Source: a virus. Taken from it: a DNA stretch of 36,937 nt. The stretch lies in IMG/VR virus record IMGVR_UViG_3300045988_048969, positions 1 through 36,937 of that record; one strand, written 5' to 3'. Positions 1-36,937 of the stretch are shown here, one piece after another. Positions within the stretch are counted from its first letter, which is position 1. Every line of letters starts with the position of its first letter. The position numbers and the translations under genes are program-made. Below the pieces are notes generated by a model. That model was given only the letters and a program-made list of their open reading frames with translations. It was not told the origin of the DNA and did no database searches.

Positions 1-2
1 TT

Positions 3-455
3 ATGAATCTTTTTAAATTTTTAGTAGGTGCTGCAACCATTACAGTTGGCGCATGTGCAGTTGCTGGCAAAGTACGTCGTGATAAACAAAGACAGGAAGA
101 GTTAGATGAATTCTTATGCCCAGATATTGATGAACCTATTGAAAAAGAGATTCGACCAAGTGTAAGTCCATTAAAAAATATGGAATTGGATATTATGGGA
201 TTTAAAGATGCTGAAGAAAAAATTCTTCCGGTCACACTTACATATAGCTTTGATTCTAAAGAGGCGGCTAAACAATTTCAAACAGAAATTGCTGAAAATG
301 GATTAACTTCTTCGTATGATGATGAAGACAAACTTGTGGATGTAATTTATCATGAGGGTGTAAATGAAAGTGATTTAAAAATTTTGTCAGACACACTTGT
401 AAATGCATGTACAAATACGAGTGCTGAATATAAAGGATTTCATTTTAATAAATAG
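3..455 (+). CDS. Hypothetical membrane-anchored protein (host flank or border cargo)
   Basis: ATG ORF of 150 aa with N-terminal hydrophobic helix FLVGAATITVGACAVAG; followed by a hairpin terminator. Confidence 0.5.
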   Translation: MNLFKFLVGAATITVGACAVAGKVRRDKQRQEELDEFLCPDIDEPIEKEIRPSVSPLKNMELDIMGFKDAEEKILPVTLTYSFDSKEAAKQFQTEIAENGLTSSYDDEDKLVDVIYHEGVNESDLKILSDTLVNACTNTSAEYKGFHFNK

Positions 456-481
456 TGGCTTAAGGGTGCTCAAGCCATTTT
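456..481 (+). terminator. Rho-independent terminator
   Basis: Stem TGGCTT(456-461)/AAGCCA(472-477) followed by TTTT. Confidence 0.5.
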
Positions 482-503
482 AATATGGTATAATATATAA
501 AAT

Positions 504-551
504 CCTATATATAAAGCATATATAGGAACATTGGCATATTTTTGGCATATT
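504..551. repeat. att-proximal repeats: 9-bp inverted repeat plus 10-bp direct repeat
   Basis: CCTATATAT(504-512)/ATATATAGG(518-526), and TTGGCATATT at 531-540 and 542-551, directly upstream of int. Confidence 0.5.
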
Positions 552-618
552 CTTTCATGAATTATGCCTTTTTTTTATCCATTTTCTTGTGTATGATGTA
601 GAAAAAGAGGTGCAAGAA

Positions 619-1716
619 ATGGCAGTTAAAAAAGATGAAACAACAGGTAAATGGATGTATTATGGTTCATACAAATTGAATGGTAAAACCAAGCAATATA
701 AGAAGCGTGGTTTTGAAAAAAAGAAAGACGCTATAAAAGCAGAGATTATCTTCAAAGAAAATTTGAAAGAGCCAAACGCAACTATCACATTCAATGAACT
801 ATCTTATCAATATCAAGTATACTCGGAAAAGAGAATTAAGGAAAGCTCATACTTAACACAAAGAGCTATATTGAAAATTTGGGAAGATAGATTAGGCGAT
901 TGTGAAATAAGAAAGATTACAACAAGTGAAATTGAATCTGTAATAAATGAATTATTGGAATCAATGTCTTTTTCTACAATGGTAAATTGCTATGCAAAAT
1001 TTAGAGCGGTATTAAATTATGCAGTCAGACAAGGCTATATTCAAGTGAATCCATGTAATAAGATTGATTTAAAAAAAGACCCCAACGAAAAGAAAAAGGA
1101 AATGAAATATTGGACGGTAGAACAATTCAACAAATTTATTGTAAATGAAGAAAAAGAAGTGTTTCATTTGTTATTTACAAATCAATTCTACATGGGCATG
1201 AGAATAGGCGAAGCGTTGGCTCTGCAATGGAAAGATGTTGACCTTATTAATAACACTATAAAGATAAGCAAAACGTGGTCAAATGCTCTTAGAAAGGCTA
1301 CTACGCCTAAAACAAATAACAGTTATAGAACAATTACTATGCCACAATTCTTAGTTGATGAATACAAGACATTTAAAGAGAAGATACACGCAAATGCAGA
1401 TGATTATATTTTCGGAACTACACTACCGTTCTATGTGAATAGAGTACAAGACGAATTAAAGCGTGTAATAAAAAAAACAAATATCAAGCTACAAAAAGAT
1501 GAGCAGATACCTATTATTAGAACACATGATTTAAGGCACTCATGTGCAAGCTATATGATTAACAATATGGTTACAGATGGAATAGTGAATTTTTCTGTAT
1601 ACGATATTGCAAAAAGATTAGGCGATAACCTTGATACGGTGCTTTCAGTATACGCTCATTGGTTACCTCAAGCAGATAAAGGTATTGTACAATTTATGGA
1701 GAAAGACAAATTTTAG
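619..1716 (+). CDS. int: Tyrosine recombinase / phage integrase
   Basis: ATG 619 behind GAGGTG (track start GTG 589 has no SD). C-terminal HDLRHSCASY ... VYAHW catalytic-type motifs; position at the prophage edge. Confidence 0.9.
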   Translation: MAVKKDETTGKWMYYGSYKLNGKTKQYKKRGFEKKKDAIKAEIIFKENLKEPNATITFNELSYQYQVYSEKRIKESSYLTQRAILKIWEDRLGDCEIRKITTSEIESVINELLESMSFSTMVNCYAKFRAVLNYAVRQGYIQVNPCNKIDLKKDPNEKKKEMKYWTVEQFNKFIVNEEKEVFHLLFTNQFYMGMRIGEALALQWKDVDLINNTIKISKTWSNALRKATTPKTNNSYRTITMPQFLVDEYKTFKEKIHANADDYIFGTTLPFYVNRVQDELKRVIKKTNIKLQKDEQIPIIRTHDLRHSCASYMINNMVTDGIVNFSVYDIAKRLGDNLDTVLSVYAHWLPQADKGIVQFMEKDKF

Positions 1717-1731
1717 CACTAAAAATTACCC

Positions 1732-1758
1732 TTGAAATATAGTTATATGTGTTATAAC
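1732..1758 (+). promoter_or_regulatory. Putative promoter (TTGAAA, extended -10 TGtTATAAC)
   Basis: TTGAAA 1732-1737 and TG 1750-1751 plus TATAAC 1753-1758; spacer is only 15 nt. Confidence 0.35.
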
Positions 1759-1798
1759 CTTAGAGTTATTAATAATTATAAAGAAAGGGGGAAGCCAC

Positions 1799-1927
1799 AT
1801 GACGAAGTATGAAATGTATGTATTGATTAATAGAATGTTAGAAGAACTAGAAGAAAAAGAAGTGGCAAGAGTTTATGAGTATACTCAACGGATTTGGATA
1901 AATTCCACAGATGAAAAGAGCGATTAA
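1799..1927 (+). CDS. Small acidic hypothetical protein (42 aa), below ORF-track cutoff
   Basis: ATG 1799 behind AAAGGGGGA; ends TAA 1925-1927 inside the terminator stem. Confidence 0.4.
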   Translation: MTKYEMYVLINRMLEELEEKEVARVYEYTQRIWINSTDEKSD

Positions 1928-1941
1928 TTTCGCTCTTTTTT
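1914..1941. terminator. Bidirectional rho-independent terminator
   Basis: Stem AGAGCGA(1917-1923)/TCGCTCT(1930-1936), flanked by an A-run and a T-run; sits between convergent genes. Confidence 0.7.
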
Positions 1942-2548
1942 ATTGCAATGTAACTGAATTAACTGTTATAGGGTGAGAATGCATTCTATCCCAATTTATT
2001 CTCACATCAAAATTGTATACTTGACCATTTGATTCGGCTTGGGATTTAACTGTAAATATATCTTCTGCTCGTCTATAATACCATTCTGTATAATCAGAAA
2101 ATGTACATTGAGAACCTACTTTTTCATTAACTGCATTTTGAACAGTATCGACAAGAAATTCTCTATCAGAATCAACTATATATTGGTCGGGTATTTTTCT
2201 ATATACTTCTCCATTTTTGTATAGAATATAATCATCTTGAGTAACTAACTTAACCTTTCCTTTTTTAATCGTAGTTGTGTAGTAATTTTCATATAAGTAG
2301 CATGTAGTGATTACATTACCTTCGTGTCCTGTTACTGTTACAAGACTTTTTTTAACACCGAGCTTTTTCATTACTTTATACAAAGCTTTCATATCTTTTT
2401 TTGAGATTTTATATTTTTTTAAATCTTTTGCAGTAGTTTCATATTGTATATTATTATCCAAAGCATATACATTTACAGGCATAAATAAGCCTAAGCATAA
2501 TACAAATGCAATGACGATTGAATATCGTCTTTTTTTATTAATTTTCAT
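1940..2548 (-). CDS. Secreted protein of the lysogeny module (superinfection-exclusion or lysogenic-conversion candidate)
   Basis: Signal-peptide-like N-terminus MKINKKRRYSIVIAFVLCLGLFMPVNVYA; co-oriented with and overlapping the repressor gene. Confidence 0.6.
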   Translation of the reverse strand: MKINKKRRYSIVIAFVLCLGLFMPVNVYALDNNIQYETTAKDLKKYKISKKDMKALYKVMKKLGVKKSLVTVTGHEGNVITTCYLYENYYTTTIKKGKVKLVTQDDYILYKNGEVYRKIPDQYIVDSDREFLVDTVQNAVNEKVGSQCTFSDYTEWYYRRAEDIFTVKSQAESNGQVYNFDVRINWDRMHSHPITVNSVTLQ

Positions 2549-2909
2549 TGTCTAATTCCTTAATGATTCCATAAATGAAATCTAATAACCTTTCCTTTGT
2601 TTCTTCGCTTGATTTTAGATAAGCCTTAATAAGTGGCTTTTGGTTTGGGTTGATTTGGTATTCTTCTATGAGTTCGTCAATAGTGTTATCCGGTACATCT
2701 AAAAACATATCTCCAATACCTTCAGTAAGCCAAAAATAATCGGCATTAAATGTTCTACAGATGTTTTTAAGAATGTAATCATTCATATTTCTAACGCCAC
2801 TTTCATAACTTGCAACAGAATTTCTAGAAACACCAATTCTTGAACCAAACTCTGTTTGAGTTAAATTTAATGCATTCCTTAACTCTTTTACTCTTTCTCC
2901 TGTAGTCAA
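2538..2909 (-). CDS. XRE-family HTH repressor (cI-like), no S24 peptidase domain
   Basis: TTG start behind AAGGAGG on the minus strand. HTH LTQTEFGSRIGVSRNSVASYESG; divergent from the early operon. Confidence 0.85.
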   Translation of the reverse strand: MTTGERVKELRNALNLTQTEFGSRIGVSRNSVASYESGVRNMNDYILKNICRTFNADYFWLTEGIGDMFLDVPDNTIDELIEEYQINPNQKPLIKAYLKSSEETKERLLDFIYGIIKELDNEN

Positions 2910-2948
2910 AAAAATAACCTCCTTTATTTCATTTTATCATTAAAAATA

Positions 2949-3006
2949 TAAATGTACACAACAATTACAATTTATACTTGTAAATGTACACGGTGTGTTG
3001 TATACT
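2949..3006. promoter_or_regulatory. Genetic-switch region: operator-like direct repeats and early promoter
   Basis: TAAATGTACAC at 2949-2959 and 2981-2991. TTGTAA 2978-2983, 17-nt spacer, TATACT 3001-3006; the second operator overlaps the spacer. Confidence 0.6.
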
Positions 3007-3017
3007 ATACACGTAAG

Positions 3018-3047
3018 TTACAAAACATTACAAAACATTACAAAACA
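3018..3047 (+). repeat. Perfect 3 x 10-bp tandem repeat TTACAAAACA in the early leader
   Basis: Copies read directly at 3018-3027, 3028-3037 and 3038-3047, between the -10 box and the SD of the first early gene. Confidence 0.9.
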
Positions 3048-3061
3048 CGGAGGAACAAGAA

Positions 3062-3286
3062 ATGAAAAAGGAATTAGAAAAATTATTAGCAAGAGTAAAT
3101 TGGCAAATTGAAAGCAAAGAACGTTCGCTAAAACAAGAAAAAGAAACTTTAGTTCACGAAGCTCAAAATTTGAATACAAATTATGTAAAGCAAACTTGCG
3201 AAAGAATCGAACAACTTGAAAAGGAATTGTTGATTCACGAGACATACAGATACACATTAGAAGGAATCTTAAAAATGGAGGATTAA
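3062..3286 (+). CDS. Early hypothetical coiled-coil protein
   Basis: ATG behind GGAGG; heptad-rich sequence, no HTH. Confidence 0.6.
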   Translation: MKKELEKLLARVNWQIESKERSLKQEKETLVHEAQNLNTNYVKQTCERIEQLEKELLIHETYRYTLEGILKMED

Positions 3287-3290
3287 GAAA

Positions 3291-3443
3291 ATGAAATCAC
3301 AAGAAGAAATTAGAAAAAGACAACAAGAATATAAAGACAAAATGTTCAATAAATTCAGTAATGAATTTACAAGAAAGATTATTCTTCAAAAGCAAAATCA
3401 AATGCTTAGAGAAGAAATAGAAAGATTAAAAGCTAATCAATAA
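3291..3443 (+). CDS. Small early hypothetical protein (50 aa), below ORF-track cutoff
   Basis: ATG 3291 behind GGAGGA; ends TAA 3441-3443. Confidence 0.5.
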   Translation: MKSQEEIRKRQQEYKDKMFNKFSNEFTRKIILQKQNQMLREEIERLKANQ

Positions 3444-3456
3444 GGAGGAACAAAAA

Positions 3457-3708
3457 ATGAACAAAATTGATTACAATACAAAACCAACAGAAAAAGGAAT
3501 TGATAATTTCATTTGGGTGCACGAAACAAAAATCAAACAAGCAGAAAATGAAATTGAAGAATTGAAGCAAGAATTAATTGAAGCAATTAACAACAATCAA
3601 TTCAATAAAATCGGTCATTACAACTATTGTTTGAACAGATTAGACACGATTGTTAAAGAATCAAAAAATACATTAAGTCTATTAAGAAATAACTTAAAAG
3701 AAGATTAA
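3457..3708 (+). CDS. Early hypothetical protein
   Basis: ATG behind AAGGAGG. Confidence 0.6.
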   Translation: MNKIDYNTKPTEKGIDNFIWVHETKIKQAENEIEELKQELIEAINNNQFNKIGHYNYCLNRLDTIVKESKNTLSLLRNNLKED

Positions 3709-3725
3709 TAAGGAGGACACAAGAA

Positions 3726-4010
3726 ATGACAAACGAACAAATCATAAAAAATGAAAAGAAGTTATTAGGCATGGGAGAATTTGAACCATTGCATACATTC
3801 GCTAAATGGAAAGAAATGGGATTCAAAGTTAAAAAAGGTGAGCATGCTACAGTTTGCACAAAACTTTGGAAACGCAAATCAAAGAAAGTTGAATCAGTTG
3901 ATGGAAAAGAAGTTGAAGAAAACAATTTCTTCTTAGCAAAAGCTTTCTTATTTAAGCTAGACCAAGTTGAAAGAATTGAAACCAAAGGCAAACCACAATT
4001 AATGAATTAG
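3726..4010 (+). CDS. Early hypothetical protein (basic; FAKWKEMGFKVKKGEHA motif)
   Basis: ATG behind AAGGAGG; followed by a GAAA-tetraloop hairpin at 4014-4034. Confidence 0.6.
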   Translation: MTNEQIIKNEKKLLGMGEFEPLHTFAKWKEMGFKVKKGEHATVCTKLWKRKSKKVESVDGKEVEENNFFLAKAFLFKLDQVERIETKGKPQLMN

Positions 4011-4085
4011 TCGAAATAAGCCGAAAGGCTTATCTGCTAGAGATGACCTACTAGCACTGATGAGACAGGTCATGGAGGTGAAACA

Positions 4086-4214
4086 ATACTAGACAAGAGA
4101 ATTTTTGAAGCCTTAAGCGAATTGCAAAAGAAAGGCTATGAGATTTCGGAATTTTATCAAGGATATATCGCTTGTATCTTAGATGAATCGAAAAGAGGTG
4201 AGAAACGTGACTAG
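4086..4214 (+). CDS. Candidate 42-aa ORF with ATA start
   Basis: Frame opens after TGA 4044-4046 with no ATG/GTG/TTG before ATA 4086. GGAGG 4074-4078 lies 7 nt upstream; stop TAG 4212-4214 overlaps the next GTG start. Confidence 0.35.
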   Translation: MLDKRIFEALSELQKKGYEISEFYQGYIACILDESKRGEKRD

Positions 4215-4386
4215 AACGTATCATGTAACCTTCGATGTGACTGCAAATGTCACATTCGAAGTTGAAGCACATGACAGTGAAGAAGCAAAAGAAATTGCTA
4301 ATAAGCTGAATGTGAGAGATTTACAAGAGGTAAACGAAATCAATACTTGTGAATCTAGAATGGAGGTGTACGAAAGTGATTATTGA
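4207..4386 (+). CDS. Early hypothetical protein
   Basis: GTG 4207 behind GAGGTG is preferred to track ATG 4183, which lacks an SD. Confidence 0.55.
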   Translation: MTRTYHVTFDVTANVTFEVEAHDSEEAKEIANKLNVRDLQEVNEINTCESRMEVYESDY

Positions 4387-4627
4387 GTATAAAGCATTGC
4401 TTAATAAAGATGATTTAGTGAAATTGTTTGAAATGGATGAAATGTCAGAAGGAGGACAAAGAAACAAGGCAAGTAAAATCATGAGGTCTGTTAAAGAGCA
4501 GTACAAAAAAGATAATGGGATTGATTGGAAAGATACATTTATTTATAAGAATGTTTCACAAAATGTAATTCCTACAGAAACATTTTTGAAGTGTTGTCCG
4601 GAGTTTAGAAAGTCATTTAGGAGATAA
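4376..4627 (+). CDS. Early hypothetical protein
   Basis: GTG 4376 behind GGAGGTG; overlaps the upstream stop. Confidence 0.55.
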   Translation: MIIEYKALLNKDDLVKLFEMDEMSEGGQRNKASKIMRSVKEQYKKDNGIDWKDTFIYKNVSQNVIPTETFLKCCPEFRKSFRR

Positions 4628-4631
4628 GAAA

Positions 4632-4862
4632 ATGCAAGATATAAGAATGAACAGTATTCAAGATGAAGAAATGGAATTGAGCATTTATCCATTCAATCCA
4701 AAAAGAAAATATCTATCGAAAGAAGAAAAAGAGATACGCAGAGAAAAAAGGTATCAAAAAAGAATCACAAATTGCGTAAATGTAATTCTAATTACAACAA
4801 TCGTGATTCTACTTATTTCAATAGCTTGTTTAGGTAAGTCGTATGCAATGTTATTTCAATAA
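4632..4862 (+). CDS. Tail-anchored small membrane protein
   Basis: ATG behind AGGAG; C-terminal helix VNVILITTIVILLISIACLG. Confidence 0.6.
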   Translation: MQDIRMNSIQDEEMELSIYPFNPKRKYLSKEEKEIRREKRYQKRITNCVNVILITTIVILLISIACLGKSYAMLFQ

Positions 4863-4960
4863 AAAAGAGGTGCGCACTCGACAAAGCACGCACACACAAG
4901 AAATGACGTTCTTAAAATAAGAACACATACATTATAGCAGATTAAAAGGAGAAACGGAAG

Positions 4961-5623
4961 ATGGAAGAAAAGAAAAGCATTTATGAGAAACTTTCATTAA
5001 TTCAGAATGAAATGAAAGTCGGAAAAAACAATTACAACAAATTTGGGAAATATAACTATCGTTCTGCCGAAGATATTCTTGCAGAAGCTAAAAAGATTTG
5101 TTGCAAGTATAGAACAACATTAATTCTTACAGATGATATTAAAGTTGCAGAAACTAGATATTACGTTGTAGCAAATGCAATATTAATGGATTGGGATTCT
5201 CATATAACTGTAGAGGTTACCGCAATGGCTAGAGAAGAAGAAAATAAAAAAGGTATGGACGCTTCACAAGTTACAGGTTCATGCAGTTCATATGCTAGGA
5301 AATATGCGTTAAACGGTTTATTCAACTTAGATGATACAAAAGACGCAGATACAGATGAACAACATGAAGTAATTCAAAATGCACAAACAAAACAACAGAA
5401 AGCCGAAAAAAATGACAAGTTAGATGAAATTCGTATGCGTTGTTTTAAAGCACAAAATGAATTGCAGAAGCTAGGAATTGATACGCATTCAGAAGCGTTT
5501 TGTGAGCATTTAAAAGCCGAATATAAAATCAGTTCACAAGATATTCCTAATCTAAATGGAAACGGTCTAGTGGCATTAATTAAAGCATACGGAGCTATTT
5601 ACAAAGAAAATGCGAAAGCATAA
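4961..5623 (+). CDS. erf: ERF-family single-strand annealing protein
   Basis: Motifs YNYRSAEDIL and GSCSSYARKYALNGLFNLDD are typical of the ERF superfamily. Confidence 0.8.
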   Translation: MEEKKSIYEKLSLIQNEMKVGKNNYNKFGKYNYRSAEDILAEAKKICCKYRTTLILTDDIKVAETRYYVVANAILMDWDSHITVEVTAMAREEENKKGMDASQVTGSCSSYARKYALNGLFNLDDTKDADTDEQHEVIQNAQTKQQKAEKNDKLDEIRMRCFKAQNELQKLGIDTHSEAFCEHLKAEYKISSQDIPNLNGNGLVALIKAYGAIYKENAKA

Positions 5624-5636
5624 GGAGGAAAGAAAA

Positions 5637-5942
5637 ATGGAATTAGTAAACGTAACAAATGGACAAATTGAAATTCAAAAGGAAGCACTGAACAAATTGA
5701 AATCATTTCAAGAATACAAAAAGGAAATGGACAAATTAGAAAAAGATATTAAGAAAAATATCTTAGAAGCAATGGAAAATAACGGTATCAAATCATTTGA
5801 AAATGATGTTGTGAAAATTGCATATGTAGAACCATATACAAGAACAACTATTGATACAAAGTTAGTGAATGAATTAGGTCTTATGCACCAATTAGCAAAG
5901 GAAACACAAGTTAAATCTAGTGTTAAGGTGACTTGGAAATAA
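5637..5942 (+). CDS. Hypothetical protein of the recombination module
   Basis: ATG 5637 behind AAGGAGG (track start 5610 lies upstream of the SD). Confidence 0.6.
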   Translation: MELVNVTNGQIEIQKEALNKLKSFQEYKKEMDKLEKDIKKNILEAMENNGIKSFENDVVKIAYVEPYTRTTIDTKLVNELGLMHQLAKETQVKSSVKVTWK

Positions 5943-6229
5943 AACGAGATAAATCAATCTTACAAAAAGATATGTCTAAATGTTATGTATGTGGTTCAAC
6001 TTTAGATTTGCACACGCACGAAATTTATTTCGGCACTGCAAATAGAAAAAAATCAATCAAACATGGGTGTTATGTAAGATTGTGTGCAAAGCACCATAAT
6101 ATGAGCAGTGAAGGAGTTCACTTCAATCACATATTAGACATGAAACTTAAAAAGGAATGCCAACAGGCATTTGAAGAAGTACGAACAAGAAAGGAGTTTA
6201 TGGATATATTCCATAAGAACTACTTATAA
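5939..6229 (+). CDS. Zn-finger / HNH-like phage protein (CxxC...HH...CxxHH)
   Basis: CYVCGS...HTHEIYFGTANRKKS...LCAKHHN...IFHKNYL. Likely ATA 5939 start (AAGGTG 5925-5930, ATAA overlap with upstream stop); alternatives are TTG 5933 and ATG 5972. Confidence 0.6.
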   Translation: MKRDKSILQKDMSKCYVCGSTLDLHTHEIYFGTANRKKSIKHGCYVRLCAKHHNMSSEGVHFNHILDMKLKKECQQAFEEVRTRKEFMDIFHKNYL

Positions 6230-6239
6230 GGAGGTAAAT

Positions 6240-6470
6240 ATGCATTCATACAATGTGATTACGAATCAAGAAACATATCCTAGAGAAATATATTTTTCGC
6301 AAGCTAAAAGAATTGAAGAATTAGAAAATTACATCATGGATGAAAACTTCAATCCATATCAAGATTCATGGACGGATGTTAATAGAATGAAAGAGCTAGG
6401 AATTACAGAAGAGCAAAAAGAATTGTTTAGACTTCAAAAATTTGAAGAATTGGAGCGCAGTCCATTTTGA
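6240..6470 (+). CDS. Hypothetical protein
   Basis: ATG 6240 behind AAGGAGG. Confidence 0.6.
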   Translation: MHSYNVITNQETYPREIYFSQAKRIEELENYIMDENFNPYQDSWTDVNRMKELGITEEQKELFRLQKFEELERSPF

Positions 6471-7006
6471 AAACAAAGTTGATAGGTAATTTCATTCGTA
6501 AATCAAGAAATGAAGATGGAAACCTAGAAATAACATTTGAATTAACTGAGCCAATATACGAATCATACGCTCAGACACTCGAAAAAGGGGCATACAGCGT
6601 GATTATAGATTCGGTTAAACATTTACGTACAAACAATCAGAATCGGCTTATGTGGGCATTAATCAAGGAAATAAGTGAAAACGAAAACGCTAGCTACAAC
6701 GATACATGGGATATGTATTGCGAGTTTTTGAGAATGGCAAAAGCTTTATATACATATGTTTCAGTGTTGAAAGATGGTGTTGATTCGTTGGCTCAAGCAC
6801 ATGGAGTTAGGGCAGTTCAAATATTGGGTACTGAGGTTAGAGACAATGGAAATGAATTTGTAAATTGTAGATTGTTTTTAGGCTCATCACAAATGGACAC
6901 AAAACAAATGGGAGTGTTAATTGATTGCATACTAGATTATGCAGAACAATTAGGAATCAGTACTCAATATTATTTAGATAAAGGAATCAAGGAGGTACAA
7001 GAATAA
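6467..7006 (+). CDS. ninB: NinB/Orf-like recombination mediator
   Basis: RTNNQNRLMWALIKEIS resembles lambda NinB RSLDQNRKLWACLGDVS (from memory). TTGA overlap with the upstream stop. Confidence 0.55.
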   Translation: MKTKLIGNFIRKSRNEDGNLEITFELTEPIYESYAQTLEKGAYSVIIDSVKHLRTNNQNRLMWALIKEISENENASYNDTWDMYCEFLRMAKALYTYVSVLKDGVDSLAQAHGVRAVQILGTEVRDNGNEFVNCRLFLGSSQMDTKQMGVLIDCILDYAEQLGISTQYYLDKGIKEVQE

Positions 7007-7371
7007 AGTTTGTAATAAAAGGAAAGCTTGATGGGTTGAATGAATATATTAATGCTTGCAGAACGAATCGTTACAAAGGAGCAGAAATGAAGAAAAAGAA
7101 TGAGCGATTAGTTATGGCGTACATTCTTAGAGCAGTAAACTTTGGCGAAATTTACGAGGTTAAGAACTACCCAATTAGATTAAATATCAATTGGTATGAG
7201 CCAAATAACAAAAGAGATATAGACAATATCACATTCGCTACTAAATTCATTCAAGATTCATTAGTTAGAACAGGGATATTAGAAGATGATTCAAGGAAAT
7301 ACATTAATCAAGTGAATCATTCAGTATTTACAGATAAGGAGAATCCAAGGATAGAGGTAGAAATTATATGA
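7003..7371 (+). CDS. rusA: RusA-like Holliday junction resolvase, ATA start
   Basis: Frame opens after TAA 6979-6981 with no canonical start before TTG 7036. ATA 7003 lies 7 nt after GGAGG 6991-6995. N-terminus KFVIKGKLDGLNEYINACRTNRY is typical of Gram-positive phage RusA. Confidence 0.75.
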   Translation: MKFVIKGKLDGLNEYINACRTNRYKGAEMKKKNERLVMAYILRAVNFGEIYEVKNYPIRLNINWYEPNNKRDIDNITFATKFIQDSLVRTGILEDDSRKYINQVNHSVFTDKENPRIEVEII

Positions 7372-7712
7372 GAGAACAAGAAATGGCAGTAAATGTAGCA
7401 AAGCAAATTTATTTTGATGAATTTAATACGTTTTATAAAATTGCAGAAACTAAAAAGGATGCAAAATTAGATGATGTATTTAATGAAATGTGCACGTGTC
7501 ATGATATTACAGATGAATTAATCTACAGATTAGAGAGATGTAATAGCTTTACGGAAGAAGGATTAAACGAACAAAGAATTATTGCAATATATATTGCGTT
7601 GCATAAAGATGAGTGTTTTAGTCCTAAACAAATAAAATGCTATATCGAATACACCGACAAGATTATTGATGAAATCCTAAAGCAAGTCGCAGTGCTTGGC
7701 GGAGGTGATTAG
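7368..7712 (+). CDS. Hypothetical protein
   Basis: ATG overlapping the rusA stop (ATATGA). Confidence 0.6.
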   Translation: MREQEMAVNVAKQIYFDEFNTFYKIAETKKDAKLDDVFNEMCTCHDITDELIYRLERCNSFTEEGLNEQRIIAIYIALHKDECFSPKQIKCYIEYTDKIIDEILKQVAVLGGGD

Positions 7713-7713
7713 A

Positions 7714-8502
7714 ATAGCAGTAATTAGAGTTATCAAGAACAGAAACTATACAGTGATGAGCAATACACATTTAAAAGATAAGCGCTTATCACTAAAAGCA
7801 ATAGGCTTGTTAAGTGTTGTTCTTAGCTTACCGGATGATTGGCATTATACAGTAAATGGGTTAGTTGGAATTGTAAAAGACGGTGAAAGAGCAGTAAATG
7901 GAGCATTATCTGAATTAAAGGAAAATGGATATTTAAGAATAGAAAAACTTTATCCAAATAAAGATGGAAGAAGTAAAATTGAATATCAATATATTTTCAG
8001 TGAAACGCCTCAAGACCTACAAAACGTACCTCTTGAGCAAGACATACAAAATGTAGGTCTACATAATGTAGGACTACAAGATGTAGGTTTACATAATGTA
8101 GGACTACAAGATGTAGGTTTACAAAATGTAGGTACTTATAAATATACTAATAAACCAAATACTAATAACAAAAATACTAATAACAAAGTAAGTAAACACA
8201 AATACGGTGAATATTCACACGTATTACTTACAGATAAAGAACACACACACCTATTAGATTTATATGGAGATTCATTAGATGAGCATATAAAGATATTAGA
8301 TGAGTACATTGAAACATCCGGAAAGAAATACAAAAACCATTCACTAGTGATTCAGAAGTGGGTTCATGATGAATGGTTGAAAAGAAATAAAGATAAGCCT
8401 ATCACACTTGATTCAAAGTTTTATGCAGAGCAAAACACAAAAACAGATAAAGAAGTACAAGATGAATTTAACAGGCTTAGAGCACAACTATTTGGAGCAT
8501 AG
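7714..8502 (+). CDS. Replication initiator / replisome organizer (winged-helix N-domain, DnaD-like C-domain)
   Basis: RNYTVMSNTHLKDKRLSLKAIGLLSVVLSLPDDW...LSELKENGYL. Probable ATA 7714 start 6 nt after GGAGGTG 7701-7707; alternatives TTG 7696 and GTG 7705 lack an SD. Confidence 0.7.
   Translation: MAVIRVIKNRNYTVMSNTHLKDKRLSLKAIGLLSVVLSLPDDWHYTVNGLVGIVKDGERAVNGALSELKENGYLRIEKLYPNKDGRSKIEYQYIFSETPQDLQNVPLEQDIQNVGLHNVGLQDVGLHNVGLQDVGLQNVGTYKYTNKPNTNNKNTNNKVSKHKYGEYSHVLLTDKEHTHLLDLYGDSLDEHIKILDEYIETSGKKYKNHSLVIQKWVHDEWLKRNKDKPITLDSKFYAEQNTKTDKEVQDEFNRLRAQLFGA
8019..8188. repeat. Putative origin: 15-bp iterons (core ATGTAGG) plus AT-rich 15-bp repeats inside the organizer gene
   Basis: Units at 8046, 8061, 8076, 8091, 8106 and 8121, plus a degenerate copy at 8019. 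8061-8090 is perfectly duplicated at 8091-8120. TACTAATAACA recurs with 15-bp period at 8160 and 8175. Confidence 0.6.
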
Positions 8503-8514
8503 AAAGGGAATTAA

Positions 8515-8772
8515 ATGATTAATTGGATTTGTGGAGCTATATGTGGAAGTGGTGCAACACTTCTTCTATATAGCCTAATGGTAGGAAAAAGGATTCAAGA
8601 AGAACAAGACAAAGCTTGTAAATGTATTTTTAAATACGAAGAATACAGAAGAAGAATCAGAACACTTGAATATCAAAACAAAGAGCTAGAAAAAAGAATC
8701 GTAGAATTACAAACGAAGCACGGTGAAGTCGTAAGCGTTGAATATTATTCGGATTTTGATGAGGTGAAATAA
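8515..8772 (+). CDS. Small membrane-anchored coiled-coil protein
   Basis: N-terminal helix ICGAICGSGATLLLYSLMV. Confidence 0.55.
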   Translation: MINWICGAICGSGATLLLYSLMVGKRIQEEQDKACKCIFKYEEYRRRIRTLEYQNKELEKRIVELQTKHGEVVSVEYYSDFDEVK

Positions 8773-9273
8773 ATGGATTACTTAAAGCCAAAAAAAGAAG
8801 AAAAATGTAATAAATGCAAATATGAATATTTATCAGAATGTGAACATCCTTGTATCGTGTGCAGATGGAAAGTTAAAGAGAGAGGTTTAGCTTTTTTTGG
8901 AAAGTTGAGTTATTTCGAACCTAAAGAAGAAAAAAATGATGATGAAATCGACATGGTCAATCATCCTAAACATTACAACAGAGATGGAGCAATGGAGTGT
9001 ATTGATGAAATGATAGCAGTATTTGGAAAAGATATTGTCGCTTGTTTCTGCTTGTGCAATGTATGGAAATATAGATACAGAGCTTCAGATAATGGACATG
9101 AAGAGGACTTATATAAATCTGACTATTATATGGCTAAGTATAAGGAATTAATTACGGGACGCAGTGTATTAGGCTTTGAAAGTGTTATGGAACTTGAAGA
9201 ATTAGAAGATATTGTAAAAGAAAAATTAGATAAATTGTATTTAGAAAGAGAGATTAAAAGACATGACAAGTAA
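8773..9273 (+). CDS. DUF3310-like protein
   Basis: NHPKHYN...ECID...NVWKYRYRA...EDLYKSDYY pattern. Confidence 0.55.
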   Translation: MDYLKPKKEEKCNKCKYEYLSECEHPCIVCRWKVKERGLAFFGKLSYFEPKEEKNDDEIDMVNHPKHYNRDGAMECIDEMIAVFGKDIVACFCLCNVWKYRYRASDNGHEEDLYKSDYYMAKYKELITGRSVLGFESVMELEELEDIVKEKLDKLYLEREIKRHDK

Positions 9274-9844
9274 AGATTACAAAGAAAGATTAAAAGAAAT
9301 GAGTATTAAAGAGCGAAAAGAAATGTACCGCATAAATAAGCATGATGTTGAATTGATAAAAATAATGCTACAAATGCAAGAAAAGTTAGATGAGCAAATT
9401 TTAAAAGAACATAACATCTCAGAAATTAATGAAGATTTCTTGAATATAGCAATACTCGATGAAATTGGTGAATTAACACATGAATTAAAAGGTGAGTGGT
9501 GTTGGTGGAAGAATACACAAGCACCGGTTGATAAAGAAAAAGTTCTAGAAGAATTAGTTGATATTTGGCATTTTGTATTAAGCCATAGCAACCATTTTGT
9601 GAAAAAAGACTACATTTATGAAAAACAAATGTCTAGAATTAACGACCAAATAAAAGTTTGTTGTAGTGAAGTAATGCGAACAGGATTTGCCGATAAATTA
9701 GTTAGCTTGATAAAGTGCAAAAATTTTAGAATTATAAAACTTATCTTCATTAGTTTATTTTTAGGATTCAGTATTGAAGATGTATATAAAGCATATTGCG
9801 ATAAAAACAAAGTGAATTATCAAAGACTAGAAAGTGGGTATTAA
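9263..9844 (+). CDS. Dimeric (all-alpha) dUTPase-like NTP pyrophosphohydrolase
   Basis: ILDEIGELTHELKGEWCWWK...EELVDIWHFVLSHSN resembles the dimeric dUTPase family. Confidence 0.5.
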   Translation: MTSKDYKERLKEMSIKERKEMYRINKHDVELIKIMLQMQEKLDEQILKEHNISEINEDFLNIAILDEIGELTHELKGEWCWWKNTQAPVDKEKVLEELVDIWHFVLSHSNHFVKKDYIYEKQMSRINDQIKVCCSEVMRTGFADKLVSLIKCKNFRIIKLIFISLFLGFSIEDVYKAYCDKNKVNYQRLESGY

Positions 9845-9845
9845 T

Positions 9846-10085
9846 ATGTGGATTAGAAGCCAAGATGGAAAAATTTTAATGGATTGCGACTTTTTCGCAG
9901 TTGAAGAACACGGCGTTAAATATGGAGTGATTACATTAAGCGGTAAAAGCGGTATAAGCGTTAGTCTAGGTACATATACTACTAAAGGTAAAGCTTTAAA
10001 AGTTTTAAACGATATTCAAGAATGGTACGAATGTTCATACAGTGAAACATTCCAAATGCCACAAGATGAGGATGTTAAAATCTAG
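9846..10085 (+). CDS. Hypothetical protein
   Basis: ATG 9846 is preferred to GTG 9834. Confidence 0.5.
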   Translation: MWIRSQDGKILMDCDFFAVEEHGVKYGVITLSGKSGISVSLGTYTTKGKALKVLNDIQEWYECSYSETFQMPQDEDVKI

Positions 10086-10102
10086 AAAGGAGCTAACTAT
10101 AT

Positions 10103-10558
10103 ATGCCTAATTGGTGTGTAGGAACTTTAAGAGTAAGAGGTACAAAAGAGAATTTAACAAAATTTGTTTTAGAAGGATTACAACCGGTTACTTATATCGG
10201 CGAAGATTTAGAAGCGTTGAAGATGGATGATGATAATGGTCGTGTTAAATGTAGCAGATGCTGGATTAAAGGAACTCGCAGAGGATTTATTCTTGACTTA
10301 GATGAATTTATTTATGATTGGAACGATGAAGGAAAAATTGCAATTGGACTTGAAGCAGAATTCGCATGGGGTATTAGTTCGGAAGAACTATTAAATTCTT
10401 GTAAGCAATATGGAGTTGATATGAGAATTCATGCATTTGAATGTGGAATGTGCTTTAACCAAATTATTGAAATTATTGATGGAGAAATCACCAAGGATGA
10501 AGAAGTTAAATTCGATGATTATAACTGGGATTGTATTTGTCCGAATATAGGAGGATGA
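10103..10558 (+). CDS. Hypothetical protein (MPNWC N-terminus, DUF1281-like)
   Basis: ATG behind AAAGGAG; the family call rests on weak motif memory only. Confidence 0.5.
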   Translation: MPNWCVGTLRVRGTKENLTKFVLEGLQPVTYIGEDLEALKMDDDNGRVKCSRCWIKGTRRGFILDLDEFIYDWNDEGKIAIGLEAEFAWGISSEELLNSCKQYGVDMRIHAFECGMCFNQIIEIIDGEITKDEEVKFDDYNWDCICPNIGG

Positions 10559-10560
10559 AA

Positions 10561-10791
10561 ATGATTGAAGAAAGAATTGATGCATTAATTAAAGTGTATG
10601 AAGGATACATTGATGAGAACAACCAAAGTATCAAAAAACGCAAAAATCTTTTAATCGAGAAATTGGACGATGTACGTTATGAATATCTTAAATTATATGT
10701 CGAAACGATTGAAATATATATGAGAGAAAATGAATTGTTTGAAATGTTTATTGAATCGTTAAAATATGCAAAGACAGGAGAAAGAAAATGA
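10561..10791 (+). CDS. Hypothetical protein
   Basis: ATG 10561 behind AGGAGG. Confidence 0.55.
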   Translation: MIEERIDALIKVYEGYIDENNQSIKKRKNLLIEKLDDVRYEYLKLYVETIEIYMRENELFEMFIESLKYAKTGERK

Positions 10792-11087
10792 ATAATAAAG
10801 AATTGGAAAAAAACTTAGAAAAGGAAAGAAAAAAGCAAAGAGAAGATGCGATAAAAATAAATGGTTTTATCAGATTAGATAAAAGCAGTGCTTCTGAAAT
10901 CGATAAACAAATTGAGCAAACTTATTTATCTTTGCAAAAGAATATTAAATTTGTCTGTACAAATAAAGACTTGATGAACAGTATGCTAGATGAATTAGAC
11001 TACATTGTTTACGCATCGAAACTATATGGTGGAAAGCATGTTATGGAAGAATTGGATAATCGTTACAAAAATAAATTAATGAGTTAA
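10788..11087 (+). CDS. Hypothetical protein
   Basis: ATGA overlap with the upstream gene. Confidence 0.55.
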   Translation: MNNKELEKNLEKERKKQREDAIKINGFIRLDKSSASEIDKQIEQTYLSLQKNIKFVCTNKDLMNSMLDELDYIVYASKLYGGKHVMEELDNRYKNKLMS

Positions 11088-11100
11088 AAGGAGAATGAAA

Positions 11101-11361
11101 ATGATTAGATTACAAAATAACTATGCAATCACTTCTAGCAGTGGTTCATTCGCCCTTGTAATGTTTGGAAAGGGTAAGGATAAAGAAGGGAATGAGATAG
11201 ACGTACAAAAGCCTATCTCATACCATGCAACGCTAGAATCGGCTTTACAAAGATATTCTAATTGTGTGATAGCAGATTTAGTTAGCAACTTTGATTTAGG
11301 CTTGAAAGATGTTGAACAAGTTATAAACGAGCTTAAAGAGGAGATAAAGGCATATGAATAG
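11101..11361 (+). CDS. Hypothetical protein
   Basis: ATG 11101 lies 7 nt after AAGGAG; ATG 11095 is an alternative. Confidence 0.55.
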   Translation: MIRLQNNYAITSSSGSFALVMFGKGKDKEGNEIDVQKPISYHATLESALQRYSNCVIADLVSNFDLGLKDVEQVINELKEEIKAYE

Positions 11362-11536
11362 CAAGCACGCAGATAGATATGAAGAATTACGTAAGGTAAA
11401 CCCAAATTTAGCAATGGAGTATTTAAGAATTTACACAACTATGGATAAAGCTCAAAAACATTTTAATAATTTTAAAAAAGAATGTAACGATTGGCTAGAT
11501 AACATTTATAAGTTAGGAGTGAAAGAAAATGAATAA
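11354..11536 (+). CDS. Hypothetical protein
   Basis: ATG behind GAGGAG. Confidence 0.5.
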   Translation: MNSKHADRYEELRKVNPNLAMEYLRIYTTMDKAQKHFNNFKKECNDWLDNIYKLGVKENE

Positions 11537-12167
11537 ATATCAAAAAGCTATTGAAGTAATAGATACATTGCTTCACTTGATGTGTGGAGAAGAAAGAGAA
11601 GATGGATATAAGCCAACTATGGAAGAAATGTCTAATTCTATGGAGTTGCTAAAAGATTTAGTTAATAAAGAAGATTCATTTGAATGGATTCCTGTTTCTG
11701 AAAGACTTCCGGATGAGCATGATAGTATCTTTGCTAAATTGTATGGAACAGATAAATGGGGCAATATGCTTTGGAGAACAACATCAAATAGAGTGATTGC
11801 AACAATTAAATATAATGACGGTACGGTAATTGTTAAAGAGGCATTTACTCATGATGGGGAATGGACTGTCGAGAAGAGAAACACAAACTGTAAAGTTATA
11901 GCTTGGATGCCTTTTCCAAAACCATATAATAAGGAGCAAGAAAATGACGCTAGAGAAATGTTTGAAAAACTTGGATGGCTAGAAGAAGAAACTTGTACCA
12001 ACGAATCAGAATATAATTTAGTAGATGGATTTGAATGTTCAAATTGTGGAATTATTATCGAAAATTATAACGAAATCGAAATTGATGAAGATTATCCAGA
12101 AGATAGATGTATGAAAGAATACGCACCGAGATATTGTCCAAATTGTGGTCGAAAGATTGTAGATTGA
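11529..12167 (+). CDS. DUF551-like protein with C-terminal zinc ribbon
   Basis: WIPVSERLPDE ... AWMPFPKPY, then CSNCG...CPNCG. Confidence 0.5.
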   Translation: MNKYQKAIEVIDTLLHLMCGEEREDGYKPTMEEMSNSMELLKDLVNKEDSFEWIPVSERLPDEHDSIFAKLYGTDKWGNMLWRTTSNRVIATIKYNDGTVIVKEAFTHDGEWTVEKRNTNCKVIAWMPFPKPYNKEQENDAREMFEKLGWLEEETCTNESEYNLVDGFECSNCGIIIENYNEIEIDEDYPEDRCMKEYAPRYCPNCGRKIVD

Positions 12168-12178
12168 GGAGGATTTAA

Positions 12179-12712
12179 ATGAAAACAAAGGAAGAATATG
12201 AAAAAGCATTAAAAGAAATGAATGACGCTTTTTACGGTATTACTTTTTTAAACAGTCAAACGAGAAGATTTGACGACAACTTAAATCTTTTACGTGAATT
12301 AGTAAATGAGCATTTTGAAGAAAAAGATAAACATTTTGAAGAAAAATCAAAAACAAATCTAGAATTTTATTACGATGATTTGTTAGAAGAAGGATTCAGT
12401 GATTTTGCCGTTGTTAACGGAAAAATTAAGTCGTGTTTATATGTACCATGCGATAAATGTGAATTTAAAAAGAAAGATTGTAGTAAAGATAGGATTACGT
12501 GGTTGTTAAGTCAACGAAAAAATCCGAAATATAAATTTACACAATTTGAATACGACTTAATAAATACATACAGGCATGTCGATGATAGATGTAAATTTAA
12601 TGGTTGTTATCAATTAAAAAGTTTGAAAGAAAAAGGATATTTCAAAAATGTGGATAAAAATGAATTAATTAAAGATATTCTAGAGAATTGTGAGGTAATA
12701 AAAAATGATTAA
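12179..12712 (+). CDS. Hypothetical Cys-rich protein
   Basis: ATG behind GAGGAGG; internal duplication HFEEKDKHFEEKSK. Confidence 0.55.
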   Translation: MKTKEEYEKALKEMNDAFYGITFLNSQTRRFDDNLNLLRELVNEHFEEKDKHFEEKSKTNLEFYYDDLLEEGFSDFAVVNGKIKSCLYVPCDKCEFKKKDCSKDRITWLLSQRKNPKYKFTQFEYDLINTYRHVDDRCKFNGCYQLKSLKEKGYFKNVDKNELIKDILENCEVIKND

Positions 12713-13187
12713 TGTAGCAGTAATAGCAGGACATCTAACAAAAGATGTCGAATTATCAAAAACACAAAATGGAAATAGCGTAGCAAAGTTTACGGTAGCA
12801 GTAAATGGATACAATGACACTACAGATTTTATTAATTGTGTGGCATGGAATAAATTGGCAGATATCGTAAATATGTATTGCAAGAAAGGTGATTTAGTTA
12901 CAGTTGAAGGAAGAATCAGTGTTAGAAATTATGAGAACCAACAAGGACAAAGAATTTATATCACTGAAGTTGTAGCTAGTAACGTACAATTACCGCCTAA
13001 AAACACTTCTAATGGGCAGAATTATAGTTCTAATGTAAATGCATATCAATATCCAAATCAAGCAAATAGCAACGCTTACGGCGTTCAAAACACATATACG
13101 CAACCTAGTTTAACACAACAGATTGCACAACAAGAATATAACGGTGAAAGCAATTTAGATATTGCTTCAGATGATTTACCATTCTAG
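12705..13187 (+). CDS. ssb: Single-stranded DNA-binding protein
   Basis: OB-fold N-domain, Q/N-rich linker and acidic tip DDLPF. Confidence 0.9.
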   Translation: MINVAVIAGHLTKDVELSKTQNGNSVAKFTVAVNGYNDTTDFINCVAWNKLADIVNMYCKKGDLVTVEGRISVRNYENQQGQRIYITEVVASNVQLPPKNTSNGQNYSSNVNAYQYPNQANSNAYGVQNTYTQPSLTQQIAQQEYNGESNLDIASDDLPF

Positions 13188-13199
13188 GAGGTGGCACTA

Positions 13200-13394
13200 A
13201 TAGAAATGAATTATGAAGAAAGGATTAAAGAGTTAATTTCTAAAAACAACAGACTAGGAAGGAAGAATATTGAATTGGAGCAGACTTTAAAAGAAAGAAA
13301 CGCAACAATTCATACTCAAGCTAAAGAAATTAAGAAATTAAGAAGTGAAGTTGGCGAATTAAAGGATAGATTGTATAAGGTATACAGTTCATGA
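13200..13394 (+). CDS. Coiled-coil hypothetical protein (start ambiguous: ATA 13200 or ATG 13206)
   Basis: AGGAGG 13186-13191 lies 8 nt before ATA 13200 and 14 nt before ATG 13206. Track GTG 13191 lies inside the SD. Confidence 0.5.
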   Translation: MEMNYEERIKELISKNNRLGRKNIELEQTLKERNATIHTQAKEIKKLRSEVGELKDRLYKVYSS

Positions 13395-13717
13395 GTACAT
13401 ATGAAGATATTAAGAGACACTTCTTGTGTGAATGCCAATCGTACACATATTATGAGCAAAAGATAGCAGAGCTACAAAGAGATGAAGCAATTTATCCATT
13501 AAAAGCCGAGCTATTCTTGGCTCATGCAGATTATGCAAGAAGAATGAATTATGTAAAAGACAAATTAAGCCAACTTGATGATACAACTCGAACAATGATT
13601 GAGTATAGATATATAAAGGGATTCAGTGCAGAAAAAACATCTAATATTGTAGGTTATGCAAGAGAAGAAATTCCAAGAAAAATAAATAAGAACTTAAAGA
13701 AAGTGCTCACAATGTGA
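13391..13717 (+). CDS. Sigma-70 region-4-like late transcriptional activator (putative)
   Basis: MIEYRYIKGFSAEKTSNIVGYAREEIPRKINKNLKKV HTH; last gene before the packaging/late block. Confidence 0.5.
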   Translation: MSTYEDIKRHFLCECQSYTYYEQKIAELQRDEAIYPLKAELFLAHADYARRMNYVKDKLSQLDDTTRTMIEYRYIKGFSAEKTSNIVGYAREEIPRKINKNLKKVLTM

Positions 13718-13726
13718 GCATTTTTT
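13704..13726 (+). terminator. Rho-independent terminator (palindrome TGCTCACAaTGTGAGCA plus T6)
   Basis: Arms 13704-13711 and 13713-13720, then TTTTTT 13721-13726. Confidence 0.6.
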
Positions 13727-13743
13727 CATGTAATAATTGTTTT

Positions 13744-13819
13744 AGCAGGATAGAGCAGTAGTAGCTCACTAGTCTTATTAGCTAGAGGTCGAATGGTGCA
13801 AATCCTTCTCCTGCAACCA
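13744..13819 (+). tRNA. tRNA, anticodon UAU (reads AUA), initiator-like identity elements, CCA encoded
   Basis: Hand-folded 76-nt cloverleaf. Acceptor AGCAGGA/TCCTGCA (A1xA72), D stem GAGC/GCTC, anticodon stem CTAGT/GCTAG, loop CTTATTA, variable AGGTC, T arm GAA(T)GG-TGCAAAT-CCTTC, then A73 and CCA. Confidence 0.7.
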
Positions 13820-13901
13820 TGTTTACAAAGCCTATCAGTAAGTCCTTCCCAAATTAGATGTTAAATACCAACAATGGCATACAATTAGGCTTTGATATAT
13901 T

Positions 13902-13926
13902 ACCGAGCGTTTGTCTCGGTTCTTTT
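13902..13926 (+). terminator. Rho-independent terminator downstream of the tRNA
   Basis: Stem ACCGAG(13902-13907)/CTCGGT(13915-13920), then TCTTTT. Confidence 0.5.
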
Positions 13927-13944
13927 AATAATAAGGAGGAGAAT

Positions 13945-14190
13945 ATGGGTTCAAAAGAATTTCAAGAATTAGCAATGAATGCAGTATTTCAAGTAAATCC
14001 AAATATTGCAATCAGTGAAATGTTCGTTGTATGGATGGTTAAAGTGCTTCAAAACAATAAAGCATTAATTAGTGCTAAGAGCACAGATAACTATTACGAA
14101 GTAACGTATAACGGCGATAAAAAGGAATTATACGTTGATGAATACATCAAGAATACAAATACCTGTCTAAATGTAAATGATGCTCTATGA
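13945..14190 (+). CDS. Hypothetical protein
   Basis: ATG 13945 behind AAGGAGG. Track start 13858 would read through the terminator hairpin and the SD. Confidence 0.6.
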   Translation: MGSKEFQELAMNAVFQVNPNIAISEMFVVWMVKVLQNNKALISAKSTDNYYEVTYNGDKKELYVDEYIKNTNTCLNVNDAL

Positions 14191-14210
14191 GCTTAAAAAA
14201 GGGGGATAAA

Positions 14211-14713
14211 ATGGAGATTATTAGATTAAAAATCAATGACATTACACCTTACGAAAAGAATGCAAAGATTCATACTGAAGCACAAATTGAACAAATTAAG
14301 AAATCTATTCAAGAATTTGGTATGAATGACCCAATCGCAGTATGGGGGGGAACAATACCATAGTTGAAGGTCATGGGCGATTAGAAGCTTTAAAGCAATT
14401 AGGCTATACAGAAGTTGACTGTATCAGACTAGACCATTTGACAGATGAAGAAAGAAAAGCTTATACACTTGCTCACAACAAAATCAATATGAATACAGGA
14501 TTCGACATTGATTTGTTAGACGAAGAATTAGACAGTATCGAAGATATTGATATGTCTGATTTTGGATTTACCGAGCAAGATATTGATTGGGATAATGTAG
14601 AAGATTTAAGTGATGATTCTTATGAAGAACCTCAACATGAAATGTGGAAATGCCCTCAGTGTGGACACGTAGATAGAAAAGAACACTTTAAAGGAGTTCG
14701 TGACAATGAATAA
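14211..14713 (+). pseudogene. ParB/Srx-like nuclease-domain protein with C-terminal zinc ribbon, frame broken at a G7 tract
   Basis: ATG 14211 behind GGGGGA. N-part INDITPYEKNAKIHTEAQIEQIKKSIQEFGMNDPIAVWGG stops at TAG 14361-14363. The continuation NNTIVEGHGRLEALKQLGYTEV... lies in the -1 frame; one extra G in G7 (14344-14350) restores a single ORF. Confidence 0.7.
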
Positions 14714-14725
14714 AACTATACCTAA

Positions 14726-15481
14726 TTGAAAATATTTCTAAGCGCATTAGAGGTGCAACGAGGTAAGAAATCATTATCAAGAATCTTAGTCGAGCAAGGC
14801 ATTCAAATGAAGTATAACCTTATGTCTTATTACTACCTAAGAAAGAATTTAAATGACGCATATTTCATAAAAGAGAACAGTCAATTAGTAATCATAGACA
14901 GTGGAGCGCATAGTTTCCAAAAGGGTACAAAAGTTGATTGGGTAGAATATACAAAACAATACGCAGAATTTATCAAAGAATTTGATGAGGACAAGGTTGT
15001 AGGATATTTTGAAATGGATGTAGACAACATCTTAGGCTATGAAAAGGTATTAGAGTTAAGAAAAATATTAGAATCTGTATCTGATAAGATTATTCCTGTA
15101 TGGCATAAGAACAGAGGAATACAAGACTTCAAAGATATGTGCAAGAAATATCAAGGTAAGGTTGTAGCAATTACAGGATTCAAGAATGAAGATATTAAAG
15201 ATGAACAATACATTATGTTCTTGAAATATGCAAAGAAATATAATTGCAAGGTTCATTGCCTTGGTATGACAAGAAAAAAAGTGCTTGATAGAGTGCCGTT
15301 TGATTATTGTGATTCAAGTACATGGGTACAACAATCAGTTTATGGGCGTATCAATGGGCTAGGCAAAGTATCAAGAGAAATGTCAAGAACAAATAGAGAA
15401 CAAGTAATGATAGAGAATTATAAGCAATTTATGCAAATGCAAGAAAAATATGAACAAAAATGGAGGAACGTGAATAAATAG
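14726..15481 (+). CDS. dpdA: DpdA-like (TGT-paralog) 7-deazaguanine DNA transglycosylase, putative
   Basis: MKIFLS..., IDSGAHSFQ (compare DSGGFQ), IPVWHK, VHCLGMT and CDSSTW follow the order of DpdA/TGT core motifs as I recall them. TTG start with no clear SD. Confidence 0.6.
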   Translation: MKIFLSALEVQRGKKSLSRILVEQGIQMKYNLMSYYYLRKNLNDAYFIKENSQLVIIDSGAHSFQKGTKVDWVEYTKQYAEFIKEFDEDKVVGYFEMDVDNILGYEKVLELRKILESVSDKIIPVWHKNRGIQDFKDMCKKYQGKVVAITGFKNEDIKDEQYIMFLKYAKKYNCKVHCLGMTRKKVLDRVPFDYCDSSTWVQQSVYGRINGLGKVSREMSRTNREQVMIENYKQFMQMQEKYEQKWRNVNK

Positions 15482-15929
15482 AAATAAGACGATAGCTTTT
15501 AATGCAGTAATGTGTGCATTGTATGTCGTAGCAACGACAATTAACCCAATCGGATATGGAGTATTTCAATTTAGGGTTAGTGAATTAATGACAGTATTTC
15601 CTGTTCATTTCAAAAAAGCACGTATCGGATTGCTTTTAGGAGTAGCAATTGCAAACGCAATGAGTCCATTGGGATTTATTGATGTATTCTGTGGAACATT
15701 AACGGCAGGATTGCTATATTACCTAATTGATAGACTACCGGTACACAATTACATTAAATACATTCTATATTCATTAGAAGTAGGATTAATTATCGGTTGG
15801 GAATTACAGTTGGTATATCATATGCCATTTGCATTAACATTCTTTACTACATTTATTCCGGAAATGATTCTATGTATTATCGGTGATTTATTAGCAAAGA
15901 AATTAAAGCATTATGTAAATATTGATTAG
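15474..15929 (+). CDS. queT: QueT-like queuosine-precursor transporter (ECF S-component), ATA start
   Basis: Multi-TM protein with AVMCALYVVATT...GYGVFQFRVSELMTVFP. Frame opens after TGA 15471-15473; ATA 15474 lies 6 nt after GGAGG 15463-15467. Track ATG 15510 removes the conserved N-terminus. Confidence 0.6.
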   Translation: MNRNKTIAFNAVMCALYVVATTINPIGYGVFQFRVSELMTVFPVHFKKARIGLLLGVAIANAMSPLGFIDVFCGTLTAGLLYYLIDRLPVHNYIKYILYSLEVGLIIGWELQLVYHMPFALTFFTTFIPEMILCIIGDLLAKKLKHYVNID

Positions 15930-15942
15930 AGGTGATAGACAC

Positions 15943-16311
15943 ATGGCAAGAAAAAAGTTTATTAATCAAAAACAGTTTGAAGCTTTATGTGAAATTCAAT
16001 GTACAAAAGAAGAAATTTGTTCCGTATTAGATGTATCAGAAAAAACATTGAATAATTGGTGTAAAGATACATACGGAGAAACTTTCTCCCTAGTTTTCGG
16101 TAAAAAAAGACAAGGAGGGTGCGCAAGCCTAAGAGCAAAGCAATGGAAACTAGCTTCAAAGAGTCCTGCTATGGCTATTTTCTTAGGTAAACAATTCCTA
16201 GGTCAGACTGATAAGGTAGAAACACATTTTGACGCTTCAGAAGTAAATGCAATTAATAAAGCTATGATTACAGATGTAGCAAAAGAAAGAAGAATTGAAG
16301 ATTTTGAATAA
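15943..16311 (+). CDS. terS: Terminase small subunit
   Basis: ATG 15943 behind AGAGGTGA. HTH TKEEICSVLDVSEKTLNNW and AIFLGKQFLGQTD; directly upstream of terL. Confidence 0.7.
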   Translation: MARKKFINQKQFEALCEIQCTKEEICSVLDVSEKTLNNWCKDTYGETFSLVFGKKRQGGCASLRAKQWKLASKSPAMAIFLGKQFLGQTDKVETHFDASEVNAINKAMITDVAKERRIEDFE

Positions 16312-17629
16312 GCCTGCGCCTTTCAATCAAAAGCAATTAACTTATCTTAAAAGAACATTTGATTCATGGCTTAATGTATTAGAAGGTGGAAAGCGTGGAG
16401 GAAAGAACGTACTCAACACATACGCTTTCTGTATTGCACTAGAAACACATCCGGATAAATTCCATTTGATAGCAGGAACAGATACATCATCTGCACGTGT
16501 TAATATTGGAGATTGTAATGGATATGGTTTGCAAAACTACTTTGCTAATAGATTCAAAGTAGGGAAGTATGAAGGTAAAGACTGCTACTACATCAATACA
16601 AAGGTTGGTGAAAAGGTTGTTTTCTTTGCCGGTGGTGCTAAAAAAGGCTCAGAGAATGCAATACATGGTTATTCATATGGAATGGCATATGTAACAGAAG
16701 CAAACCTTTGTTGCATTGAGTTTCTACAAGAAGTGATGGATAGAACGATAGCGTCAAGCAATCGAAAGATATTTCATGATTTAAACCCAAAAGGAAAGAA
16801 TCATTGGTATTACACAGATTTCTTGAAATATCATGAGGAGCAACAGAATAAAGATTCTACATATGGTTATAACTATGGGCATACCACCTTAGTTGACAAT
16901 TATTCTTTAAGTGATGAGCAGATAAGAACGGTCTTGAAATCATACGATAAGAATAGCGTTTATTACAAAAGAGATATAAAAGGACAAAGGGAAGAAGCCG
17001 AAGGACTTGTATTCCCTTATTTTGCTAATGACTGCAAACCTTACCTATTCAAGTATCAACATTTAAAAGAGAAGATGGCAGAAGAAAGAAAAAGATTCAG
17101 TCATTTAATCATAGGCGTTGACTTTGGAGACAATGGTTCGAAATATTCATGGCACTTAACAGGGTTTACAAATGATTGGGATTATATGTGGGCACTTGAT
17201 GAAGGAGACATGGCGAAGTCAAACTCAATTGACGCAACAAAGTTCTGCAAAGCGTTTGTAAGGTTCTATAAGCGTTGTATTGAATGTTATGGGTATGTAG
17301 AATGGATATTTCCGGACAGTGCTTCTAATACGTTGATAAACACGCTTAGAGCTTATTTTTACGCCGAAGGATTAGACGGAAGTATAATTGCACCGGTAAA
17401 GAAGAATGAGCTAACAGACCGTCCTATAACGGTTGATAGCTTACTTGTTACAGGTAGGTTAAAGATAGAGGAGCATTGTAAGAATTTAATAAACGCATTG
17501 AGCGAATTAGTATGGGATGAGAAGAAAGACATTCCAAAAGATGAGAACGTTCACAATATCAATGATGATTGGGATTCGTTCTGCTATACATTTATAACCC
17601 ATAGTGGATATATAGATTTAAGGAGGTAA
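16295..17629 (+). CDS. terL: Terminase large subunit (PBSX-like)
   Basis: 444 aa, P-loop-like GGKRGGKN, positioned between terS and portal. Confidence 0.8.
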   Translation: MKILNKPAPFNQKQLTYLKRTFDSWLNVLEGGKRGGKNVLNTYAFCIALETHPDKFHLIAGTDTSSARVNIGDCNGYGLQNYFANRFKVGKYEGKDCYYINTKVGEKVVFFAGGAKKGSENAIHGYSYGMAYVTEANLCCIEFLQEVMDRTIASSNRKIFHDLNPKGKNHWYYTDFLKYHEEQQNKDSTYGYNYGHTTLVDNYSLSDEQIRTVLKSYDKNSVYYKRDIKGQREEAEGLVFPYFANDCKPYLFKYQHLKEKMAEERKRFSHLIIGVDFGDNGSKYSWHLTGFTNDWDYMWALDEGDMAKSNSIDATKFCKAFVRFYKRCIECYGYVEWIFPDSASNTLINTLRAYFYAEGLDGSIIAPVKKNELTDRPITVDSLLVTGRLKIEEHCKNLINALSELVWDEKKDIPKDENVHNINDDWDSFCYTFITHSGYIDLRR

Positions 17630-17632
17630 GAA

Positions 17633-19036
17633 ATAGAAACATCTAACACACGTAGACCGTGGTTTCAAAACTACCTTAACGAAAGAGGGTATTATGTAGA
17701 TACAAACGCAATTGAGATTATTGAATTGTGTAATAAGTGGTATACAAATACCGAAACAGAATTTCATACGGCATACACCTTGAATAACGAGGAATACACG
17801 CTAGATAAAACAGACTTTGCAAAACGTTTGTGCGAGGATGACGCAAACTTAATTGAAATTCTAGATATAAACGCAACTGAGGACAGTACAACAAATGACA
17901 TTATTTCAGACATTCTAACGAAGAATAGATTTGATGTTATGTATAGGAAGCAAGTTGAGCAAATGTCTGCAAACGGCACAGTAGGAGCTTATGTAACGGT
18001 ATCAAATGCCGAGATTTATGAAGATGGTACATTCAGTGGAGGTGAGATTAGAATCAACTATTGTGATTCAATGAATATACTTCCATTAACTGTTATCAAT
18101 GATGAAATTGTGGAAGTTGCTTTCGTTGGAGTAAATTATGAGAAACTGAAGAAAGTATATGTGATGGTCATGTTCTTAAAAGGGCAAGACGAAAGATATA
18201 TTGCAGAAACACATTACTTTAAAGAAACAGGCGAAGAAATAAAAGAGCGTGCTCAGATTGTTCAATTAGATGTGGTTAAGCCGTTTGCAATTATGAGAAA
18301 TGCAAAGGTCAACAACTTACAAATGCAAGGGTACGGCTTACCTAAAATTTGGAGCGCAATCGCTCCACTAAAAACAATTGATTTAACAATGACAATGTGG
18401 AATCGAGATTTATTGAAATCGGATAAAATCGTTCTTGTGAATGAAGCATTAATGCAGAAAGACGAGAATGGAAAGATTAATATGAATCCACAAATGAAAA
18501 AGATATTCGTTCAGTTAGGTAGAGACAAGTTACCGGAAGAAAAAGCTTTATGGCAGGAATACAATCCAACAGTTAGAACACAAGAAGTTGTACAATCACT
18601 AGAAACGGCATTGAGCATATTATCAATGATGTTTGGATTTGGCACGAAGAAATACACATTTGAGAGTGGAAGAATTGTGACGGCAACAGAATATATCGGT
18701 GAGAATCAAGACGCAATGAAGGAAGTAAATTCACAACGTAAAGAATCTACGGCTTATATTCAAGATATTATTCAAGCAATAGCGTACTTCTATGAGTTAA
18801 CACAAGGCAGAAAGCTTAATATCAATTCATTAGACATTGCTATTGATTATGACGACACATACATTGAGGATAAGCAAAGCACGGCACAAGCGTTAAGAAA
18901 TGACGCATTAACATTTGATATTCCAAGATTAAAAATCATGTACTTCATGAAACAGTATGGATTCACTGAAGAAGAAGCAACGGAATTATTAAACGAAGAA
19001 ATTCAAGATGATGGAGAGGGGGATGACGAAGAATAG
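17633..19036 (+). CDS. Portal protein (SPP1 gp6-like), ATA start
   Basis: Frame opens after TAA 17627-17629. ATA 17633 lies 6 nt after AGGAGG 17621-17626; the next canonical start is TTG 17726, 31 codons downstream. Confidence 0.75.
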   Translation: METSNTRRPWFQNYLNERGYYVDTNAIEIIELCNKWYTNTETEFHTAYTLNNEEYTLDKTDFAKRLCEDDANLIEILDINATEDSTTNDIISDILTKNRFDVMYRKQVEQMSANGTVGAYVTVSNAEIYEDGTFSGGEIRINYCDSMNILPLTVINDEIVEVAFVGVNYEKLKKVYVMVMFLKGQDERYIAETHYFKETGEEIKERAQIVQLDVVKPFAIMRNAKVNNLQMQGYGLPKIWSAIAPLKTIDLTMTMWNRDLLKSDKIVLVNEALMQKDENGKINMNPQMKKIFVQLGRDKLPEEKALWQEYNPTVRTQEVVQSLETALSILSMMFGFGTKKYTFESGRIVTATEYIGENQDAMKEVNSQRKESTAYIQDIIQAIAYFYELTQGRKLNINSLDIAIDYDDTYIEDKQSTAQALRNDALTFDIPRLKIMYFMKQYGFTEEEATELLNEEIQDDGEGDDEE

Positions 19037-19842
19037 CAACTACATATTTTCCATTCGTCTCAAGAAATGGCGATAGATTAGTATTATATGATGCTTTCAG
19101 AAGATTGTTCTCAAGCTACTTTACAAATGGCGTGTTCGTAGATGATTCTAGTTCAGACCATTTAAGAGTTGAGAAGACTCAAGGCTTAACCTTAACAGTT
19201 AAAGCAGGACGAGCAAACATTAATGGAGCGTTCTATTGGCAGAAGGATGACGAAACCATCACACTAGAAAAGAATAGCGCAACTAAAAGCTACAACATCA
19301 TTCTTAGATTGAATGATAATGACGCATATAGAAACATTACATTAGTAGCTAGTGATATCAATGATGGAATTACAAGGAGTGATTCTATTTACGATTTAGT
19401 ATTAGCTACGGTTACGGTCACAGGCAATGCAAACGAAGTTAAAGGCTCAGATATTACTGATACAAGATTAGATTCTACACGTTGTGGAGCAGTTACAAGC
19501 GCTATTAAGAGCGTACAATCGTTGGATTTATTTACTCAAGTAACTGAGCTATTCAAAGAAATTAAGGCTCAGAATGAATCTGAAATGAATGCAAATAGAA
19601 CAGAGTTCAATGATTGGTTTGAAACTGTAAAAGATACGTTAGACGCAAATACGGCAGGAAAGTTATCGAACAGAATCTCAAACATTGAAAATATGATTAT
19701 GGAGAATCATTTCACTACGATTCTATTAACGGAAGATGGAACACTAGTAGATGAGAATGGTCATGAGATTTTAGCAGATTGGGCGTATGAAGTTGATAAA
19801 GGTGAAGTAGGCAAAGATTGGACTTACAAGGTGAAATCATGA
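19033..19842 (+). CDS. Fibre-cassette structural protein (TTYFPF...GDR N-terminus), ATA start
   Basis: Frame opens after TGA 19024-19026. ATA 19033 overlaps the portal stop (ATAG). The conserved-looking N-terminus ATTYFPFVSRNGDRLVLYDAF precedes track TTG 19105. Confidence 0.65.
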   Translation: MATTYFPFVSRNGDRLVLYDAFRRLFSSYFTNGVFVDDSSSDHLRVEKTQGLTLTVKAGRANINGAFYWQKDDETITLEKNSATKSYNIILRLNDNDAYRNITLVASDINDGITRSDSIYDLVLATVTVTGNANEVKGSDITDTRLDSTRCGAVTSAIKSVQSLDLFTQVTELFKEIKAQNESEMNANRTEFNDWFETVKDTLDANTAGKLSNRISNIENMIMENHFTTILLTEDGTLVDENGHEILADWAYEVDKGEVGKDWTYKVKS

Positions 19843-20138
19843 GACAAGGAACAACACCAACAATTCAAATCACAATAAACGATATTGATTTAAATGAAAT
19901 GCAGAATATCTATGTGGTATTTGAACAGAACGGATATATCTTGAAAAAAGAATCAAGTGATTTAGACGTTGAAGGGAATACTATTTCAGTGTTGTTAAGT
20001 CAAGAAGAAACGCTCAATTTCAAAGAGGGTACTTGTAATATTCAATTAAGAATGATTACAAAAGGAGGAGTTGCTATTGCTTCTCCTATCAAAACAACAA
20101 AGGTATATAGAGTATTGAATAAGGAAGTGATTACATGA
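19839..20138 (+). CDS. Small structural-module protein
   Basis: ATG 19839 behind AAGGTGA, with ATGA overlap. Confidence 0.55.
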   Translation: MRQGTTPTIQITINDIDLNEMQNIYVVFEQNGYILKKESSDLDVEGNTISVLLSQEETLNFKEGTCNIQLRMITKGGVAIASPIKTTKVYRVLNKEVIT

Positions 20139-20464
20139 TTCTAATGAAAGATATTCAAATGAATATACAAGATGAATCAGACAAGCTTCAAATTGAAATC
20201 AATGAAGATAAAGAAACATTAACTTTAGGCTTAGATGAGAAGTTTGTTGAAGGTACAAGTGATTACAACAAGCTAAAGAACAAGCCTAAATTAAATGGCA
20301 ATGAAATCATTGGAGAGGTTGAAGAAATAGACCCAACAGTTCCAACATGGGCTAAAGCAGAAACAAGACCGGTATACACACCGGAAGATATTGGAGCTAT
20401 GGCAGAAGGTTCTGTAACTTCTGTATCAACAACCGAACTAGATGAATTATGGAATAGTCTATAG
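20135..20464 (+). CDS. Tail-fibre-repeat protein
   Basis: DYNKLKNKPKLNG ... VPTWAKAETRPVYTPEDIGA motifs are common in phage fibres. Confidence 0.55.
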   Translation: MILMKDIQMNIQDESDKLQIEINEDKETLTLGLDEKFVEGTSDYNKLKNKPKLNGNEIIGEVEEIDPTVPTWAKAETRPVYTPEDIGAMAEGSVTSVSTTELDELWNSL

Positions 20465-20475
20465 GAGGAAAAAGA

Positions 20476-21084
20476 ATAGCTATTGAATATTTAGATAAGA
20501 GTGGATTGACGCTCTTAATCAGTAAAATTAAATCGGCGTTAGGTGGGAAAGTTGATGTTGAAATTGGTAAAGGCTTATCAACAAATGACTACACAAGCGC
20601 AGAAAAACAAAAGTTAAGTGGTATCGCAAATGGTGCTCAAGTGAACGTGATTGAGTCGGTAAAGGTAAATGGTACGAAGCTAACGCCAAGCTCAAAAGCC
20701 GTAGATGTTACAGTACCGACAAAGACATCGCAATTAACGAATGACAGTGGGTATCAGACAAAAGCAAATGTAGACTCAATCGTTACAGGTAAAGGATATC
20801 AAACGCAATCACAAGTACAATCATTGATTAATTCGGCAGTAGGTAATATTACATCTATTAGATATGAAAAGGTAACGAGCTTACCTGCTACAGGTTCAAA
20901 TGGTGTTATCTATTTGGTAGCACATTCACATGGAACGCAAGATATTTATGATGAATATATTTGGCTTTCAGAAACAAAAACATATGAAAAGATTGGTAAT
21001 ACAGACATTGATTTATCTGCGTATGTTAAGAAGTCAGAATTAACTGCGATTACTACAAACGATTTAAACACAATGTGGGGTTAG
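20476..21084 (+). CDS. Fibre protein (LSTNDYTSAEKQKL repeat type), ATA start
   Basis: Frame opens after TAG 20455-20457. ATA 20476 lies 7 nt after AGGAGG 20463-20468. N-terminus AIEYLDKSGLTLLISKIK precedes track TTG 20506. Confidence 0.65.
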   Translation: MAIEYLDKSGLTLLISKIKSALGGKVDVEIGKGLSTNDYTSAEKQKLSGIANGAQVNVIESVKVNGTKLTPSSKAVDVTVPTKTSQLTNDSGYQTKANVDSIVTGKGYQTQSQVQSLINSAVGNITSIRYEKVTSLPATGSNGVIYLVAHSHGTQDIYDEYIWLSETKTYEKIGNTDIDLSAYVKKSELTAITTNDLNTMWG

Positions 21085-21087
21085 CAT

Positions 21088-21333
21088 ATGGCTTTCGTAT
21101 TCAAAGACAAAGCTTCAATTCAGTGGCTTGTCTCGAAAATAAAGTCTGTAACCACATCACATAACGCATTGAATCAAATGGTGATGAACAATCACTTTAC
21201 TACAAATTTGAATGCTACAAGCGCTCAAGATTTAGTGGATGAAAAAGGAAATACAATCTTAGCCGATTGGTCTTATGAGGTCGCAAGTGGAGAAGTCGGT
21301 AAGGATTGGAAATATAAAGTCAAGGAGGAATAA
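21088..21333 (+). CDS. Small fibre-associated protein sharing a C-terminal module with 19033-19842
   Basis: NHFTT...LVDEKGNTILADWSYEV.SGEVGKDWKYKVK. Confidence 0.55.
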   Translation: MAFVFKDKASIQWLVSKIKSVTTSHNALNQMVMNNHFTTNLNATSAQDLVDEKGNTILADWSYEVASGEVGKDWKYKVKEE

Positions 21334-21334
21334 C

Positions 21335-22183
21335 ATGGCAGGAAAACAAGTCACGGAATTAGACGCATTACCTAGTTTCACTGATAATAGCTTATTGCCT
21401 GTACACAATGGTGCAGGATTGAAAAAAGGTTTATTATCGCAACTAGCTGATTATTTAGGAAAAAAATTCAGTAATCCGAATTTATTGATTAATCCGGATT
21501 TTAAAATCAATCAAAGAGGTGCTACGAGCTACGAAAAACAAGGTTATTCAGTAGACCGTTGGAAAATTTGGAATGTAACAGTTACGTCAAACGCTAATGG
21601 AGGTATTACAGTCAAGAATGACAAATACACAGATACCGGAACTTTTCTACAATATTTAGAAAATGCGACGGAAGGTGATTCTACATTATCATGCTATGTA
21701 ACATCTGTAAGCGGAACGGTAACAATGGTGGCAGATGATAATTCACAAGTTGTATTGAAACAAGGATTAAATGTTGTACATACAAGTAAGAGCACAAAAG
21801 CATTTACAATCTTTTTGAATCGAGGAACTAACATAACTCTTAAATGGGTTAAATTGGAACAAGGTAAAGTAGCAACGGCATATATTGCACCAAATTATAC
21901 AGATGAATTAGTGAAATGTAGAAGATATTACAATTTTATGGTATTGCATTTCTATGGCGCATCCAATCCAGAAGGGTTTATAAATAATGATTTATTTGTG
22001 TTCAGAAACTTTAGAATTAATCCGACCTTTAATATCAATTCAACGTATTCCGTCGGCGTAACACAATCTACGTTAGTTATGAAAGGTAGTAATGATAATG
22101 GTTATTATTTATATGGAAGAACCTCATCAAGCGGTTCTTATGCTTTAGATGTTACAGTAACGGCAGATGCAGAGATTTATTAG
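21335..22183 (+). CDS. Receptor-binding / tail-fibre-like protein
   Basis: ATG 21335 behind AAGGAGG; NLLINPDFKINQRG...YSVDRW motif. Confidence 0.6.
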   Translation: MAGKQVTELDALPSFTDNSLLPVHNGAGLKKGLLSQLADYLGKKFSNPNLLINPDFKINQRGATSYEKQGYSVDRWKIWNVTVTSNANGGITVKNDKYTDTGTFLQYLENATEGDSTLSCYVTSVSGTVTMVADDNSQVVLKQGLNVVHTSKSTKAFTIFLNRGTNITLKWVKLEQGKVATAYIAPNYTDELVKCRRYYNFMVLHFYGASNPEGFINNDLFVFRNFRINPTFNINSTYSVGVTQSTLVMKGSNDNGYYLYGRTSSSGSYALDVTVTADAEIY

Positions 22184-22191
22184 GAGGAGCT

Positions 22192-22539
22192 ATGGAAAAC
22201 GAATATAAAGTATATGTATCCTTATCAAACGGATACATCACATCTATTAATTCAGAAATCTTCTTATCAGAAGAAGAAATGTCAACTATGACAGAGATTG
22301 ACAAAGGACAAGGTGATAAATACGCTCATGCTCAAAGTCAGTATCTAGAAAAAGGATTAGTTGATGAATTAGGTCGATATAACTACAAATTTGTAGAAGG
22401 TAAAGTGATTGAGGTTGCAGAAGGAGACAAACCAACAATCGAAGAACCAAAAGCAGTACCGACTGAGCAAGATAAGATTAATGCACAATTAATGTTACAA
22501 ATTGCACAGTTAAAAGCTCAATTGAATGGGGTGAAGTAG
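22192..22539 (+). CDS. Hypothetical fibre-cassette protein (XkdW position)
   Basis: ATG behind AGGAGG; lies immediately before the XkdX-like ORF. Confidence 0.5.
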   Translation: MENEYKVYVSLSNGYITSINSEIFLSEEEMSTMTEIDKGQGDKYAHAQSQYLEKGLVDELGRYNYKFVEGKVIEVAEGDKPTIEEPKAVPTEQDKINAQLMLQIAQLKAQLNGVK

Positions 22540-22540
22540 T

Positions 22541-22660
22541 ATGAGTTATGAATTAATTAAATCGTATTATGAATTAGGCTTATTTTCAAATAGTGATTTA
22601 GAAATCTTTGCTTCTATTGGATGGATTACAGAAACTCAGAGAAAAGAATTAATTAAATAA
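22541..22660 (+). CDS. XkdX-family small protein (39 aa), below ORF-track cutoff
   Basis: MSYELIKSYYELGLFSNSDLEIFASIGWITETQRKELIK matches the XkdX pattern. Confidence 0.6.
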   Translation: MSYELIKSYYELGLFSNSDLEIFASIGWITETQRKELIK

Positions 22661-22677
22661 GCTTTAAAAGCGTTTTA

Positions 22678-22699
22678 AAGGGCTTAAATGCCCTTTTTC
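22678..22699 (+). terminator. Rho-independent terminator closing the fibre cassette
   Basis: AAGGGC(22678-22683)/GCCCTT(22690-22695) followed by a T-run. Confidence 0.65.
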
Positions 22700-22716
22700 T
22701 GTAGGAGGGCATATAA

Positions 22717-23898
22717 ATGTTAAGTGAAGAAGAGCAAAGAGAACAAGAGCGTAAAAAAAGACAAGAAGAAAGGAAGCAAGAACGCCTACAAAAGCAAATT
22801 GAGAAAAGAAGGAAACTTGAAGAAAGAGAAAGAAAAAGTGTAAAGCGTGCTAGTGTATTTGAATTAGGAATGATGATATTCATTTCAAATAAGATTCGTG
22901 AAGTTTTAGAGAAAAGCACCGAAGAAAATTCAAAATTTAATGAGATATTAGCAAAATCACTCGTAGATTTGCGTAAATTCACAAAAAAAGAATCAAAAAG
23001 CCTAAAAAAAGATGTAATTAAGGAATCTAAAAAGGACTTTGAAGAAAATAAACAAGGAACACTTGATTTAATCGAAGTAGCAAGTGGAAAGCCTATCAAA
23101 AAGAAGCTTAAGATAGATTTATATATTAGTCCACAAAATGACACTTCAAAGCGTTGGAAGAAATACATCAAATCAAGTGCGAACACGTATGCAATCGGTA
23201 GAGATAAACTACCGGTATTCTTTACAAAGGTAGTTCAAGAAGAAGTTAAGAATGTAGTAGGTGGAAAATGTACGATTGATGATTCTTGCAGAAAAGCTAT
23301 CTCGAAATTAGCAAATAGTGGCGTAAAGATTGTGGAATATGATACAGGTGTTAAAAGAAATGTGGATGTATGGGTAAGGCAACAAATGCAGTACGCAGAA
23401 AAAGAATCGTCACAAGAAATTAACAATAAATGTGCAAAAGATATGGGAGTTACTGTATTTGAGTTTGACGCACACGCAAATGCAAGACCCACTCATAAGA
23501 AGTGGCAAGGCAAGCGCTATGATACAAAAGGGAAACTATATCCTAGCTTGTATGAGTTAACACATGGAGAAGAAAAAGACTATGGATGTAGACACTTTGC
23601 TCAACCGGTTTGGGATATTGATATGCCTTATGCATACACAAAAGAGCAGTTAAAGAATATTGACACAAAGCCTTTCACATTCCAAGGAAAAGAATATGAA
23701 GGATATGAAGCTAGGCAGTATCAAAGAGAATTAGAAAGAAATATCAGAGCATTAAAAAGGGAAGTAATCTTATTGGACAATCAAGGATTAAGCAGTACAG
23801 AAGCCAAAATCAAGCTAAAACACGCAAATGCAACGTATAAAGCTTTCAGTTCTGAAATGGGAGACAGAGTTCACAACGATAGGCTTAGAATCGGCTAA
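22717..23898 (+). CDS. Minor head / head-morphogenesis protein (SPP1 gp7 / Mu F-like)
   Basis: DAHANARPTHKKWQGKRY motif; long K/E/R-rich N-terminal region. Confidence 0.65.
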   Translation: MLSEEEQREQERKKRQEERKQERLQKQIEKRRKLEERERKSVKRASVFELGMMIFISNKIREVLEKSTEENSKFNEILAKSLVDLRKFTKKESKSLKKDVIKESKKDFEENKQGTLDLIEVASGKPIKKKLKIDLYISPQNDTSKRWKKYIKSSANTYAIGRDKLPVFFTKVVQEEVKNVVGGKCTIDDSCRKAISKLANSGVKIVEYDTGVKRNVDVWVRQQMQYAEKESSQEINNKCAKDMGVTVFEFDAHANARPTHKKWQGKRYDTKGKLYPSLYELTHGEEKDYGCRHFAQPVWDIDMPYAYTKEQLKNIDTKPFTFQGKEYEGYEARQYQRELERNIRALKREVILLDNQGLSSTEAKIKLKHANATYKAFSSEMGDRVHNDRLRIG

Positions 23899-23901
23899 AA
23901 C

Positions 23902-23916
23902 GCTCACATTGTGAGC
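23902..23916. repeat. Palindrome GCTCACAtTGTGAGC, second copy of the 13704-13720 motif
   Basis: Read directly; no strong T-run follows this copy. Confidence 0.7.
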
Positions 23917-23994
23917 TATTATTCAATATAAAATATAGTTAGCCAAAACCATACCGGAGAAGATTCGGTTTATAAAAGACTTTAGGAGGGCAAA

Positions 23995-24579
23995 ATGAAA
24001 AACATTATTGAAATTTTAAAAGAATCAAACATTGAATTAACCAAAGAACAAGAGGAATCAATTACAAAGCTAGTAAATGATAACTACAAGACAATTGCAG
24101 AGTTCGATAAGCAGAAAGATAAGCTATCTTTAGCAGAAAACAATGCAAAGGAAATTCAAACAAAGTTTGATAATTTCAAGAAAAGCTATGATGGGGTTGA
24201 TGTAGAAGAATTGAAAAATAAAATCAATACATTGACGAATGATATTGATACTCAAAAGACTACATACGAAACTCAGATTAGCAAAATGAATCTTGATTCT
24301 GTATTAAGCGCAAAAGCTAAAGAATACGGATGTAAAGATTTTGATTTAGCAAAATCACAATTCAACTATGATGATTTACTAAATTCAAAAGACCAAACAA
24401 ATGACATTGACAAAGCTTTCAAAACTTTGAAAGAGAATAAGCCAATCTTGTTTGAAGAAAGACAAAATGAACCTGTTGCCAAAGGAAATATCGTTGGAAA
24501 CAGTGGGCAAGGAGATAACCCAAACGCCGAAGATTTATTGCTACGACAGGCAATGGGCTTAACTACAGAAAAGAAATAA
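23995..24579 (+). CDS. Scaffolding protein
   Basis: Helical acidic 194-aa protein directly upstream of the major capsid gene. Confidence 0.65.
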   Translation: MKNIIEILKESNIELTKEQEESITKLVNDNYKTIAEFDKQKDKLSLAENNAKEIQTKFDNFKKSYDGVDVEELKNKINTLTNDIDTQKTTYETQISKMNLDSVLSAKAKEYGCKDFDLAKSQFNYDDLLNSKDQTNDIDKAFKTLKENKPILFEERQNEPVAKGNIVGNSGQGDNPNAEDLLLRQAMGLTTEKK

Positions 24580-24593
24580 GGAGGATTTAATTA

Positions 24594-25463
24594 ATACCAA
24601 ATGAAATTGCATTAGCTAAAACGTATGTCTCAAATTTGGATGAGGTATATAAGTTAGCTTCAGTTACAGGTGATTTAAACGCAAACGCTACAATGGTACG
24701 AGCAGGAGCAAACGCAAAAGAAATCATCTATCCACAAATTTCTGTTAAAGGTTTAGGAAACTACGATAGAAACAGTGGTTATACAGGTAACTCAGTTAAG
24801 TTAGAATGGAAAACTGCTACATTCGACTATGATAGAGGAACTAAAATCTCAGTTGATACACAAGATAACGCAGAATCAATGAATATTGCATTCGGCATGG
24901 CAGGAGCAGAATTAATGCGTACAAAGGTTGCACCGGAAGCAGACGCTTACACATTCGCTAAGATTGCCGGCACAACAGGAATCACAAAGGTTTCAGAAGA
25001 TTATACAGGTGCAGAAGAGTTCTTGAGTGCATTATTAACGGCTATCACTAAAATGGATGAGGGTGAAGTTCCTAGCGAACAACGTATCTTATATTCAACA
25101 CCAACATTATTAAATAGCGTTAAAGCATTAGATACATACAAATCACGTGAAGCTTTACAAGGATTTGCAAAAATTGTTCCTGTACCTTCAACACGATTCT
25201 ATACAAAAATTAAATTGTTGAGTGGAAAAGATACAGAGTTAGAGGGCGGATACGAAAAGGCAGAGGATGGACACGCAATCAACTTCTTAATTGTTCACAA
25301 ACCTGCCGTAATGAAATGGGATAAACACACTGTTTCAAATGTGATTCCTGCAAGCAATAACATCGAATCAGATTCAGATGTATTGAAATATCGTAAATAT
25401 GGAATCGTTGATGTATACCAAAATAAGGTAGCAGGTATTTACTTATCTGCTAGTGCTAAGTAA
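24594..25463 (+). CDS. Major capsid protein, ATA start
   Basis: Frame opens after TAA 24588-24590. ATA 24594 lies 9 nt after AAGGAGG 24578-24584. N-terminus PNEIALAKTYVSNLDEVYK is typical of this capsid type and precedes track TTG 24636. Confidence 0.75.
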   Translation: MPNEIALAKTYVSNLDEVYKLASVTGDLNANATMVRAGANAKEIIYPQISVKGLGNYDRNSGYTGNSVKLEWKTATFDYDRGTKISVDTQDNAESMNIAFGMAGAELMRTKVAPEADAYTFAKIAGTTGITKVSEDYTGAEEFLSALLTAITKMDEGEVPSEQRILYSTPTLLNSVKALDTYKSREALQGFAKIVPVPSTRFYTKIKLLSGKDTELEGGYEKAEDGHAINFLIVHKPAVMKWDKHTVSNVIPASNNIESDSDVLKYRKYGIVDVYQNKVAGIYLSASAK

Positions 25464-25567
25464 TGGCGAAAGAAATCGGATGGGGTTATCCTTCTAAAGT
25501 TGAAAAGCCTAAAAAAGGTAAACCTCAAACAAAAAAAGAGGAAGCTAAACCTCAAAAAGAAAAATAG
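25463..25567 (+). CDS. Small lysine-rich ORF (34 aa)
   Basis: TAATG overlap with the capsid stop; KPKKGKPQTKKEEAKPQKEK. Confidence 0.35.
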   Translation: MAKEIGWGYPSKVEKPKKGKPQTKKEEAKPQKEK

Positions 25568-25587
25568 CATAAAAAGGGGGTTGTAAA

Positions 25588-25935
25588 ATGAACAACATTT
25601 TAGATTGGGAATATTACAATTCCCATTTTCCTAAATTTGATGAAAATCAATTCAATCAGTATTCTTACAAAGCAGAAGCAATGGTATTGAAGTATGTGAA
25701 TGTTGATTCTATTAATGAACAGAACGAAAGTACTTTAAAAGATTGTATTTCTGATGTTTTAAACAATGTAATCTTTCAAGATTCAGTTGATGGCGTATCA
25801 AGTATTTCAAATGGTGGATATTCAAAAAGCTTTATAAACACTACTCACTCAGACAAAAGGAACATGCTTGAGGATATCATAGCCTTTTGGTTAGGCGATA
25901 CGGATTTAATGAAAGAAAGATGGATTGCATTATGA
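25588..25935 (+). CDS. Head-tail connector (gp6-like)
   Basis: Position and size; ATG behind AAGGGGG. Confidence 0.55.
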   Translation: MNNILDWEYYNSHFPKFDENQFNQYSYKAEAMVLKYVNVDSINEQNESTLKDCISDVLNNVIFQDSVDGVSSISNGGYSKSFINTTHSDKRNMLEDIIAFWLGDTDLMKERWIAL

Positions 25936-26351
25936 TAGGTTTCTTTGAAGATTCAATTACACTTGTAAATCACTACTATGACACATTGACAAGAGAAGAT
26001 AGATTTGAAGTTTCTATTCTTGATAAATGTATGTGGAGACAATCGACTGTTAGAACGGCGAACGGTAATATTCTGAGCATAGCCACATCCACAAATATTA
26101 CCATTCTATATCGTGAAGGATATGTTGAACCTTACGCATATGCGAAACTTTCAAATGATGAGAAACAAAAGCACTTCACATTAAATACAGATAAGACAGA
26201 TTTTGTATTCTTTGGAGAAGTAAAAGAAGACTTATCTAGTATTAAATCAATCAACGAAGCAAAAAAGAAATACAAATGGACAACCGTTCAAAGCGTAACA
26301 GATTGTACTAATGTCGATATGTTGAAGCATTGGGAGGTTGTTGGTCAATAG
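25932..26351 (+). CDS. Head-closure / head-tail joining protein
   Basis: ATG 25932 with ATGA overlap. Confidence 0.5.
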   Translation: MIGFFEDSITLVNHYYDTLTREDRFEVSILDKCMWRQSTVRTANGNILSIATSTNITILYREGYVEPYAYAKLSNDEKQKHFTLNTDKTDFVFFGEVKEDLSSIKSINEAKKKYKWTTVQSVTDCTNVDMLKHWEVVGQ

Positions 26352-26710
26352 GAATGAAAGTCAAACTTGATGTTGAATCAATTCCCCAAATTAAACAATC
26401 AAGAGGACTTGAAGAACGTGGACGAGTGCAACAAATGATTGACTCTGAAGTCATTAGGCTTATGACCCCTTATACGCCTAGAGACACAGGAGCATTGATT
26501 AACTCGGCTACAAGAAATACTCAAATCGGTAGTGGATTAGTAAAGCAAGGTGGACCAAGTGCTCCATATGCAAGACGTTGGTATTATAACAAAGAGAATG
26601 CTCATTTCGTTGGTGGTAAATCAGACCATGGGTTTAAAAAATCTATGCGAAATGGTGGAGCAGAGACAATCTTAAAGAAAGCGCAAAAAATGATAGGAGG
26701 TAGTGAATGA
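26348..26710 (+). CDS. HK97 gp10-like tail-head joining protein (start ATA 26348 or ATG 26354)
   Basis: ATAG overlap with the upstream stop. GGGAGG 26332-26337 lies 10 nt before the ATA and 16 nt before the ATG. Confidence 0.55.
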   Translation: MGMKVKLDVESIPQIKQSRGLEERGRVQQMIDSEVIRLMTPYTPRDTGALINSATRNTQIGSGLVKQGGPSAPYARRWYYNKENAHFVGGKSDHGFKKSMRNGGAETILKKAQKMIGGSE

Positions 26711-27126
26711 CAGTATCAAAAGCGTTGATTCAATGGCTTTATGGCTACGGAAATATACAGATAGATGAACGTATTGAAACGGATGTTTTAGCGCAACAAG
26801 CTATCTCTTATGCGTTGTATAAAGAACCTAACGCAATTGTAGATACATACATTGACGGCTCTCAAATGCGTACAGAATACTACACGTTTCTAGCACGTAG
26901 GAATACACAAATTGAATCAGAAAGACAAGATAACAATGTTTTTCTAGAAGAATTAGAAAATTGGATTGACGAAAAGAATTTAAGTGGGGAATTACCACAA
27001 CTAGACGGAAACAGACATTGTGATGATGTTTCCGTTTCAAGTGGTTTATATCTATACACAAATGAGGATAATCAAGCAGTATATGCGTTGACTATTCAAA
27101 TTAAATACAGAAAGGAGCTTAATTAA
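26707..27126 (+). CDS. Tail completion protein
   Basis: ATGA overlap behind AGGAGG; position. Confidence 0.5.
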   Translation: MTVSKALIQWLYGYGNIQIDERIETDVLAQQAISYALYKEPNAIVDTYIDGSQMRTEYYTFLARRNTQIESERQDNNVFLEELENWIDEKNLSGELPQLDGNRHCDDVSVSSGLYLYTNEDNQAVYALTIQIKYRKELN

Positions 27127-27632
27127 TAGCAACTCAAGGAACTGAAGTAACTACAGGACAGACAGTCAAGAAGTATATGATTGGATTGTTCTTACAAATG
27201 GGAGAAGGTTACAAGCGAATTAAAAAGTCTACAACTTTAGATATTTCATTCAATAGTGAAACTGAAACGTATGACTTTATCGCAGATAAGAACCCAACAG
27301 AATCATTAAAGAGTTATTCACCTCAGATTTCGCAAGATTTAACAATGATTAAAGGCGAAGATGACTTTGAATACATTTACGAACAAATGATGAAATCCGT
27401 ACCAAACAACGAAGAAGTAAATACAAAAGCTTTACTTGTATTTATGTTTGACGGAGACAAAACTAAAGGCTATAAAGCGTGGGAAGTTGACGCTAAATTG
27501 ATTTTCGATACATTAAGTGGTGTCGATTCAAAAATCAACTTCAATATTAACTTTGCAAGCGACATTCGTGTCGGTACTGCAAGGGTAGCAGATGGAGCAG
27601 TAACATTTACAGAAGGCACATCAGAAGTATAA
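27126..27632 (+). CDS. Major tail protein, ATA start
   Basis: Frame opens after TAA 27120-27122. ATA 27126 lies 8 nt after AAAGGAG 27111-27117. N-terminus ATQGTEVTTGQTVKKY precedes track ATG 27177. Confidence 0.7.
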   Translation: MATQGTEVTTGQTVKKYMIGLFLQMGEGYKRIKKSTTLDISFNSETETYDFIADKNPTESLKSYSPQISQDLTMIKGEDDFEYIYEQMMKSVPNNEEVNTKALLVFMFDGDKTKGYKAWEVDAKLIFDTLSGVDSKINFNINFASDIRVGTARVADGAVTFTEGTSEV

Positions 27633-27650
27633 AGAAAGAAGAGGTAAATC

Positions 27651-28013
27651 ATGAATAAAATCACGTATGAAGGGAAACAGTATGAAATCCCACCTAAAAC
27701 AATTGAGGTATTAAAAGCAGAGGACGCTTGTAATGCATTTCACAATACGCATGAAGAAGCATATCGAGCAAAATTCGACTATCTGAAAACAGTATTAACA
27801 GATGAACAAATTGAAAGCATGCTAGGAAGTGCAGACTTTGAACAGGTTGATTTGATGGAAGTATTGTATATTGTCAATTTAATTGATGATGAATATTCAA
27901 AGAAAACGGTTGAACAGTTAGAAAAGAAATTAAAAACAACATTCGGAACAAATGGAATGAAGCAATTTCTTGACGCAAGCAAAACTGTTTCTAGCATTTC
28001 GGCGAAGAAATGA
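27651..28013 (+). CDS. Tail assembly chaperone
   Basis: Position between the major tail and tape measure genes. Confidence 0.55.
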   Translation: MNKITYEGKQYEIPPKTIEVLKAEDACNAFHNTHEEAYRAKFDYLKTVLTDEQIESMLGSADFEQVDLMEVLYIVNLIDDEYSKKTVEQLEKKLKTTFGTNGMKQFLDASKTVSSISAKK

Positions 28014-28573
28014 TTGATTTACGCATAAAAGGCTTGCCAAATAGCATTCAGTCGCTAGATGGCGAGCCTATTTTATTAAATGCAGACTTTCGGTTGTGGA
28101 TAAGATTCTATGAAGAACTAGAAAGATTTAATAATCATATCATTGATGAAGTAGATTGTTCTTATTTATTCGCAGATGAACCACCTATCATAGATGAGCA
28201 TATTTTAAAAGAGTTAAAACGATTCTTGTATAACCCTTCTAGTACGCCTAGAAGTGATTCTACAGGCGTTAAGACATTAGATTATGTACAAGATGGGGAA
28301 TATATTTATTCGGCTTTTATGCAACTTTACGGCATTGATTTAACGGAATGTGATATGCATTGGCATAAGTTCTTAGCATTAGCGAATAATATTGTTGGTG
28401 ATTCTACATTGTGGGGATATGCAAAGAGTGTTAGAGGATATGAAAAGCCTTCAAAAAATGATACACAAGATAAAGCATATCAAAGAGCAAAAGAAGCGTG
28501 GTCTTTCCCAATCGAATTAACAATAGAGGAGCAAGAAATGAAAGATGAATTCGATTCATATTTTGATGTATAG
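28010..28573 (+). CDS. Gp15-family tail-assembly protein
   Basis: LNADFRLWIRFYEEL-type N-domain; ATGA overlap. Confidence 0.55.
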   Translation: MIDLRIKGLPNSIQSLDGEPILLNADFRLWIRFYEELERFNNHIIDEVDCSYLFADEPPIIDEHILKELKRFLYNPSSTPRSDSTGVKTLDYVQDGEYIYSAFMQLYGIDLTECDMHWHKFLALANNIVGDSTLWGYAKSVRGYEKPSKNDTQDKAYQRAKEAWSFPIELTIEEQEMKDEFDSYFDV

Positions 28574-28593
28574 AAAAGGAGGTGGCAGATTGA

Positions 28594-31173
28594 ATATCAG
28601 ACGGAACATTAAAGTTTGATACAAAGATTGATACAAGTGGTCTAGAGAATGGAATGAAATCCGTTCATGAAGTCACAAGTGGAGCTACAAATGCAATTAA
28701 GGAAACTTCAAAAGCAATCGACAAGTTAGGTTCTGATGGTTCAAAAGCACCACCAAAGATTAGAGATAAACTTAAAGATTTAAATGATGAGCAAAAGAAT
28801 ACACAAACAGAAACACAAGAAACAGGTTCTAAATTTGATGTATTTAAACAAGTAGGAAACAGTGCCTTAGAGTCAATTCAAGGTGGATTTGATGGATTGC
28901 TAGAGAAGATTCAGAATATTAGTCCGGAAGCTACTGCAATCACTGAAACCTTAACAGGATTAGGCGTAGGAGGTGTTGTAGGCGTTACTGCCGTAGCAGG
29001 AGCTATTGGTGGTATGGCATTAGCAATTAAGACAGGTGTCAATCAAGCTACAGAACTAGATGACGCTATGGCTAAATTCCAAGCTCAGACAGGTGCTTCA
29101 AGTAATGAAATGAGCAAATTTAAAAACATTGCTCGTGATGTTTGGTCAAACAATTTCGGTGAAGATGTTTCAGATGTTGCCGATATGATGGGCAGAGTCA
29201 AGCAACAAATGCAAGGCATAAGTGATGTTGACCTAAAGAACGTGACAGAGGATTTATTAACTTTAAGAGATACATTCGATATGGATGAGAATGAAACTCT
29301 TAGAGGTGCTCAACAATTAATGAAGCAGTTCGGAATCACTTCTCAAGAAGCTTTCGACCTTATGGCTACAGGTGCTCAGAATGGTTTAAACAAATCAGAT
29401 GAGCTAGGCGACAACATTTCAGAATACTCCGGTAAATTCGCACAAGCAGGATATTCGGCAGATGAATATTTCCAATTAATGCAGAATGGATTAGATGGTG
29501 GAGCTTATAACCTTGATAAAGTAAATGACGCAATCAACGAAGTTACCACAAGGTTAGTTGATGGAACTATTGAAGGAGCTTTAGATAGTTTTGATACCAA
29601 GACGCAAGATGTCTTTAAAGCTTGGCAAGAAGGAAGAGCAACTCAGAAAGATGTTGTAAATGCGATTGTAGAAGATATTTCAAAGACTACAAATGAACAA
29701 GAAAAGTTGAATAAATCTGCAACGGCTTTCGGCACAATGGGAGAAGATTTCAACGCCGGATTCATTCAGTCCTTAACGACAGTAGGGAATAAATATAAAG
29801 ATGTAGAAGGGGCAATGGATAAAGTCAAAGAAATTGCAAATGGTGGCTTAAAGAACGCTTTAAGTGGCTTAGGGCGTGCATTTCTTGATTCATTTACTCC
29901 AATAGGCGAACTTATTACCCCTATTCTTGCAGGTATCATCGGATTAATTACAGTAGCTATACAAGGTATTCAACAAGGATTTGCTAAAGTTGGTGATGTA
30001 ATTTCAAATGTATTAAGCAAGATTGATACAAGTGGAATTACAGAATTGACAAGTCAAGTTTCAGAGGTGTTAGCTCCTGCTTTTGATGAGGTCAGAAAAG
30101 CGATTGACGAAATGAAAGTTGCACTTGAACCTATTGCAAAAGAAATTTTAAGCAAGATAGGCAGTGCAATTCAAAATGTAGTAAACCAAGCTCAAAAGAT
30201 TCTTAGCGTTGTAGGACCACCGATTCTAGCAATCATTAAGAAGATTATTCAAACAGTTATCGGTATGACTCCTGTAATAACATCTATTCTTCAAGTAGTT
30301 GGAAGTGTGGTAAGTGGAATCATTTCATTTATAACTATGGTTGTGACGTATGTAGGAACTGCAATTGCAACAATACTAGGATTTATCATGCCTATTGTTC
30401 AAATTGTAGCTACAATTGTAGCGAATATTTGGTCTGTAATATTAACGGTTGCTCAGAATATTTGGAGCAAAGTTAGCGAAGTAGTTACTGCTATTATTGG
30501 ATTCGTAAGCAATTTATTTAAGACGGTTTCGGACATCATAAACAAAATTTGGAGTAAGATTCAAGATTCCATGAACAAGGTAAGAGACAAGGTTCAAGGT
30601 GTTATTGATAATATTAATAAATATTTCAATAATGTTAAGAGTACTGTTTCTGATGTATTTAATGGCATTTGGTCTAAAGTTCAAGGTGTAATGGATAATG
30701 TAGGAAATAAAATTTCAAATGTTTTACAAGGAATACAGAATGCATGGAGCGGTTTAAAAGGGTTTGTAGGTGGTGTATTCGGTGGAATTGAAGGAGCAGT
30801 AGGTTCATTAGTCTCTAGTGTAAAAGGAATGGTAAATGGTGTTATCGGTGGCATTAACGGTGCAATCGGTATCATCAATAAGATTCCCGGAGTGCACATT
30901 GGAAGGATTCCTAGACTAGAGCGTGGTGGTGTATTAAAACGTGGTCAAATCGGTTTATTAGAAGGTAATGGAGCAGAAGCAGTCGTACCTTTAGAAAAAA
31001 ATAAAGCGTGGATTCGTGCCGTAGCTAAAGATATGGCTCAAATCATGCCTAGCGTTACGACAAATAACAATGGACAGACTATCAACTTCTACAATAAAGC
31101 TCAAAGTCCGGATGAAATCGCTAGAATGTTGCGAATGCAAGCAAGATATGGATATGGAGGTGTTGTTCAATAG
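28594..31173 (+). CDS. Tape measure protein, ATA start
   Basis: Frame opens after TGA 28591-28593. ATA 28594 follows AAGGAGGTGG 28576-28585. N-terminus SDGTLKFDTKIDTSGLENG is typical of TMPs; long Gly/hydrophobic and IWSK repeat region. Confidence 0.8.
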   Translation: MSDGTLKFDTKIDTSGLENGMKSVHEVTSGATNAIKETSKAIDKLGSDGSKAPPKIRDKLKDLNDEQKNTQTETQETGSKFDVFKQVGNSALESIQGGFDGLLEKIQNISPEATAITETLTGLGVGGVVGVTAVAGAIGGMALAIKTGVNQATELDDAMAKFQAQTGASSNEMSKFKNIARDVWSNNFGEDVSDVADMMGRVKQQMQGISDVDLKNVTEDLLTLRDTFDMDENETLRGAQQLMKQFGITSQEAFDLMATGAQNGLNKSDELGDNISEYSGKFAQAGYSADEYFQLMQNGLDGGAYNLDKVNDAINEVTTRLVDGTIEGALDSFDTKTQDVFKAWQEGRATQKDVVNAIVEDISKTTNEQEKLNKSATAFGTMGEDFNAGFIQSLTTVGNKYKDVEGAMDKVKEIANGGLKNALSGLGRAFLDSFTPIGELITPILAGIIGLITVAIQGIQQGFAKVGDVISNVLSKIDTSGITELTSQVSEVLAPAFDEVRKAIDEMKVALEPIAKEILSKIGSAIQNVVNQAQKILSVVGPPILAIIKKIIQTVIGMTPVITSILQVVGSVVSGIISFITMVVTYVGTAIATILGFIMPIVQIVATIVANIWSVILTVAQNIWSKVSEVVTAIIGFVSNLFKTVSDIINKIWSKIQDSMNKVRDKVQGVIDNINKYFNNVKSTVSDVFNGIWSKVQGVMDNVGNKISNVLQGIQNAWSGLKGFVGGVFGGIEGAVGSLVSSVKGMVNGVIGGINGAIGIINKIPGVHIGRIPRLERGGVLKRGQIGLLEGNGAEAVVPLEKNKAWIRAVAKDMAQIMPSVTTNNNGQTINFYNKAQSPDEIARMLRMQARYGYGGVVQ

Positions 31174-32039
31174 ATATCAATAAAGTAAGAGTTATTGTCC
31201 GTAGGGATGATGGCAAACAATTTGAAATTGATAACAAAAGATGGAGAATACCATCTAGTGATGGCTTAGATGGATTTGATTATGTAGCACCTTCATACAC
31301 GACTCAAGACAATGCATTCGGAAATGGTGCTAGATTAATCGGTTCACGTATTCCAACGAAAGAAAGAAGCGTGAAAGCTACCTTCAAAGGTTCGCTAGAA
31401 GAAAAAAGAGAAGAAAGGGAGAAGCTACGGCGCTTCTTCCAATATTCTCATGTATTTGATGTGATAGTTGAGTACATGGGAGAAAAGAAATATTGTAGAG
31501 GTCGTTTATATGCGTATAGCTTGCCTACAGTTAACATCTACAAAGATTTGGAGCTTAACTTTACAATTCTATGCACACAACCTTTATTGCTTTCATTTGA
31601 TGATTTCGCAAGGAATATAGCAGAAATTGGAGAAGGTTTAGCGTTCAATTTCGAAATACCGGAAACAGGCGTGAACTTTGGAACATTTACATTCGCTAGA
31701 GAAATCTATATTGATAATCAAGGAGATACAGAAACATACTGTAGAGCCGTTATTGAAGCATTTGGAGAGGTAACAAATCCGAAACTATTCAATAAAGATA
31801 AATATATTCGTGTATTAGATACACTACACAATGGTGATGTGTTAGAAATTGATTTAGTTTCAGAACCTATTTCGATTAAAAAGAATGGTGTGAATTGTAT
31901 CGGCAAAGTTGATAGAACCTCATCATTCAATGATATGACGATTCAGTTAGGTGAGAATATCATAGGATATACGGCAGACAATGGAGATACGAATCTAGCT
32001 TGCACGGTTTATTACAATGAAAGGTATTTAGGTTTATAG
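31170..32039 (+). CDS. Distal tail protein (Dit), ATA start
   Basis: Frame opens after TAG 31122-31124 with no canonical start until GTG 31371. ATA 31170 lies 9 nt after GGAGG 31156-31160 and overlaps the TMP stop (ATAG). Confidence 0.7.
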   Translation: MDINKVRVIVRRDDGKQFEIDNKRWRIPSSDGLDGFDYVAPSYTTQDNAFGNGARLIGSRIPTKERSVKATFKGSLEEKREEREKLRRFFQYSHVFDVIVEYMGEKKYCRGRLYAYSLPTVNIYKDLELNFTILCTQPLLLSFDDFARNIAEIGEGLAFNFEIPETGVNFGTFTFAREIYIDNQGDTETYCRAVIEAFGEVTNPKLFNKDKYIRVLDTLHNGDVLEIDLVSEPISIKKNGVNCIGKVDRTSSFNDMTIQLGENIIGYTADNGDTNLACTVYYNERYLGL

Positions 32040-32040
32040 T

Positions 32041-33054
32041 ATGTCTTATTTTGGATTAGATAAAGATTTCAATATTGTTACACATCTAGCACCTTATAAC
32101 GTGCAGTGGAATCGGCGATATTATGAAACAGGAGATTTCGAGATTTATATTGATATAGGGCAGTATTCGAGCGATATCAAATATATTTATTCAACTGAGG
32201 ATAAAGAGTTAGGAATTGTAGAAATACCGCATTATTCCGTTTCAAACAACACGAAACAAATGCTATTAAAAGGTTCTTTCTTTGAAAAGATTCTAGCAGA
32301 TGATTGTATTTATCCTACATTCTCAAGTAGCGGAAAAATTGTTGATGTGGTCAAAAAGCTATTAGACAAGTATTGCTCATGGAAAATGGGGTATAGATAT
32401 GATGAATCCATTACCGATAGAGTAGATTTTCAAGAAACAGGAGCGAACCTTGACGAGAAGCTTTATGAGTTATTGTATCCGTTAGAATTGTCTTTCCGTA
32501 TAGAATATGACTATGTGTCAAGTACGTTCACATTCGTGTTGTATCGTGGTCGTGACTTGACTCAGAACAATGTAGATGGAAATAACTTTGTTACATTCTC
32601 TACAGAGTTTGGAAACATTGAAGAACCGGACGTTATGATTGATTCTAGTAAATACAAGAACTATGCGATTATTTGTGGTGAAGGACAGTCAGAAGAGCGT
32701 ATTTATGTAGAATATGACGCTAGAATAGATAAGAATGAAAGAATTAAAAAATTGTTCGTAGACGCACGTTCTGAGCGTATGGGGGACGATGTGACACTTG
32801 ATGAATATAAAAAGGTACTTATTCAGAAAGGAATTGAAAAACTAGCAGATTGTCAAATTCAAGAAAATGTGAATTTCGGATTGAATACTGATTCATACGA
32901 ATACAAAGTTGATTTTGATTTAGGTGATAAAGTTGATGTTATAGTAGCAGATATTGGACTAGTAATGACTGCGAGAATTAGAAATATATTTGAAGTCATT
33001 AAAAGTGGATATAGAACCTTAGAATTAGAGGTTGATAATTTAAAAATCATGTAA
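32041..33054 (+). CDS. Tail tip protein (Siphovirus Gp37-like)
   Basis: Position after Dit; only 337 aa, with no fibre or RBP extension. Confidence 0.5.
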   Translation: MSYFGLDKDFNIVTHLAPYNVQWNRRYYETGDFEIYIDIGQYSSDIKYIYSTEDKELGIVEIPHYSVSNNTKQMLLKGSFFEKILADDCIYPTFSSSGKIVDVVKKLLDKYCSWKMGYRYDESITDRVDFQETGANLDEKLYELLYPLELSFRIEYDYVSSTFTFVLYRGRDLTQNNVDGNNFVTFSTEFGNIEEPDVMIDSSKYKNYAIICGEGQSEERIYVEYDARIDKNERIKKLFVDARSERMGDDVTLDEYKKVLIQKGIEKLADCQIQENVNFGLNTDSYEYKVDFDLGDKVDVIVADIGLVMTARIRNIFEVIKSGYRTLELEVDNLKIM

Positions 33055-33066
33055 GGAGTGAATTTA

Positions 33067-33567
33067 ATAGAAAAGAAAAATGGAGGATTTAAACAAATAA
33101 CAAGAAGTATGTATTTTCTAGACAAGATGAATGCAATTGGTGGTGTAGCCGTTGCCGTATTAACATACGTATTAGGTGAGCATTGGTATTTATTTGCGTT
33201 CTTCTTATTTATGAACGTCGTGGATTATATTACAGGGTGCATGAAGTCGGCGATTAATCACAAAATCAATAGCAATAAAGGATGGATTGGAGTCCTTAAA
33301 AAGCTAGGCTATTGGATTATGATTGTAGTTGCGTTCACGTTCAGTGCATTCTTGGTAGAGATTGGAAAAATGCTAGGAATTGATTTCCATGTAACTACAT
33401 TATTAGGTTGGTTTGTATTGGCTTCTTTATGTATTAATGAAGTGCGTAGCATTATTGAGAACCTTGTACAATGTGGATATAGCGTGCCTAGTGTATTAAC
33501 TAAAGGTTTGGAAGTAGCGGATAAAATCGTTAACGAAGACAATGACGAATCAAGTACCTTGGAATAA
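33067..33567 (+). CDS. Holin (Phage_holin_4_1 / toxin-secretion holin type)
   Basis: MNVVDYITGCMKSA...SNKGWIGVLKK...NEVRSIIENL. The start is uncertain: ATA 33067 (8 nt after AAGGAG), ATA 33097, ATG 33109 and ATG 33127 are all in frame. Confidence 0.8.
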   Translation: MEKKNGGFKQITRSMYFLDKMNAIGGVAVAVLTYVLGEHWYLFAFFLFMNVVDYITGCMKSAINHKINSNKGWIGVLKKLGYWIMIVVAFTFSAFLVEIGKMLGIDFHVTTLLGWFVLASLCINEVRSIIENLVQCGYSVPSVLTKGLEVADKIVNEDNDESSTLE

Positions 33568-33808
33568 GATTATTTTAGAAGAGTTTATTAATCTAGCTTT
33601 ATTAACTAAAGATGAAGAAATGATTCTAAGAACAAGAATATACGGATGGACAGTTAGAGAACAAGCCGACAGATTGAATATGAGTGTTTCTAGTGTAAAT
33701 AGAATCATCAAAAGAATAAAGAACAAGTATGATGAAGTAGAGAAGTATAGCGCAGTCCTACCACCAAGAAAAAGCAGTGAAAAAGAAATGTATCTAGATA
33801 AAAATTAA
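33542..33808 (+). CDS. Small sigma-region-4 / LuxR-like HTH protein
   Basis: EEMILRTRIYGWTVREQADRLNMSVSSVNRIIKRIKNK. Confidence 0.55.
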   Translation: MTNQVPWNKIILEEFINLALLTKDEEMILRTRIYGWTVREQADRLNMSVSSVNRIIKRIKNKYDEVEKYSAVLPPRKSSEKEMYLDKN

Positions 33809-33832
33809 GAGGTTGAAAAGCCTCTTTTTTTT
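33808..33832 (+). terminator. Rho-independent terminator
   Basis: AGAGG/CCTCT stem followed by T8. Confidence 0.65.
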
Positions 33833-33880
33833 GACATTTATCTGATATTAATGTGAAAACAAACTGAGACTGCCTATGAA

Positions 33881-33886
33881 TATAAT
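33881..33886 (+). promoter_or_regulatory. Consensus -10 box TATAAT upstream of the accessory cluster
   Basis: Perfect hexamer 25 nt upstream of ATG 33911; no good -35 element seen. Confidence 0.35.
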
Positions 33887-33910
33887 TAGGAGTGTAAAGA
33901 GGTGAGTAAA

Positions 33911-34336
33911 ATGTATAATCCAATCAATGACAGAATTAATAATTTAATGAATCAAAAGCAGATGATTGAATCGCAGTTACAAAACATTCAACAGTTAGCA
34001 AATATTCCACCTATTAACATCAATAACCAAATTACACCTAATATGGCATTGAATGATTTTAATGGAAAATGGGTCAATAATGAACAAGAAGCAAGGAATA
34101 TGATGGTGAATGGTTTGCCTAGTATTATGCTAGATAGAAATGATTCAGTATTCTATATGAAGTCTTTAGATGGCAGTTTCAAGAAATACAGATTCCAAGA
34201 AGAAACAGAACCGAAGAAAGACAATATAGAACAACGCTTAGACAAGCTAGAAGCTATGATATTAAGCTTAAAAGACGGAAGTAATATAAATGCAAGGGTA
34301 AATAAAGAAACGCCTAGAAAGGAGCTTAAAGCGTGA
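33911..34336 (+). CDS. N/Q-rich hypothetical protein (accessory cluster gene 1)
   Basis: ATG 33911 behind AGAGGTGA. Confidence 0.6.
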   Translation: MYNPINDRINNLMNQKQMIESQLQNIQQLANIPPININNQITPNMALNDFNGKWVNNEQEARNMMVNGLPSIMLDRNDSVFYMKSLDGSFKKYRFQEETEPKKDNIEQRLDKLEAMILSLKDGSNINARVNKETPRKELKA

Positions 34337-34542
34337 ATCCTTTAATGAATATGATGAACCCTCAACAAATGTTGTTGGGTATGTTACAACAAAGAAATCC
34401 ACAAGCATTTAATCAAGTTCAACAATTAATGCAGAGTGGGCAGAATCCCCAAATATTGCTTAACAATATGATGGGGCAACTTACGCCACAACAGAAACAA
34501 CAGTTTGAAAATGTGGCAAATCAATATGGGCTAAAACGCTAA
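34333..34542 (+). CDS. Q/N/M-rich 69-aa protein (accessory cluster gene 2)
   Basis: GTG start behind AAGGAG with GTGA overlap; 17 of 69 residues are Gln. Confidence 0.55.
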   Translation: MNPLMNMMNPQQMLLGMLQQRNPQAFNQVQQLMQSGQNPQILLNNMMGQLTPQQKQQFENVANQYGLKR

Positions 34543-34566
34543 TTGCGTTGAAAGGAGGAAATATAA

Positions 34567-35178
34567 ATGGAAAGCATGAATGGTATTCAACCAATGTACG
34601 ATTTAGCAGACAGAAATAACAATGAATGGGGTAGTGGAAATTGGATTTGGATTATCCTTTTATTCTTATTATTTGGTGGAAATTGGGGTAACAATGGCAA
34701 CCTACAGAATGATGAATTAATGAATCAAGAATTTATTAAGCGTGATTTATTCAACACAAATCAGAATGTATCTAGCCAAGGTTTCCAAAATTCAAGAGAC
34801 ATTCTAGAAAGCCGATACACAACTCAATTAGGCTTGCAGAATCTAGGACAACAGAATCAAGAATGTTGTTGTGCAACGCAAAGAGCGATTGATGGAGTAA
34901 ATACACAGAGCTTTAAGAATACGTGTGATATTACCACTGCAATTCACTCAGAAGGCGAAGCAACAAGAGCATTGATTAATGCAAATACAATGCAAGAATT
35001 GCGTGATAAATTAGCAGACAGAGATAGAGATTTATTAACTGCAAACTTCCAATTAAGCCAACAGGCGCAATCTGCTAATATCATTAACACATTGCAACCA
35101 ACACCAAAACCTGCATATCTTACTTGCTCACCTTATTATGCATACAATATGACAGGTTGTGGATGTAACCAAATCTAG
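34567..35178 (+). CDS. Membrane-anchored Cys-motif protein (accessory cluster gene 3)
   Basis: TM helix WIWIILLFLLFGG, G/N-rich spacer, ECCCATQRA, and C-terminal CSPYYAYNMTGCGCNQI. Confidence 0.6.
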   Translation: MESMNGIQPMYDLADRNNNEWGSGNWIWIILLFLLFGGNWGNNGNLQNDELMNQEFIKRDLFNTNQNVSSQGFQNSRDILESRYTTQLGLQNLGQQNQECCCATQRAIDGVNTQSFKNTCDITTAIHSEGEATRALINANTMQELRDKLADRDRDLLTANFQLSQQAQSANIINTLQPTPKPAYLTCSPYYAYNMTGCGCNQI

Positions 35179-35213
35179 CTCGAAAGAGATTAGGCAATAG
35201 CCTTTGGATTATA

Positions 35214-35242
35214 GGGTAGTCGAAAGGCTACCCATTTATTTT
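35214..35242 (+). terminator. Hairpin with GAAA tetraloop and T-rich tail
   Basis: GGGTAGTC(35214-35221) GAAA GGCTACCC(35226-35233), then ATTTATTTT. Confidence 0.5.
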
Positions 35243-35259
35243 ATAGGAGGAAAAGAAAA

Positions 35260-35679
35260 ATGATTAATAGTATAGCAACGGCAGTACAAACAGTAGCGAA
35301 TGGACAAAATGTATTATTTCCAACGGACAGAGTAAGAACGAAATCTTGTCAATGTGCATGTAAAGGTTGGCTTGCTCATGATGTAGGAAGTGGATTGTTT
35401 ACATTGACAAAACAAGGAATTTATGAAGTAGAATATACGGCAGATATTACAAGCACAACGGTAGGAGTAGCTTCTTTAGAATTAGAACAGAATGGAGAAG
35501 CAGTAGGAGGAACAGAATCTTTATATAATGTAGCTACTGCAAGCGCATATGGAAATGTAAGTGGAGCTACATTGATTCAAGTACCTTGTGGAGCTTCTTA
35601 CACGATTACACTAGGAAATAACAGTGGCTTAGATTTATCTGTTCAAAATGCAAATATCATCATTAAGAAATTAGCGTAG
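35260..35679 (+). CDS. BclA-C-terminal-domain-like (C1q/TNF-like jelly-roll) protein without collagen repeats
   Basis: FTLTKQGIYEVEYTADI...LELEQNGEAVGGTES...NANIIIKKLA resembles, from memory, the Bacillus exosporium BclA / ExsFA C-terminal domain. Confidence 0.45.
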   Translation: MINSIATAVQTVANGQNVLFPTDRVRTKSCQCACKGWLAHDVGSGLFTLTKQGIYEVEYTADITSTTVGVASLELEQNGEAVGGTESLYNVATASAYGNVSGATLIQVPCGASYTITLGNNSGLDLSVQNANIIIKKLA

Positions 35680-35686
35680 GTGTATC

Positions 35687-36124
35687 ATGCAAGAGGTTAG
35701 AAAAAGGAATCTAGACCTCTTAACCGAAGCAATGAGAGGACTAGAAAAAGGATACAATGATTTAGATTTTAAAGTCATGAGCCAAGCCTTAGACAACATC
35801 AAAGACATTGATACAATATTGGCTATGAGTGATGGAAGAACGGCTATAAATGCATTAAGAACAAATGACACAGATATTGAAGGAACAGAAATTGATGACA
35901 ATATTGCATTGATGAATAGCCATTTTAGAAAATACATAGAAGCAAAAAAAGAATATCGAAAAGATAACAATGAAATTGATAAACGAACATCTATTCGTGA
36001 GTTAGAAGCTTTTTTGAGCGCTATGTATGGAATCTTAGAAGAAATGAAAACGTCTAGCGACTTTCAAGAAGAAAGAGAAATGGTCAGAGATAAATTAAGA
36101 GAAATGTTCTCTGTATATCAGTAA
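35687..36124 (+). CDS. Acidic helical hypothetical protein (accessory cluster gene 5)
   Basis: ATG behind TAGGTG. Confidence 0.55.
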   Translation: MQEVRKRNLDLLTEAMRGLEKGYNDLDFKVMSQALDNIKDIDTILAMSDGRTAINALRTNDTDIEGTEIDDNIALMNSHFRKYIEAKKEYRKDNNEIDKRTSIRELEAFLSAMYGILEEMKTSSDFQEEREMVRDKLREMFSVYQ

Positions 36125-36130
36125 TAAAAA

Positions 36131-36174
36131 CCTCTTTTATGTGCTATAATTGGTACATAAAGGAGGATTTTTTT
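36131..36174 (+). terminator. Long hairpin plus T-run whose 3' arm contains the endolysin SD
   Basis: CCTCTTTTATGT(36131-36142) pairs with ACATAAAGGAGG(36155-36166), with one G-U pair; followed by ATTTTTTT. Confidence 0.6.
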
Positions 36175-36175
36175 A

Positions 36176-36937
36176 ATAAATTATCAAAGTTTTAAAAAAG
36201 CCGTATTAGGCAAAGCATTCGACATTGACGGATATTATGGTGCGCAGTGTTGGGACGGATTCGCAAAGTACATGATTGATTTAGGCTATCAAGCTATCCA
36301 TTGCACAACAAGTAGCTTTGTTAAGGACATTTGGAACAATCGAAAAACAAATGGTATCTTGAACTATTGTAATGAGGTCTCAATTATGCAACCGGGAGAC
36401 ATTGCGGTATTTAAAGAAGTAGCAGGATGGACTCCATACTCACATATCGCAATCTTTGATTCTGATATTGACGGAAAGCAAGGATGGTTCTTGGGTCAAA
36501 ATCAAGGTGGAAAAGGCGGAGCATTCAATTTAATTAAATTACCTTATTTTGCAACCTTTGATACTGCGTTTAGACCTAAATGTTTCGCAAATACAGGAGC
36601 AGTTAAACCAAGCATTCCACAACCTGTAGAAGCAATTGACCAAATCTTGCACGCAGGAAGCTACGTAACATCCGTACAAATGAAGATTGGCAATCAAGGA
36701 TTGAAACAAATCAATGGCGATTTATGCGCATACCTTGCACAATTAGGTGGTTGGTTTCCAATTCGTATGGTTGACAAAGTTCGCTATTCTGATGGATATA
36801 ATGATAACGTATTGCATACAACAAATGCCGTTGTCTACGTTACAAGAATCCGTGTTGATGAAGTCAACGTGCAAAAGAATCTTGCGAAAATCGGTGGAAT
36901 TTGGGTAAATTGTGGTCCATTAATTGAAGTAGCATAA
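36176..36937 (+). CDS. CHAP-domain endolysin with C-terminal SH3b-like cell-wall-binding domain, ATA start
   Basis: Frame opens after TAA 36158-36160. ATA 36176 lies 9 nt after AGGAGG 36161-36166. The catalytic-Cys motif YYGAQCWDG (TGT 36248-36250) lies upstream of the first ATG (36272); His motif YSHIAIF; ends TAA 36935-36937. Confidence 0.85.
   Translation: MNYQSFKKAVLGKAFDIDGYYGAQCWDGFAKYMIDLGYQAIHCTTSSFVKDIWNNRKTNGILNYCNEVSIMQPGDIAVFKEVAGWTPYSHIAIFDSDIDGKQGWFLGQNQGGKGGAFNLIKLPYFATFDTAFRPKCFANTGAVKPSIPQPVEAIDQILHAGSYVTSVQMKIGNQGLKQINGDLCAYLAQLGGWFPIRMVDKVRYSDGYNDNVLHTTNAVVYVTRIRVDEVNVQKNLAKIGGIWVNCGPLIEVA

What the first reader, a model, noticed from the sequence alone, without database searches (positions are those of the whole stretch)
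4086..36178. At least ten phage genes can only initiate at ATA codons placed behind Shine-Dalgarno sites
In ten cases the frame encoding a recognisable protein opens just upstream, after an in-frame stop. It contains no ATG, GTG or TTG before conserved N-terminal sequence. The first plausible initiator is an ATA lying 6-11 nt after a GGAGG-type SD.
- rusA 7003
- queT 15474
- portal 17633
- fibre genes 19033 and 20476
- major capsid 24594
- major tail 27126
- tape measure 28594
- Dit 31170
- endolysin 36176
For the endolysin, the CHAP catalytic Cys codon (36248-36250) lies upstream of the first ATG (36272). The track ORF therefore cannot encode an active enzyme.
Six more candidates have competing canonical codons: 4086, 5939, 7714, 13200, 26348 and 33067.
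Several of these ATAs replace the usual ATGA coupling overlap with ATAA or ATAG (7003, 5939, 19033, 26348, 31170). AUA is normally a very weak bacterial initiator, yet here it heads the most abundant virion proteins and the lysin. That implies either a dedicated decoding mechanism (see the tRNA at 13744) or deliberate translational throttling. Gene callers restricted to ATG/GTG/TTG will truncate all of these genes.
Basis: seen in the sequence. Interest (0 to 1): 0.9.

Follow-up and report, generated by a model that had tools for sequence, protein, structure and literature searches.

The report
Prophage start codons read by own tRNA
A gut-bacterium prophage starts about a quarter of its genes, including its main virion and lysis genes, with ATA instead of ATG, and it carries an initiator-type tRNA whose anticodon matches ATA, which looks like a natural, virus-owned start-codon system that has not been described before.

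Summary
Sixteen + strand genes have ATA at the normal Shine-Dalgarno distance. In ten of them no ATG, GTG or TTG is available before conserved protein sequence.

- **The N-terminal stretches are translated.** Variable sites by codon position are 48/28/129. Family profiles and homologues align from the ATA. The lysin's catalytic Cys lies upstream of the first ATG.
- **The ATAs are not errors.** They recur in more than 60 independent assemblies, including an isolate genome. The only variants are ATG or GTG, never ATT or ATC.
- **The tRNA at 13744-13819 is real and derives from an initiator tRNA.** It has a 1:72 mismatch, A11:U24, G2:C71, C3:G70 and A73. Its best E. coli match is metZWV. Its anticodon is UAU.
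- **ATA starts track the tRNA.** Among portal-family relatives they occur only where a tRNA(UAU) is present (22-50% of starts against 7% or less). A relative without it has ATG at the same genes. Relatives with an initiator-like tRNA(CCU) start the tape-measure gene with AGG.
- **Host core genes use ATG.**

Best explanation: a phage-encoded initiator tRNA decodes private AUA start codons. Charging, formylation and biological purpose are untested. I found no prior description.

The parts
13744..13819 (+). Initiator-type tRNA gene with anticodon UAU. The anticodon loop CTTATTA is at 13774-13780 and the anticodon TAT at 13776-13778. The gene has an A1xA72 mismatch, A11:U24, G2:C71, C3:G70, A73 and an encoded CCA. 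Its T stem carries one bulged base, and its T loop is TGCAAAT.
   Evidence: - Rfam tRNA match, 48.8 bits; the alignment marks 1:72 as a non-standard pair.
- Conserved in every related contig that covers the region, with three compensatory anticodon-stem pairs.
- The best E. coli match is the metZWV initiator genes.
13700..13737 (+). Hairpin plus T-run that ends the early/replication module, followed by a TGTAATAAT extended -10-like element ending 6 nt before tRNA position +1. A second terminator-like hairpin lies at 13902-13920, downstream of the tRNA.
   Evidence: - Sequence read.
- Terminator scan.
- The relatives' tRNAs are bracketed by hairpins in the same way.
- The promoter assignment is an inference.
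7003..7371 (+). rusA-like resolvase gene. ATA start at 7003-7005, AGGAGG 7 nt upstream, ATAA overlap with the upstream gene.
   Evidence: ATA in 19/19 relatives
7714..8502 (+). Replication initiator / DnaD-like gene. ATA start at 7714-7716, GGAGG 8 nt upstream.
   Evidence: PHROG profiles align from residues 2-5. ATA in 16 relatives and GTG in 3.
13200..13394 (+). Small coiled-coil protein gene. Probable ATA start at 13200-13202, AGGAGG 8 nt upstream. An ATG lies two codons downstream.
   Evidence: ATA is invariant in 29 relatives while the SD-ATA spacer varies
15474..15929 (+). queT transporter gene. The ATA start at 15474-15476 is the first codon after the in-frame stop. GGAGG lies 7 nt upstream.
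   Evidence: (Pfam QueT profile positions 1-140 align to residues 7-145)
17633..19036 (+). Portal gene. ATA start at 17633-17635, AGGAGG 6 nt upstream. The first canonical codon is 31 codons downstream.
   Evidence: -.
- ATA in 37/37 close relatives and in L135, L136, L174 and L175.
- ATG in L137, L184, L199 and L210, which lack the tRNA.
19033..19842 (+). Head/virion structural protein gene. ATA start at 19033-19035 overlapping the portal stop (ATAG).
   Evidence: 37/37 ATA; profiles align from residues 2-7
20476..21084 (+). Virion-associated protein gene. ATA start at 20476-20478, AGGAGG 7 nt upstream.
   Evidence: Relatives have ATA (15-16) or ATG (4) at this codon.
24594..25463 (+). Major capsid protein gene. 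ATA start at 24594-24596, AGGAGG 9 nt upstream.
   Evidence: - phrog_422 profile positions 3-294 align to residues 3-288.
- ATA in all close relatives and in L135, L136, L174 and L175.
- ATG in L199 and L210.
26348..26710 (+). Head-tail connector/minor head protein gene. ATA start at 26348-26350 (ATAG overlap), GGAGG 10 nt upstream.
   Evidence: ATA is invariant in 58 observations, while the ATG two codons later is replaced by ATA or ATC in some relatives
27126..27632 (+). Major tail protein gene. ATA start at 27126-27128, AGGAG 8 nt upstream.
   Evidence: -.
- One close relative has ATG.
- ATA in L135, L136, L174, L175 and L179; ATG in L137.
28594..31173 (+). Tape measure gene. The ATA start at 28594-28596 is the first codon after the in-frame stop (TGAATA).
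   Evidence: -.
- The orthologous start codon is ATA in six tRNA(UAU) lineages.
- It is ATG in L137.
- It is AGG in four tRNA(CCU) contigs.
31170..32039 (+). Distal tail protein (Dit) gene. ATA start at 31170-31172 (ATAG overlap), GGAGG 9 nt upstream. The first canonical codon is 67 codons downstream.
   Evidence: -.
- ATA in 31/31 relatives.
- In the 66-codon extension, variable sites by codon position are 17/9/51.
33067..33567 (+). Holin gene. ATA start at 33067-33069, AGGAG 8 nt upstream.
   Evidence: Relatives toggle between ATA and ATG in the same context, for example L110 ATA against L116 and L126 ATG.
36176..36937 (+). CHAP endolysin gene, cut by the window end. ATA start at 36176-36178, AGGAGG 9 nt upstream. 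The catalytic Cys codon is at 36248-36250 and the first ATG at 36272.
   Evidence: -.
- Aligns to the Streptococcus phage B30 lysin from residue 3; the B30 Met sits one residue before the ATA position.
- ATA in 22/22 relatives.
4086..4214 (+). Small ORF (42 aa) with a possible ATA start, GGAGG 7 nt upstream. Weak candidate.
   Evidence: ATA in 3 relatives
5939..6229 (+). 96-aa ORF with a possible ATA start (ATAA overlap). The SD is weak, and a TTG lies two codons upstream. Weak candidate.
   Evidence: (ATA in 11 relatives)
484..495 (.). attL core TATGGTATAATA, the left prophage boundary. The integrase gene is at 619-1716.
   Evidence: The same 12-mer occurs at the right junction (L223 12673-12684) and at the empty site upstream of ecfA1 in L227

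Best explanation
The window is a temperate siphophage of about 38 kb, integrated in an uncultured Erysipelotrichaceae gut bacterium. The phage carries its own initiator-type tRNA in which the anticodon has changed from CAU to UAU.

**Proposed mechanism.** On SD-positioned ribosomes this tRNA pairs in the P site with AUA. AUA then serves as a full start codon for about 16 of 66 phage genes:
- portal, major capsid, major tail, tape measure and Dit;
- head and connector proteins;
- holin and endolysin;
- a few early genes.

The other phage genes, and the host's genes, keep ATG, GTG or TTG.

**Shown here.**
- The ATA codons are the functional, conserved start positions.
- The tRNA is conserved, structurally sound and initiator-derived.
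- ATA starts occur only in relatives that carry such a tRNA.

**Inferred, not shown.**
- The tRNA is charged, most likely with isoleucine by IleRS because recognition depends on the anticodon. It could then be formylated, since it keeps the acceptor-stem determinants for the formylase.
- IF2 and IF3 accept it.
- The arrangement makes translation of a conserved set of virion and lysis genes depend on expression of the phage's own tRNA. That would act as a timing or safety lock, and as a barrier to using these genes without the tRNA.
For: 1. **Start positions.** SD-linked ATA lies right after in-frame stops with no canonical alternative. SD spacing is the same as for ATG genes.
2. **The stretches after the ATA are coding.**
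   - Variable sites by codon position are 48/28/129.
   - PHROG and Pfam profiles and homologues with true Met starts align from the ATA.
   - The lysin aligns to the B30 lysin from residue 3, and its catalytic Cys precedes the first ATG.
3. **Evolutionary signature of a start codon.**
   - In 263 observations at 11 start ATAs, the only real variants are ATG (5) and GTG (3). ATT and ATC appear 0 times.
   - Of 53 internal ATA codons, 31 vary, mostly to ATT or ATC.
   - ATG/ATA toggling is seen at 20476, 27126, 33067 and 21335.
4. **The tRNA.**
   - Rfam match with a 1:72 mismatch.
   - A11:U24, G2:C71, C3:G70 and A73 are invariant. The cloverleaf is 99% paired, and 10 pairs have compensatory changes.
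   - In E. coli genomes the best matches are tRNA-Met genes (median 4 places per genome). The hit I fetched is the metZWV initiator cluster between mltA and amiC.
   - Diverged copies (A1xA72, C1xA72, G1xA72) all keep the loop CUUAUUA.
5. **Covariation.**
   - In 10 loci with tRNA(UAU), ATA is 22-50% of first SD-linked starts. In 35 related loci without it, ATA is 7% or less (odds ratio 28.5).
   - Portal, capsid, tail and tape-measure genes are ATA in tRNA(UAU) lineages and ATG in L137, L184, L199 and L210.
6. **Independent parallel.** Four contigs with an initiator-like tRNA(CCU) start the orthologous tape-measure gene with SD-linked AGG.
7. **Host control.** Eleven flanking or orthologous host core genes, including rpoA, rplQ, rplM and rpsI, use ATG or TTG.
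8. **Internal ATA** is the least used Ile codon (148, against 498 ATT and 180 ATC). This argues against an elongator supply role.
9. **Lab precedent.**
   - Engineered initiator tRNAs with changed anticodons initiate at the matching codon (10.1101/2021.05.25.445580, listed; also my own knowledge of the RajBhandary and Schulman work).
   - B. subtilis IleRS charges a tRNA(UAU) well. Unmodified U34 reads AUA strongly and AUG weakly (PMC3919564).
Against: - There is no experimental evidence of any kind: no N-terminal peptides, tRNA expression, charging or formylation data.
- The tRNA lacks two canonical initiator features. Only G30:C40 remains of the three consecutive G:C pairs in the anticodon stem (with A29:U41 and U31-G39). 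Position 37 is U rather than A.
- In the window's lineage the elbow is unusual: a bulged T stem, G55 in the T loop, and a short D loop with GU in place of GG. ARAGORN does not call it.
- In an optimised E. coli in-vitro system, an AUA mRNA was as active as an AUG mRNA with the normal initiator (PMC5499595 abstract). Some translation without the phage tRNA is therefore possible.
- The tRNA(UAU) carriers form one clade of the portal family. The covariation may rest on a single origin or a few, and the loci are not independent samples.
- Some ATA genes are early genes (rusA, replication initiator). A simple late-gene switch therefore does not fit all cases.
Confidence: 0.8

Rival explanations
1. 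The host's normal fMet-tRNA(CAU) reads AUA, helped by strong SD sites. This would act either as tolerated near-cognate initiation or as deliberate throttling. On this reading the phage tRNA is an ordinary elongator tRNA-Ile(UAU) that supplies AUA codons in an AT-rich phage.
For: - ARAGORN labels the relatives' copies tRNA-Ile(tat).
- The ATA starts have strong SDs.
- In vitro, AUA mRNA in an optimised E. coli initiation region behaved like AUG mRNA (PMC5499595).
- Phage-encoded elongator tRNAs are common (own knowledge).
Against: - The 1:72 mismatch, A11:U24 and U37 are not elongator features. The closest E. coli genes are the initiators.
- Internal ATA is the rarest Ile codon in the phage.
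- ATA heads the most abundant virion proteins, which does not fit throttling.
- Relatives lacking the tRNA have ATG at the same genes.
- The AGG/tRNA(CCU) parallel cannot be explained by near-cognate reading by tRNA(CAU).
- Host ribosomal protein genes do not use ATA.
Confidence: 0.1
2. The genes really start at the downstream ATG, GTG or TTG, as in the public gene calls. On this reading the stretches after the ATA are untranslated leaders.
For: Public gene callers chose those starts.
Against: - The stretches show a strong third-position bias of substitutions, 48/28/129.
- They align to family profiles and to homologues' N-termini.
- The truncated lysin would lack its catalytic Cys.
- The downstream canonical codons have no SD.
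Confidence: 0.02
3. The ATAs are artefacts. Candidate causes are sequencing or assembly errors, or miscalls of a modified G, given that the phage encodes a DpdA/Tgt-like enzyme and QueT. Such an error would turn ATG into ATA, and CAT into TAT on the other strand.
For: - A G-to-A change would explain both the start codons and the tRNA anticodon.
- The phage may modify guanines.
Against: - ATG is abundant (1027 on the + strand), and no motif beyond A-ATA is shared.
- The contig name (k119_) suggests a MEGAHIT short-read assembly; this is my inference, not stated in the record.
- The same ATAs occur in dozens of contigs from many projects (IMG, ENA, Logan) and in an isolate genome.
- Individual relatives have ATG at single sites in the same context.
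- Lineages with 55-62% portal identity keep ATA at the same genes.
Confidence: 0.01
4. The tRNA(UAU) initiates as proposed, but it carries methionine rather than isoleucine. This could happen through a U34 modification or a permissive MetRS. It may also serve AUG starts, acting as a general phage-owned initiator, for example to survive host nucleases that cut tRNAfMet.
For: - Portal-family relatives carry initiator-like tRNA(CAU) copies, so owning an initiator tRNA seems useful in itself.
- VapC-type toxins cleave initiator tRNA, and phage tRNAs often differ in the anticodon loop from the host targets (PMC10264068).
- U34 can wobble with G.
Against: - MetRS depends strongly on C34 (own knowledge).
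- Unmodified U34 bound AUG only weakly in B. subtilis (PMC3919564).
- This does not explain why specific genes switched to ATA and stayed so across lineages.
Confidence: 0.15

Closest known systems
Laboratory initiator tRNA anticodon mutants: E. coli tRNAfMet with CUA, GAC, GAU or AAC anticodons; 'orthogonal initiation'
   Same: An initiator scaffold with a changed anticodon starts translation at the complementary non-AUG codon behind an SD. The starting amino acid follows the anticodon-dependent synthetase. Sources: 10.1101/2021.05.25.445580, listed; own knowledge of the RajBhandary and Schulman work.
   Different: - Those tRNAs are engineered. This one is natural and conserved in a phage lineage.
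- Here it is coupled to roughly 16 genomic start codons.
- This scaffold has also lost two of the three anticodon-stem G:C pairs and has U37.
Stop-codon recoding in gut phages with phage-encoded suppressor tRNAs (TAG or TGA read as sense, enriched in late and lysis genes)
   Same: A phage-encoded tRNA changes the meaning of a codon that the host reads differently. The affected codons sit mainly in structural and lysis genes. Standard gene callers mis-annotate these genes (PMC10879173 and PMC11210395, listed; own knowledge of Borges et al. 2022).
   Different: Here the reassigned signal is the start codon, not a stop. The tRNA is an initiator derivative, not an elongator suppressor. There are no in-frame stops.
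Canonical bacterial initiator tRNAfMet (for example E. coli metZWV/metY)
   Same: 1:72 mismatch, A11:U24, G2:C71, C3:G70, A73, the AGGUC variable region, and overall sequence (78% identity to metZWV over 75 nt).
   Different: The anticodon is UAU, not CAU. Only G30:C40 remains of the three G:C pairs. Position 37 is U. The window lineage also has an altered T arm and D loop.
Elongator tRNA-Ile(UAU) of Mycoplasma mobile, and the B. subtilis tilS-deletion suppressor
   Same: Anticodon UAU reading AUA. IleRS of Bacillota can charge such tRNAs (PMC3919564).
   Different: Those have a paired 1:72 and act in elongation. The phage tRNA has initiator features, and the phage uses few internal AUA codons.
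AUA initiation in animal mitochondria (tRNAMet with f5C34), and rare bacterial non-canonical starts such as infC AUU
   Same: AUA or AUU can serve as an initiation codon (own knowledge).
   Different: Mitochondria use one modified tRNAMet(CAU) for AUG and AUA in both initiation and elongation. infC AUU is a single weak, autoregulated start read by the normal initiator. Neither has a separate dedicated initiator tRNA.

Membership tests
Bacterial initiator tRNA (tRNAfMet) | No Watson-Crick pair at 1:72 | tested here: met
   A1xA72 in the window, marked non-standard by Rfam. Diverged copies have C1xA72, G1xA72 or A1xA72.
Bacterial initiator tRNA (tRNAfMet) | A11:U24 in the D stem (elongators have Y11:R24) | tested here: met
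   Invariant A:U at alignment columns 11/25 in 11 sequences
Bacterial initiator tRNA (tRNAfMet) | Formylase determinants G2:C71, C3:G70 and A73 | tested here: met
   G2:C71 and C3:G70 are invariant in all 11 aligned sequences. A73 is present in all.
Bacterial initiator tRNA (tRNAfMet) | Three consecutive G:C pairs (29:41, 30:40, 31:39) in the anticodon stem | tested here: not met
   The window has A29:U41, G30:C40 and U31-G39. A sister haplotype has G29:C41, G30:C40 and U31-G39.
Bacterial initiator tRNA (tRNAfMet) | Anticodon CAU | tested here: not met
   The anticodon is UAU in the loop CUUAUUA, invariant in all copies
Bacterial initiator tRNA (tRNAfMet) | Formylated, bound by IF2, placed directly in the P site, and rejected by EF-Tu | not testable with these tools
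   Needs biochemistry or ribosome profiling
Elongator tRNA-Ile(UAU) | Anticodon UAU | tested here: met
Elongator tRNA-Ile(UAU) | Paired 1:72, purine (t6A) at position 37, Y11:R24 | tested here: not met
   1:72 is mismatched, position 37 is U, and 11:24 is A:U
Phage tRNA-based codon reassignment | A phage-encoded tRNA whose anticodon matches the reassigned codon, with the two co-occurring across genomes | tested here: met
   ATA starts occur only with tRNA(UAU). The AGG start occurs with tRNA(CCU).
Phage tRNA-based codon reassignment | In-frame stop codons inside genes (stop-to-sense recoding) | tested here: not met
   Genes are open in the standard code. The reassigned signal is the start codon.
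SD-dependent bacterial initiation site | An SD 5-10 nt upstream of the initiation codon, at the head of the conserved coding region | tested here: met
   ATA sites have AGGAGG, GGAGG or AGGAG at 6-11 nt, like the ATG sites. Coding conservation starts at the ATA.

The most novel reading that the evidence does not exclude
Some phages of gut Bacillota run a natural orthogonal initiation system. They own initiator tRNAs whose anticodon has moved away from CAU. UAU is seen here, CCU in relatives, and possibly GAC elsewhere. They have also moved the start codons of a conserved set of virion and lysis genes to the matching triplet (AUA, AGG).

These proteins would then start with a non-methionine residue. 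They could be made only when the phage tRNA is present. This would be a start-codon counterpart of stop-codon recoding, usable as a lytic-cycle lock and as a barrier to gene theft.
Probability: 0.7. Interest if true: 0.95.

Novelty: new variant of a known kind. Interest (0 to 1): 0.9.

Why it matters
- **Start-codon biology.** As far as I know, all cellular translation starts with a tRNA(CAU). Anticodon-shifted initiators are known only as laboratory constructs. A natural, conserved phage version would show that start-codon identity is evolvable and can be privately owned by a virus.
- **Phage regulation.** It would add a second mode of phage code manipulation beside stop-codon recoding. It would also give a new candidate mechanism for gating virion and lysis gene expression.
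- **Annotation.** ATG/GTG/TTG-only gene callers truncate portal, capsid, tail, tape-measure, Dit, holin and lysin genes in this widespread gut phage group. One truncated portal cluster alone holds 1406 sequences.
- **Synthetic biology.** It offers ready-made orthogonal initiator tRNA and start codon pairs.
- **Testability.** A related prophage sits in a sequenced isolate assembly, Amedibacillus sp. YH-ame6, so experiments may be possible if that strain is available.

Tried and rejected
- **Megablast against GenBank phages.** A 15 kb query found nothing. Only protein-level hits exist.
- **Systematic G-to-A artefact or modification motif.** k-mer statistics show no ATG depletion and no shared motif. 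Rejected.
- **Genome scan for the tRNA pattern.**
  - A few initiator-like tRNA(UAU) genes turned up in unrelated bacteria: a Gemmatimonadales MAG, Terracidiphilus and Roseobacter insulae.
  - Their 8 kb flanks show no clear ATA starts. The same holds for viral contigs L040, L057 and L061. L059 has one ambiguous candidate.
- **PDB sequence search with Dit.** Uninformative.
- **Mis-specified scan.** The viral scan was off by one N and returned mostly chance matches.
- **GTC and AGG starts near other tRNAs.** I looked next to the tRNA(GAC) and further tRNA(CCU) genes (L346, L400, L428, L365, L379). The results were ambiguous.
- **Walking into the Amedibacillus host genome.** The host control therefore rests on 11 core genes of a strain related to the window's host.
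- **Not run.** No structure prediction was needed, and no covariance model was built.

Full report
**What the window is.** The window has 33% G+C. It holds an integrase, a repressor, a replication and recombination module, terminase, portal, head, tail and lysis genes, nearly all on the + strand. It comes from contig k119_103830 (43 kb) of ENA assembly ERZ27261314; the k119_ name suggests a MEGAHIT short-read assembly, which is my inference.

The phage is integrated.
- A 12-bp core, TATGGTATAATA, occurs at window 484-495. It occurs again 1.4 kb beyond the window's right end, and once at the empty site upstream of ecfA1 in a related strain.
- The flanking host genes (ecfA1, ecfA2, ecfT, truA) are closest to Faecalicoccus, Floccifex and Holdemanella at 76-79% identity for EcfA2. 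The host is therefore an uncultured member of the Erysipelotrichaceae.

**The observation.**
- Each of the ten main sites is an ATA lying 0-15 codons after an in-frame stop. No ATG, GTG or TTG lies in between, and the first canonical codon comes 9-66 codons later, without an SD.
- With the six further candidates, 16 of about 66 genes start with ATA, against 43 ATG, 4 GTG and 3 TTG.
- SD type and spacing at the ATA sites (AGGAGG, GGAGG or AGGAG at 6-11 nt) match those at the ATG sites.
- Among first SD-linked start candidates of long frames the counts are ATA 13, ATT 2, ATC 0. Internally, ATT is 3.4 times commoner than ATA.

**The stretches after the ATA are translated.**
- In the ten stretches between the ATA and the first canonical codon, sites that vary among relatives fall 48, 28 and 129 at codon positions 1, 2 and 3.
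- Profile alignments place the ATA at the family N-terminus:

| Gene | Family profile | Profile positions | Residues aligned |
|---|---|---|---|
| Major capsid (24594) | phrog_422 | 3-294 | 3-288 |
| 19033 | several head-protein families | from 5-8 | from 2-7 |
| 20476 | phrog_24103 | 4-195 | 4-200 |
| Replication initiator (7714) | several families | from 2-7 | from 2-5 |
| QueT (15474) | Pfam QueT | 1-140 | 7-145 |

  Sources.
- Portal homologues with genuine Met starts extend to the same N-terminus. The public gene call (P0001, 436 aa, 1406 member sequences) lacks a conserved block.
- The lysin aligns to the Streptococcus phage B30 lysin from residue 3. The B30 Met lies one residue before the ATA position.
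- The lysin's catalytic Cys (residue 25, TGT at 36248-36250) precedes the first ATG.

**The ATAs are not artefacts.**
- ATG is abundant (1027 on the + strand). No sequence motif beyond a preceding A is shared by the sites.
- The same ATAs occur in more than 60 related contigs from IMG/VR, ENA and Logan assemblies.
- At 11 start ATAs with 263 aligned observations, the only real variants are ATG (5) and GTG (3). ATT and ATC never occur.
- By contrast, 31 of 53 internal ATA codons vary, mainly to ATT or ATC.
- Single relatives have ATG in the same context at 20476, 27126 and 33067. Two or three have ATA where the window has ATG, at 21335.
- The SD-to-ATA spacer varies while the ATA stays fixed, as at 13200.

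**The tRNA.**
- Rfam finds a tRNA at 13744-13816 (48.8 bits). CCA follows at 13817-19. ARAGORN misses it.
- The Rfam alignment gives the anticodon loop CUUAUUA (anticodon UAU), a non-standard A1xA72 pair and a one-base bulge in the T stem.
- Initiator-type features present: A11:U24, G2:C71, C3:G70, A73 and an AGGUC variable region.
- Features absent: only G30:C40 remains of the three consecutive G:C pairs of the anticodon stem, and position 37 is U.
- Against 5426 E. coli genomes the best matches are tRNA-Met genes, with a median of four places per genome. The hit I fetched is the cluster between mltA and amiC, which is metZWV, at 78% identity over 75 nt.
- The gene is present in every related contig that covers the region. 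It occurs in two anticodon-stem haplotypes that differ by three compensatory pairs.
- On an alignment that includes diverged copies, 99% of cells pair and 10 pairs show double changes.
- The tRNA sits between terminator-like hairpins at the junction of the early and late modules, as in the relatives.
- Internal ATA is the least used Ile codon. A role as an elongator supplement is therefore unlikely.

**Covariation with the tRNA.** I fetched more distant portal-family relatives.

| Locus | Portal identity | tRNA | Start codons |
|---|---|---|---|
| L135, prophage in Amedibacillus sp. YH-ame6 | 55% | tRNA(UAU), 1:72 mismatch | SD-linked ATA at portal, capsid, major tail, tape measure |
| L136, metagenome contig | 62% | tRNA(UAU), 1:72 mismatch | SD-linked ATA at portal, capsid and major tail; probable ATA at tape measure and Dit (no, or only weak, SD scored) |
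| L137 | 53% | none | SD+ATG at all of these; 0 of 25 genes with an orphan ATA |

Sources.

- Across 45 loci, ATA makes up 22-50% of first SD-linked starts in the 10 loci with tRNA(UAU). It makes up 7% or less (median 0) in the 35 without. The odds ratio is 28.5 and Fisher p is 2e-28, though the loci are related and not independent.
- A cloverleaf search that finds all the positives finds no UAU tRNA in the negatives.
- The same genes stay ATA across the lineages: portal, capsid, major tail, tape measure and Dit. Others stay ATG: scaffold, chaperones.

**A parallel case.**
- The more distant relatives carry initiator-like tRNAs with CAU. A few carry CCU instead, with a C1xU72 or G1xA72 mismatch.
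- In four contigs with tRNA(CCU), the tape-measure gene starts with an SD-linked AGG at exactly the orthologous codon.

| Source | tRNA | Start codon and N-terminus |
|---|---|---|
| window | UAU | ATA-SDGTLKFDTK |
| L137 | none | ATG-ADGTLIFDTK |
| L211 | CCU | AGG-SDGSLLFDTK |
| L217, L219, L222 | CCU | AGG-ADGSLLFDTE |

The start codon therefore follows the anticodon of the resident initiator-like tRNA in three states.

**Host control.** Eleven host core genes next to the integration site in a related strain start with ATG (10) or TTG (1). They include rpoA, rplQ, rplM and rpsI behind AGGAGG or AGGAG sites. None has an orphan SD-linked ATA.

**Mechanism.**

Shown:
- ATA is the conserved start position of these genes.
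- An initiator-derived tRNA(UAU) is conserved with them.
- The two covary.

Inferred from established knowledge:
- Initiator tRNAs with changed anticodons initiate at the complementary codon, because IF3 checks codon-anticodon pairing rather than AUG itself.
- The amino acid follows the anticodon-dependent synthetase (own knowledge of the RajBhandary and Schulman work; engineered i-tRNA(AAC), 10.1101/2021.05.25.445580).
- B. subtilis IleRS charges a tRNA(UAU) well. Unmodified U34 binds AUA strongly and AUG weakly (PMC3919564).
- The likely product is therefore Ile-tRNA, possibly formylated since the formylase determinants are kept. The proteins would then begin with (f)Ile. None of this was tested.

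A caution: in an optimised E. coli in-vitro system, AUA mRNA was as active as AUG mRNA with the normal initiator, though it was more sensitive to nutrient limitation and ppGpp (PMC5499595). Dependence on the phage tRNA may therefore be partial.

**Purpose (speculative, about 0.35).** Translation of virion and lysis proteins may be tied to expression of the phage tRNA, as a timing or safety lock in a temperate phage. The arrangement may also act as a barrier to use of these genes by elements that lack the tRNA. Some ATA genes are early genes, so a pure late switch is too simple.

**Prior knowledge.**
- Six of the seven full-text searches combined initiator tRNA, phage, AUA/ATA start, UAU anticodon and start-codon recoding. 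They found engineered systems and stop-codon recoding, but no natural phage initiator tRNA with a non-CAU anticodon. The seventh retrieved the stop-codon recoding papers.
- The library covers open-access papers and bioRxiv only.
- I rate this a new variant of known kinds (initiator tRNA; phage tRNA-based recoding), with no natural precedent known to me.

Noticed in passing
L211 11482; L217 (- strand) about 11155; L219 about 5126; L222 (- strand) about 6032; tRNAs in L211, L213, L215, L217-L222: Related phages carry an initiator-like tRNA with anticodon CCU (C1xU72 or G1xA72 mismatch). In four of these contigs the tape-measure gene starts with an SD-linked AGG. This is the codon orthologous to ATA in the window and to ATG in L137.
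   Followed up: partly
L182-L210 (for example L184 13700); L346, L400, L428; L365, L379: Portal-family relatives at 47-49% identity carry initiator-like tRNA(CAU) genes inside the structural module. A capped sample of initiator-scaffold tRNAs in viral contigs gave 112 CAU, 3 GAC and 2 CCU. One of the CCU copies (L365) shares the window tRNA's acceptor stem. Matching GTC or AGG starts near these were not clear.
   Followed up: partly
L040/L057, L059 (viral); L084 Gemmatimonadales MAG, L085 Terracidiphilus, L100 Roseobacter insulae (genomes): Unrelated initiator-like tRNAs with anticodon UAU occur elsewhere (1:72 is U:A, CxA, UxU or AxC). The short flanks held no convincing ATA starts. L059 has the same tRNA as L136.
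   Followed up: partly
window 14726-15929: A queuine tRNA-ribosyltransferase/DpdA-like gene (phrog_887, E 5e-39) sits next to queT, between the tRNA and the terminase. This suggests 7-deazaguanine modification of phage DNA, or possibly of a tRNA.
   Followed up: no
whole window: GATC, GGCC and CGCG are completely absent, where 229, 43 and 42 would be expected. CCAG/CTGG, CAGC/GCTG and GATGC/GCATC are strongly depleted. This is marked avoidance of restriction sites.
   Followed up: no
window 13744-13819: The window lineage's tRNA has an unusual elbow. The T stem carries a bulged base whose position shifts between haplotypes. The T loop is UGCAAAU (G55 in place of U55). The D loop is a short 7-nt AGUAGUA, with GU where GG is usual. 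ARAGORN fails on it. Diverged copies in L135, L136, L174 and L179 have normal T arms.
   Followed up: partly
window 13729-13744: An extended -10-like TGTAATAAT ends 6 nt before tRNA position 1. Transcription may therefore start at or next to the mature 5' end. This is not conserved in the other lineages.
   Followed up: partly
window 484-495; L223 12673-12684; L227 2460-2528: The prophage is inserted in the promoter region of the host ecfA1-ecfA2-ecfT-truA operon. The core is the 12-bp TATGGTATAATA, which looks like the operon's -10 region. The window's first ORF (3-455) is a host gene, 77% identical to its counterpart in L227.
   Followed up: yes
L225 3468; L226 1938: In some public contigs the gene caller starts the lysin at a TTG that lies upstream of and across the SD site. 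This gives a 261-aa product with a spurious N-terminus, which is another annotation symptom of the ATA start.
   Followed up: yes
L227 7654-14191: In the related host strain a different integrase-bearing element, with Abi_2 and Abi_alpha genes, sits right after rpsI.
   Followed up: no

Follow-up and report, generated by a model that had tools for sequence, protein, structure and literature searches.

The phage genome analysed here carries a tRNA gene that combines the architecture of a bacterial initiator tRNA with a UAU anticodon, and it has numerous genes that start with ATA. From sequence comparison, we consider it likely that the tRNA is a functional AUA-reading initiator that serves these ATA starts. 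The window, by which we mean the whole stretch of viral DNA analysed (IMGVR_UViG_3300045988_048969, 36,937 nt), had been given an initial annotation in which the tRNA was read as an initiator retargeted from AUG to AUA. Six lines of evidence now support that reading: the ancestry of the tRNA, its conserved features, the reality of the ATA starts, the swapping of ATA and ATG among relatives, the co-occurrence of the tRNA with ATA starts, and the internal usage of ATA. The coordinates of all features are collected in Table 1.

Table 1. Position of the tRNA gene, its flanking elements and the ATA-start genes within the window
Feature	Position	Strand	Evidence and remarks
RusA-like resolvase, ATA start	7003..7371	+	SD AAGGAGGT; profile from residue 2; first canonical start at codon 11
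Replication initiation/DnaD-like, ATA start	7714..8502	+	Profiles from residues 2-3; first canonical start at codon 13
Small gene, SD and ATA start	13200..13394	+	ATG 2 codons on; ambiguous from the window alone
Terminator-like hairpin GTGCTCACAATGTGAGCA(T) and T run	13704..13727	+	Closes the upstream regulator gene
Extended -10-like motif TGTAATAAT	13729..13737	+	Read from the sequence; ends 6 nt before A1
tRNA gene, initiator-derived, encoded CCA	13744..13819	+	Rfam RF00005, covariation, identity to host initiator
Anticodon TAT (UAU), complementary to codon AUA	13776..13778	+	Sequence, covariance-model alignment
Terminator-like hairpin and T run	13902..13928	+	Downstream of the tRNA
phrog_27044 small hydrophobic protein, ATA start	15474..15929	+	Profile position 9 at residue 7; first canonical start at codon 12
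Portal protein, ATA start	17633..19036	+	SD AAGGAGGT; first canonical start at codon 31
phrog_24103, ATA start	20476..21084	+	Profile position 4 at residue 4; first canonical start at codon 10
Major head protein, ATA start	24594..25463	+	PHROG 422 positions 3-294 on residues 3-288
Minor head/head-tail, ATA start	26348..26710	+	ATAG overlap; ATG 2 codons on; ambiguous from the window alone
phrog_3099 (tail region), ATA start	27126..27632	+	TAATA overlap; profile position 4 at residue 10; first canonical start at codon 17
Tape measure protein, ATA start	28594..31173	+	Match from residue 7; first canonical start at codon 20
Dit (distal tail protein), ATA start	31170..32039	+	Match from residue 18; first canonical start at codon 67
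Holin-like, ATA start	33067..33567	+	First canonical start at codon 14, profile from residue 23: less decisive
Endolysin, ATA start, runs off the window end	36176..36937	+	Profile from residue 2; first canonical start at codon 32

The tRNA gene has an unpaired 1:72 position and a UAU anticodon

The complete tRNA reads AGCAGGA-UA-GAGC-AGUAGUA-GCUC-A-CUAGU-CUUAUUA-GCUAG-AGGUC-GAA(U)GG-UGCAAAU-CCUUC-UCCUGCA-A-CCA. In the acceptor stem (AGCAGGA/UCCUGCA), A1 faces A72, and A73 and an encoded CCA come next. The D stem (GAGC/GCUC) gives an A11:U24 pair, the anticodon stem CUAGU/GCUAG closes the loop CUUAUUA, the variable loop is AGGUC, and the T arm (GAA(U)GG-UGCAAAU-CCUUC) has a bulge in its stem. 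Directly 3′ of the anticodon is U37 (13779), which is kept in all four of the phage lineages described below. This cloverleaf had been folded by hand in the initial annotation, and each of its base-level statements agreed with the sequence and with the output of cmscan, in which A1·A72 is marked as a non-pair.

A comparison with Rfam was positive: the tRNA matched RF00005 with 48.8 bits (gathering score 29; E 1.3e-7) over model positions 1–71, full length, and this was the sole Rfam match within the window. The proposed check with ARAGORN was positive only in part. The program, run on the window, did not call the tRNA, but it did call variant B, a relative with a G:C-richer anticodon stem, as well as the tRNAs of lineages X, Y and Z, and labelled them tRNA-Ile(tat). 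The miss in the window is therefore a threshold effect. The minimum free energy fold is the cloverleaf with A1 unpaired (−20.2 kcal/mol), an energy not significantly different from that of shuffled sequences (z = −0.96); support for the structure therefore comes from the covariance model and the relatives rather than from folding energy.

Where the canonical initiator has three G:C pairs in the anticodon stem, the window tRNA has A:U at 29:41, G:C at 30:40 and U·G at 31:39, and variant B has G:C, G:C and U·G. Only the 30:40 G:C pair of the triple is invariant across the variants. In E. coli, G30:C40 alone of the three pairs is both sufficient and essential, and natural initiators with au/GC/GC and GC/GC/gu stems exist (PMC5389676), although the U31·G39 orientation is absent among the natural variants listed there. 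The triple, which the initial annotation had noted as absent, is thus incomplete, yet its essential pair is retained.

The tRNA is closest to the initiator tRNA of the host

A relative of the integrase of the window (82% identity) was found on a 97.6-kb contig, beside NanE, TldD/PmbA and SseB proteins identical to ones labelled Holdemanella biformis. The prophage on this contig has 84–97% nucleotide identity to the integrase and early region of the window. Because of the flanking proteins and the prophage identity, the host of the phage family would appear to be Holdemanella, with H. biformis (Erysipelotrichaceae, human gut) as the likely species. A megablast search with 12 kb of the window against isolated phages gave no match, and the relatives of the capsid found by tblastn were all below 52% identity and came from mixed hosts. 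The phage group is very common in the human gut, and the window phage is temperate.

The host tRNA cluster on the 97.6-kb contig contains three CAU tRNAs. One is a clear initiator, with C1·A72, the D stem GAGC/GCUC and G29–31:C39–41 (L179, 4964–5040), and we take the other two to resemble tRNA-Ile2(CAU) and elongator tRNA-Met. The window tRNA is 74% identical to the host initiator, and variant B and a further variant, L176, reach up to 81%; identity of the phage tRNAs to the other two host CAU tRNAs is 47–56%. This alignment to the host tRNA-fMet and tRNA-Ile genes had been put forward in the initial annotation as a check, and its outcome is in line with an initiator. Direct alignment to the annotated tRNAs of E. 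coli K-12 gave 65–79% identity to metZ versus 44–58% to metT, ileX and ileV; the E. coli tRNA-fMet sequence quoted in the initial annotation matches the annotated metZ gene.

The phage tRNA shares with bacterial tRNA-fMet (the H. biformis gene and E. coli metZ/W/V) an unpaired 1:72, G2:C71, C3:G70, A73, A11:U24 and G30:C40, as well as AGGUC in the variable loop and an almost unchanged 3′ end. The 11:24 pair is reversed in the elongators of both E. coli and Holdemanella. The tRNA differs from the host initiator in being phage-encoded and in C1→A, G4:C69→A4:U69 (a compensatory change), G31:C39→U31·G39, C34→U and A37→U; the window tRNA also has A:U at 29:41, and its sublineage has a shorter D loop, A18, G55 and the T-stem bulge. 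Descent from a host initiator gene is supported by these comparisons. Fmt chiefly recognises the 1:72 mismatch in combination with 2:71 and 3:70, with A73 among its determinants (PMC5389676). An unpaired 1:72 with G2:C71, C3:G70 and A73 also disfavours EF-Tu.

When set against an elongator tRNA-Ile, the tRNA departs in all four of the features compared: the 1:72 mismatch, A11:U24, U37 and an identity of 47–53% to the host Ile2-like tRNA. The anticodon departs from the CAU of a bacterial initiator, as it is UAU in each of the ∼45 contigs in which a tRNA of this type was found. From its sequence, the phage tRNA is best filed as an initiator-type variant, with initiator descent and architecture, which lacks CAU and the full G:C triple.

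Initiator features are conserved across four phage lineages

Relatives were gathered by scanning the viral collection with exact and degenerate patterns and by fetching loci through their terminase and portal proteins. The ∼45 viral contigs fall into four lineages with a mutual tRNA identity of 73–79%. Lineage W, the family of the window (∼36 contigs), has A1·A72, lineages X and Y both have G1·A72, and lineage Z has C1·A72. A high-GC tRNA(UAU) of two further loci (L024/L031) was left out of the family; it has a paired U1:A72 and A37, and there were no SD-preceded ATA starts in the DNA examined.

Covariation was examined in the set of 14 distinct tRNA variants. In total, 94.6% of the cells were paired, with compensatory double changes at eight stem pairs, and pairing reached 100% in the acceptor (2–7), D and anticodon stems. 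When the partners were slid by one to three columns as a control, pairing fell to 36–56%. Position 1:72 is unpaired in 14/14 variants: A72 is invariant and position 1 is A, G or C. Since the mismatch persists while base 1 changes, the unpaired state appears to be under selection. Also invariant in all 14 are G2:C71, C3:G70, A4:U69, A11:U24, G30:C40, the loop CUUAUUA, A73 and CCA, and U31·G39 is present in 13/14.

The elbow of the window tRNA had raised doubts in the initial annotation. A18, G55 and the T-stem bulge are all there, but the sister variant L176, which has the same acceptor stem as the window tRNA, is canonical in both the D loop (AGUGGUG) and the T arm (GGAGG-UUCAAAU-CCUUC); the odd elbow is therefore derived within the lineage. 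Nor are both G18 and G19 missing, as had been stated, since alignment with the host initiator places A18-G19 in the D loop. The same alignment pairs A18 with G55 in the window versus G18 with U55 in L176 and the host initiator, a pattern that suggests linked changes at a tertiary contact. U37 is unusual, as are the A18/G55 combination and the T-stem bulge of the window sublineage.

These data bear on the idea that the gene is a functionless, decaying pseudogene or an attachment-site remnant of a host initiator gene. The lack of an ARAGORN call, the unexceptional folding energy, the odd T loop, the T-stem bulge and U37 would all fit such decay, as would the sporadic occurrence of fMet-like genes with C34T in a few bacteria (five in our scan of a bacterial genome collection, one of them in a degenerating endosymbiont). 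Decay is, however, difficult to reconcile with ∼45 contigs in four lineages at 73–79% identity, eight compensatory pairs, invariant loops and elbow changes that occur in pairs (A18/G55 in the window; G18/U55 in L176 and the host). The gene is also located between the regulator and packaging modules, away from the integrase end, which argues against an attachment remnant. We find this explanation barely credible.

The tRNA gene may form its own transcription unit

The tRNA gene lies between two terminator-like hairpins, and the upstream hairpin GTGCTCACAATGTGAGCA is kept in front of the tRNA in all family contigs. The palindrome at this position was reported on the minus strand by the scan. The extended −10-like motif between this hairpin and the tRNA reads TGCGATAAT in some relatives; it was not reported by a consensus promoter scan, which needs a −35 box. 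Judged by this motif, the mature 5′ end of the tRNA may coincide with the transcription start or lie very close to it, and the arrangement of the motif and the two flanking hairpins hints that the tRNA is a small transcription unit of its own. Within the window we recognised no gene for a formyltransferase, a deformylase, a synthetase or a tRNA-modification enzyme. The neighbouring TGT-like gene seems to belong to a DNA 7-deazaguanine system, and a role as a tRNA enzyme seems less likely.

ATA is used as a start codon

In 13 genes of the window, a strong SD is followed 5–10 nt on by an in-frame ATA. The ATA sits 0–15 codons past the upstream in-frame stop, and the first ATG, GTG or TTG is 2–67 codons further downstream. 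For the portal, tape measure, Dit and phrog_3099 (gp27126) genes, the PHROG alignments begin upstream of the first canonical start. This is also seen in direct protein alignments: the conserved N-terminal block RGYxVD…WYTNTE of the portal protein precedes its first canonical start, and the capsid N-terminus IPNEIALAKTYV matches MPNNIVLAKTYV of full-length homologues residue by residue. In the two genes where an ATG follows two codons after the ATA, the window alone is ambiguous; for one of these (13200..13394), ATA was found in 18/18 distinct relative contexts.

Comparison of relatives shows which codons occur at these positions. Among close relatives, the start-aligned codon of the ATA-start genes is only ever ATA or ATG, with changes in both directions. 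The phrog_24103 gene toggles between the two, the capsid begins IPNEIALAK… in the window versus MPNNIVLAK… in relatives, and the small terminase starts with ATA in lineage Y (IARPKKEIDIKQFEKLC) versus ATG in the window (MARKKFINQKQFEALC). Elsewhere ATA is retained: in the relatives of the RusA-like gene, whose ATA in the window overlaps the upstream stop as ATAA; in the phrog_3099 orthologue of lineage Y; and in the tape measure genes, which all start with ATA and whose N-termini align as ISDGTLKFDTK in the window, IADGTLLYETK in lineage X and IPDGSLVFDTK in lineage Y. The lysogeny genes have canonical starts: the integrase begins with ATG, and the minus-strand HTH repressor-like gene with TTG. 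The many ATA starts noted in the initial annotation are thus borne out by SD sequences, by profile and protein alignments and by ATA/ATG interchange, and from these comparisons ATA is a real start codon in this phage.

ATA starts accompany the tRNA

To count starts, one rule was applied to all loci, namely the first candidate codon behind a strong SD. ATA was the start in 171/659 cases (26%) in lineage W, 19/48 (40%) in lineage X and 5/20 (25%) in lineage Y. In contrast, 38 related loci without the tRNA gave 15/613 (2.4%), which is the background level of decoy codons (ATT, ATC, CTG, AAA and AAT). The Fisher odds ratio is 14.6, a value inflated by shared ancestry as the loci are not independent and the comparison is effectively one of three lineages versus outgroups. 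Inspection of the apparent ATA starts in the outgroups showed false positives lying 18–544 codons inside open reading frames, and in lineage Y an ATT directly before the real ATG had given the false impression of ATT starts. The tRNA was present in every family locus where the tRNA slot was in range; the six loci without a match end upstream of it.

The ATA start sites follow the consensus A-ATA-G, with A at position −1 in 77/84 distinct ATA contexts (92%) versus 188/331 (57%) ATG starts, and G at position +4 in 57/84 versus 85/331. The pattern arises partly from stop-start overlaps (TAATA and ATAG). Conceivably, A(−1) is a partner for the conserved U37, so that a fourth base pair would be formed and A-AUA would be the signal.

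Within genes, ATA behaves differently. It makes up about a quarter to a third of the starts of the window and 1.3% of its internal codons. As a share of isoleucine codons, internal ATA is 17% in the window and 20% in the family mean, compared with 37–48% in tRNA-less phages of equal GC content. These values weigh on the possibility that the gene encodes an ordinary elongator tRNA-Ile(UAU) which supplements internal AUA decoding. Phage tRNAs are often explained by such codon compensation (PMC10264068), ARAGORN names the relatives tRNA-Ile(tat) from their anticodon, and the internal ATA share is somewhat higher in lineages X and Y (0.29–0.34). However, internal ATA in the window family is not raised and the host already has a tRNA-Ile2(CAU)-like gene, and codon supply is therefore not the explanation. 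An elongator would also not account for 1:72 being unpaired in all variants while base 1 changes, for A11:U24 in place of pyrimidine 11:purine 24, for the conserved pyrimidine 37, for 47–56% identity to the host Ile2-like and elongator Met tRNAs versus 74–81% to the initiator, or for ATA at start positions. We regard this reading as highly improbable, and the same features leave the fallback of the initial annotation, a plain or degenerate tRNA-Ile(UAU), unsupported.

A second possibility is that the host initiator reads ATA near-cognately, helped by the SD and by translational coupling, and that the phage tRNA is a nuclease-resistant decoy or spare initiator against tRNA-cleaving toxins. All the ATA starts have a strong SD, and many overlap or abut an upstream stop (ATAA, ATAG and TAATA), so translational coupling could contribute. 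Toxins of the VapC type cleave initiator tRNA, and changes in the anticodon loops of phage tRNAs are thought to give resistance (PMC10264068); the loop of the phage tRNA and its closing pair do differ from those of the host initiator. Against this, several ATA starts are 11–51 nt away from the upstream stop, and ATA starts do not exceed the background in related phages that lack the tRNA. In E. coli, tRNA-fMet(CAU) reads AUA at ∼0.1–1% (PMC11744186), which is too low for the capsid and tape measure proteins. A spare initiator would need CAU for the ATG starts, whereas UAU is invariant in the ∼45 contigs. On balance, we judge this explanation improbable and retain a functional AUA-reading initiator as the preferred one.

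A model for initiation at ATA

We propose that the phage captured a host tRNA-fMet gene whose anticodon then shifted from CAU to UAU, and that ATG changed to ATA at about a quarter to a third of phage genes with the strong SD retained. Host enzymes would charge the tRNA, most likely with isoleucine and possibly with methionine, and would then formylate it, and IF2 would bring it to the P site of the 30S subunit. Here, the full complementarity of UAU and AUA would pass proofreading by IF3, which the host initiator would fail at AUA. The ATA-start genes would be translated efficiently only with the phage tRNA, making ATA a private start codon. There is experimental precedent for the decoding step, as anticodon-mutant initiators start translation at matching codons (PMC11744186).

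Minor determinants of E. coli IleRS are 4:69, 12:23 and 29:41, and C34 is the dominant identity element for MetRS. The phage tRNA has none of these minor IleRS determinants and has lost C34, and the charging synthetase is therefore ambiguous. A variant of the preferred explanation is that the AUA initiator is charged with methionine, either by MetRS or following modification of U34, so that the proteins would still begin with fMet. A73, G2:C71 and C3:G70, which are common to the host tRNA-fMet, would suit this variant, as would the missing IleRS determinants. It is countered by the loss of C34, by the behaviour of anticodon-mutant initiators, which accept the amino acid matching the new anticodon, and by the lack of a recognisable modification enzyme in the phage. 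Methionine charging seems to us rather unlikely.

More tentatively, the system might represent natural orthogonal initiation, in which many of the lytic genes and some replication genes are placed behind a start that the host initiator reads very poorly and are unlocked by the AUA initiator, with formyl-isoleucine at the N-termini; we view this wider scheme as possible, at somewhat less than even chances. Its purpose is a matter of speculation: it might lock or time lytic functions at the level of translation, or insure the phage against host attack on the normal initiator, for instance by toxins that cleave it. An ATA lock may curb leaky expression in lysogens. A strict or simple late-gene switch does not fit, because the RusA-like and replication initiation genes, both of them early-region genes located before the tRNA, start with ATA.

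Comparison with known systems

Full-text literature searches turned up no account of any phage or bacterium with a natural initiator that reads AUA. The closest parallels are engineered. Initiators with altered anticodons include the amber tRNA-fMet(CUA), i-tRNA(AAC) and others (PMC11744186; bioRxiv 10.1101/2021.05.25.445580), and phages have been made dependent on a special initiator, for biocontainment, by recoding the start codons of structural genes (bioRxiv 10.64898/2026.07.02.736089). As in the window phage, the initiator anticodon and chosen start codons are changed together and genes depend on a special tRNA. These systems are man-made and the tRNA is supplied by the host strain, whereas here the system would be natural, with a phage-borne tRNA, a sense codon (AUA) and the additional conserved U37 and U31·G39.

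Two natural groups offer partial likenesses. Phages with stop-codon recoding encode suppressor tRNAs, and the recoded codon is found mainly in phage genes, late and lysis genes among them. There too a phage tRNA alters the meaning of a codon, with a possible role in timing or as a lock, but the change concerns elongation, termination and stop codons; here it would concern initiation at a sense codon, with the elongation code intact. AUA is also read in a few TilS-lacking bacteria, such as Mycoplasma mobile, by an elongator tRNA-Ile(UAU), and in mitochondria, which also initiate at AUA, by tRNA-Met. Like the phage tRNA, these molecules read AUA with U34 or a modified C34. They are elongators or have dual use, with a paired 1:72 and a purine at 37, in contrast to the initiator architecture and tRNA-fMet origin of the phage tRNA.

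Significance

To our knowledge, and as far as the full-text searches showed, the initiator tRNAs of bacteria and their viruses always have CAU, and the only dedicated non-AUG initiators are laboratory constructs. Non-AUG initiation is generally attributed to mismatched reading by the CAU initiator. Because standard gene callers ignore ATA, the capsid and portal proteins of this phage group are shortened at the N-terminus in public protein clusters, which hold >1,200 and >1,400 sequences, respectively. If our interpretation is correct, the tRNA and its ATA starts would provide synthetic biology with a ready-made orthogonal initiation pair. They would also constitute a genetic-code deviation of a new form, acting on start rather than stop codons, and a new means by which a virus controls or protects its own translation.

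Sequence context of the ATA start codons

We compared the nucleotides flanking the Shine-Dalgarno-preceded ATA start codons with those flanking ATG starts in the window and the loci (L001-L123) of the phage family characterised by the initiator-like tRNA gene with a UAU anticodon. The consensus around the ATA starts was A-ATA-G, with adenine at the −1 position in 92% of ATA starts compared to 57% of ATG starts, and guanine at the +4 position in 68% compared to 26%. In part, this bias arises because of stop-start overlaps (TAATA, ATAG). The conserved U37 of the UAU tRNA, immediately 3′ of the anticodon, could also pair with the adenine at −1. GTG and TTG starts are likewise rare in the phages with this tRNA.

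The public protein clusters covering the capsid and portal proteins (P0001 and P0121) are N-terminally truncated, at 275 amino acids (1,224 member sequences) for the capsid and 436 amino acids (1,406 member sequences) for the portal, because gene callers chose the first in-frame TTG rather than the ATA.

Features discussed, by locus
Feature	Locus	Position	Remarks
Sigma/ArpU-like regulator gene	Window	13391-13717	
UAU tRNA	Window	13744-13819 (+)	
Promoter-like site ATGGCA-16-TATATT with TG, then at once a terminator-like hairpin	Window	13874-13928	Just upstream of first late-region gene
ParB-like gene, TGT-like gene and small hydrophobic protein (phrog_27044)	Window	14342-15929	Immediately downstream of UAU tRNA
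Portal gene	Window	17633-19036	
Capsid gene	Window	24594-25463	
Second integrase and Mob_Pre relaxase gene	L179	1605-4690	Adjoin host tRNA cluster
Holdemanella biformis initiator tRNA	L179	4964-5040 (minus)	
Phage tRNA(CAU)	L133	6030-6103	~2.3 kb downstream of portal gene; similar outgroup loci
Phage tRNA(CAU)	L134	13691-13764	As for L133
fMet-like UAU tRNA	L024	4204-4280	Also in L031
fMet-like tRNA, C34T	L039-L043		Arthrobacter sp., Thermoleophilia MAG, Terracidiphilus MAG, Arsenophonus endosymbiont, Collinsella MAG

Genes and signals adjoining the UAU tRNA

The TGT-like gene matches phrog_887, annotated as queuine tRNA-ribosyltransferase (E 5e-39); Pfam and NCBIfam gave no match for it. Together with its neighbours it probably forms a DpdA-type 7-deazaguanine DNA-modification module, and its product may, less probably, act on the adjoining UAU tRNA. 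The promoter-like site and hairpin, which lie downstream of the sigma/ArpU-like regulator gene, may constitute a regulated leader of the late operon.

Comparison with host and other phage tRNAs

In the metagenome contig of the likely host, Holdemanella biformis (L179), the T stem of the initiator tRNA is GUUGG/CCUUC and would therefore contain two U·U mismatches, at 50:64 and 51:63, whereas the phage T stems pair at these positions, with GAA(U)GG or GGAGG opposite CCUUC. The second integrase gene and the relaxase gene of this contig probably mark the insertion of a small integrative mobilisable element next to the tRNA genes.

Near-canonical fMet-like tRNAs with a UAU anticodon were also observed in two viral contigs of 64% GC (L024 and L031). 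These were rejected as members of the UAU-tRNA family, as U1:A72 is paired, residue 37 is adenine and no Shine-Dalgarno-preceded ATA starts were seen in 11.6 kb. In five species-representative genomes, fMet-like tRNA genes were found that have C34T but whose loops are otherwise canonical (A37). These are probably not an adapted system but sporadic copies that are mutant or in decay.

In many related phages that lack the UAU tRNA, a tRNA(CAU) gene is present whose product also resembles an initiator. These outgroup tRNAs have a GAGC/GCUC D stem, a CCGGG/CCCGG anticodon stem, no encoded CCA and, if reading begins at the second base, G1·A72. Phage-borne initiators may be common in this phage supergroup.

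Follow-up and report, generated by a model that had tools for sequence, protein, structure and literature searches.

The Streptococcus phage Dp-1 encodes a gene cluster in the order QueF-QueC-QueD-QueE-FolE-QueT-DpdA, and its virion DNA carries dPreQ1 at about 1.7% of G (PMC6884629). In the DNA of Rosebush, 28% of G is present as dPreQ0. The Rosebush-type cluster B mycobacteriophage Qyrzula encodes a ParB-like protein, DpdA, QueC, QueD, QueE, FolE and terL, with the ParB-like gene directly 5′ of DpdA and the unit located beside the terminase; for ORF1 of the Rosebush type, homology to DpdB has been proposed earlier (PMC6392294). The Fusobacterium phage phiFN37, with a genome of 85 kb, has genes for a ParB-like protein, DpdA, a DUF6884 protein weakly similar to YaaA/DUF328 (DpdC-like), and YhhQ, and no synthesis genes were found in the 12.6-kb stretch examined. 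The bacterial Dpd system of Salmonella Montevideo (DpdA/DpdB/DpdC, PDB 7UI4) contains a TIM-barrel transglycosylase with the active site Asp95/Asp130/His181/Asp256 and a ParB-fold NTPase partner (PMC10164549).

The largest class of DpdA phages lacks a precursor pathway (group 3 in Hutinet et al., 2019; 76 phages with DpdA and without preQ0/G+ synthesis genes), and the source of their substrate has been without a clear answer since 2019. For these DpdA-only phages, host preQ0 or uptake has already been proposed and YhhQ was noted in some phages; two of them were analyzed by LC-MS, with no modification in Orion and dADG in place of only 0.02% of the Gs in 7-11 (PMC6884629). Only two families of queuosine-precursor transporters are known, QPTR/YhhQ and QueT/QrtT, and the characterised members of the QueT family differ in substrate (PMC11130926). 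DpdA-only phages, YhhQ in phages and QueT beside DpdA in Dp-1 are already published.

The locus described here is located in a viral DNA stretch of 36,937 nucleotides, referred to as the window. It comprises three genes in the order ParB-like, DpdA and QueT, which lie near the start of the late (packaging) operon (Table 1); the phage is temperate and siphovirus-like, and its hosts are presumably gut Bacillota/Clostridia. With moderate confidence, it is interpreted as a 7-deazaguanine DNA-modification module that is fed by salvage.

Table 1. Features of the module and its surroundings in the window.
Feature	Position	Strand	Remarks
tRNA gene	13744..13819	+	encoded CCA, anticodon UAU; Rfam RF00005, 48.8 bits
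DUF6275 protein	13945..14190	+	first ORF of the operon; PF19791, E 2.8e-24
ParB-like gene, 5′ part	14211..14363	+	phrog_620 profile positions 5-50; premature end due to the G7 tract
ParB-like gene, 3′ part	14342..14713	+	phrog_620 positions 53-177, E 3.7e-32; frame -1 relative to the 5′ part
Poly-G tract (G7)	14344..14350	.	interrupts the ParB-like gene; with G8, a single ORF of 175 aa results
DpdA-type DNA-guanine transglycosylase	14726..15481	+	251 aa, compact, no Zn subdomain
Seven-codon leader ATG...TGA	15450..15473	+	in the QueT frame, inside the 3′ end of dpdA
QueT, ECF-type S component for queuosine precursors	15474..15929	+	151 aa if read from ATA, then overlapping dpdA by 8 nt
Small terminase subunit (terS)	15943..16311	+	phrog_309 and phrog_606; SD GAGGTGA 7 nt upstream
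Large terminase subunit (terL)	16295..17629	+	PF04466 and PF03237

The dpdA ORF begins with TTG as the first codon following a TAA. The core motifs that the first-pass annotation had read from it were all found in the order claimed, namely MKIFLS (residues 1-6), IDSGAHSFQ (57-65), IPVWHK (123-128), VHCLGMT (176-182) and CDSSTW (195-200). Profile searches placed the protein with phrog_887 (“queuine tRNA-ribosyltransferase”, E 4.7e-39) and with validated phage DpdAs. For the latter, the family of the window protein was compared by hhalign with an alignment of validated phage DpdAs from CAjan, 9g, Iggy, Dp-1, Qyrzula and BCD7, resulting in a probability of 99.9% and an E of 2.9e-32 over 198 columns, in which the motifs DSGA, ELD, VWH, HxLG and DSSxW are paired with those of the validated DpdA1 proteins. 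A tblastn search with the window protein matched the DpdAs of CAjan (24.5% identity, E 3e-6), Seurat, BCD7 and phiFN37, of which the last is the closest DpdA from an isolated phage (35% identity). From its sequence, the ORF is thus classified as a DpdA-family protein of the TGT superfamily that resembles phage DpdA1.

Structure prediction agrees with this assignment. AlphaFold2 models the protein as a TIM barrel of eight beta/alpha units (pLDDT 94.5, pTM 0.92), and a fold search of BFVD with this model gave 32 matches at E 1e-3 or better, mostly to phage proteins. The named ones among them are all phage “queuine tRNA-ribosyltransferases” and most of the others carry no functional name, including the uncharacterised protein R9TGF0 of Vibrio phage nt-1, which is probably the DpdA2 of PMC6884629. 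Against the PDB, Foldseek gave generic TIM barrels without a match below E 1e-3, and neither a TGT nor 7UI4 was among the best 50. An expected match to the Pfam TGT family (PF01702) failed to appear, the DpdA models of NCBIfam and PADLOC did not match either, and searches of the PDB sequences with phmmer (single sequence) and hmmsearch (profile) gave noise only. As controls, the CAjan DpdA was run against Pfam and the PDB sequences and the Dp-1 DpdA against Pfam, and all of these searches were likewise without a match. The misses in the curated models and PDB sequences are therefore regarded as a property of phage DpdAs and not as counter-evidence.

Across 42 DpdA homologues, the residues D58, S59, G60, E96, D98, H127 and D196 are invariant. 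D58, D98, H127 and D196 align with the invariant D63, D105, H132 and D206 of the validated DpdAs and mirror the active site of the Salmonella enzyme, and by this alignment the catalytic Asp/Asp/His/Asp set is kept. The Zn site of TGT and bacterial DpdA, a Cys cluster with a His after the nucleophile, is missing, as neither Cys nor His follows D196 and the only cysteines are at 139, 174, 178 and 195. Since the alignment of validated phage DpdAs also has no invariant Cys, the lack of this site separates the window protein from bacterial DpdA and TGT and not from phage DpdA1. Within the clade of the window, the pN/pS of DpdA is 0.04-0.1.

The downstream ORF had been proposed to encode QueT, and this holds: read from 15474, it matches PF06177 with 97.8 bits (cut-off 33.7; E 8.7e-28) and covers 140 of the 141 profile positions (1-140). 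With the protein annotated as QueT in Dp-1 it shares 33% identity. In keeping with a small polytopic membrane protein, hydrophobic segments lie at residues 5-28, 50-85 and 117-142, with a weaker one at about 95-113. The AxxxA motif in helix 1 of S components has a role known from work on ThiT and RibU, and it is present as AVMCA (residues 11-15) in the hydrophobic core of TM1 (residues 5-24). Within the window, neither an ECF energising module (EcfA/A′/T) nor a preQ1 riboswitch was found.

The translation start of QueT is unusual. The codon at 15474 is ATA and follows directly on the in-frame TGA at 15471-15473, and the first ATG, GTG or TTG occurs at 15510. A Shine-Dalgarno sequence GGAGGA (15462-15467) is located within the seven-codon leader, at ideal spacing to the ATA. 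A start at ATG 15510 was rejected, as it has no Shine-Dalgarno sequence, cuts TM1 with the AxxxA motif and loses positions 1-7 of the Pfam profile. It therefore seems, as far as the sequence tells, that QueT can only begin at ATA 15474. The overlap of dpdA and QueT in the first-pass annotation is correct in that the frame is open from 15474, but the 8 nt apply only if the ATA is the start. In two related loci (L073 and L074) the QueT frame is open from the leader ATG, and the ATA is kept at the position of 15474 in all lineages. Measured against these two loci, the in-frame TGA at codon 8 could mark a pseudogene. This reading was rejected because the ORF downstream is under selection (pS 0.18 and pN 0.003 among TGA carriers, as obtained for the window and L004 within the clade) and because the ATA is kept in all lineages.

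QueT is not the only gene of this kind. About 14 genes of the phage seem to start at ATA, including, besides QueT, those for RusA, portal, major capsid, tape measure, Dit, holin and the CHAP endolysin, the catalytic Cys of which is located upstream of any canonical start. Among internal codons, ATA accounts for 1.3% only. The tRNA gene with the matching anticodon is located between an ArpU-like regulator ORF and the late operon, and ARAGORN labels its orthologues in two related loci (L067 and L074) as tRNA-Ile(tat). Compared with the tRNAs of E. coli, it is 67-75% identical to the initiator metZ versus 49-54% to the elongators for Met and Ile. Its initiator traits include an A1xA72 mismatch, A11:U24, G2:C71, C3:G70, a GCAACCA end and the AGGUC variable loop that it has in common with bacterial initiator tRNA-fMet. 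No variant has a Watson-Crick pair at 1:72, with A1xA72 in all clade variants and C1xA72 in that of L106, whereas the ordinary phage tRNA-Ile(UAU) of locus L046 has G1:C72. The D stem GAGC/GCUC (A11:U24) is like that of E. coli metZ, while all elongators compared have GCUC/GAGC. Three consecutive G:C pairs are not found in the anticodon stem, of which the window variant retains G30:C40 only; in those of L067 and L074 and in the UCGGU variants, G29:C41 and G30:C40 are present and the third pair is U31.G39, and two compensatory pair changes separate the tRNA variants in this stem. The anticodon loop CUUAUUA contains UAU with U37 in place of the initiator anticodon CAU.

Initiator tRNAs that were given another anticodon by engineering are known to start translation at the corresponding codon. 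The phage tRNA, unlike these, is natural, phage-encoded and paired with many ATA-start genes. That QueT and about 13 other genes use AUA starts read by a phage initiator-type tRNA, whose anticodon was changed from CAU to UAU, is considered to have an even chance of being correct. The tRNA as an ordinary decoder of AUA was rejected in view of the 1.3% internal ATA and of the true elongator tRNA-Ile(UAU) of L046, which is quite different. Recoding of the stop codon TGA as sense was also rejected, the ORFs being intact under code 11.

The module had been described as a minimal one of two genes. The unit has three, the ParB-like gene being a conserved third member that is frameshifted in the window. 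Its 5′ part starts at the probable start codon ATG 14211, after AAGGGGGA, and its 3′ part contains a GxxRxxA-type box (GHGRLEA, in EGHGRLEA) and an acidic C-terminus with CxxC. When fused, both parts match phrog_620 continuously (E 7e-53). The G tract is G7 in the window and in L004, G8 in L063 and L067, and reads GGGGTAAA in L014 and L015; in the latter four loci the frame is intact. Between the two G7 carriers, 12 synonymous and 0 non-synonymous sites differ, distributed over both halves of the gene. ParB-like proteins of relatives match ParB_N (PF02195), and for the window protein the sole PADLOC match is to the ParB-like N-terminal part of a type II methyltransferase. These matches point to an N-terminal NTP-binding domain of the ParB/Srx type, encoded beside dpdA. 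The DndB-like DGQQR motif and the C-terminal SspE-like helical domain of DpdB were not found in the protein, so that judging by these features it would be an analogue of DpdB at best and not an orthologue.

The operon is compact. The DUF6275 frame is open from 13858, with the Shine-Dalgarno sequence AAGGAGG 5 nt before the ATG at 13945. The terS ORF spans 15922-16311 with ATG 15943 as the probable start, 13 nt behind the end of QueT. The position directly upstream of terS was confirmed, as terS and then terL follow the module without a gap. In a scan for promoters and terminators, no signal that could divide the operon rose above the background of shuffled sequences, and none for QueT stood out.

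In agreement with the first-pass annotation, no biosynthesis genes are present: Pfam scans of all coding-strand ORFs of at least 50 aa apart from the tape-measure ORF (28654-31173) detected no QueC, QueD, QueE, QueF or FolE, and phmmer searches with the synthesis enzymes of Dp-1 and CAjan against every open frame of at least 40 aa in the window gave none. Its statement that such genes usually accompany DpdA is overstated, given that more phages in PMC6884629 belong to the DpdA-only group than to any other. Nor were folE and queC/D/E/F found in about 60 related loci.

The survey of related loci comprised 65 loci, the number of homologous proteins being at least 1,500. The ParB-like gene is located 5′ of DpdA in 60 of the 65 loci. 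The transporter slot downstream is occupied by YhhQ/QPTR (Vut_1) in 49 and by QueT in 11, and as QueT appears at no fewer than four (≥4) separate places on the DpdA tree, the transporter was switched at least four times. In PMC6884629, by contrast, YhhQ was uncorrelated with any phage group and QueT was outside the search set. This filling of one slot by both known families of queuosine-precursor importers supports, at the level of gene content, a salvage-fed DNA modification that would take place just before packaging. DpdA, QueT and the ParB-like gene are under purifying selection within the clade. An integrase and a cI-like repressor identify the phage as temperate. A megablast search of GenBank phages with 13800-17700 and 16295-36937 gave no match and hence no close isolated relative; GTDB matches are prophage contigs in Clostridia MAGs that are only 48-65% identical.

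Compared with the described systems, the window combines features of several. As in Dp-1, whose DpdA is homologous, QueT adjoins DpdA. However, Dp-1 makes its own preQ1, its order is QueT then DpdA, its DpdA has 311 aa, it has no ParB-like gene, and it is virulent with the cluster in the early/replication region, in contrast to a temperate phage with the module beside the terminase and no biosynthesis gene. The Rosebush type shares the ParB-like gene directly 5′ of DpdA and the location beside the terminase, but is fed by biosynthesis, has no transporter, has a DpdA of 376 aa and infects actinobacterial hosts, all of which differs from the window. The order ParB-DpdA-importer is common to phiFN37, which differs in its YhhQ importer and additional DUF6884 protein. 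The Salmonella system resembles the module in its TIM-barrel transglycosylase with three Asp and one His and in its ParB-fold partner, whereas the window DpdA matches 7UI4 neither by sequence nor among the best 50 Foldseek results and lacks the Zn site and Ins8. Furthermore, the restriction components DpdC-K and the DGQQR motif of the partner are missing in the window, and the role would be an offensive one in the phage as opposed to the defensive one of bacterial Dpd.

In the proposed mechanism, QueT would be inserted into the host membrane, energised by a shared ECF module of the host, and bring in a queuosine precursor, with preQ1 or preQ0 as the likeliest substrate. DpdA would cut guanine out of the replicated phage DNA and put the imported base in; from the alignment, D196 would serve as nucleophile and D58 as general acid/base, while D98 and H127 may recognise the base. 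The probable role of the ParB-like NTP-binding protein, by analogy with DpdB, is to load DpdA onto the DNA or to assist it there. The modified genome would then be packaged by the terminase encoded directly downstream and be shielded from host restriction. Most gut Bacillota are without QueDECF and depend on salvaged Q precursors (PMC11130926).

A module that acts on RNA, raising queuosine-type modification in tRNAs of the host or the phage to tune translation during infection while leaving the DNA untouched, would fit the membership of DpdA in the TGT superfamily, its annotation as “queuine tRNA-ribosyltransferase” and the tRNA gene 0.9 kb upstream, and boosted Q production has been proposed for phages with preQ0 genes but no DpdA (PMC6884629). 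The window DpdA nevertheless groups with the DNA-modifying DpdA1 proteins of CAjan, 9g, Dp-1 and Iggy in the hhalign comparison, matches no tRNA-TGT profile or structure, and is devoid of the Zn-binding C-terminal subdomain. Its neighbours are terminase genes and, as a conserved partner, a DNA-binding protein of the ParB type, and the nearby tRNA has the anticodon UAU, whereas Q-modified tRNAs carry GUN. Such a role in RNA or host metabolism is judged decidedly improbable. The temperate lifestyle and the reliance of gut Bacillota on salvaged precursors (PMC11130926) also suit a lysogenic conversion, in which the transporter supplies the lysogen with Q-precursor uptake for the benefit of the host and the adjacency to DpdA is incidental. 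Against it stand the position of QueT inside the late operon, tightly packed between dpdA and terS without an evident promoter or terminator that would serve it alone, and a transporter slot that stays at DpdA in 60 of 65 loci although its family changes; in addition, an ATA start would place QueT in the initiation regime of the structural and lysis genes. This explanation is considered very improbable.

The broken ParB-like gene leads to the question of whether the module is silent, the phage packaging unmodified DNA like mycobacteriophage Orion (PMC6884629), or, in a weaker form, whether modification is phase-variable. The G7 tract interrupts the gene in the window and in the independent assembly L004, close relatives having G8 or no tract, and bacterial DpdA requires the ParB-fold ATPase DpdB (PMC10164549). 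On the other hand, the exclusively synonymous changes between the G7 genomes indicate that the ParB-like gene is still under selection, and the G7 is therefore either a temporary or phase-variable state or an error in calling the homopolymer. Neither DpdA nor QueT is disrupted, purifying selection acts on both, and plasmid-expressed 9g DpdA alone, with no DpdB, put dPreQ0 into E. coli plasmid DNA (PMC6884629). A silent module is thus rated as unlikely, and salvage-fed DNA modification is retained as the preferred interpretation.

If the AUA starts are confirmed, they would constitute a private start codon, restricting translation of the genes for DNA modification, import, virion structure and lysis to periods of phage tRNA expression, and would be an initiation-side counterpart of the stop-codon recoding of gut phages. 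As a natural reassignment of a start codon by a virus, this would also account for systematically wrong annotation of start sites in phages of this type. From the conserved ParB-like neighbour, it appears that the DpdAs of phages, like that of bacteria, may work with a helper of the ParB fold. An importer that is fixed beside DpdA, with two families swapping repeatedly, would be a concrete answer to the source of the substrate in DpdA-only phages, and makes salvage-fed DNA hypermodification directly testable in phages of gut Clostridia. Phage anti-restriction would thereby be linked to the queuosine precursors available in the community, a micronutrient that gut Bacillota have to scavenge.

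The genome in the window is temperate and siphovirus-like, with a G + C content of about 33%. Only 12 nt separate the end of the ParB-like gene from dpdA, the QueT gene overlaps dpdA by 8 nt, and the QueT stop codon lies 13 nt before terS. Given this tight packing and their position downstream of a tRNA gene and of an ORF for an ArpU-like regulator, the three genes are probably transcribed together with the packaging genes. In the early region, the 94-aa ORF 3726-4010 (+) weakly matches the ArdC N-terminal domain (PF08401, E 8.6e-5) and possibly encodes a second anti-restriction function. The 139-aa ORF 35260-35679 (+), between the holin and endolysin regions, matches the C1q/TNF-like domain at the C-terminus of BclA below threshold (PF18573, E 2.1e-8, 34.5 bits, cut-off 38).

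Features of the phage genome and orthologous tRNAs in related contigs (L-numbers)
Feature	Position	Strand	Remark
Integrase	589-1716
cI-like HTH repressor	2538-2909	minus
ERF recombinase, dUTPase, SSB			after the repressor in gene order
terS, terL, minor capsid protein, scaffold, Dit, Gp37-like tail protein, holin			later in gene order
CHAP endolysin			last in gene order
ATA start	7003	+	RusA
ATA start	7714	+
ATA start	13200	+
ATA start	15474	+	QueT
ATA start	17633	+	portal
ATA start	20476	+
ATA start	24594	+	probable major capsid; no family match
ATA start	26348	+
ATA start	27126	+
ATA start	28594	+	tape measure
ATA start	31170	+	Dit
ATA start	33067	+	holin
ATA start	36176	+	endolysin
tRNA	13744-13816	+	Rfam; encoded CCA through 13819
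Orthologous tRNA	L014 9016-9088
Orthologous tRNA	L015 9275-9347
Orthologous tRNA	L063 9275-9347
Orthologous tRNA	L067 7928-8002
Orthologous tRNA	L074 547-621

The ORF 14726-15481, called DpdA/TGT-like in the first-pass annotation, is real: it encodes 251 aa from a TTG start and contains all the motifs on which that call was based, in the order given there. The call was verified by a match to phrog_887 'queuine tRNA-ribosyltransferase' (E 4.7e-39), by a profile-profile comparison of its family alignment with the validated DpdAs of CAjan, 9g, Iggy, Dp-1, Qyrzula and BCD7 (probability 99.9%, E 2.9e-32, 198 columns), and by an AlphaFold2 TIM-barrel model with eight beta/alpha units (pLDDT 94.5, pTM 0.92). 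A tblastn search matched 69 phage records, including CAjan, Seurat, BCD7, BcepGomr and phiFN37. With the model as query, Foldseek found generic TIM barrels only in the PDB and 32 matches at E <= 1e-3 in BFVD, among which every named one is a phage 'queuine tRNA-ribosyltransferase' and most others are uncharacterised; one of the latter, the Vibrio phage nt-1 protein R9TGF0, is probably the DpdA2 of PMC6884629. No match was obtained in Pfam TGT, NCBIfam or PADLOC, or among PDB sequences, whether the query was the sequence itself or a profile of 42 sequences. Since the validated CAjan DpdA is likewise unseen by Pfam and PDB sequences, and that of Dp-1 by Pfam, such negatives are characteristic of phage DpdAs. 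The family comprises 1,583 proteins at E <= 1e-3 in an exhaustive search of 50%-identity representatives (1,584 in a word-indexed search), none of them named or with a precomputed Pfam domain.

Residues D58, S59, G60, E96, D98, H127 and D196 are invariant among 42 homologues (28-74% identity), and in the alignment the catalytic-type D, D, H and D fall on the same four residues, which the validated DpdAs likewise keep invariant. They match the Asp95/Asp130/His181/Asp256 constellation established for S. Montevideo DpdA by mutagenesis and crystallography (PMC10164549). No Cys or His follows D196, so the zinc subdomain of TGT and bDpdA is absent.

The downstream gene had been annotated as QueT-like, which was confirmed by Pfam PF06177 (93.6 bits read from ATG 15510; 97.8 bits from 15474, covering profile positions 1-140). 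The encoded protein shares 33% identity with the QueT annotated in Streptococcus phage Dp-1. Its hydrophobic segments are as expected; the core of TM1 spans residues 5-24, and an AxxxA occupies 11-15. The reported lack of biosynthesis genes also held. No QueC, QueD, QueE, QueF or FolE was detected by Pfam in the three minus-strand genes and the plus-strand ORFs of at least 50 aa other than the tape-measure ORF, and phmmer searches with the Dp-1 and CAjan enzymes found no synthesis gene in any open frame of at least 40 aa, whether of the window or of some 65 related loci, which were searched with flanks of up to 10 kb. An ECF energiser is not encoded in the window.

Related loci were collected from Logan/ENA, GTDB MAGs (Acutalibacteraceae, Lachnospiraceae, Anaerobutyricum and other Clostridia) and 54 IMG/VR contigs. 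In 60 of the 65 loci the gene directly before DpdA is ParB-like, and in 60 the gene directly after it encodes a transporter, YhhQ/Vut_1 (PF02592) in 49 and QueT in 11. Of the remaining five, four were without downstream sequence or downstream examination; in the fifth, L052, terS/terL directly follow DpdA. In a neighbour-joining DpdA tree, loci with QueT are scattered among those with YhhQ, at four or more separate points, and the window clade is nested among YhhQ carriers. This repeated non-orthologous replacement within one slot, as read from the sequences, is strong evidence that import of a queuosine precursor for DpdA is the selected function. Within the 98%-identity clade, DpdA, QueT and the ParB-like gene are under purifying selection (pN/pS <= 0.1).

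Several variants were observed around the unit. In two loci (L025 3367-4899, L046 4581-6086) an adh_short SDR and a ~278-aa unknown protein are inserted between DpdA and YhhQ; the two may act as tailoring enzymes that yield another 7-deazaguanine derivative. Two Logan proteins are chimeras, one joining DpdA residues 29-148 to QueT at 'ATTINPIGYG' (P0272), the other ParB residues 1-50 to QueT at 'PIGYG' (P0273). Their joints have CCAATCG-type microhomology in common (window about 14331 and about 15545), and they are either deletion variants losing DpdA or assembly chimeras. In L056, a relative of the QueT type, the Rfam sRNA 'salivarius-1' (RF03030, 72.8 bits) was found at 7308-7364 (+), ~2.7 kb upstream of the module. 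Transfer RNA genes lie near the module in L001 (10475-10546), L009, L013, L046 and others (Arg-GCG, Met-CAU, Cys-ACA, Gln-UUG, Arg-ACG, Lys-UUU and elongator Ile-UAU), none with a GUN anticodon.

A G7 tract at 14344-14350 shifts the frame of the ParB-like gene in the window; with G8 (contigs L063 and L067) or GGGGTAAA (L014 and L015) a single 175-aa protein is encoded. The independently assembled contig L004 also has G7, and since the two G7 genomes differ at 12 synonymous and 0 non-synonymous sites across both halves, the gene is not decaying. G7 is either a switching (phase) state, a site of programmed slippage or a homopolymer error. The protein has a putative GHGRLEA NTP-binding box and, because the DGQQR motif is missing, is by its sequence not a DpdB orthologue.

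The QueT frame is open from 15474, an ATA right behind an in-frame TGA, and its first canonical start is ATG 15510. In L073 and L074 the frame is already open at the ATG that corresponds to window position 15450; the window clade has a G, synonymous in the overlapping dpdA frame, that turns QueT-frame codon 8 into TGA. The ORF past the TGA is under strong purifying selection among the carriers, with 18 synonymous differences and 1 non-synonymous difference between the window and L004, and the 12 codons 15474-15510 show zero non-synonymous changes. Because ATA 15474 is kept in all lineages, with GGAGGA 6-7 nt before it, QueT must start there, and the coordinates of the first-pass annotation, including the overlap with dpdA, were right.

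The case of QueT is not isolated. Long ORFs of the genome were scanned for a start-like codon near their head behind a strong Shine-Dalgarno (SD) site. In about 14 genes, ATA is the only SD-served start near the head of the open frame, and ATA makes up only 1.3% of internal codons. Without the extension to ATA, the CHAP domain of the endolysin goes undetected, and its catalytic motif GAQCWDG lies upstream of the first canonical start. If the portal protein is read from ATA, its homologues align from residue 11-15 onwards, whereas the first canonical start is residue 32. These start codons are conserved across clade members (68-99% protein identity), and in the outgroup orthologues of RusA (L001/L002) and of the 7714 gene (L008), ATG takes the place of the aligned ATA. 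Standard ORF callers truncate such genes.

The tRNA gene of the window has the anticodon loop CUUAUUA, giving UAU. It is 67-75% identical to the E. coli initiator metZ versus 49-54% to elongator Met/Ile tRNAs, and shows initiator traits: no 1:72 pair (AxA), A11:U24, G2:C71, C3:G70, an AGGUC variable loop and a GCAACCA end. An ordinary elongator tRNA-Ile(UAU), in L046, has G1:C72, C11:G24 and A37. Variants carry compensatory anticodon-stem changes, some keeping UCGGU/GCCGA, one pair from the initiator UCGGG/CCCGA, and that of L106 has the canonical C1xA72 mismatch. An IMG/VR pattern scan gave 48 stretches (47 extracted), about 35 of which, mostly 20-40 kb contigs, carry the UAU initiator-like tRNA. 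SD-served ATA:ATG starts number 25:56 in loci with the tRNA versus 62:532 without it (ATA versus control codons, odds ratio 7.7, Fisher p = 4e-8).

These data point to ATA starts paired with the initiator-like tRNA, also for QueT, a reading to which we give roughly an even chance; alternatively, the host initiator would read AUA weakly, helped by strong SD sites. Of the three G:C pairs in an initiator anticodon stem, the UAU tRNA retains only one or two, U37 is unusual, and the window copy has an odd T arm (G55, bulged U) and is missed by ARAGORN. A full-text literature search found engineered initiator tRNAs with a new anticodon and no natural phage example. The pairing of ATA starts and tRNA lies partly outside the module but bears on QueT translation, and is the part surprising to specialists.

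In the proposed mechanism, QueT and a host ECF module would import preQ1 or preQ0, which are substrates of both importer families (PMC11130926), and DpdA would exchange guanine in replicated phage DNA for the imported base by the double-displacement chemistry of TGT/DpdA (PMC10164549). The ParB-like protein may act on DNA as a helper, in the way that DpdB helps bacterial DpdA; for phages, a link between ParB and DpdB had been suggested before (PMC6392294). The modified DNA would then be packaged and shielded from restriction, by analogy with CAjan, 9g and Iggy, for which protection was demonstrated (PMC6884629, PMC10484667). The only DpdA-only phages analysed chemically are Orion, which was unmodified, and 7-11, which had 0.02% of Gs as dADG (PMC6884629). 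In CAjan, the phage YhhQ is dispensable because synthesis genes are present (PMC7544227).

The same logic recurs in isolated phages: phiFN37 has ParB, DpdA, DUF6884 and YhhQ; Qyrzula (Rosebush type) ParB, DpdA, QueC, QueD, QueE, FolE and terL; Dp-1 QueF, QueC, QueD, QueE, FolE, QueT and DpdA; and CAjan synthesis genes, YhhQ and DpdA. The DUF6884 protein of the Fusobacterium phage phiFN37 (L003, 6805-7239), between DpdA and YhhQ, is weakly similar to YaaA/DUF328, the family in which DpdC was placed; a ParB-DpdA-DpdC-like-importer set would predict dADG.

DpdA-only phages and the uptake idea (PMC6884629), phage-encoded YhhQ (PMC6884629, PMC7544227) and a ParB-like neighbour of DpdA in cluster B mycobacteriophages (PMC6392294) have been published, and QueT beside DpdA in Dp-1 was known before. 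New here are a populous gut-phage family with an importer in place of the synthesis pathway, the fixed ParB-DpdA-importer order, the repeated exchange of YhhQ and QueT, and a compact DpdA without the zinc site. The importer-linked module offers a testable answer to the 'DpdA-only' puzzle.

Follow-up and report, generated by a model that had tools for sequence, protein, structure and literature searches.

The 2.6-kb interval that separates the holin and endolysin genes of the phage analyzed here holds a module of six parts that is common in human-gut phages and undescribed. The window, by which we mean the whole stretch of 36,937 nt under study (positions 1-36,937 of IMG/VR record IMGVR_UViG_3300045988_048969), carries this module as a gene for a small HTH protein followed by five open reading frames, ORF1 to ORF5. 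Comparison with other phages indicates that the block is a self-contained accessory module built of late phage genes and exchanged horizontally, which recurs as a unit in hundreds of unrelated gut phages. As to its role, our best explanation, to which we assign a probability of roughly 40%, is a very late accessory complex consisting of a membrane-anchored stalk and a C1q-like head that would act at the cell envelope near lysis.

Gene layout and expression signals

The features of the locus are collected in Table 1. A sequence-only reading that preceded this analysis had listed five ORFs, an HTH gene, a terminator, a TATAAT and a strong closing hairpin; the sequence confirmed each of them, together with the positions given. 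It had also regarded the block as an insert between holin and endolysin, and sister phages indeed have the two genes adjacent or carry deletion remnants. Its count of a five-gene cluster held only in part: the five ORFs are as listed, but the unit comprises six genes when the HTH gene is included, and its fifth slot is variable. Among relatives 93-99% identical, pN/pS of the six genes was 0.04-0.13, the same range as for Tal, holin and lysin. The genes are under strong purifying selection, and these values set them apart from chance ORFs. In GC content the cassette does not stand out as foreign.

Table 1. Features of the holin-endolysin interval and its flanks, with pN/pS of the six cassette genes.
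Feature	Position	Strand	Basis	pN/pS
Holin (left flank, outside the cassette)	33058..33567	+	PF05105 Phage_holin_4_1, E 2.3e-32	
HTH protein gene, 88 aa	33542..33808	+	HTH_23, Sigma70_r4_2	0.10
Intrinsic terminator between HTH gene and promoter (hairpin 33807-33826 plus T-run)	33807..33834	+	Terminator scan	
TATAAT, putative -10 element of the cassette promoter	33881..33886	+	Sequence inspection, remote cassettes	
ORF1, 141 aa	33911..34336	+	ORF and Shine-Dalgarno	0.07
ORF2, 69 aa, start overlapping the ORF1 stop	34333..34542	+	ORF and Shine-Dalgarno	0.13
ORF3, 203 aa	34567..35178	+	ORF and Shine-Dalgarno, PHROG 16490	0.05
Internal terminator-like hairpin in the ORF3-ORF4 gap	35214..35233	+	Terminator scan	
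ORF4, 139 aa	35260..35679	+	ORF and Shine-Dalgarno, PF18573, PHROG 20016	0.04
ORF5, 145 aa	35687..36124	+	ORF and Shine-Dalgarno	0.07
16-bp terminator hairpin closing the cassette	36131..36166	+	Terminator scan, deletion variants	
CHAP endolysin (right flank)	36176..36937	+	PF05257, endolysin PHROGs	

Judging from its signals, the cassette is its own transcription unit. The terminator downstream of the HTH gene would insulate it from the late operon, and the scan found 4 terminator-like sites vs. 1.4 expected. A -35 hexamer was looked for at 16-18 nt from the TATAAT and is absent. The arrangement of HTH gene, terminator and promoter is also present in remote cassettes, which have a -10-like element at the equivalent position; in many versions a terminator and then a -10-like element lie 5′ of ORF1, and in some, direct repeats occupy the expected -35 position. 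The hairpin that closes the cassette contains TGcTATAAT (36142-36150) in its loop region and the GGAGG of the endolysin in its 3′ arm, and it is kept in every deletion variant. Since the first ATG (36272) of a frame that is open from 36161 comes only after the catalytic CHAP motif QCWD, the endolysin probably starts near 36176, as previously proposed, and at a non-canonical ATA; this candidate codon lies 9 nt 3′ of the GGAGG.

The HTH gene closes the late operon, and its start overlaps the 3′ end of the holin gene. Its product scored above the Pfam cut-off for HTH_23 (27.1 vs. 24.6 bits) and just below that for Sigma70_r4_2 (24.5 vs. 25.7 bits), and it aligned with positions 110-160 of the NCBIfam sigma model TIGR02937 (E 2e-6). 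The alignments to the sigma models cover no more than their C-terminal part, and sigma-70 region 2, which serves -10 recognition and core binding, was not found in the 88 residues. We describe the protein as sigma-70 region-4-like, and presume from its position alone that it is a cassette-specific regulator. An HTH homologue lies 5′ of the cassette at 27 of 38 ORF3-positive loci and at 76 of the 80 loci anchored on DUF7841 (see below); in some phages other genes, an integrase among them, are found between the HTH gene and ORF1. A region-4-only sigma-like protein ahead of a promoter that has no -35 element constitutes a regulatory test case.

Distribution, exchange and loss

The order of HTH gene, terminator, promoter, ORF1 to ORF4 and a variable fifth slot, filled by a window-type ORF5 or by DUF7841, is conserved. 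Co-occurrence of the genes outside the window phage proved widespread: when loci were anchored on DUF7841, the ORF4 family was adjacent in 80 of 80 and ORF1-4 were present in 67 of 80, and IMG/VR holds at least 549 DUF7841 loci. In Solobacterium-binned and IMG/VR phages, whose backbones are unrelated to that of the window phage, the identity of ORF1 to ORF5 was 58, 62, 78, 85, and 32%, respectively. Cassette synteny is also found in contigs binned to Phascolarctobacterium, Anaerofustis and Megasphaera, in Dulem viruses 33, 35, and 39, in Butyrivibrio phage Ceridwen and in C. perfringens phage CPD1. ORF3 and ORF4 are 74-85% identical across phages with unrelated tails, on contigs binned to different bacterial families. 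The module spans phage morphotypes, and the contigs that carry it are binned to several phyla. Its usual site is beside lysis genes or at a prophage end. DNA similarity to one unrelated backbone (L055) is limited to 33880-35682, which runs from the promoter through ORF4, and to another (L014) to 33939-35827.

Sister phages showed four independent deletions with different breakpoints, and over the stretches retrieved these phages are otherwise intact. These deletions remove the cassette and spare the endolysin signals, and the holin is present in all of the variants. Because of these four events, the cassette appears to be dispensable for the phage genome. Purifying selection combined with repeated loss is the pattern of an ecological fitness factor, one that would escape phage biology in the laboratory, and the natural deletion variants, together with cultivable carriers (CPD1 and relatives, Ceridwen), make the module directly testable.

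The cassette proteins

The sequence-only reading had held that none of the five proteins resembles a virion or lysis protein, and our searches agree. ORF1-5 matched no lysis family in Pfam, PHROGs or NCBIfam, where only the flanking holin and lysin were recovered, and their PHROG matches were all of "unknown function," with none in the structural category. Being absent from deletion variants and unmatched by structural families, the proteins do not behave as essential virion components. Defense families were likewise unmatched, with no significant hit among the PADLOC models (best E about 0.003; for ORF1-5, none below 0.03). NCBIfam, PADLOC and Rfam returned nothing informative for cassette function; across Pfam, PHROGs, NCBIfam, PADLOC and the fold and PDB profile searches, no function-defining domain was seen in any cassette protein, and no enzymatic or NTPase domain was found. 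Profiles of ORF1, ORF3, ORF5, and DUF7841 gave nothing significant against PDB sequences. The earlier suspicion of an undescribed system was borne out by literature searches on BclA in phages, DUF7841, the PHROG numbers and the names of C. perfringens phages, in which no account of the module turned up. The compositional features attributed to the five ORFs were reproduced as well, and are given below.

ORF1 (22.7% N+Q) has 86 sequence relatives. Its AlphaFold2 model (pLDDT 72 overall, about 90 in the beta domain) predicts a Q/N-rich N-terminal helix, a four-stranded beta domain (residues 52-94) and a C-terminal helix. A fold search of this model against the PDB gave no match with E < 0.05, and against BFVD it gave many, all of them uncharacterized gut-phage proteins. 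ORF2 consists of 39% N+Q and 13% Met, and a syntenic homologue is present in most cassettes. By eye, it resembles a Met-rich segment that precedes the anchor in the ORF3 proteins of crAss-like phages and archaeal viruses.

ORF3 belongs to a family of 5126 relatives that has no Pfam entry and that extends to crAss-like phages and to predicted viruses of Methanomassiliicoccales, which are methanogens. The protein reads as a short acidic N-terminal tail, a hydrophobic anchor (approximately residues 26-38, WIWIILLFLLF), a polar coiled-coil region and a Cys/Gly-rich C-terminal tail. CCC, NTC and His127 in the coiled-coil region are invariant in the family, as is a PxPAY(L/I)TCSPY motif; a CGC motif is also present. 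The anchor is conserved throughout the family, with a hydrophobic core of about 13-17 residues between two Gly/Asn/Trp-rich flanks that carry few charges, and membrane topology is accordingly ambiguous. Lys and Arg are more frequent in the C-terminal flank than in the other (62 vs. 38), an excess that would fit a cytoplasmic stalk able to meet soluble partners. The AlphaFold2 monomer, built from an alignment of 33 sequences, has a pLDDT of 48 and is unusable for fold search; it contains a long helix (117-175) of low confidence. Homologues of ORF3 in crAss-like phages have been annotated by their depositors as "viral fiber" or "spike."

ORF4 is assigned by its sequence to the BclA_C/C1q-TNF type of head domain, here standing alone. 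The BclA-CTD likeness in the sequence-only reading is supported: ORF4 passes the cut-off of BclA_C (PF18573) by a small margin (39.1 vs. 38.0 bits, E 7.9e-10, positions 5-128 of 128), and a family profile built from 13 homologues matches PDB 9H38, the C-terminal head of F-BclA, with E 2.2e-6. The same profile reached E values of only 4-5 with the BclA structures 2z5w and 3twi. The match to PHROG 20016 has E 6e-17. In F-BclA, this domain forms the trimeric head at the tip of the stalk (PMC12357932). The 139 residues of ORF4 contain no GXY repeats or collagen stalk, and the exosporium leader TIGR03720 was unmatched in an NCBIfam scan that, up to E = 1, gave ORF4 no family. Inspection of N-termini by eye revealed no evident signal peptide in ORF1, ORF2, ORF4, or ORF5. 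ORF4 lies directly 3′ of ORF3 in many phages. A homologue was not detectable in C. perfringens phages or crAss-like phages; the proteins that occupy its slot in CPD1 (125 aa) and in crAss-like phages (136-146 aa) were considered, but homology could not be shown and none is claimed. One locus (L012) encodes a 2524-aa Flg_new protein whose C-terminus consists of the final 24 residues of ORF4; we rejected this as a Rosetta-stone fusion and attribute it to a junction or assembly artefact.

ORF5 is an acidic, helical protein (pI 4.8) with only 27 representatives among 1.8 billion proteins. The window phage has been assembled from many samples, with single ORF5 sequence variants on up to 189 contigs. 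Its 32% identity contrasts with the 85% of ORF4 in the same phage comparison. Elsewhere, the fifth slot holds Pfam DUF7841 (PF25223), which is also present in the crAss-like phage cr53_1. DUF7841 fills the slot as the window ORF5 does but is a different, unrelated protein: membership of ORF5 in this family was rejected on an hhalign probability of 0.06% and the lack of a Pfam match.

Possible functions and relation to known systems

In the explanation that we tentatively prefer, the HTH protein would be co-produced with the holin and would activate the cassette promoter, so that the five proteins would not be made until very late in the lytic cycle. ORF3 would enter the cytoplasmic membrane by its single hydrophobic segment and oligomerize, probably as a trimer, into a polar coiled-coil stalk, with its invariant Cys and His residues serving to cross-link chains or bind metal. 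ORF4, a predicted trimer of the C1q/BclA type, would cap this stalk, a pairing suggested by nothing more than gene adjacency, and the two together would amount to a membrane-anchored counterpart, split in two, of BclA or of TNF-ligand-type fibers. Since ORF4 was not detected in C. perfringens and crAss-like phages, such a stalk-plus-head pairing is not universal. ORF1 and ORF2, being Q/N/Met-rich and coiled-coil, may be assembly or chaperone partners, and the fast-evolving fifth protein may match the conserved core to a partner particular to the phage or host. Around the time of lysis, the complex would act at the infected cell's envelope, for example in phage exclusion or sequestration or in modified release, and would be a gut fitness factor rather than an essential part of the virion or of lysis.

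The same stalk and head could instead be carried on the virion. A trimeric ORF3 coiled-coil fiber with an ORF4 C1q-like knob, docked to different capsids or tails by ORF5 or DUF7841, would aid gut adhesion through mucus or a secondary receptor, as Hoc does in T4. We consider this rather unlikely, even though the cassette always lies within or beside late structural regions on the same strand, ORF4 comes from a fiber-head fold family, depositors chose fiber labels for the crAss-like ORF3 homologues, and dispensability under purifying selection is what a decoration protein would show. The exchange of the fifth slot between lineages is adaptor-like, and in the window phage, Dit and a 337-aa Tal are followed by no recognizable receptor-binding gene. 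Against an appendage stand the strongly hydrophobic anchor found family-wide in ORF3, which is odd for a soluble fiber, the insulation of the cassette by terminators and its own regulator, the high identity of ORF3 and ORF4 across unrelated tails and bacterial families, the empty PHROG structural category, and the position of the cassette outside structural modules in Dulem virus 39 and CPD1. The narrower idea that the cassette is the missing receptor-binding protein was rejected as a main reading, given that deletion variants persist and that ORF3 and ORF4 keep their identity despite other tails.

With its terminators and -10 element, indel polymorphism and homology that starts at the promoter, the module has the hallmarks of a moron, and in many prophages no other unit separates it from the integrase or attachment site. 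Expression from the prophage, for superinfection exclusion, abortive infection or lysogenic conversion of the cell or spore surface, would also suit a membrane protein and an ORF4 family best known from exosporium proteins. However, we judge such a role improbable. The promoter has no -35 element and the gene of its presumed activator overlaps the 3′ end of the holin gene, while ORF3-family genes occur in crAss-like phages too, which together make the lysogenic conversion proposed earlier doubtful; moreover, neither PADLOC nor the domain searches revealed a defense, enzymatic or NTPase component, predicted hosts include non-sporulating genera, and ORF4 has neither collagen stalk nor a TIGR03720 match. 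Megasphaera, Phascolarctobacterium and Butyrivibrio are non-sporulating genera, and full cassettes are found in contigs binned to the first two and in a phage isolated on the third; because of such hosts a spore-specific role, also put forward in the sequence-only reading, is unlikely, and the stalkless, leaderless ORF4 and the ORF3 relatives in crAss-like phages and predicted methanogen viruses speak against it as well.

A lysis role, in which ORF3 with its partners would adjust holin triggering or aid envelope breakdown as an antiholin, lysis-inhibition or release factor, is quite improbable: the window cassette does sit inside the lysis cassette and overlaps the holin gene through its HTH gene, in most other phages (crAss-like included) the cassette directly adjoins a holin, an endolysin or a spanin-like gene, and a single-pass ORF3 with coiled coil and Cys loosely recalls Rz-type i-spanins, but the proteins show no similarity to holin, antiholin, spanin or endolysin families, the hosts that go with the same core are binned to monoderm genera, to diderm genera and possibly to archaea, deletion variants persist with holin and lysin in place, and the end of the late operon is a generic landing site for phage accessory genes.

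A bolder version of the preferred membrane-anchored complex is a late "organelle" of gut phages, in which Cys-rich anchored fibers with C1q-like heads, under a mini-sigma-like activator encoded after the holin gene, would act at or after lysis. This is a long shot. If true, versions of it would be common to phages of Firmicutes, Bacteroidota and possibly methanogenic archaea, all viruses of anaerobes; oxygen-triggered cross-linking, for example, might tether or embed progeny virions and debris, in a manner comparable to the very late occlusion of baculoviruses, or the heads might bind a conserved gut ligand.

Morons beside lysis genes are well known, as in the immune-evasion cluster of S. aureus phages, the toxins of streptococcal prophages and an abiF-like gene that separates the holin and endolysin genes in C. 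difficile phage phiC2. The present module shares with them its location, own promoter and terminators, presence/absence polymorphism and modular exchange between backbones. In contrast, it comprises six genes, among them one for a dedicated sigma-region-4-like regulator; domains of toxins, enzymes or defense proteins are absent, and its ORF3-family genes recur with a similar neighborhood in crAss-like phages. Clostridia also possess loci in which a holin, a sigma-type regulator and cargo are combined, namely TcdR/TcdE of the PaLoc and UviA/UviB-bcn, where the regulator drives the neighboring cargo. Common to these and to the cassette are a sigma-related regulator gene adjoining a holin gene and neighboring cargo genes, whereas the HTH protein here is an 88-aa protein with a region-4-like part but without region 2, and the cargo is neither toxin nor bacteriocin.

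Trimeric fibers with jelly-roll knobs include the adenovirus fiber, PRD1 P5, the Sf6 tail-needle knob and T4 fibritin, and fibritin, like Hoc, is dispensable. The putative likeness lies in a predicted trimer of the TNF/C1q type at the end of a polar coiled-coil shaft, and in dispensability; the cassette differs in dividing shaft and head between two polypeptides, in a shaft with a membrane-type anchor and invariant Cys clusters, and in separate regulation outside the tail and head operons. Finally, the cassette shares the BclA_C domain with BclA and F-BclA, collagen-like tip proteins of the exosporium and of endospore appendages, the ORF4 profile finding 9H38. Unlike these, ORF4 lacks the collagen stalk and leader, is phage-encoded and also occurs with non-sporulating hosts, and any stalk would be a separate coiled-coil membrane protein.

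Anatomy and signals of the window locus

The holin and HTH genes, terminator, TATAAT element, five ORFs and terminal hairpin named in the sequence-only reading were all located in the sequence, and its description of the composition of the ORF products was correct on checking. The start of the HTH gene overlaps the 3′ end of the holin gene by 26 nt, each of the five ORFs is preceded by a Shine-Dalgarno sequence, and terminator-like sites numbered four vs. 1.4 expected by chance. Among relatives of 93-99% identity, pN/pS was 0.04-0.13 for all six cassette genes, as for the tail protein Tal, the holin and the lysin, indicating that the cassette genes are real and under selection.

Features of the locus and deletions found in related phages (window coordinates)
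Feature	Position	Remark
Holin	33058-33567	PF05105, E 2e-32
HTH protein, 88 aa	33542-33808	matches HTH_23 and sigma-70 region 4 models
Terminator	33807-33826	terminator scan
TATAAT	33881-33886	
ORF1	33911-34336	
ORF2	34333-34542	
ORF3	34567-35178	
Second terminator-like hairpin	35214-35233	
ORF4	35260-35679	
ORF5	35687-36124	
16-bp hairpin	36131-36166	
Deletion	33553 joined to 36068	43-nt ORF1 scrap remains
Deletion	33561 joined to 35574, with 35833 joined to 36116	
Deletion	33623 joined to 36038	
Deletion	34144 joined to 35801	in-frame ORF1::ORF5 fusion, P0257

Downstream of the HTH gene come a terminator and, ~50-80 nt beyond it, a -10-like element without a -35, a layout common to many remote cassettes, some of which have direct repeats at the -35 position. 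We infer that the cassette may be expressed 'later than late', through a region-4-like activator of its own. An internal stop occurs in 2 of the 23 distinct HTH alleles of close relatives (L049 4976-5176 and one other), and the regulator is sometimes truncated in these relatives while ORF1-5 are intact. The top sigma-70-like promoter match of the region lies inside ORF5 (35790-35817; TAGACA, 16 nt, TACAAT, with TG; 10/12). Upstream, 28654-33054 is the end of the tail module (tape measure, SPP1_Dit-type Dit and the 337-aa, Sipho_Gp37-type Tal), followed directly by the holin gene; no recognisable receptor-binding or tail-fibre gene is present.

Since the catalytic QCWD motif of the CHAP endolysin lies 5′ of the first ATG (36272), the gene must begin near 36176, where a non-canonical ATA, 9 nt after GGAGG, is the sole plausible start; the endolysin is thus truncated by gene callers in public contigs. 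The GGAGG (36162-36166) is within the 3′ arm of the terminator hairpin (36131-36166), and an extended -10, TGcTATAAT (36142-36150), occupies its loop region; the T-run that follows the hairpin has 5, 7 or 8 T among relatives.

Conservation, exchange and loss of the cassette

ORF3 and ORF4 homologs adjoin each other in many gut phages (tblastn), and iterated local profiles recovered the HTH gene and ORF1-5 in identical order in unrelated backbones, so that the co-occurrence outside this phage that had been singled out for checking does exist. In IMG/VR phages and a Solobacterium-binned contig, ORF1-5 are 58, 62, 78, 85 and 32% identical to those of the window and stand before an r1t-type holin and an amidase. 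Other carriers are a Waltera-binned contig (from the same profiles), contigs binned to Phascolarctobacterium, Anaerofustis and Megasphaera, Dulem viruses 33, 35 and 39, Butyrivibrio phage Ceridwen, and C. perfringens phage CPD1, where ORF4 is not detectable. In some cassettes Pfam DUF7841 occupies the slot after ORF4. As a reverse test, IMG/VR was searched with this family, yielding at least 549 loci; among the best 80, the ORF4 family was immediately upstream in all 80, ORF1-4 were present at 67 and the HTH gene at 76, the remainder having divergent analogues (e.g., L117). The block is a conserved module rather than a private insert. DNA similarity to two unrelated backbones is limited to 33880-35682 and 33939-35827, from the -10 element through the end of ORF4; therefore, what is exchanged is the promoter together with ORF1-4, the fifth gene being replaceable.

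Close relatives were found by a holin-anchored search (holin identity at least 86%; n = 29). The cassette is carried by 26, some cut by the contig end inside it, and was lost in three (L199, L211, L217) as well as in L107/L108, by four different deletions; it is therefore ancestral in the lineage and repeatedly lost. All deletion variants keep the hairpin, -10 and ribosome-binding site before the endolysin. These variants point to a cassette that is probably dispensable and essential neither to the virion nor to lysis.

Some cassettes are interrupted by other genes. In Dulem virus 39 (L001 2826-4889) the HTH gene and ORF1 are separated by a gene annotated as integrase; in Dulem virus 33 (L005 4401-4952) an opposite-strand gene annotated as endonuclease stands between the ORF2-like and ORF3-like genes. 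In a metagenome scaffold (L012 2419-9993), the final 24 residues of ORF4 form the end of an ORF for a 2524-aa surface protein with Flg_new repeats, with ORF5 and the lysin next in order; this junction reflects either chimeric assembly or recombination at a prophage remnant.

The cassette proteins

The ORF3 family comprises more than 5000 proteins and has no Pfam model. In our family alignment (A1), a short acidic N-terminal tail precedes a Trp/Gly-flanked hydrophobic anchor, by inspection the only hydrophobic targeting segment among the five ORFs. Next comes a polar stretch, probably a coiled coil, in which CCC is invariant and which also has an NTC motif and a single His; beyond it are an invariant PxPAY(L/I)TCSPY motif and a tail of Cys and Gly. 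The charges counted on either side of the anchor slightly favour a cytoplasmic location for the C-terminal domain; the monomer structure model was poor. The unit 'RYTTQLGLQNLGQQ..CCC.TQ.EI' is tandemly duplicated in some homologs (A1, columns 182-210), and in the crAss and archaeal-virus versions there are several repeats of ~22 residues, each starting with Cys. In the crAss-like phage cr53_1, a DUF7841 protein precedes the ORF3-family gene; the ORF3-like gene and the next (L008 3239-4611) each have an in-frame stop under table 11, consistent with stop-codon reassignment in that phage. Both cr53_1 (L008 281-1303) and the Methanomassiliicoccales-assigned virus vir215 (L106 3152-4186) have reverse-transcriptase genes beside tail-protein genes, a few genes upstream of the ORF3-like one. 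Given the annotated similarity of the cr53_1 tail protein to the major tropism determinant, these loci are probably diversity-generating retroelements.

The call of a BclA-CTD-like domain in ORF4 held: ORF4 scored 39.1 vs. a BclA_C gathering score of 38, and its family profile matches the solved F-BclA head (9H38; E 2e-6). In the predicted ORF1 structure, an N-terminal and a C-terminal helix flank a small beta domain that is modelled well, and a fold search with the model gave no known relative. ORF2, a 69-aa Gln/Asn/Met-rich peptide, resembles by eye the Met-rich segment preceding the anchor in crAss/archaeal-virus ORF3 proteins. ORF5 is fast-evolving; its membership of DUF7841 was rejected by profile-profile comparison, the two being unrelated.

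Interpretation and comparison with known systems

We tentatively propose, at a probability of about 0.4, a mobile accessory late module. In this model ORF3 would form a coiled-coil stalk, rich in Cys and anchored in the membrane, and a C1q/BclA-type trimer of ORF4 would cap it. ORF1 and ORF2 would be partners in assembly, the fifth protein would serve as an adaptor specific to the lineage, and the complex would work at the infected-cell envelope around lysis. A non-essential virion fibre is an unlikely alternative, though the strongest one. ORF3 relatives occur in many crAss-like phages, with depositor annotations of 'spike' or 'viral fiber', as well as in a Bacteroides uniformis phage and viruses assigned to Methanomassiliicoccales. 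It is doubtful that the cassette is a prophage-expressed moron for superinfection exclusion, defence, or spore or surface conversion, and a lysis accessory is improbable too. In crAss-like phages the ORF3-family gene again adjoins lysis genes. As the sequence-only reading had it, none of the five proteins looks virion- or lysis-like: none matched an enzyme, toxin, defence, lysis or structural family in Pfam, PHROGs, NCBIfam or PADLOC. The spore role suggested in that reading is the weakest idea, since predicted or known hosts of carriers include Megasphaera, Phascolarctobacterium and Butyrivibrio, which are non-sporulating genera, and ORF3 relatives extend to crAss-like phages and predicted methanogen viruses.

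ORF4 shares its head family with BclA and with F-BclA, the tip fibrillum of B. thuringiensis F-ENA appendages (PMC12357932), but is a bare head, no collagen repeats or exosporium leader having been found in its sequence or by NCBIfam scan. The literature searched gave no published description of the module, in keeping with the suggestion of an undescribed system. One fold-family domain (ORF4) and one DUF slot are already known, whereas the whole fits no known kind of system; we therefore class the module as new in kind, with a putative function, 'phage moron' being its nearest generic category.
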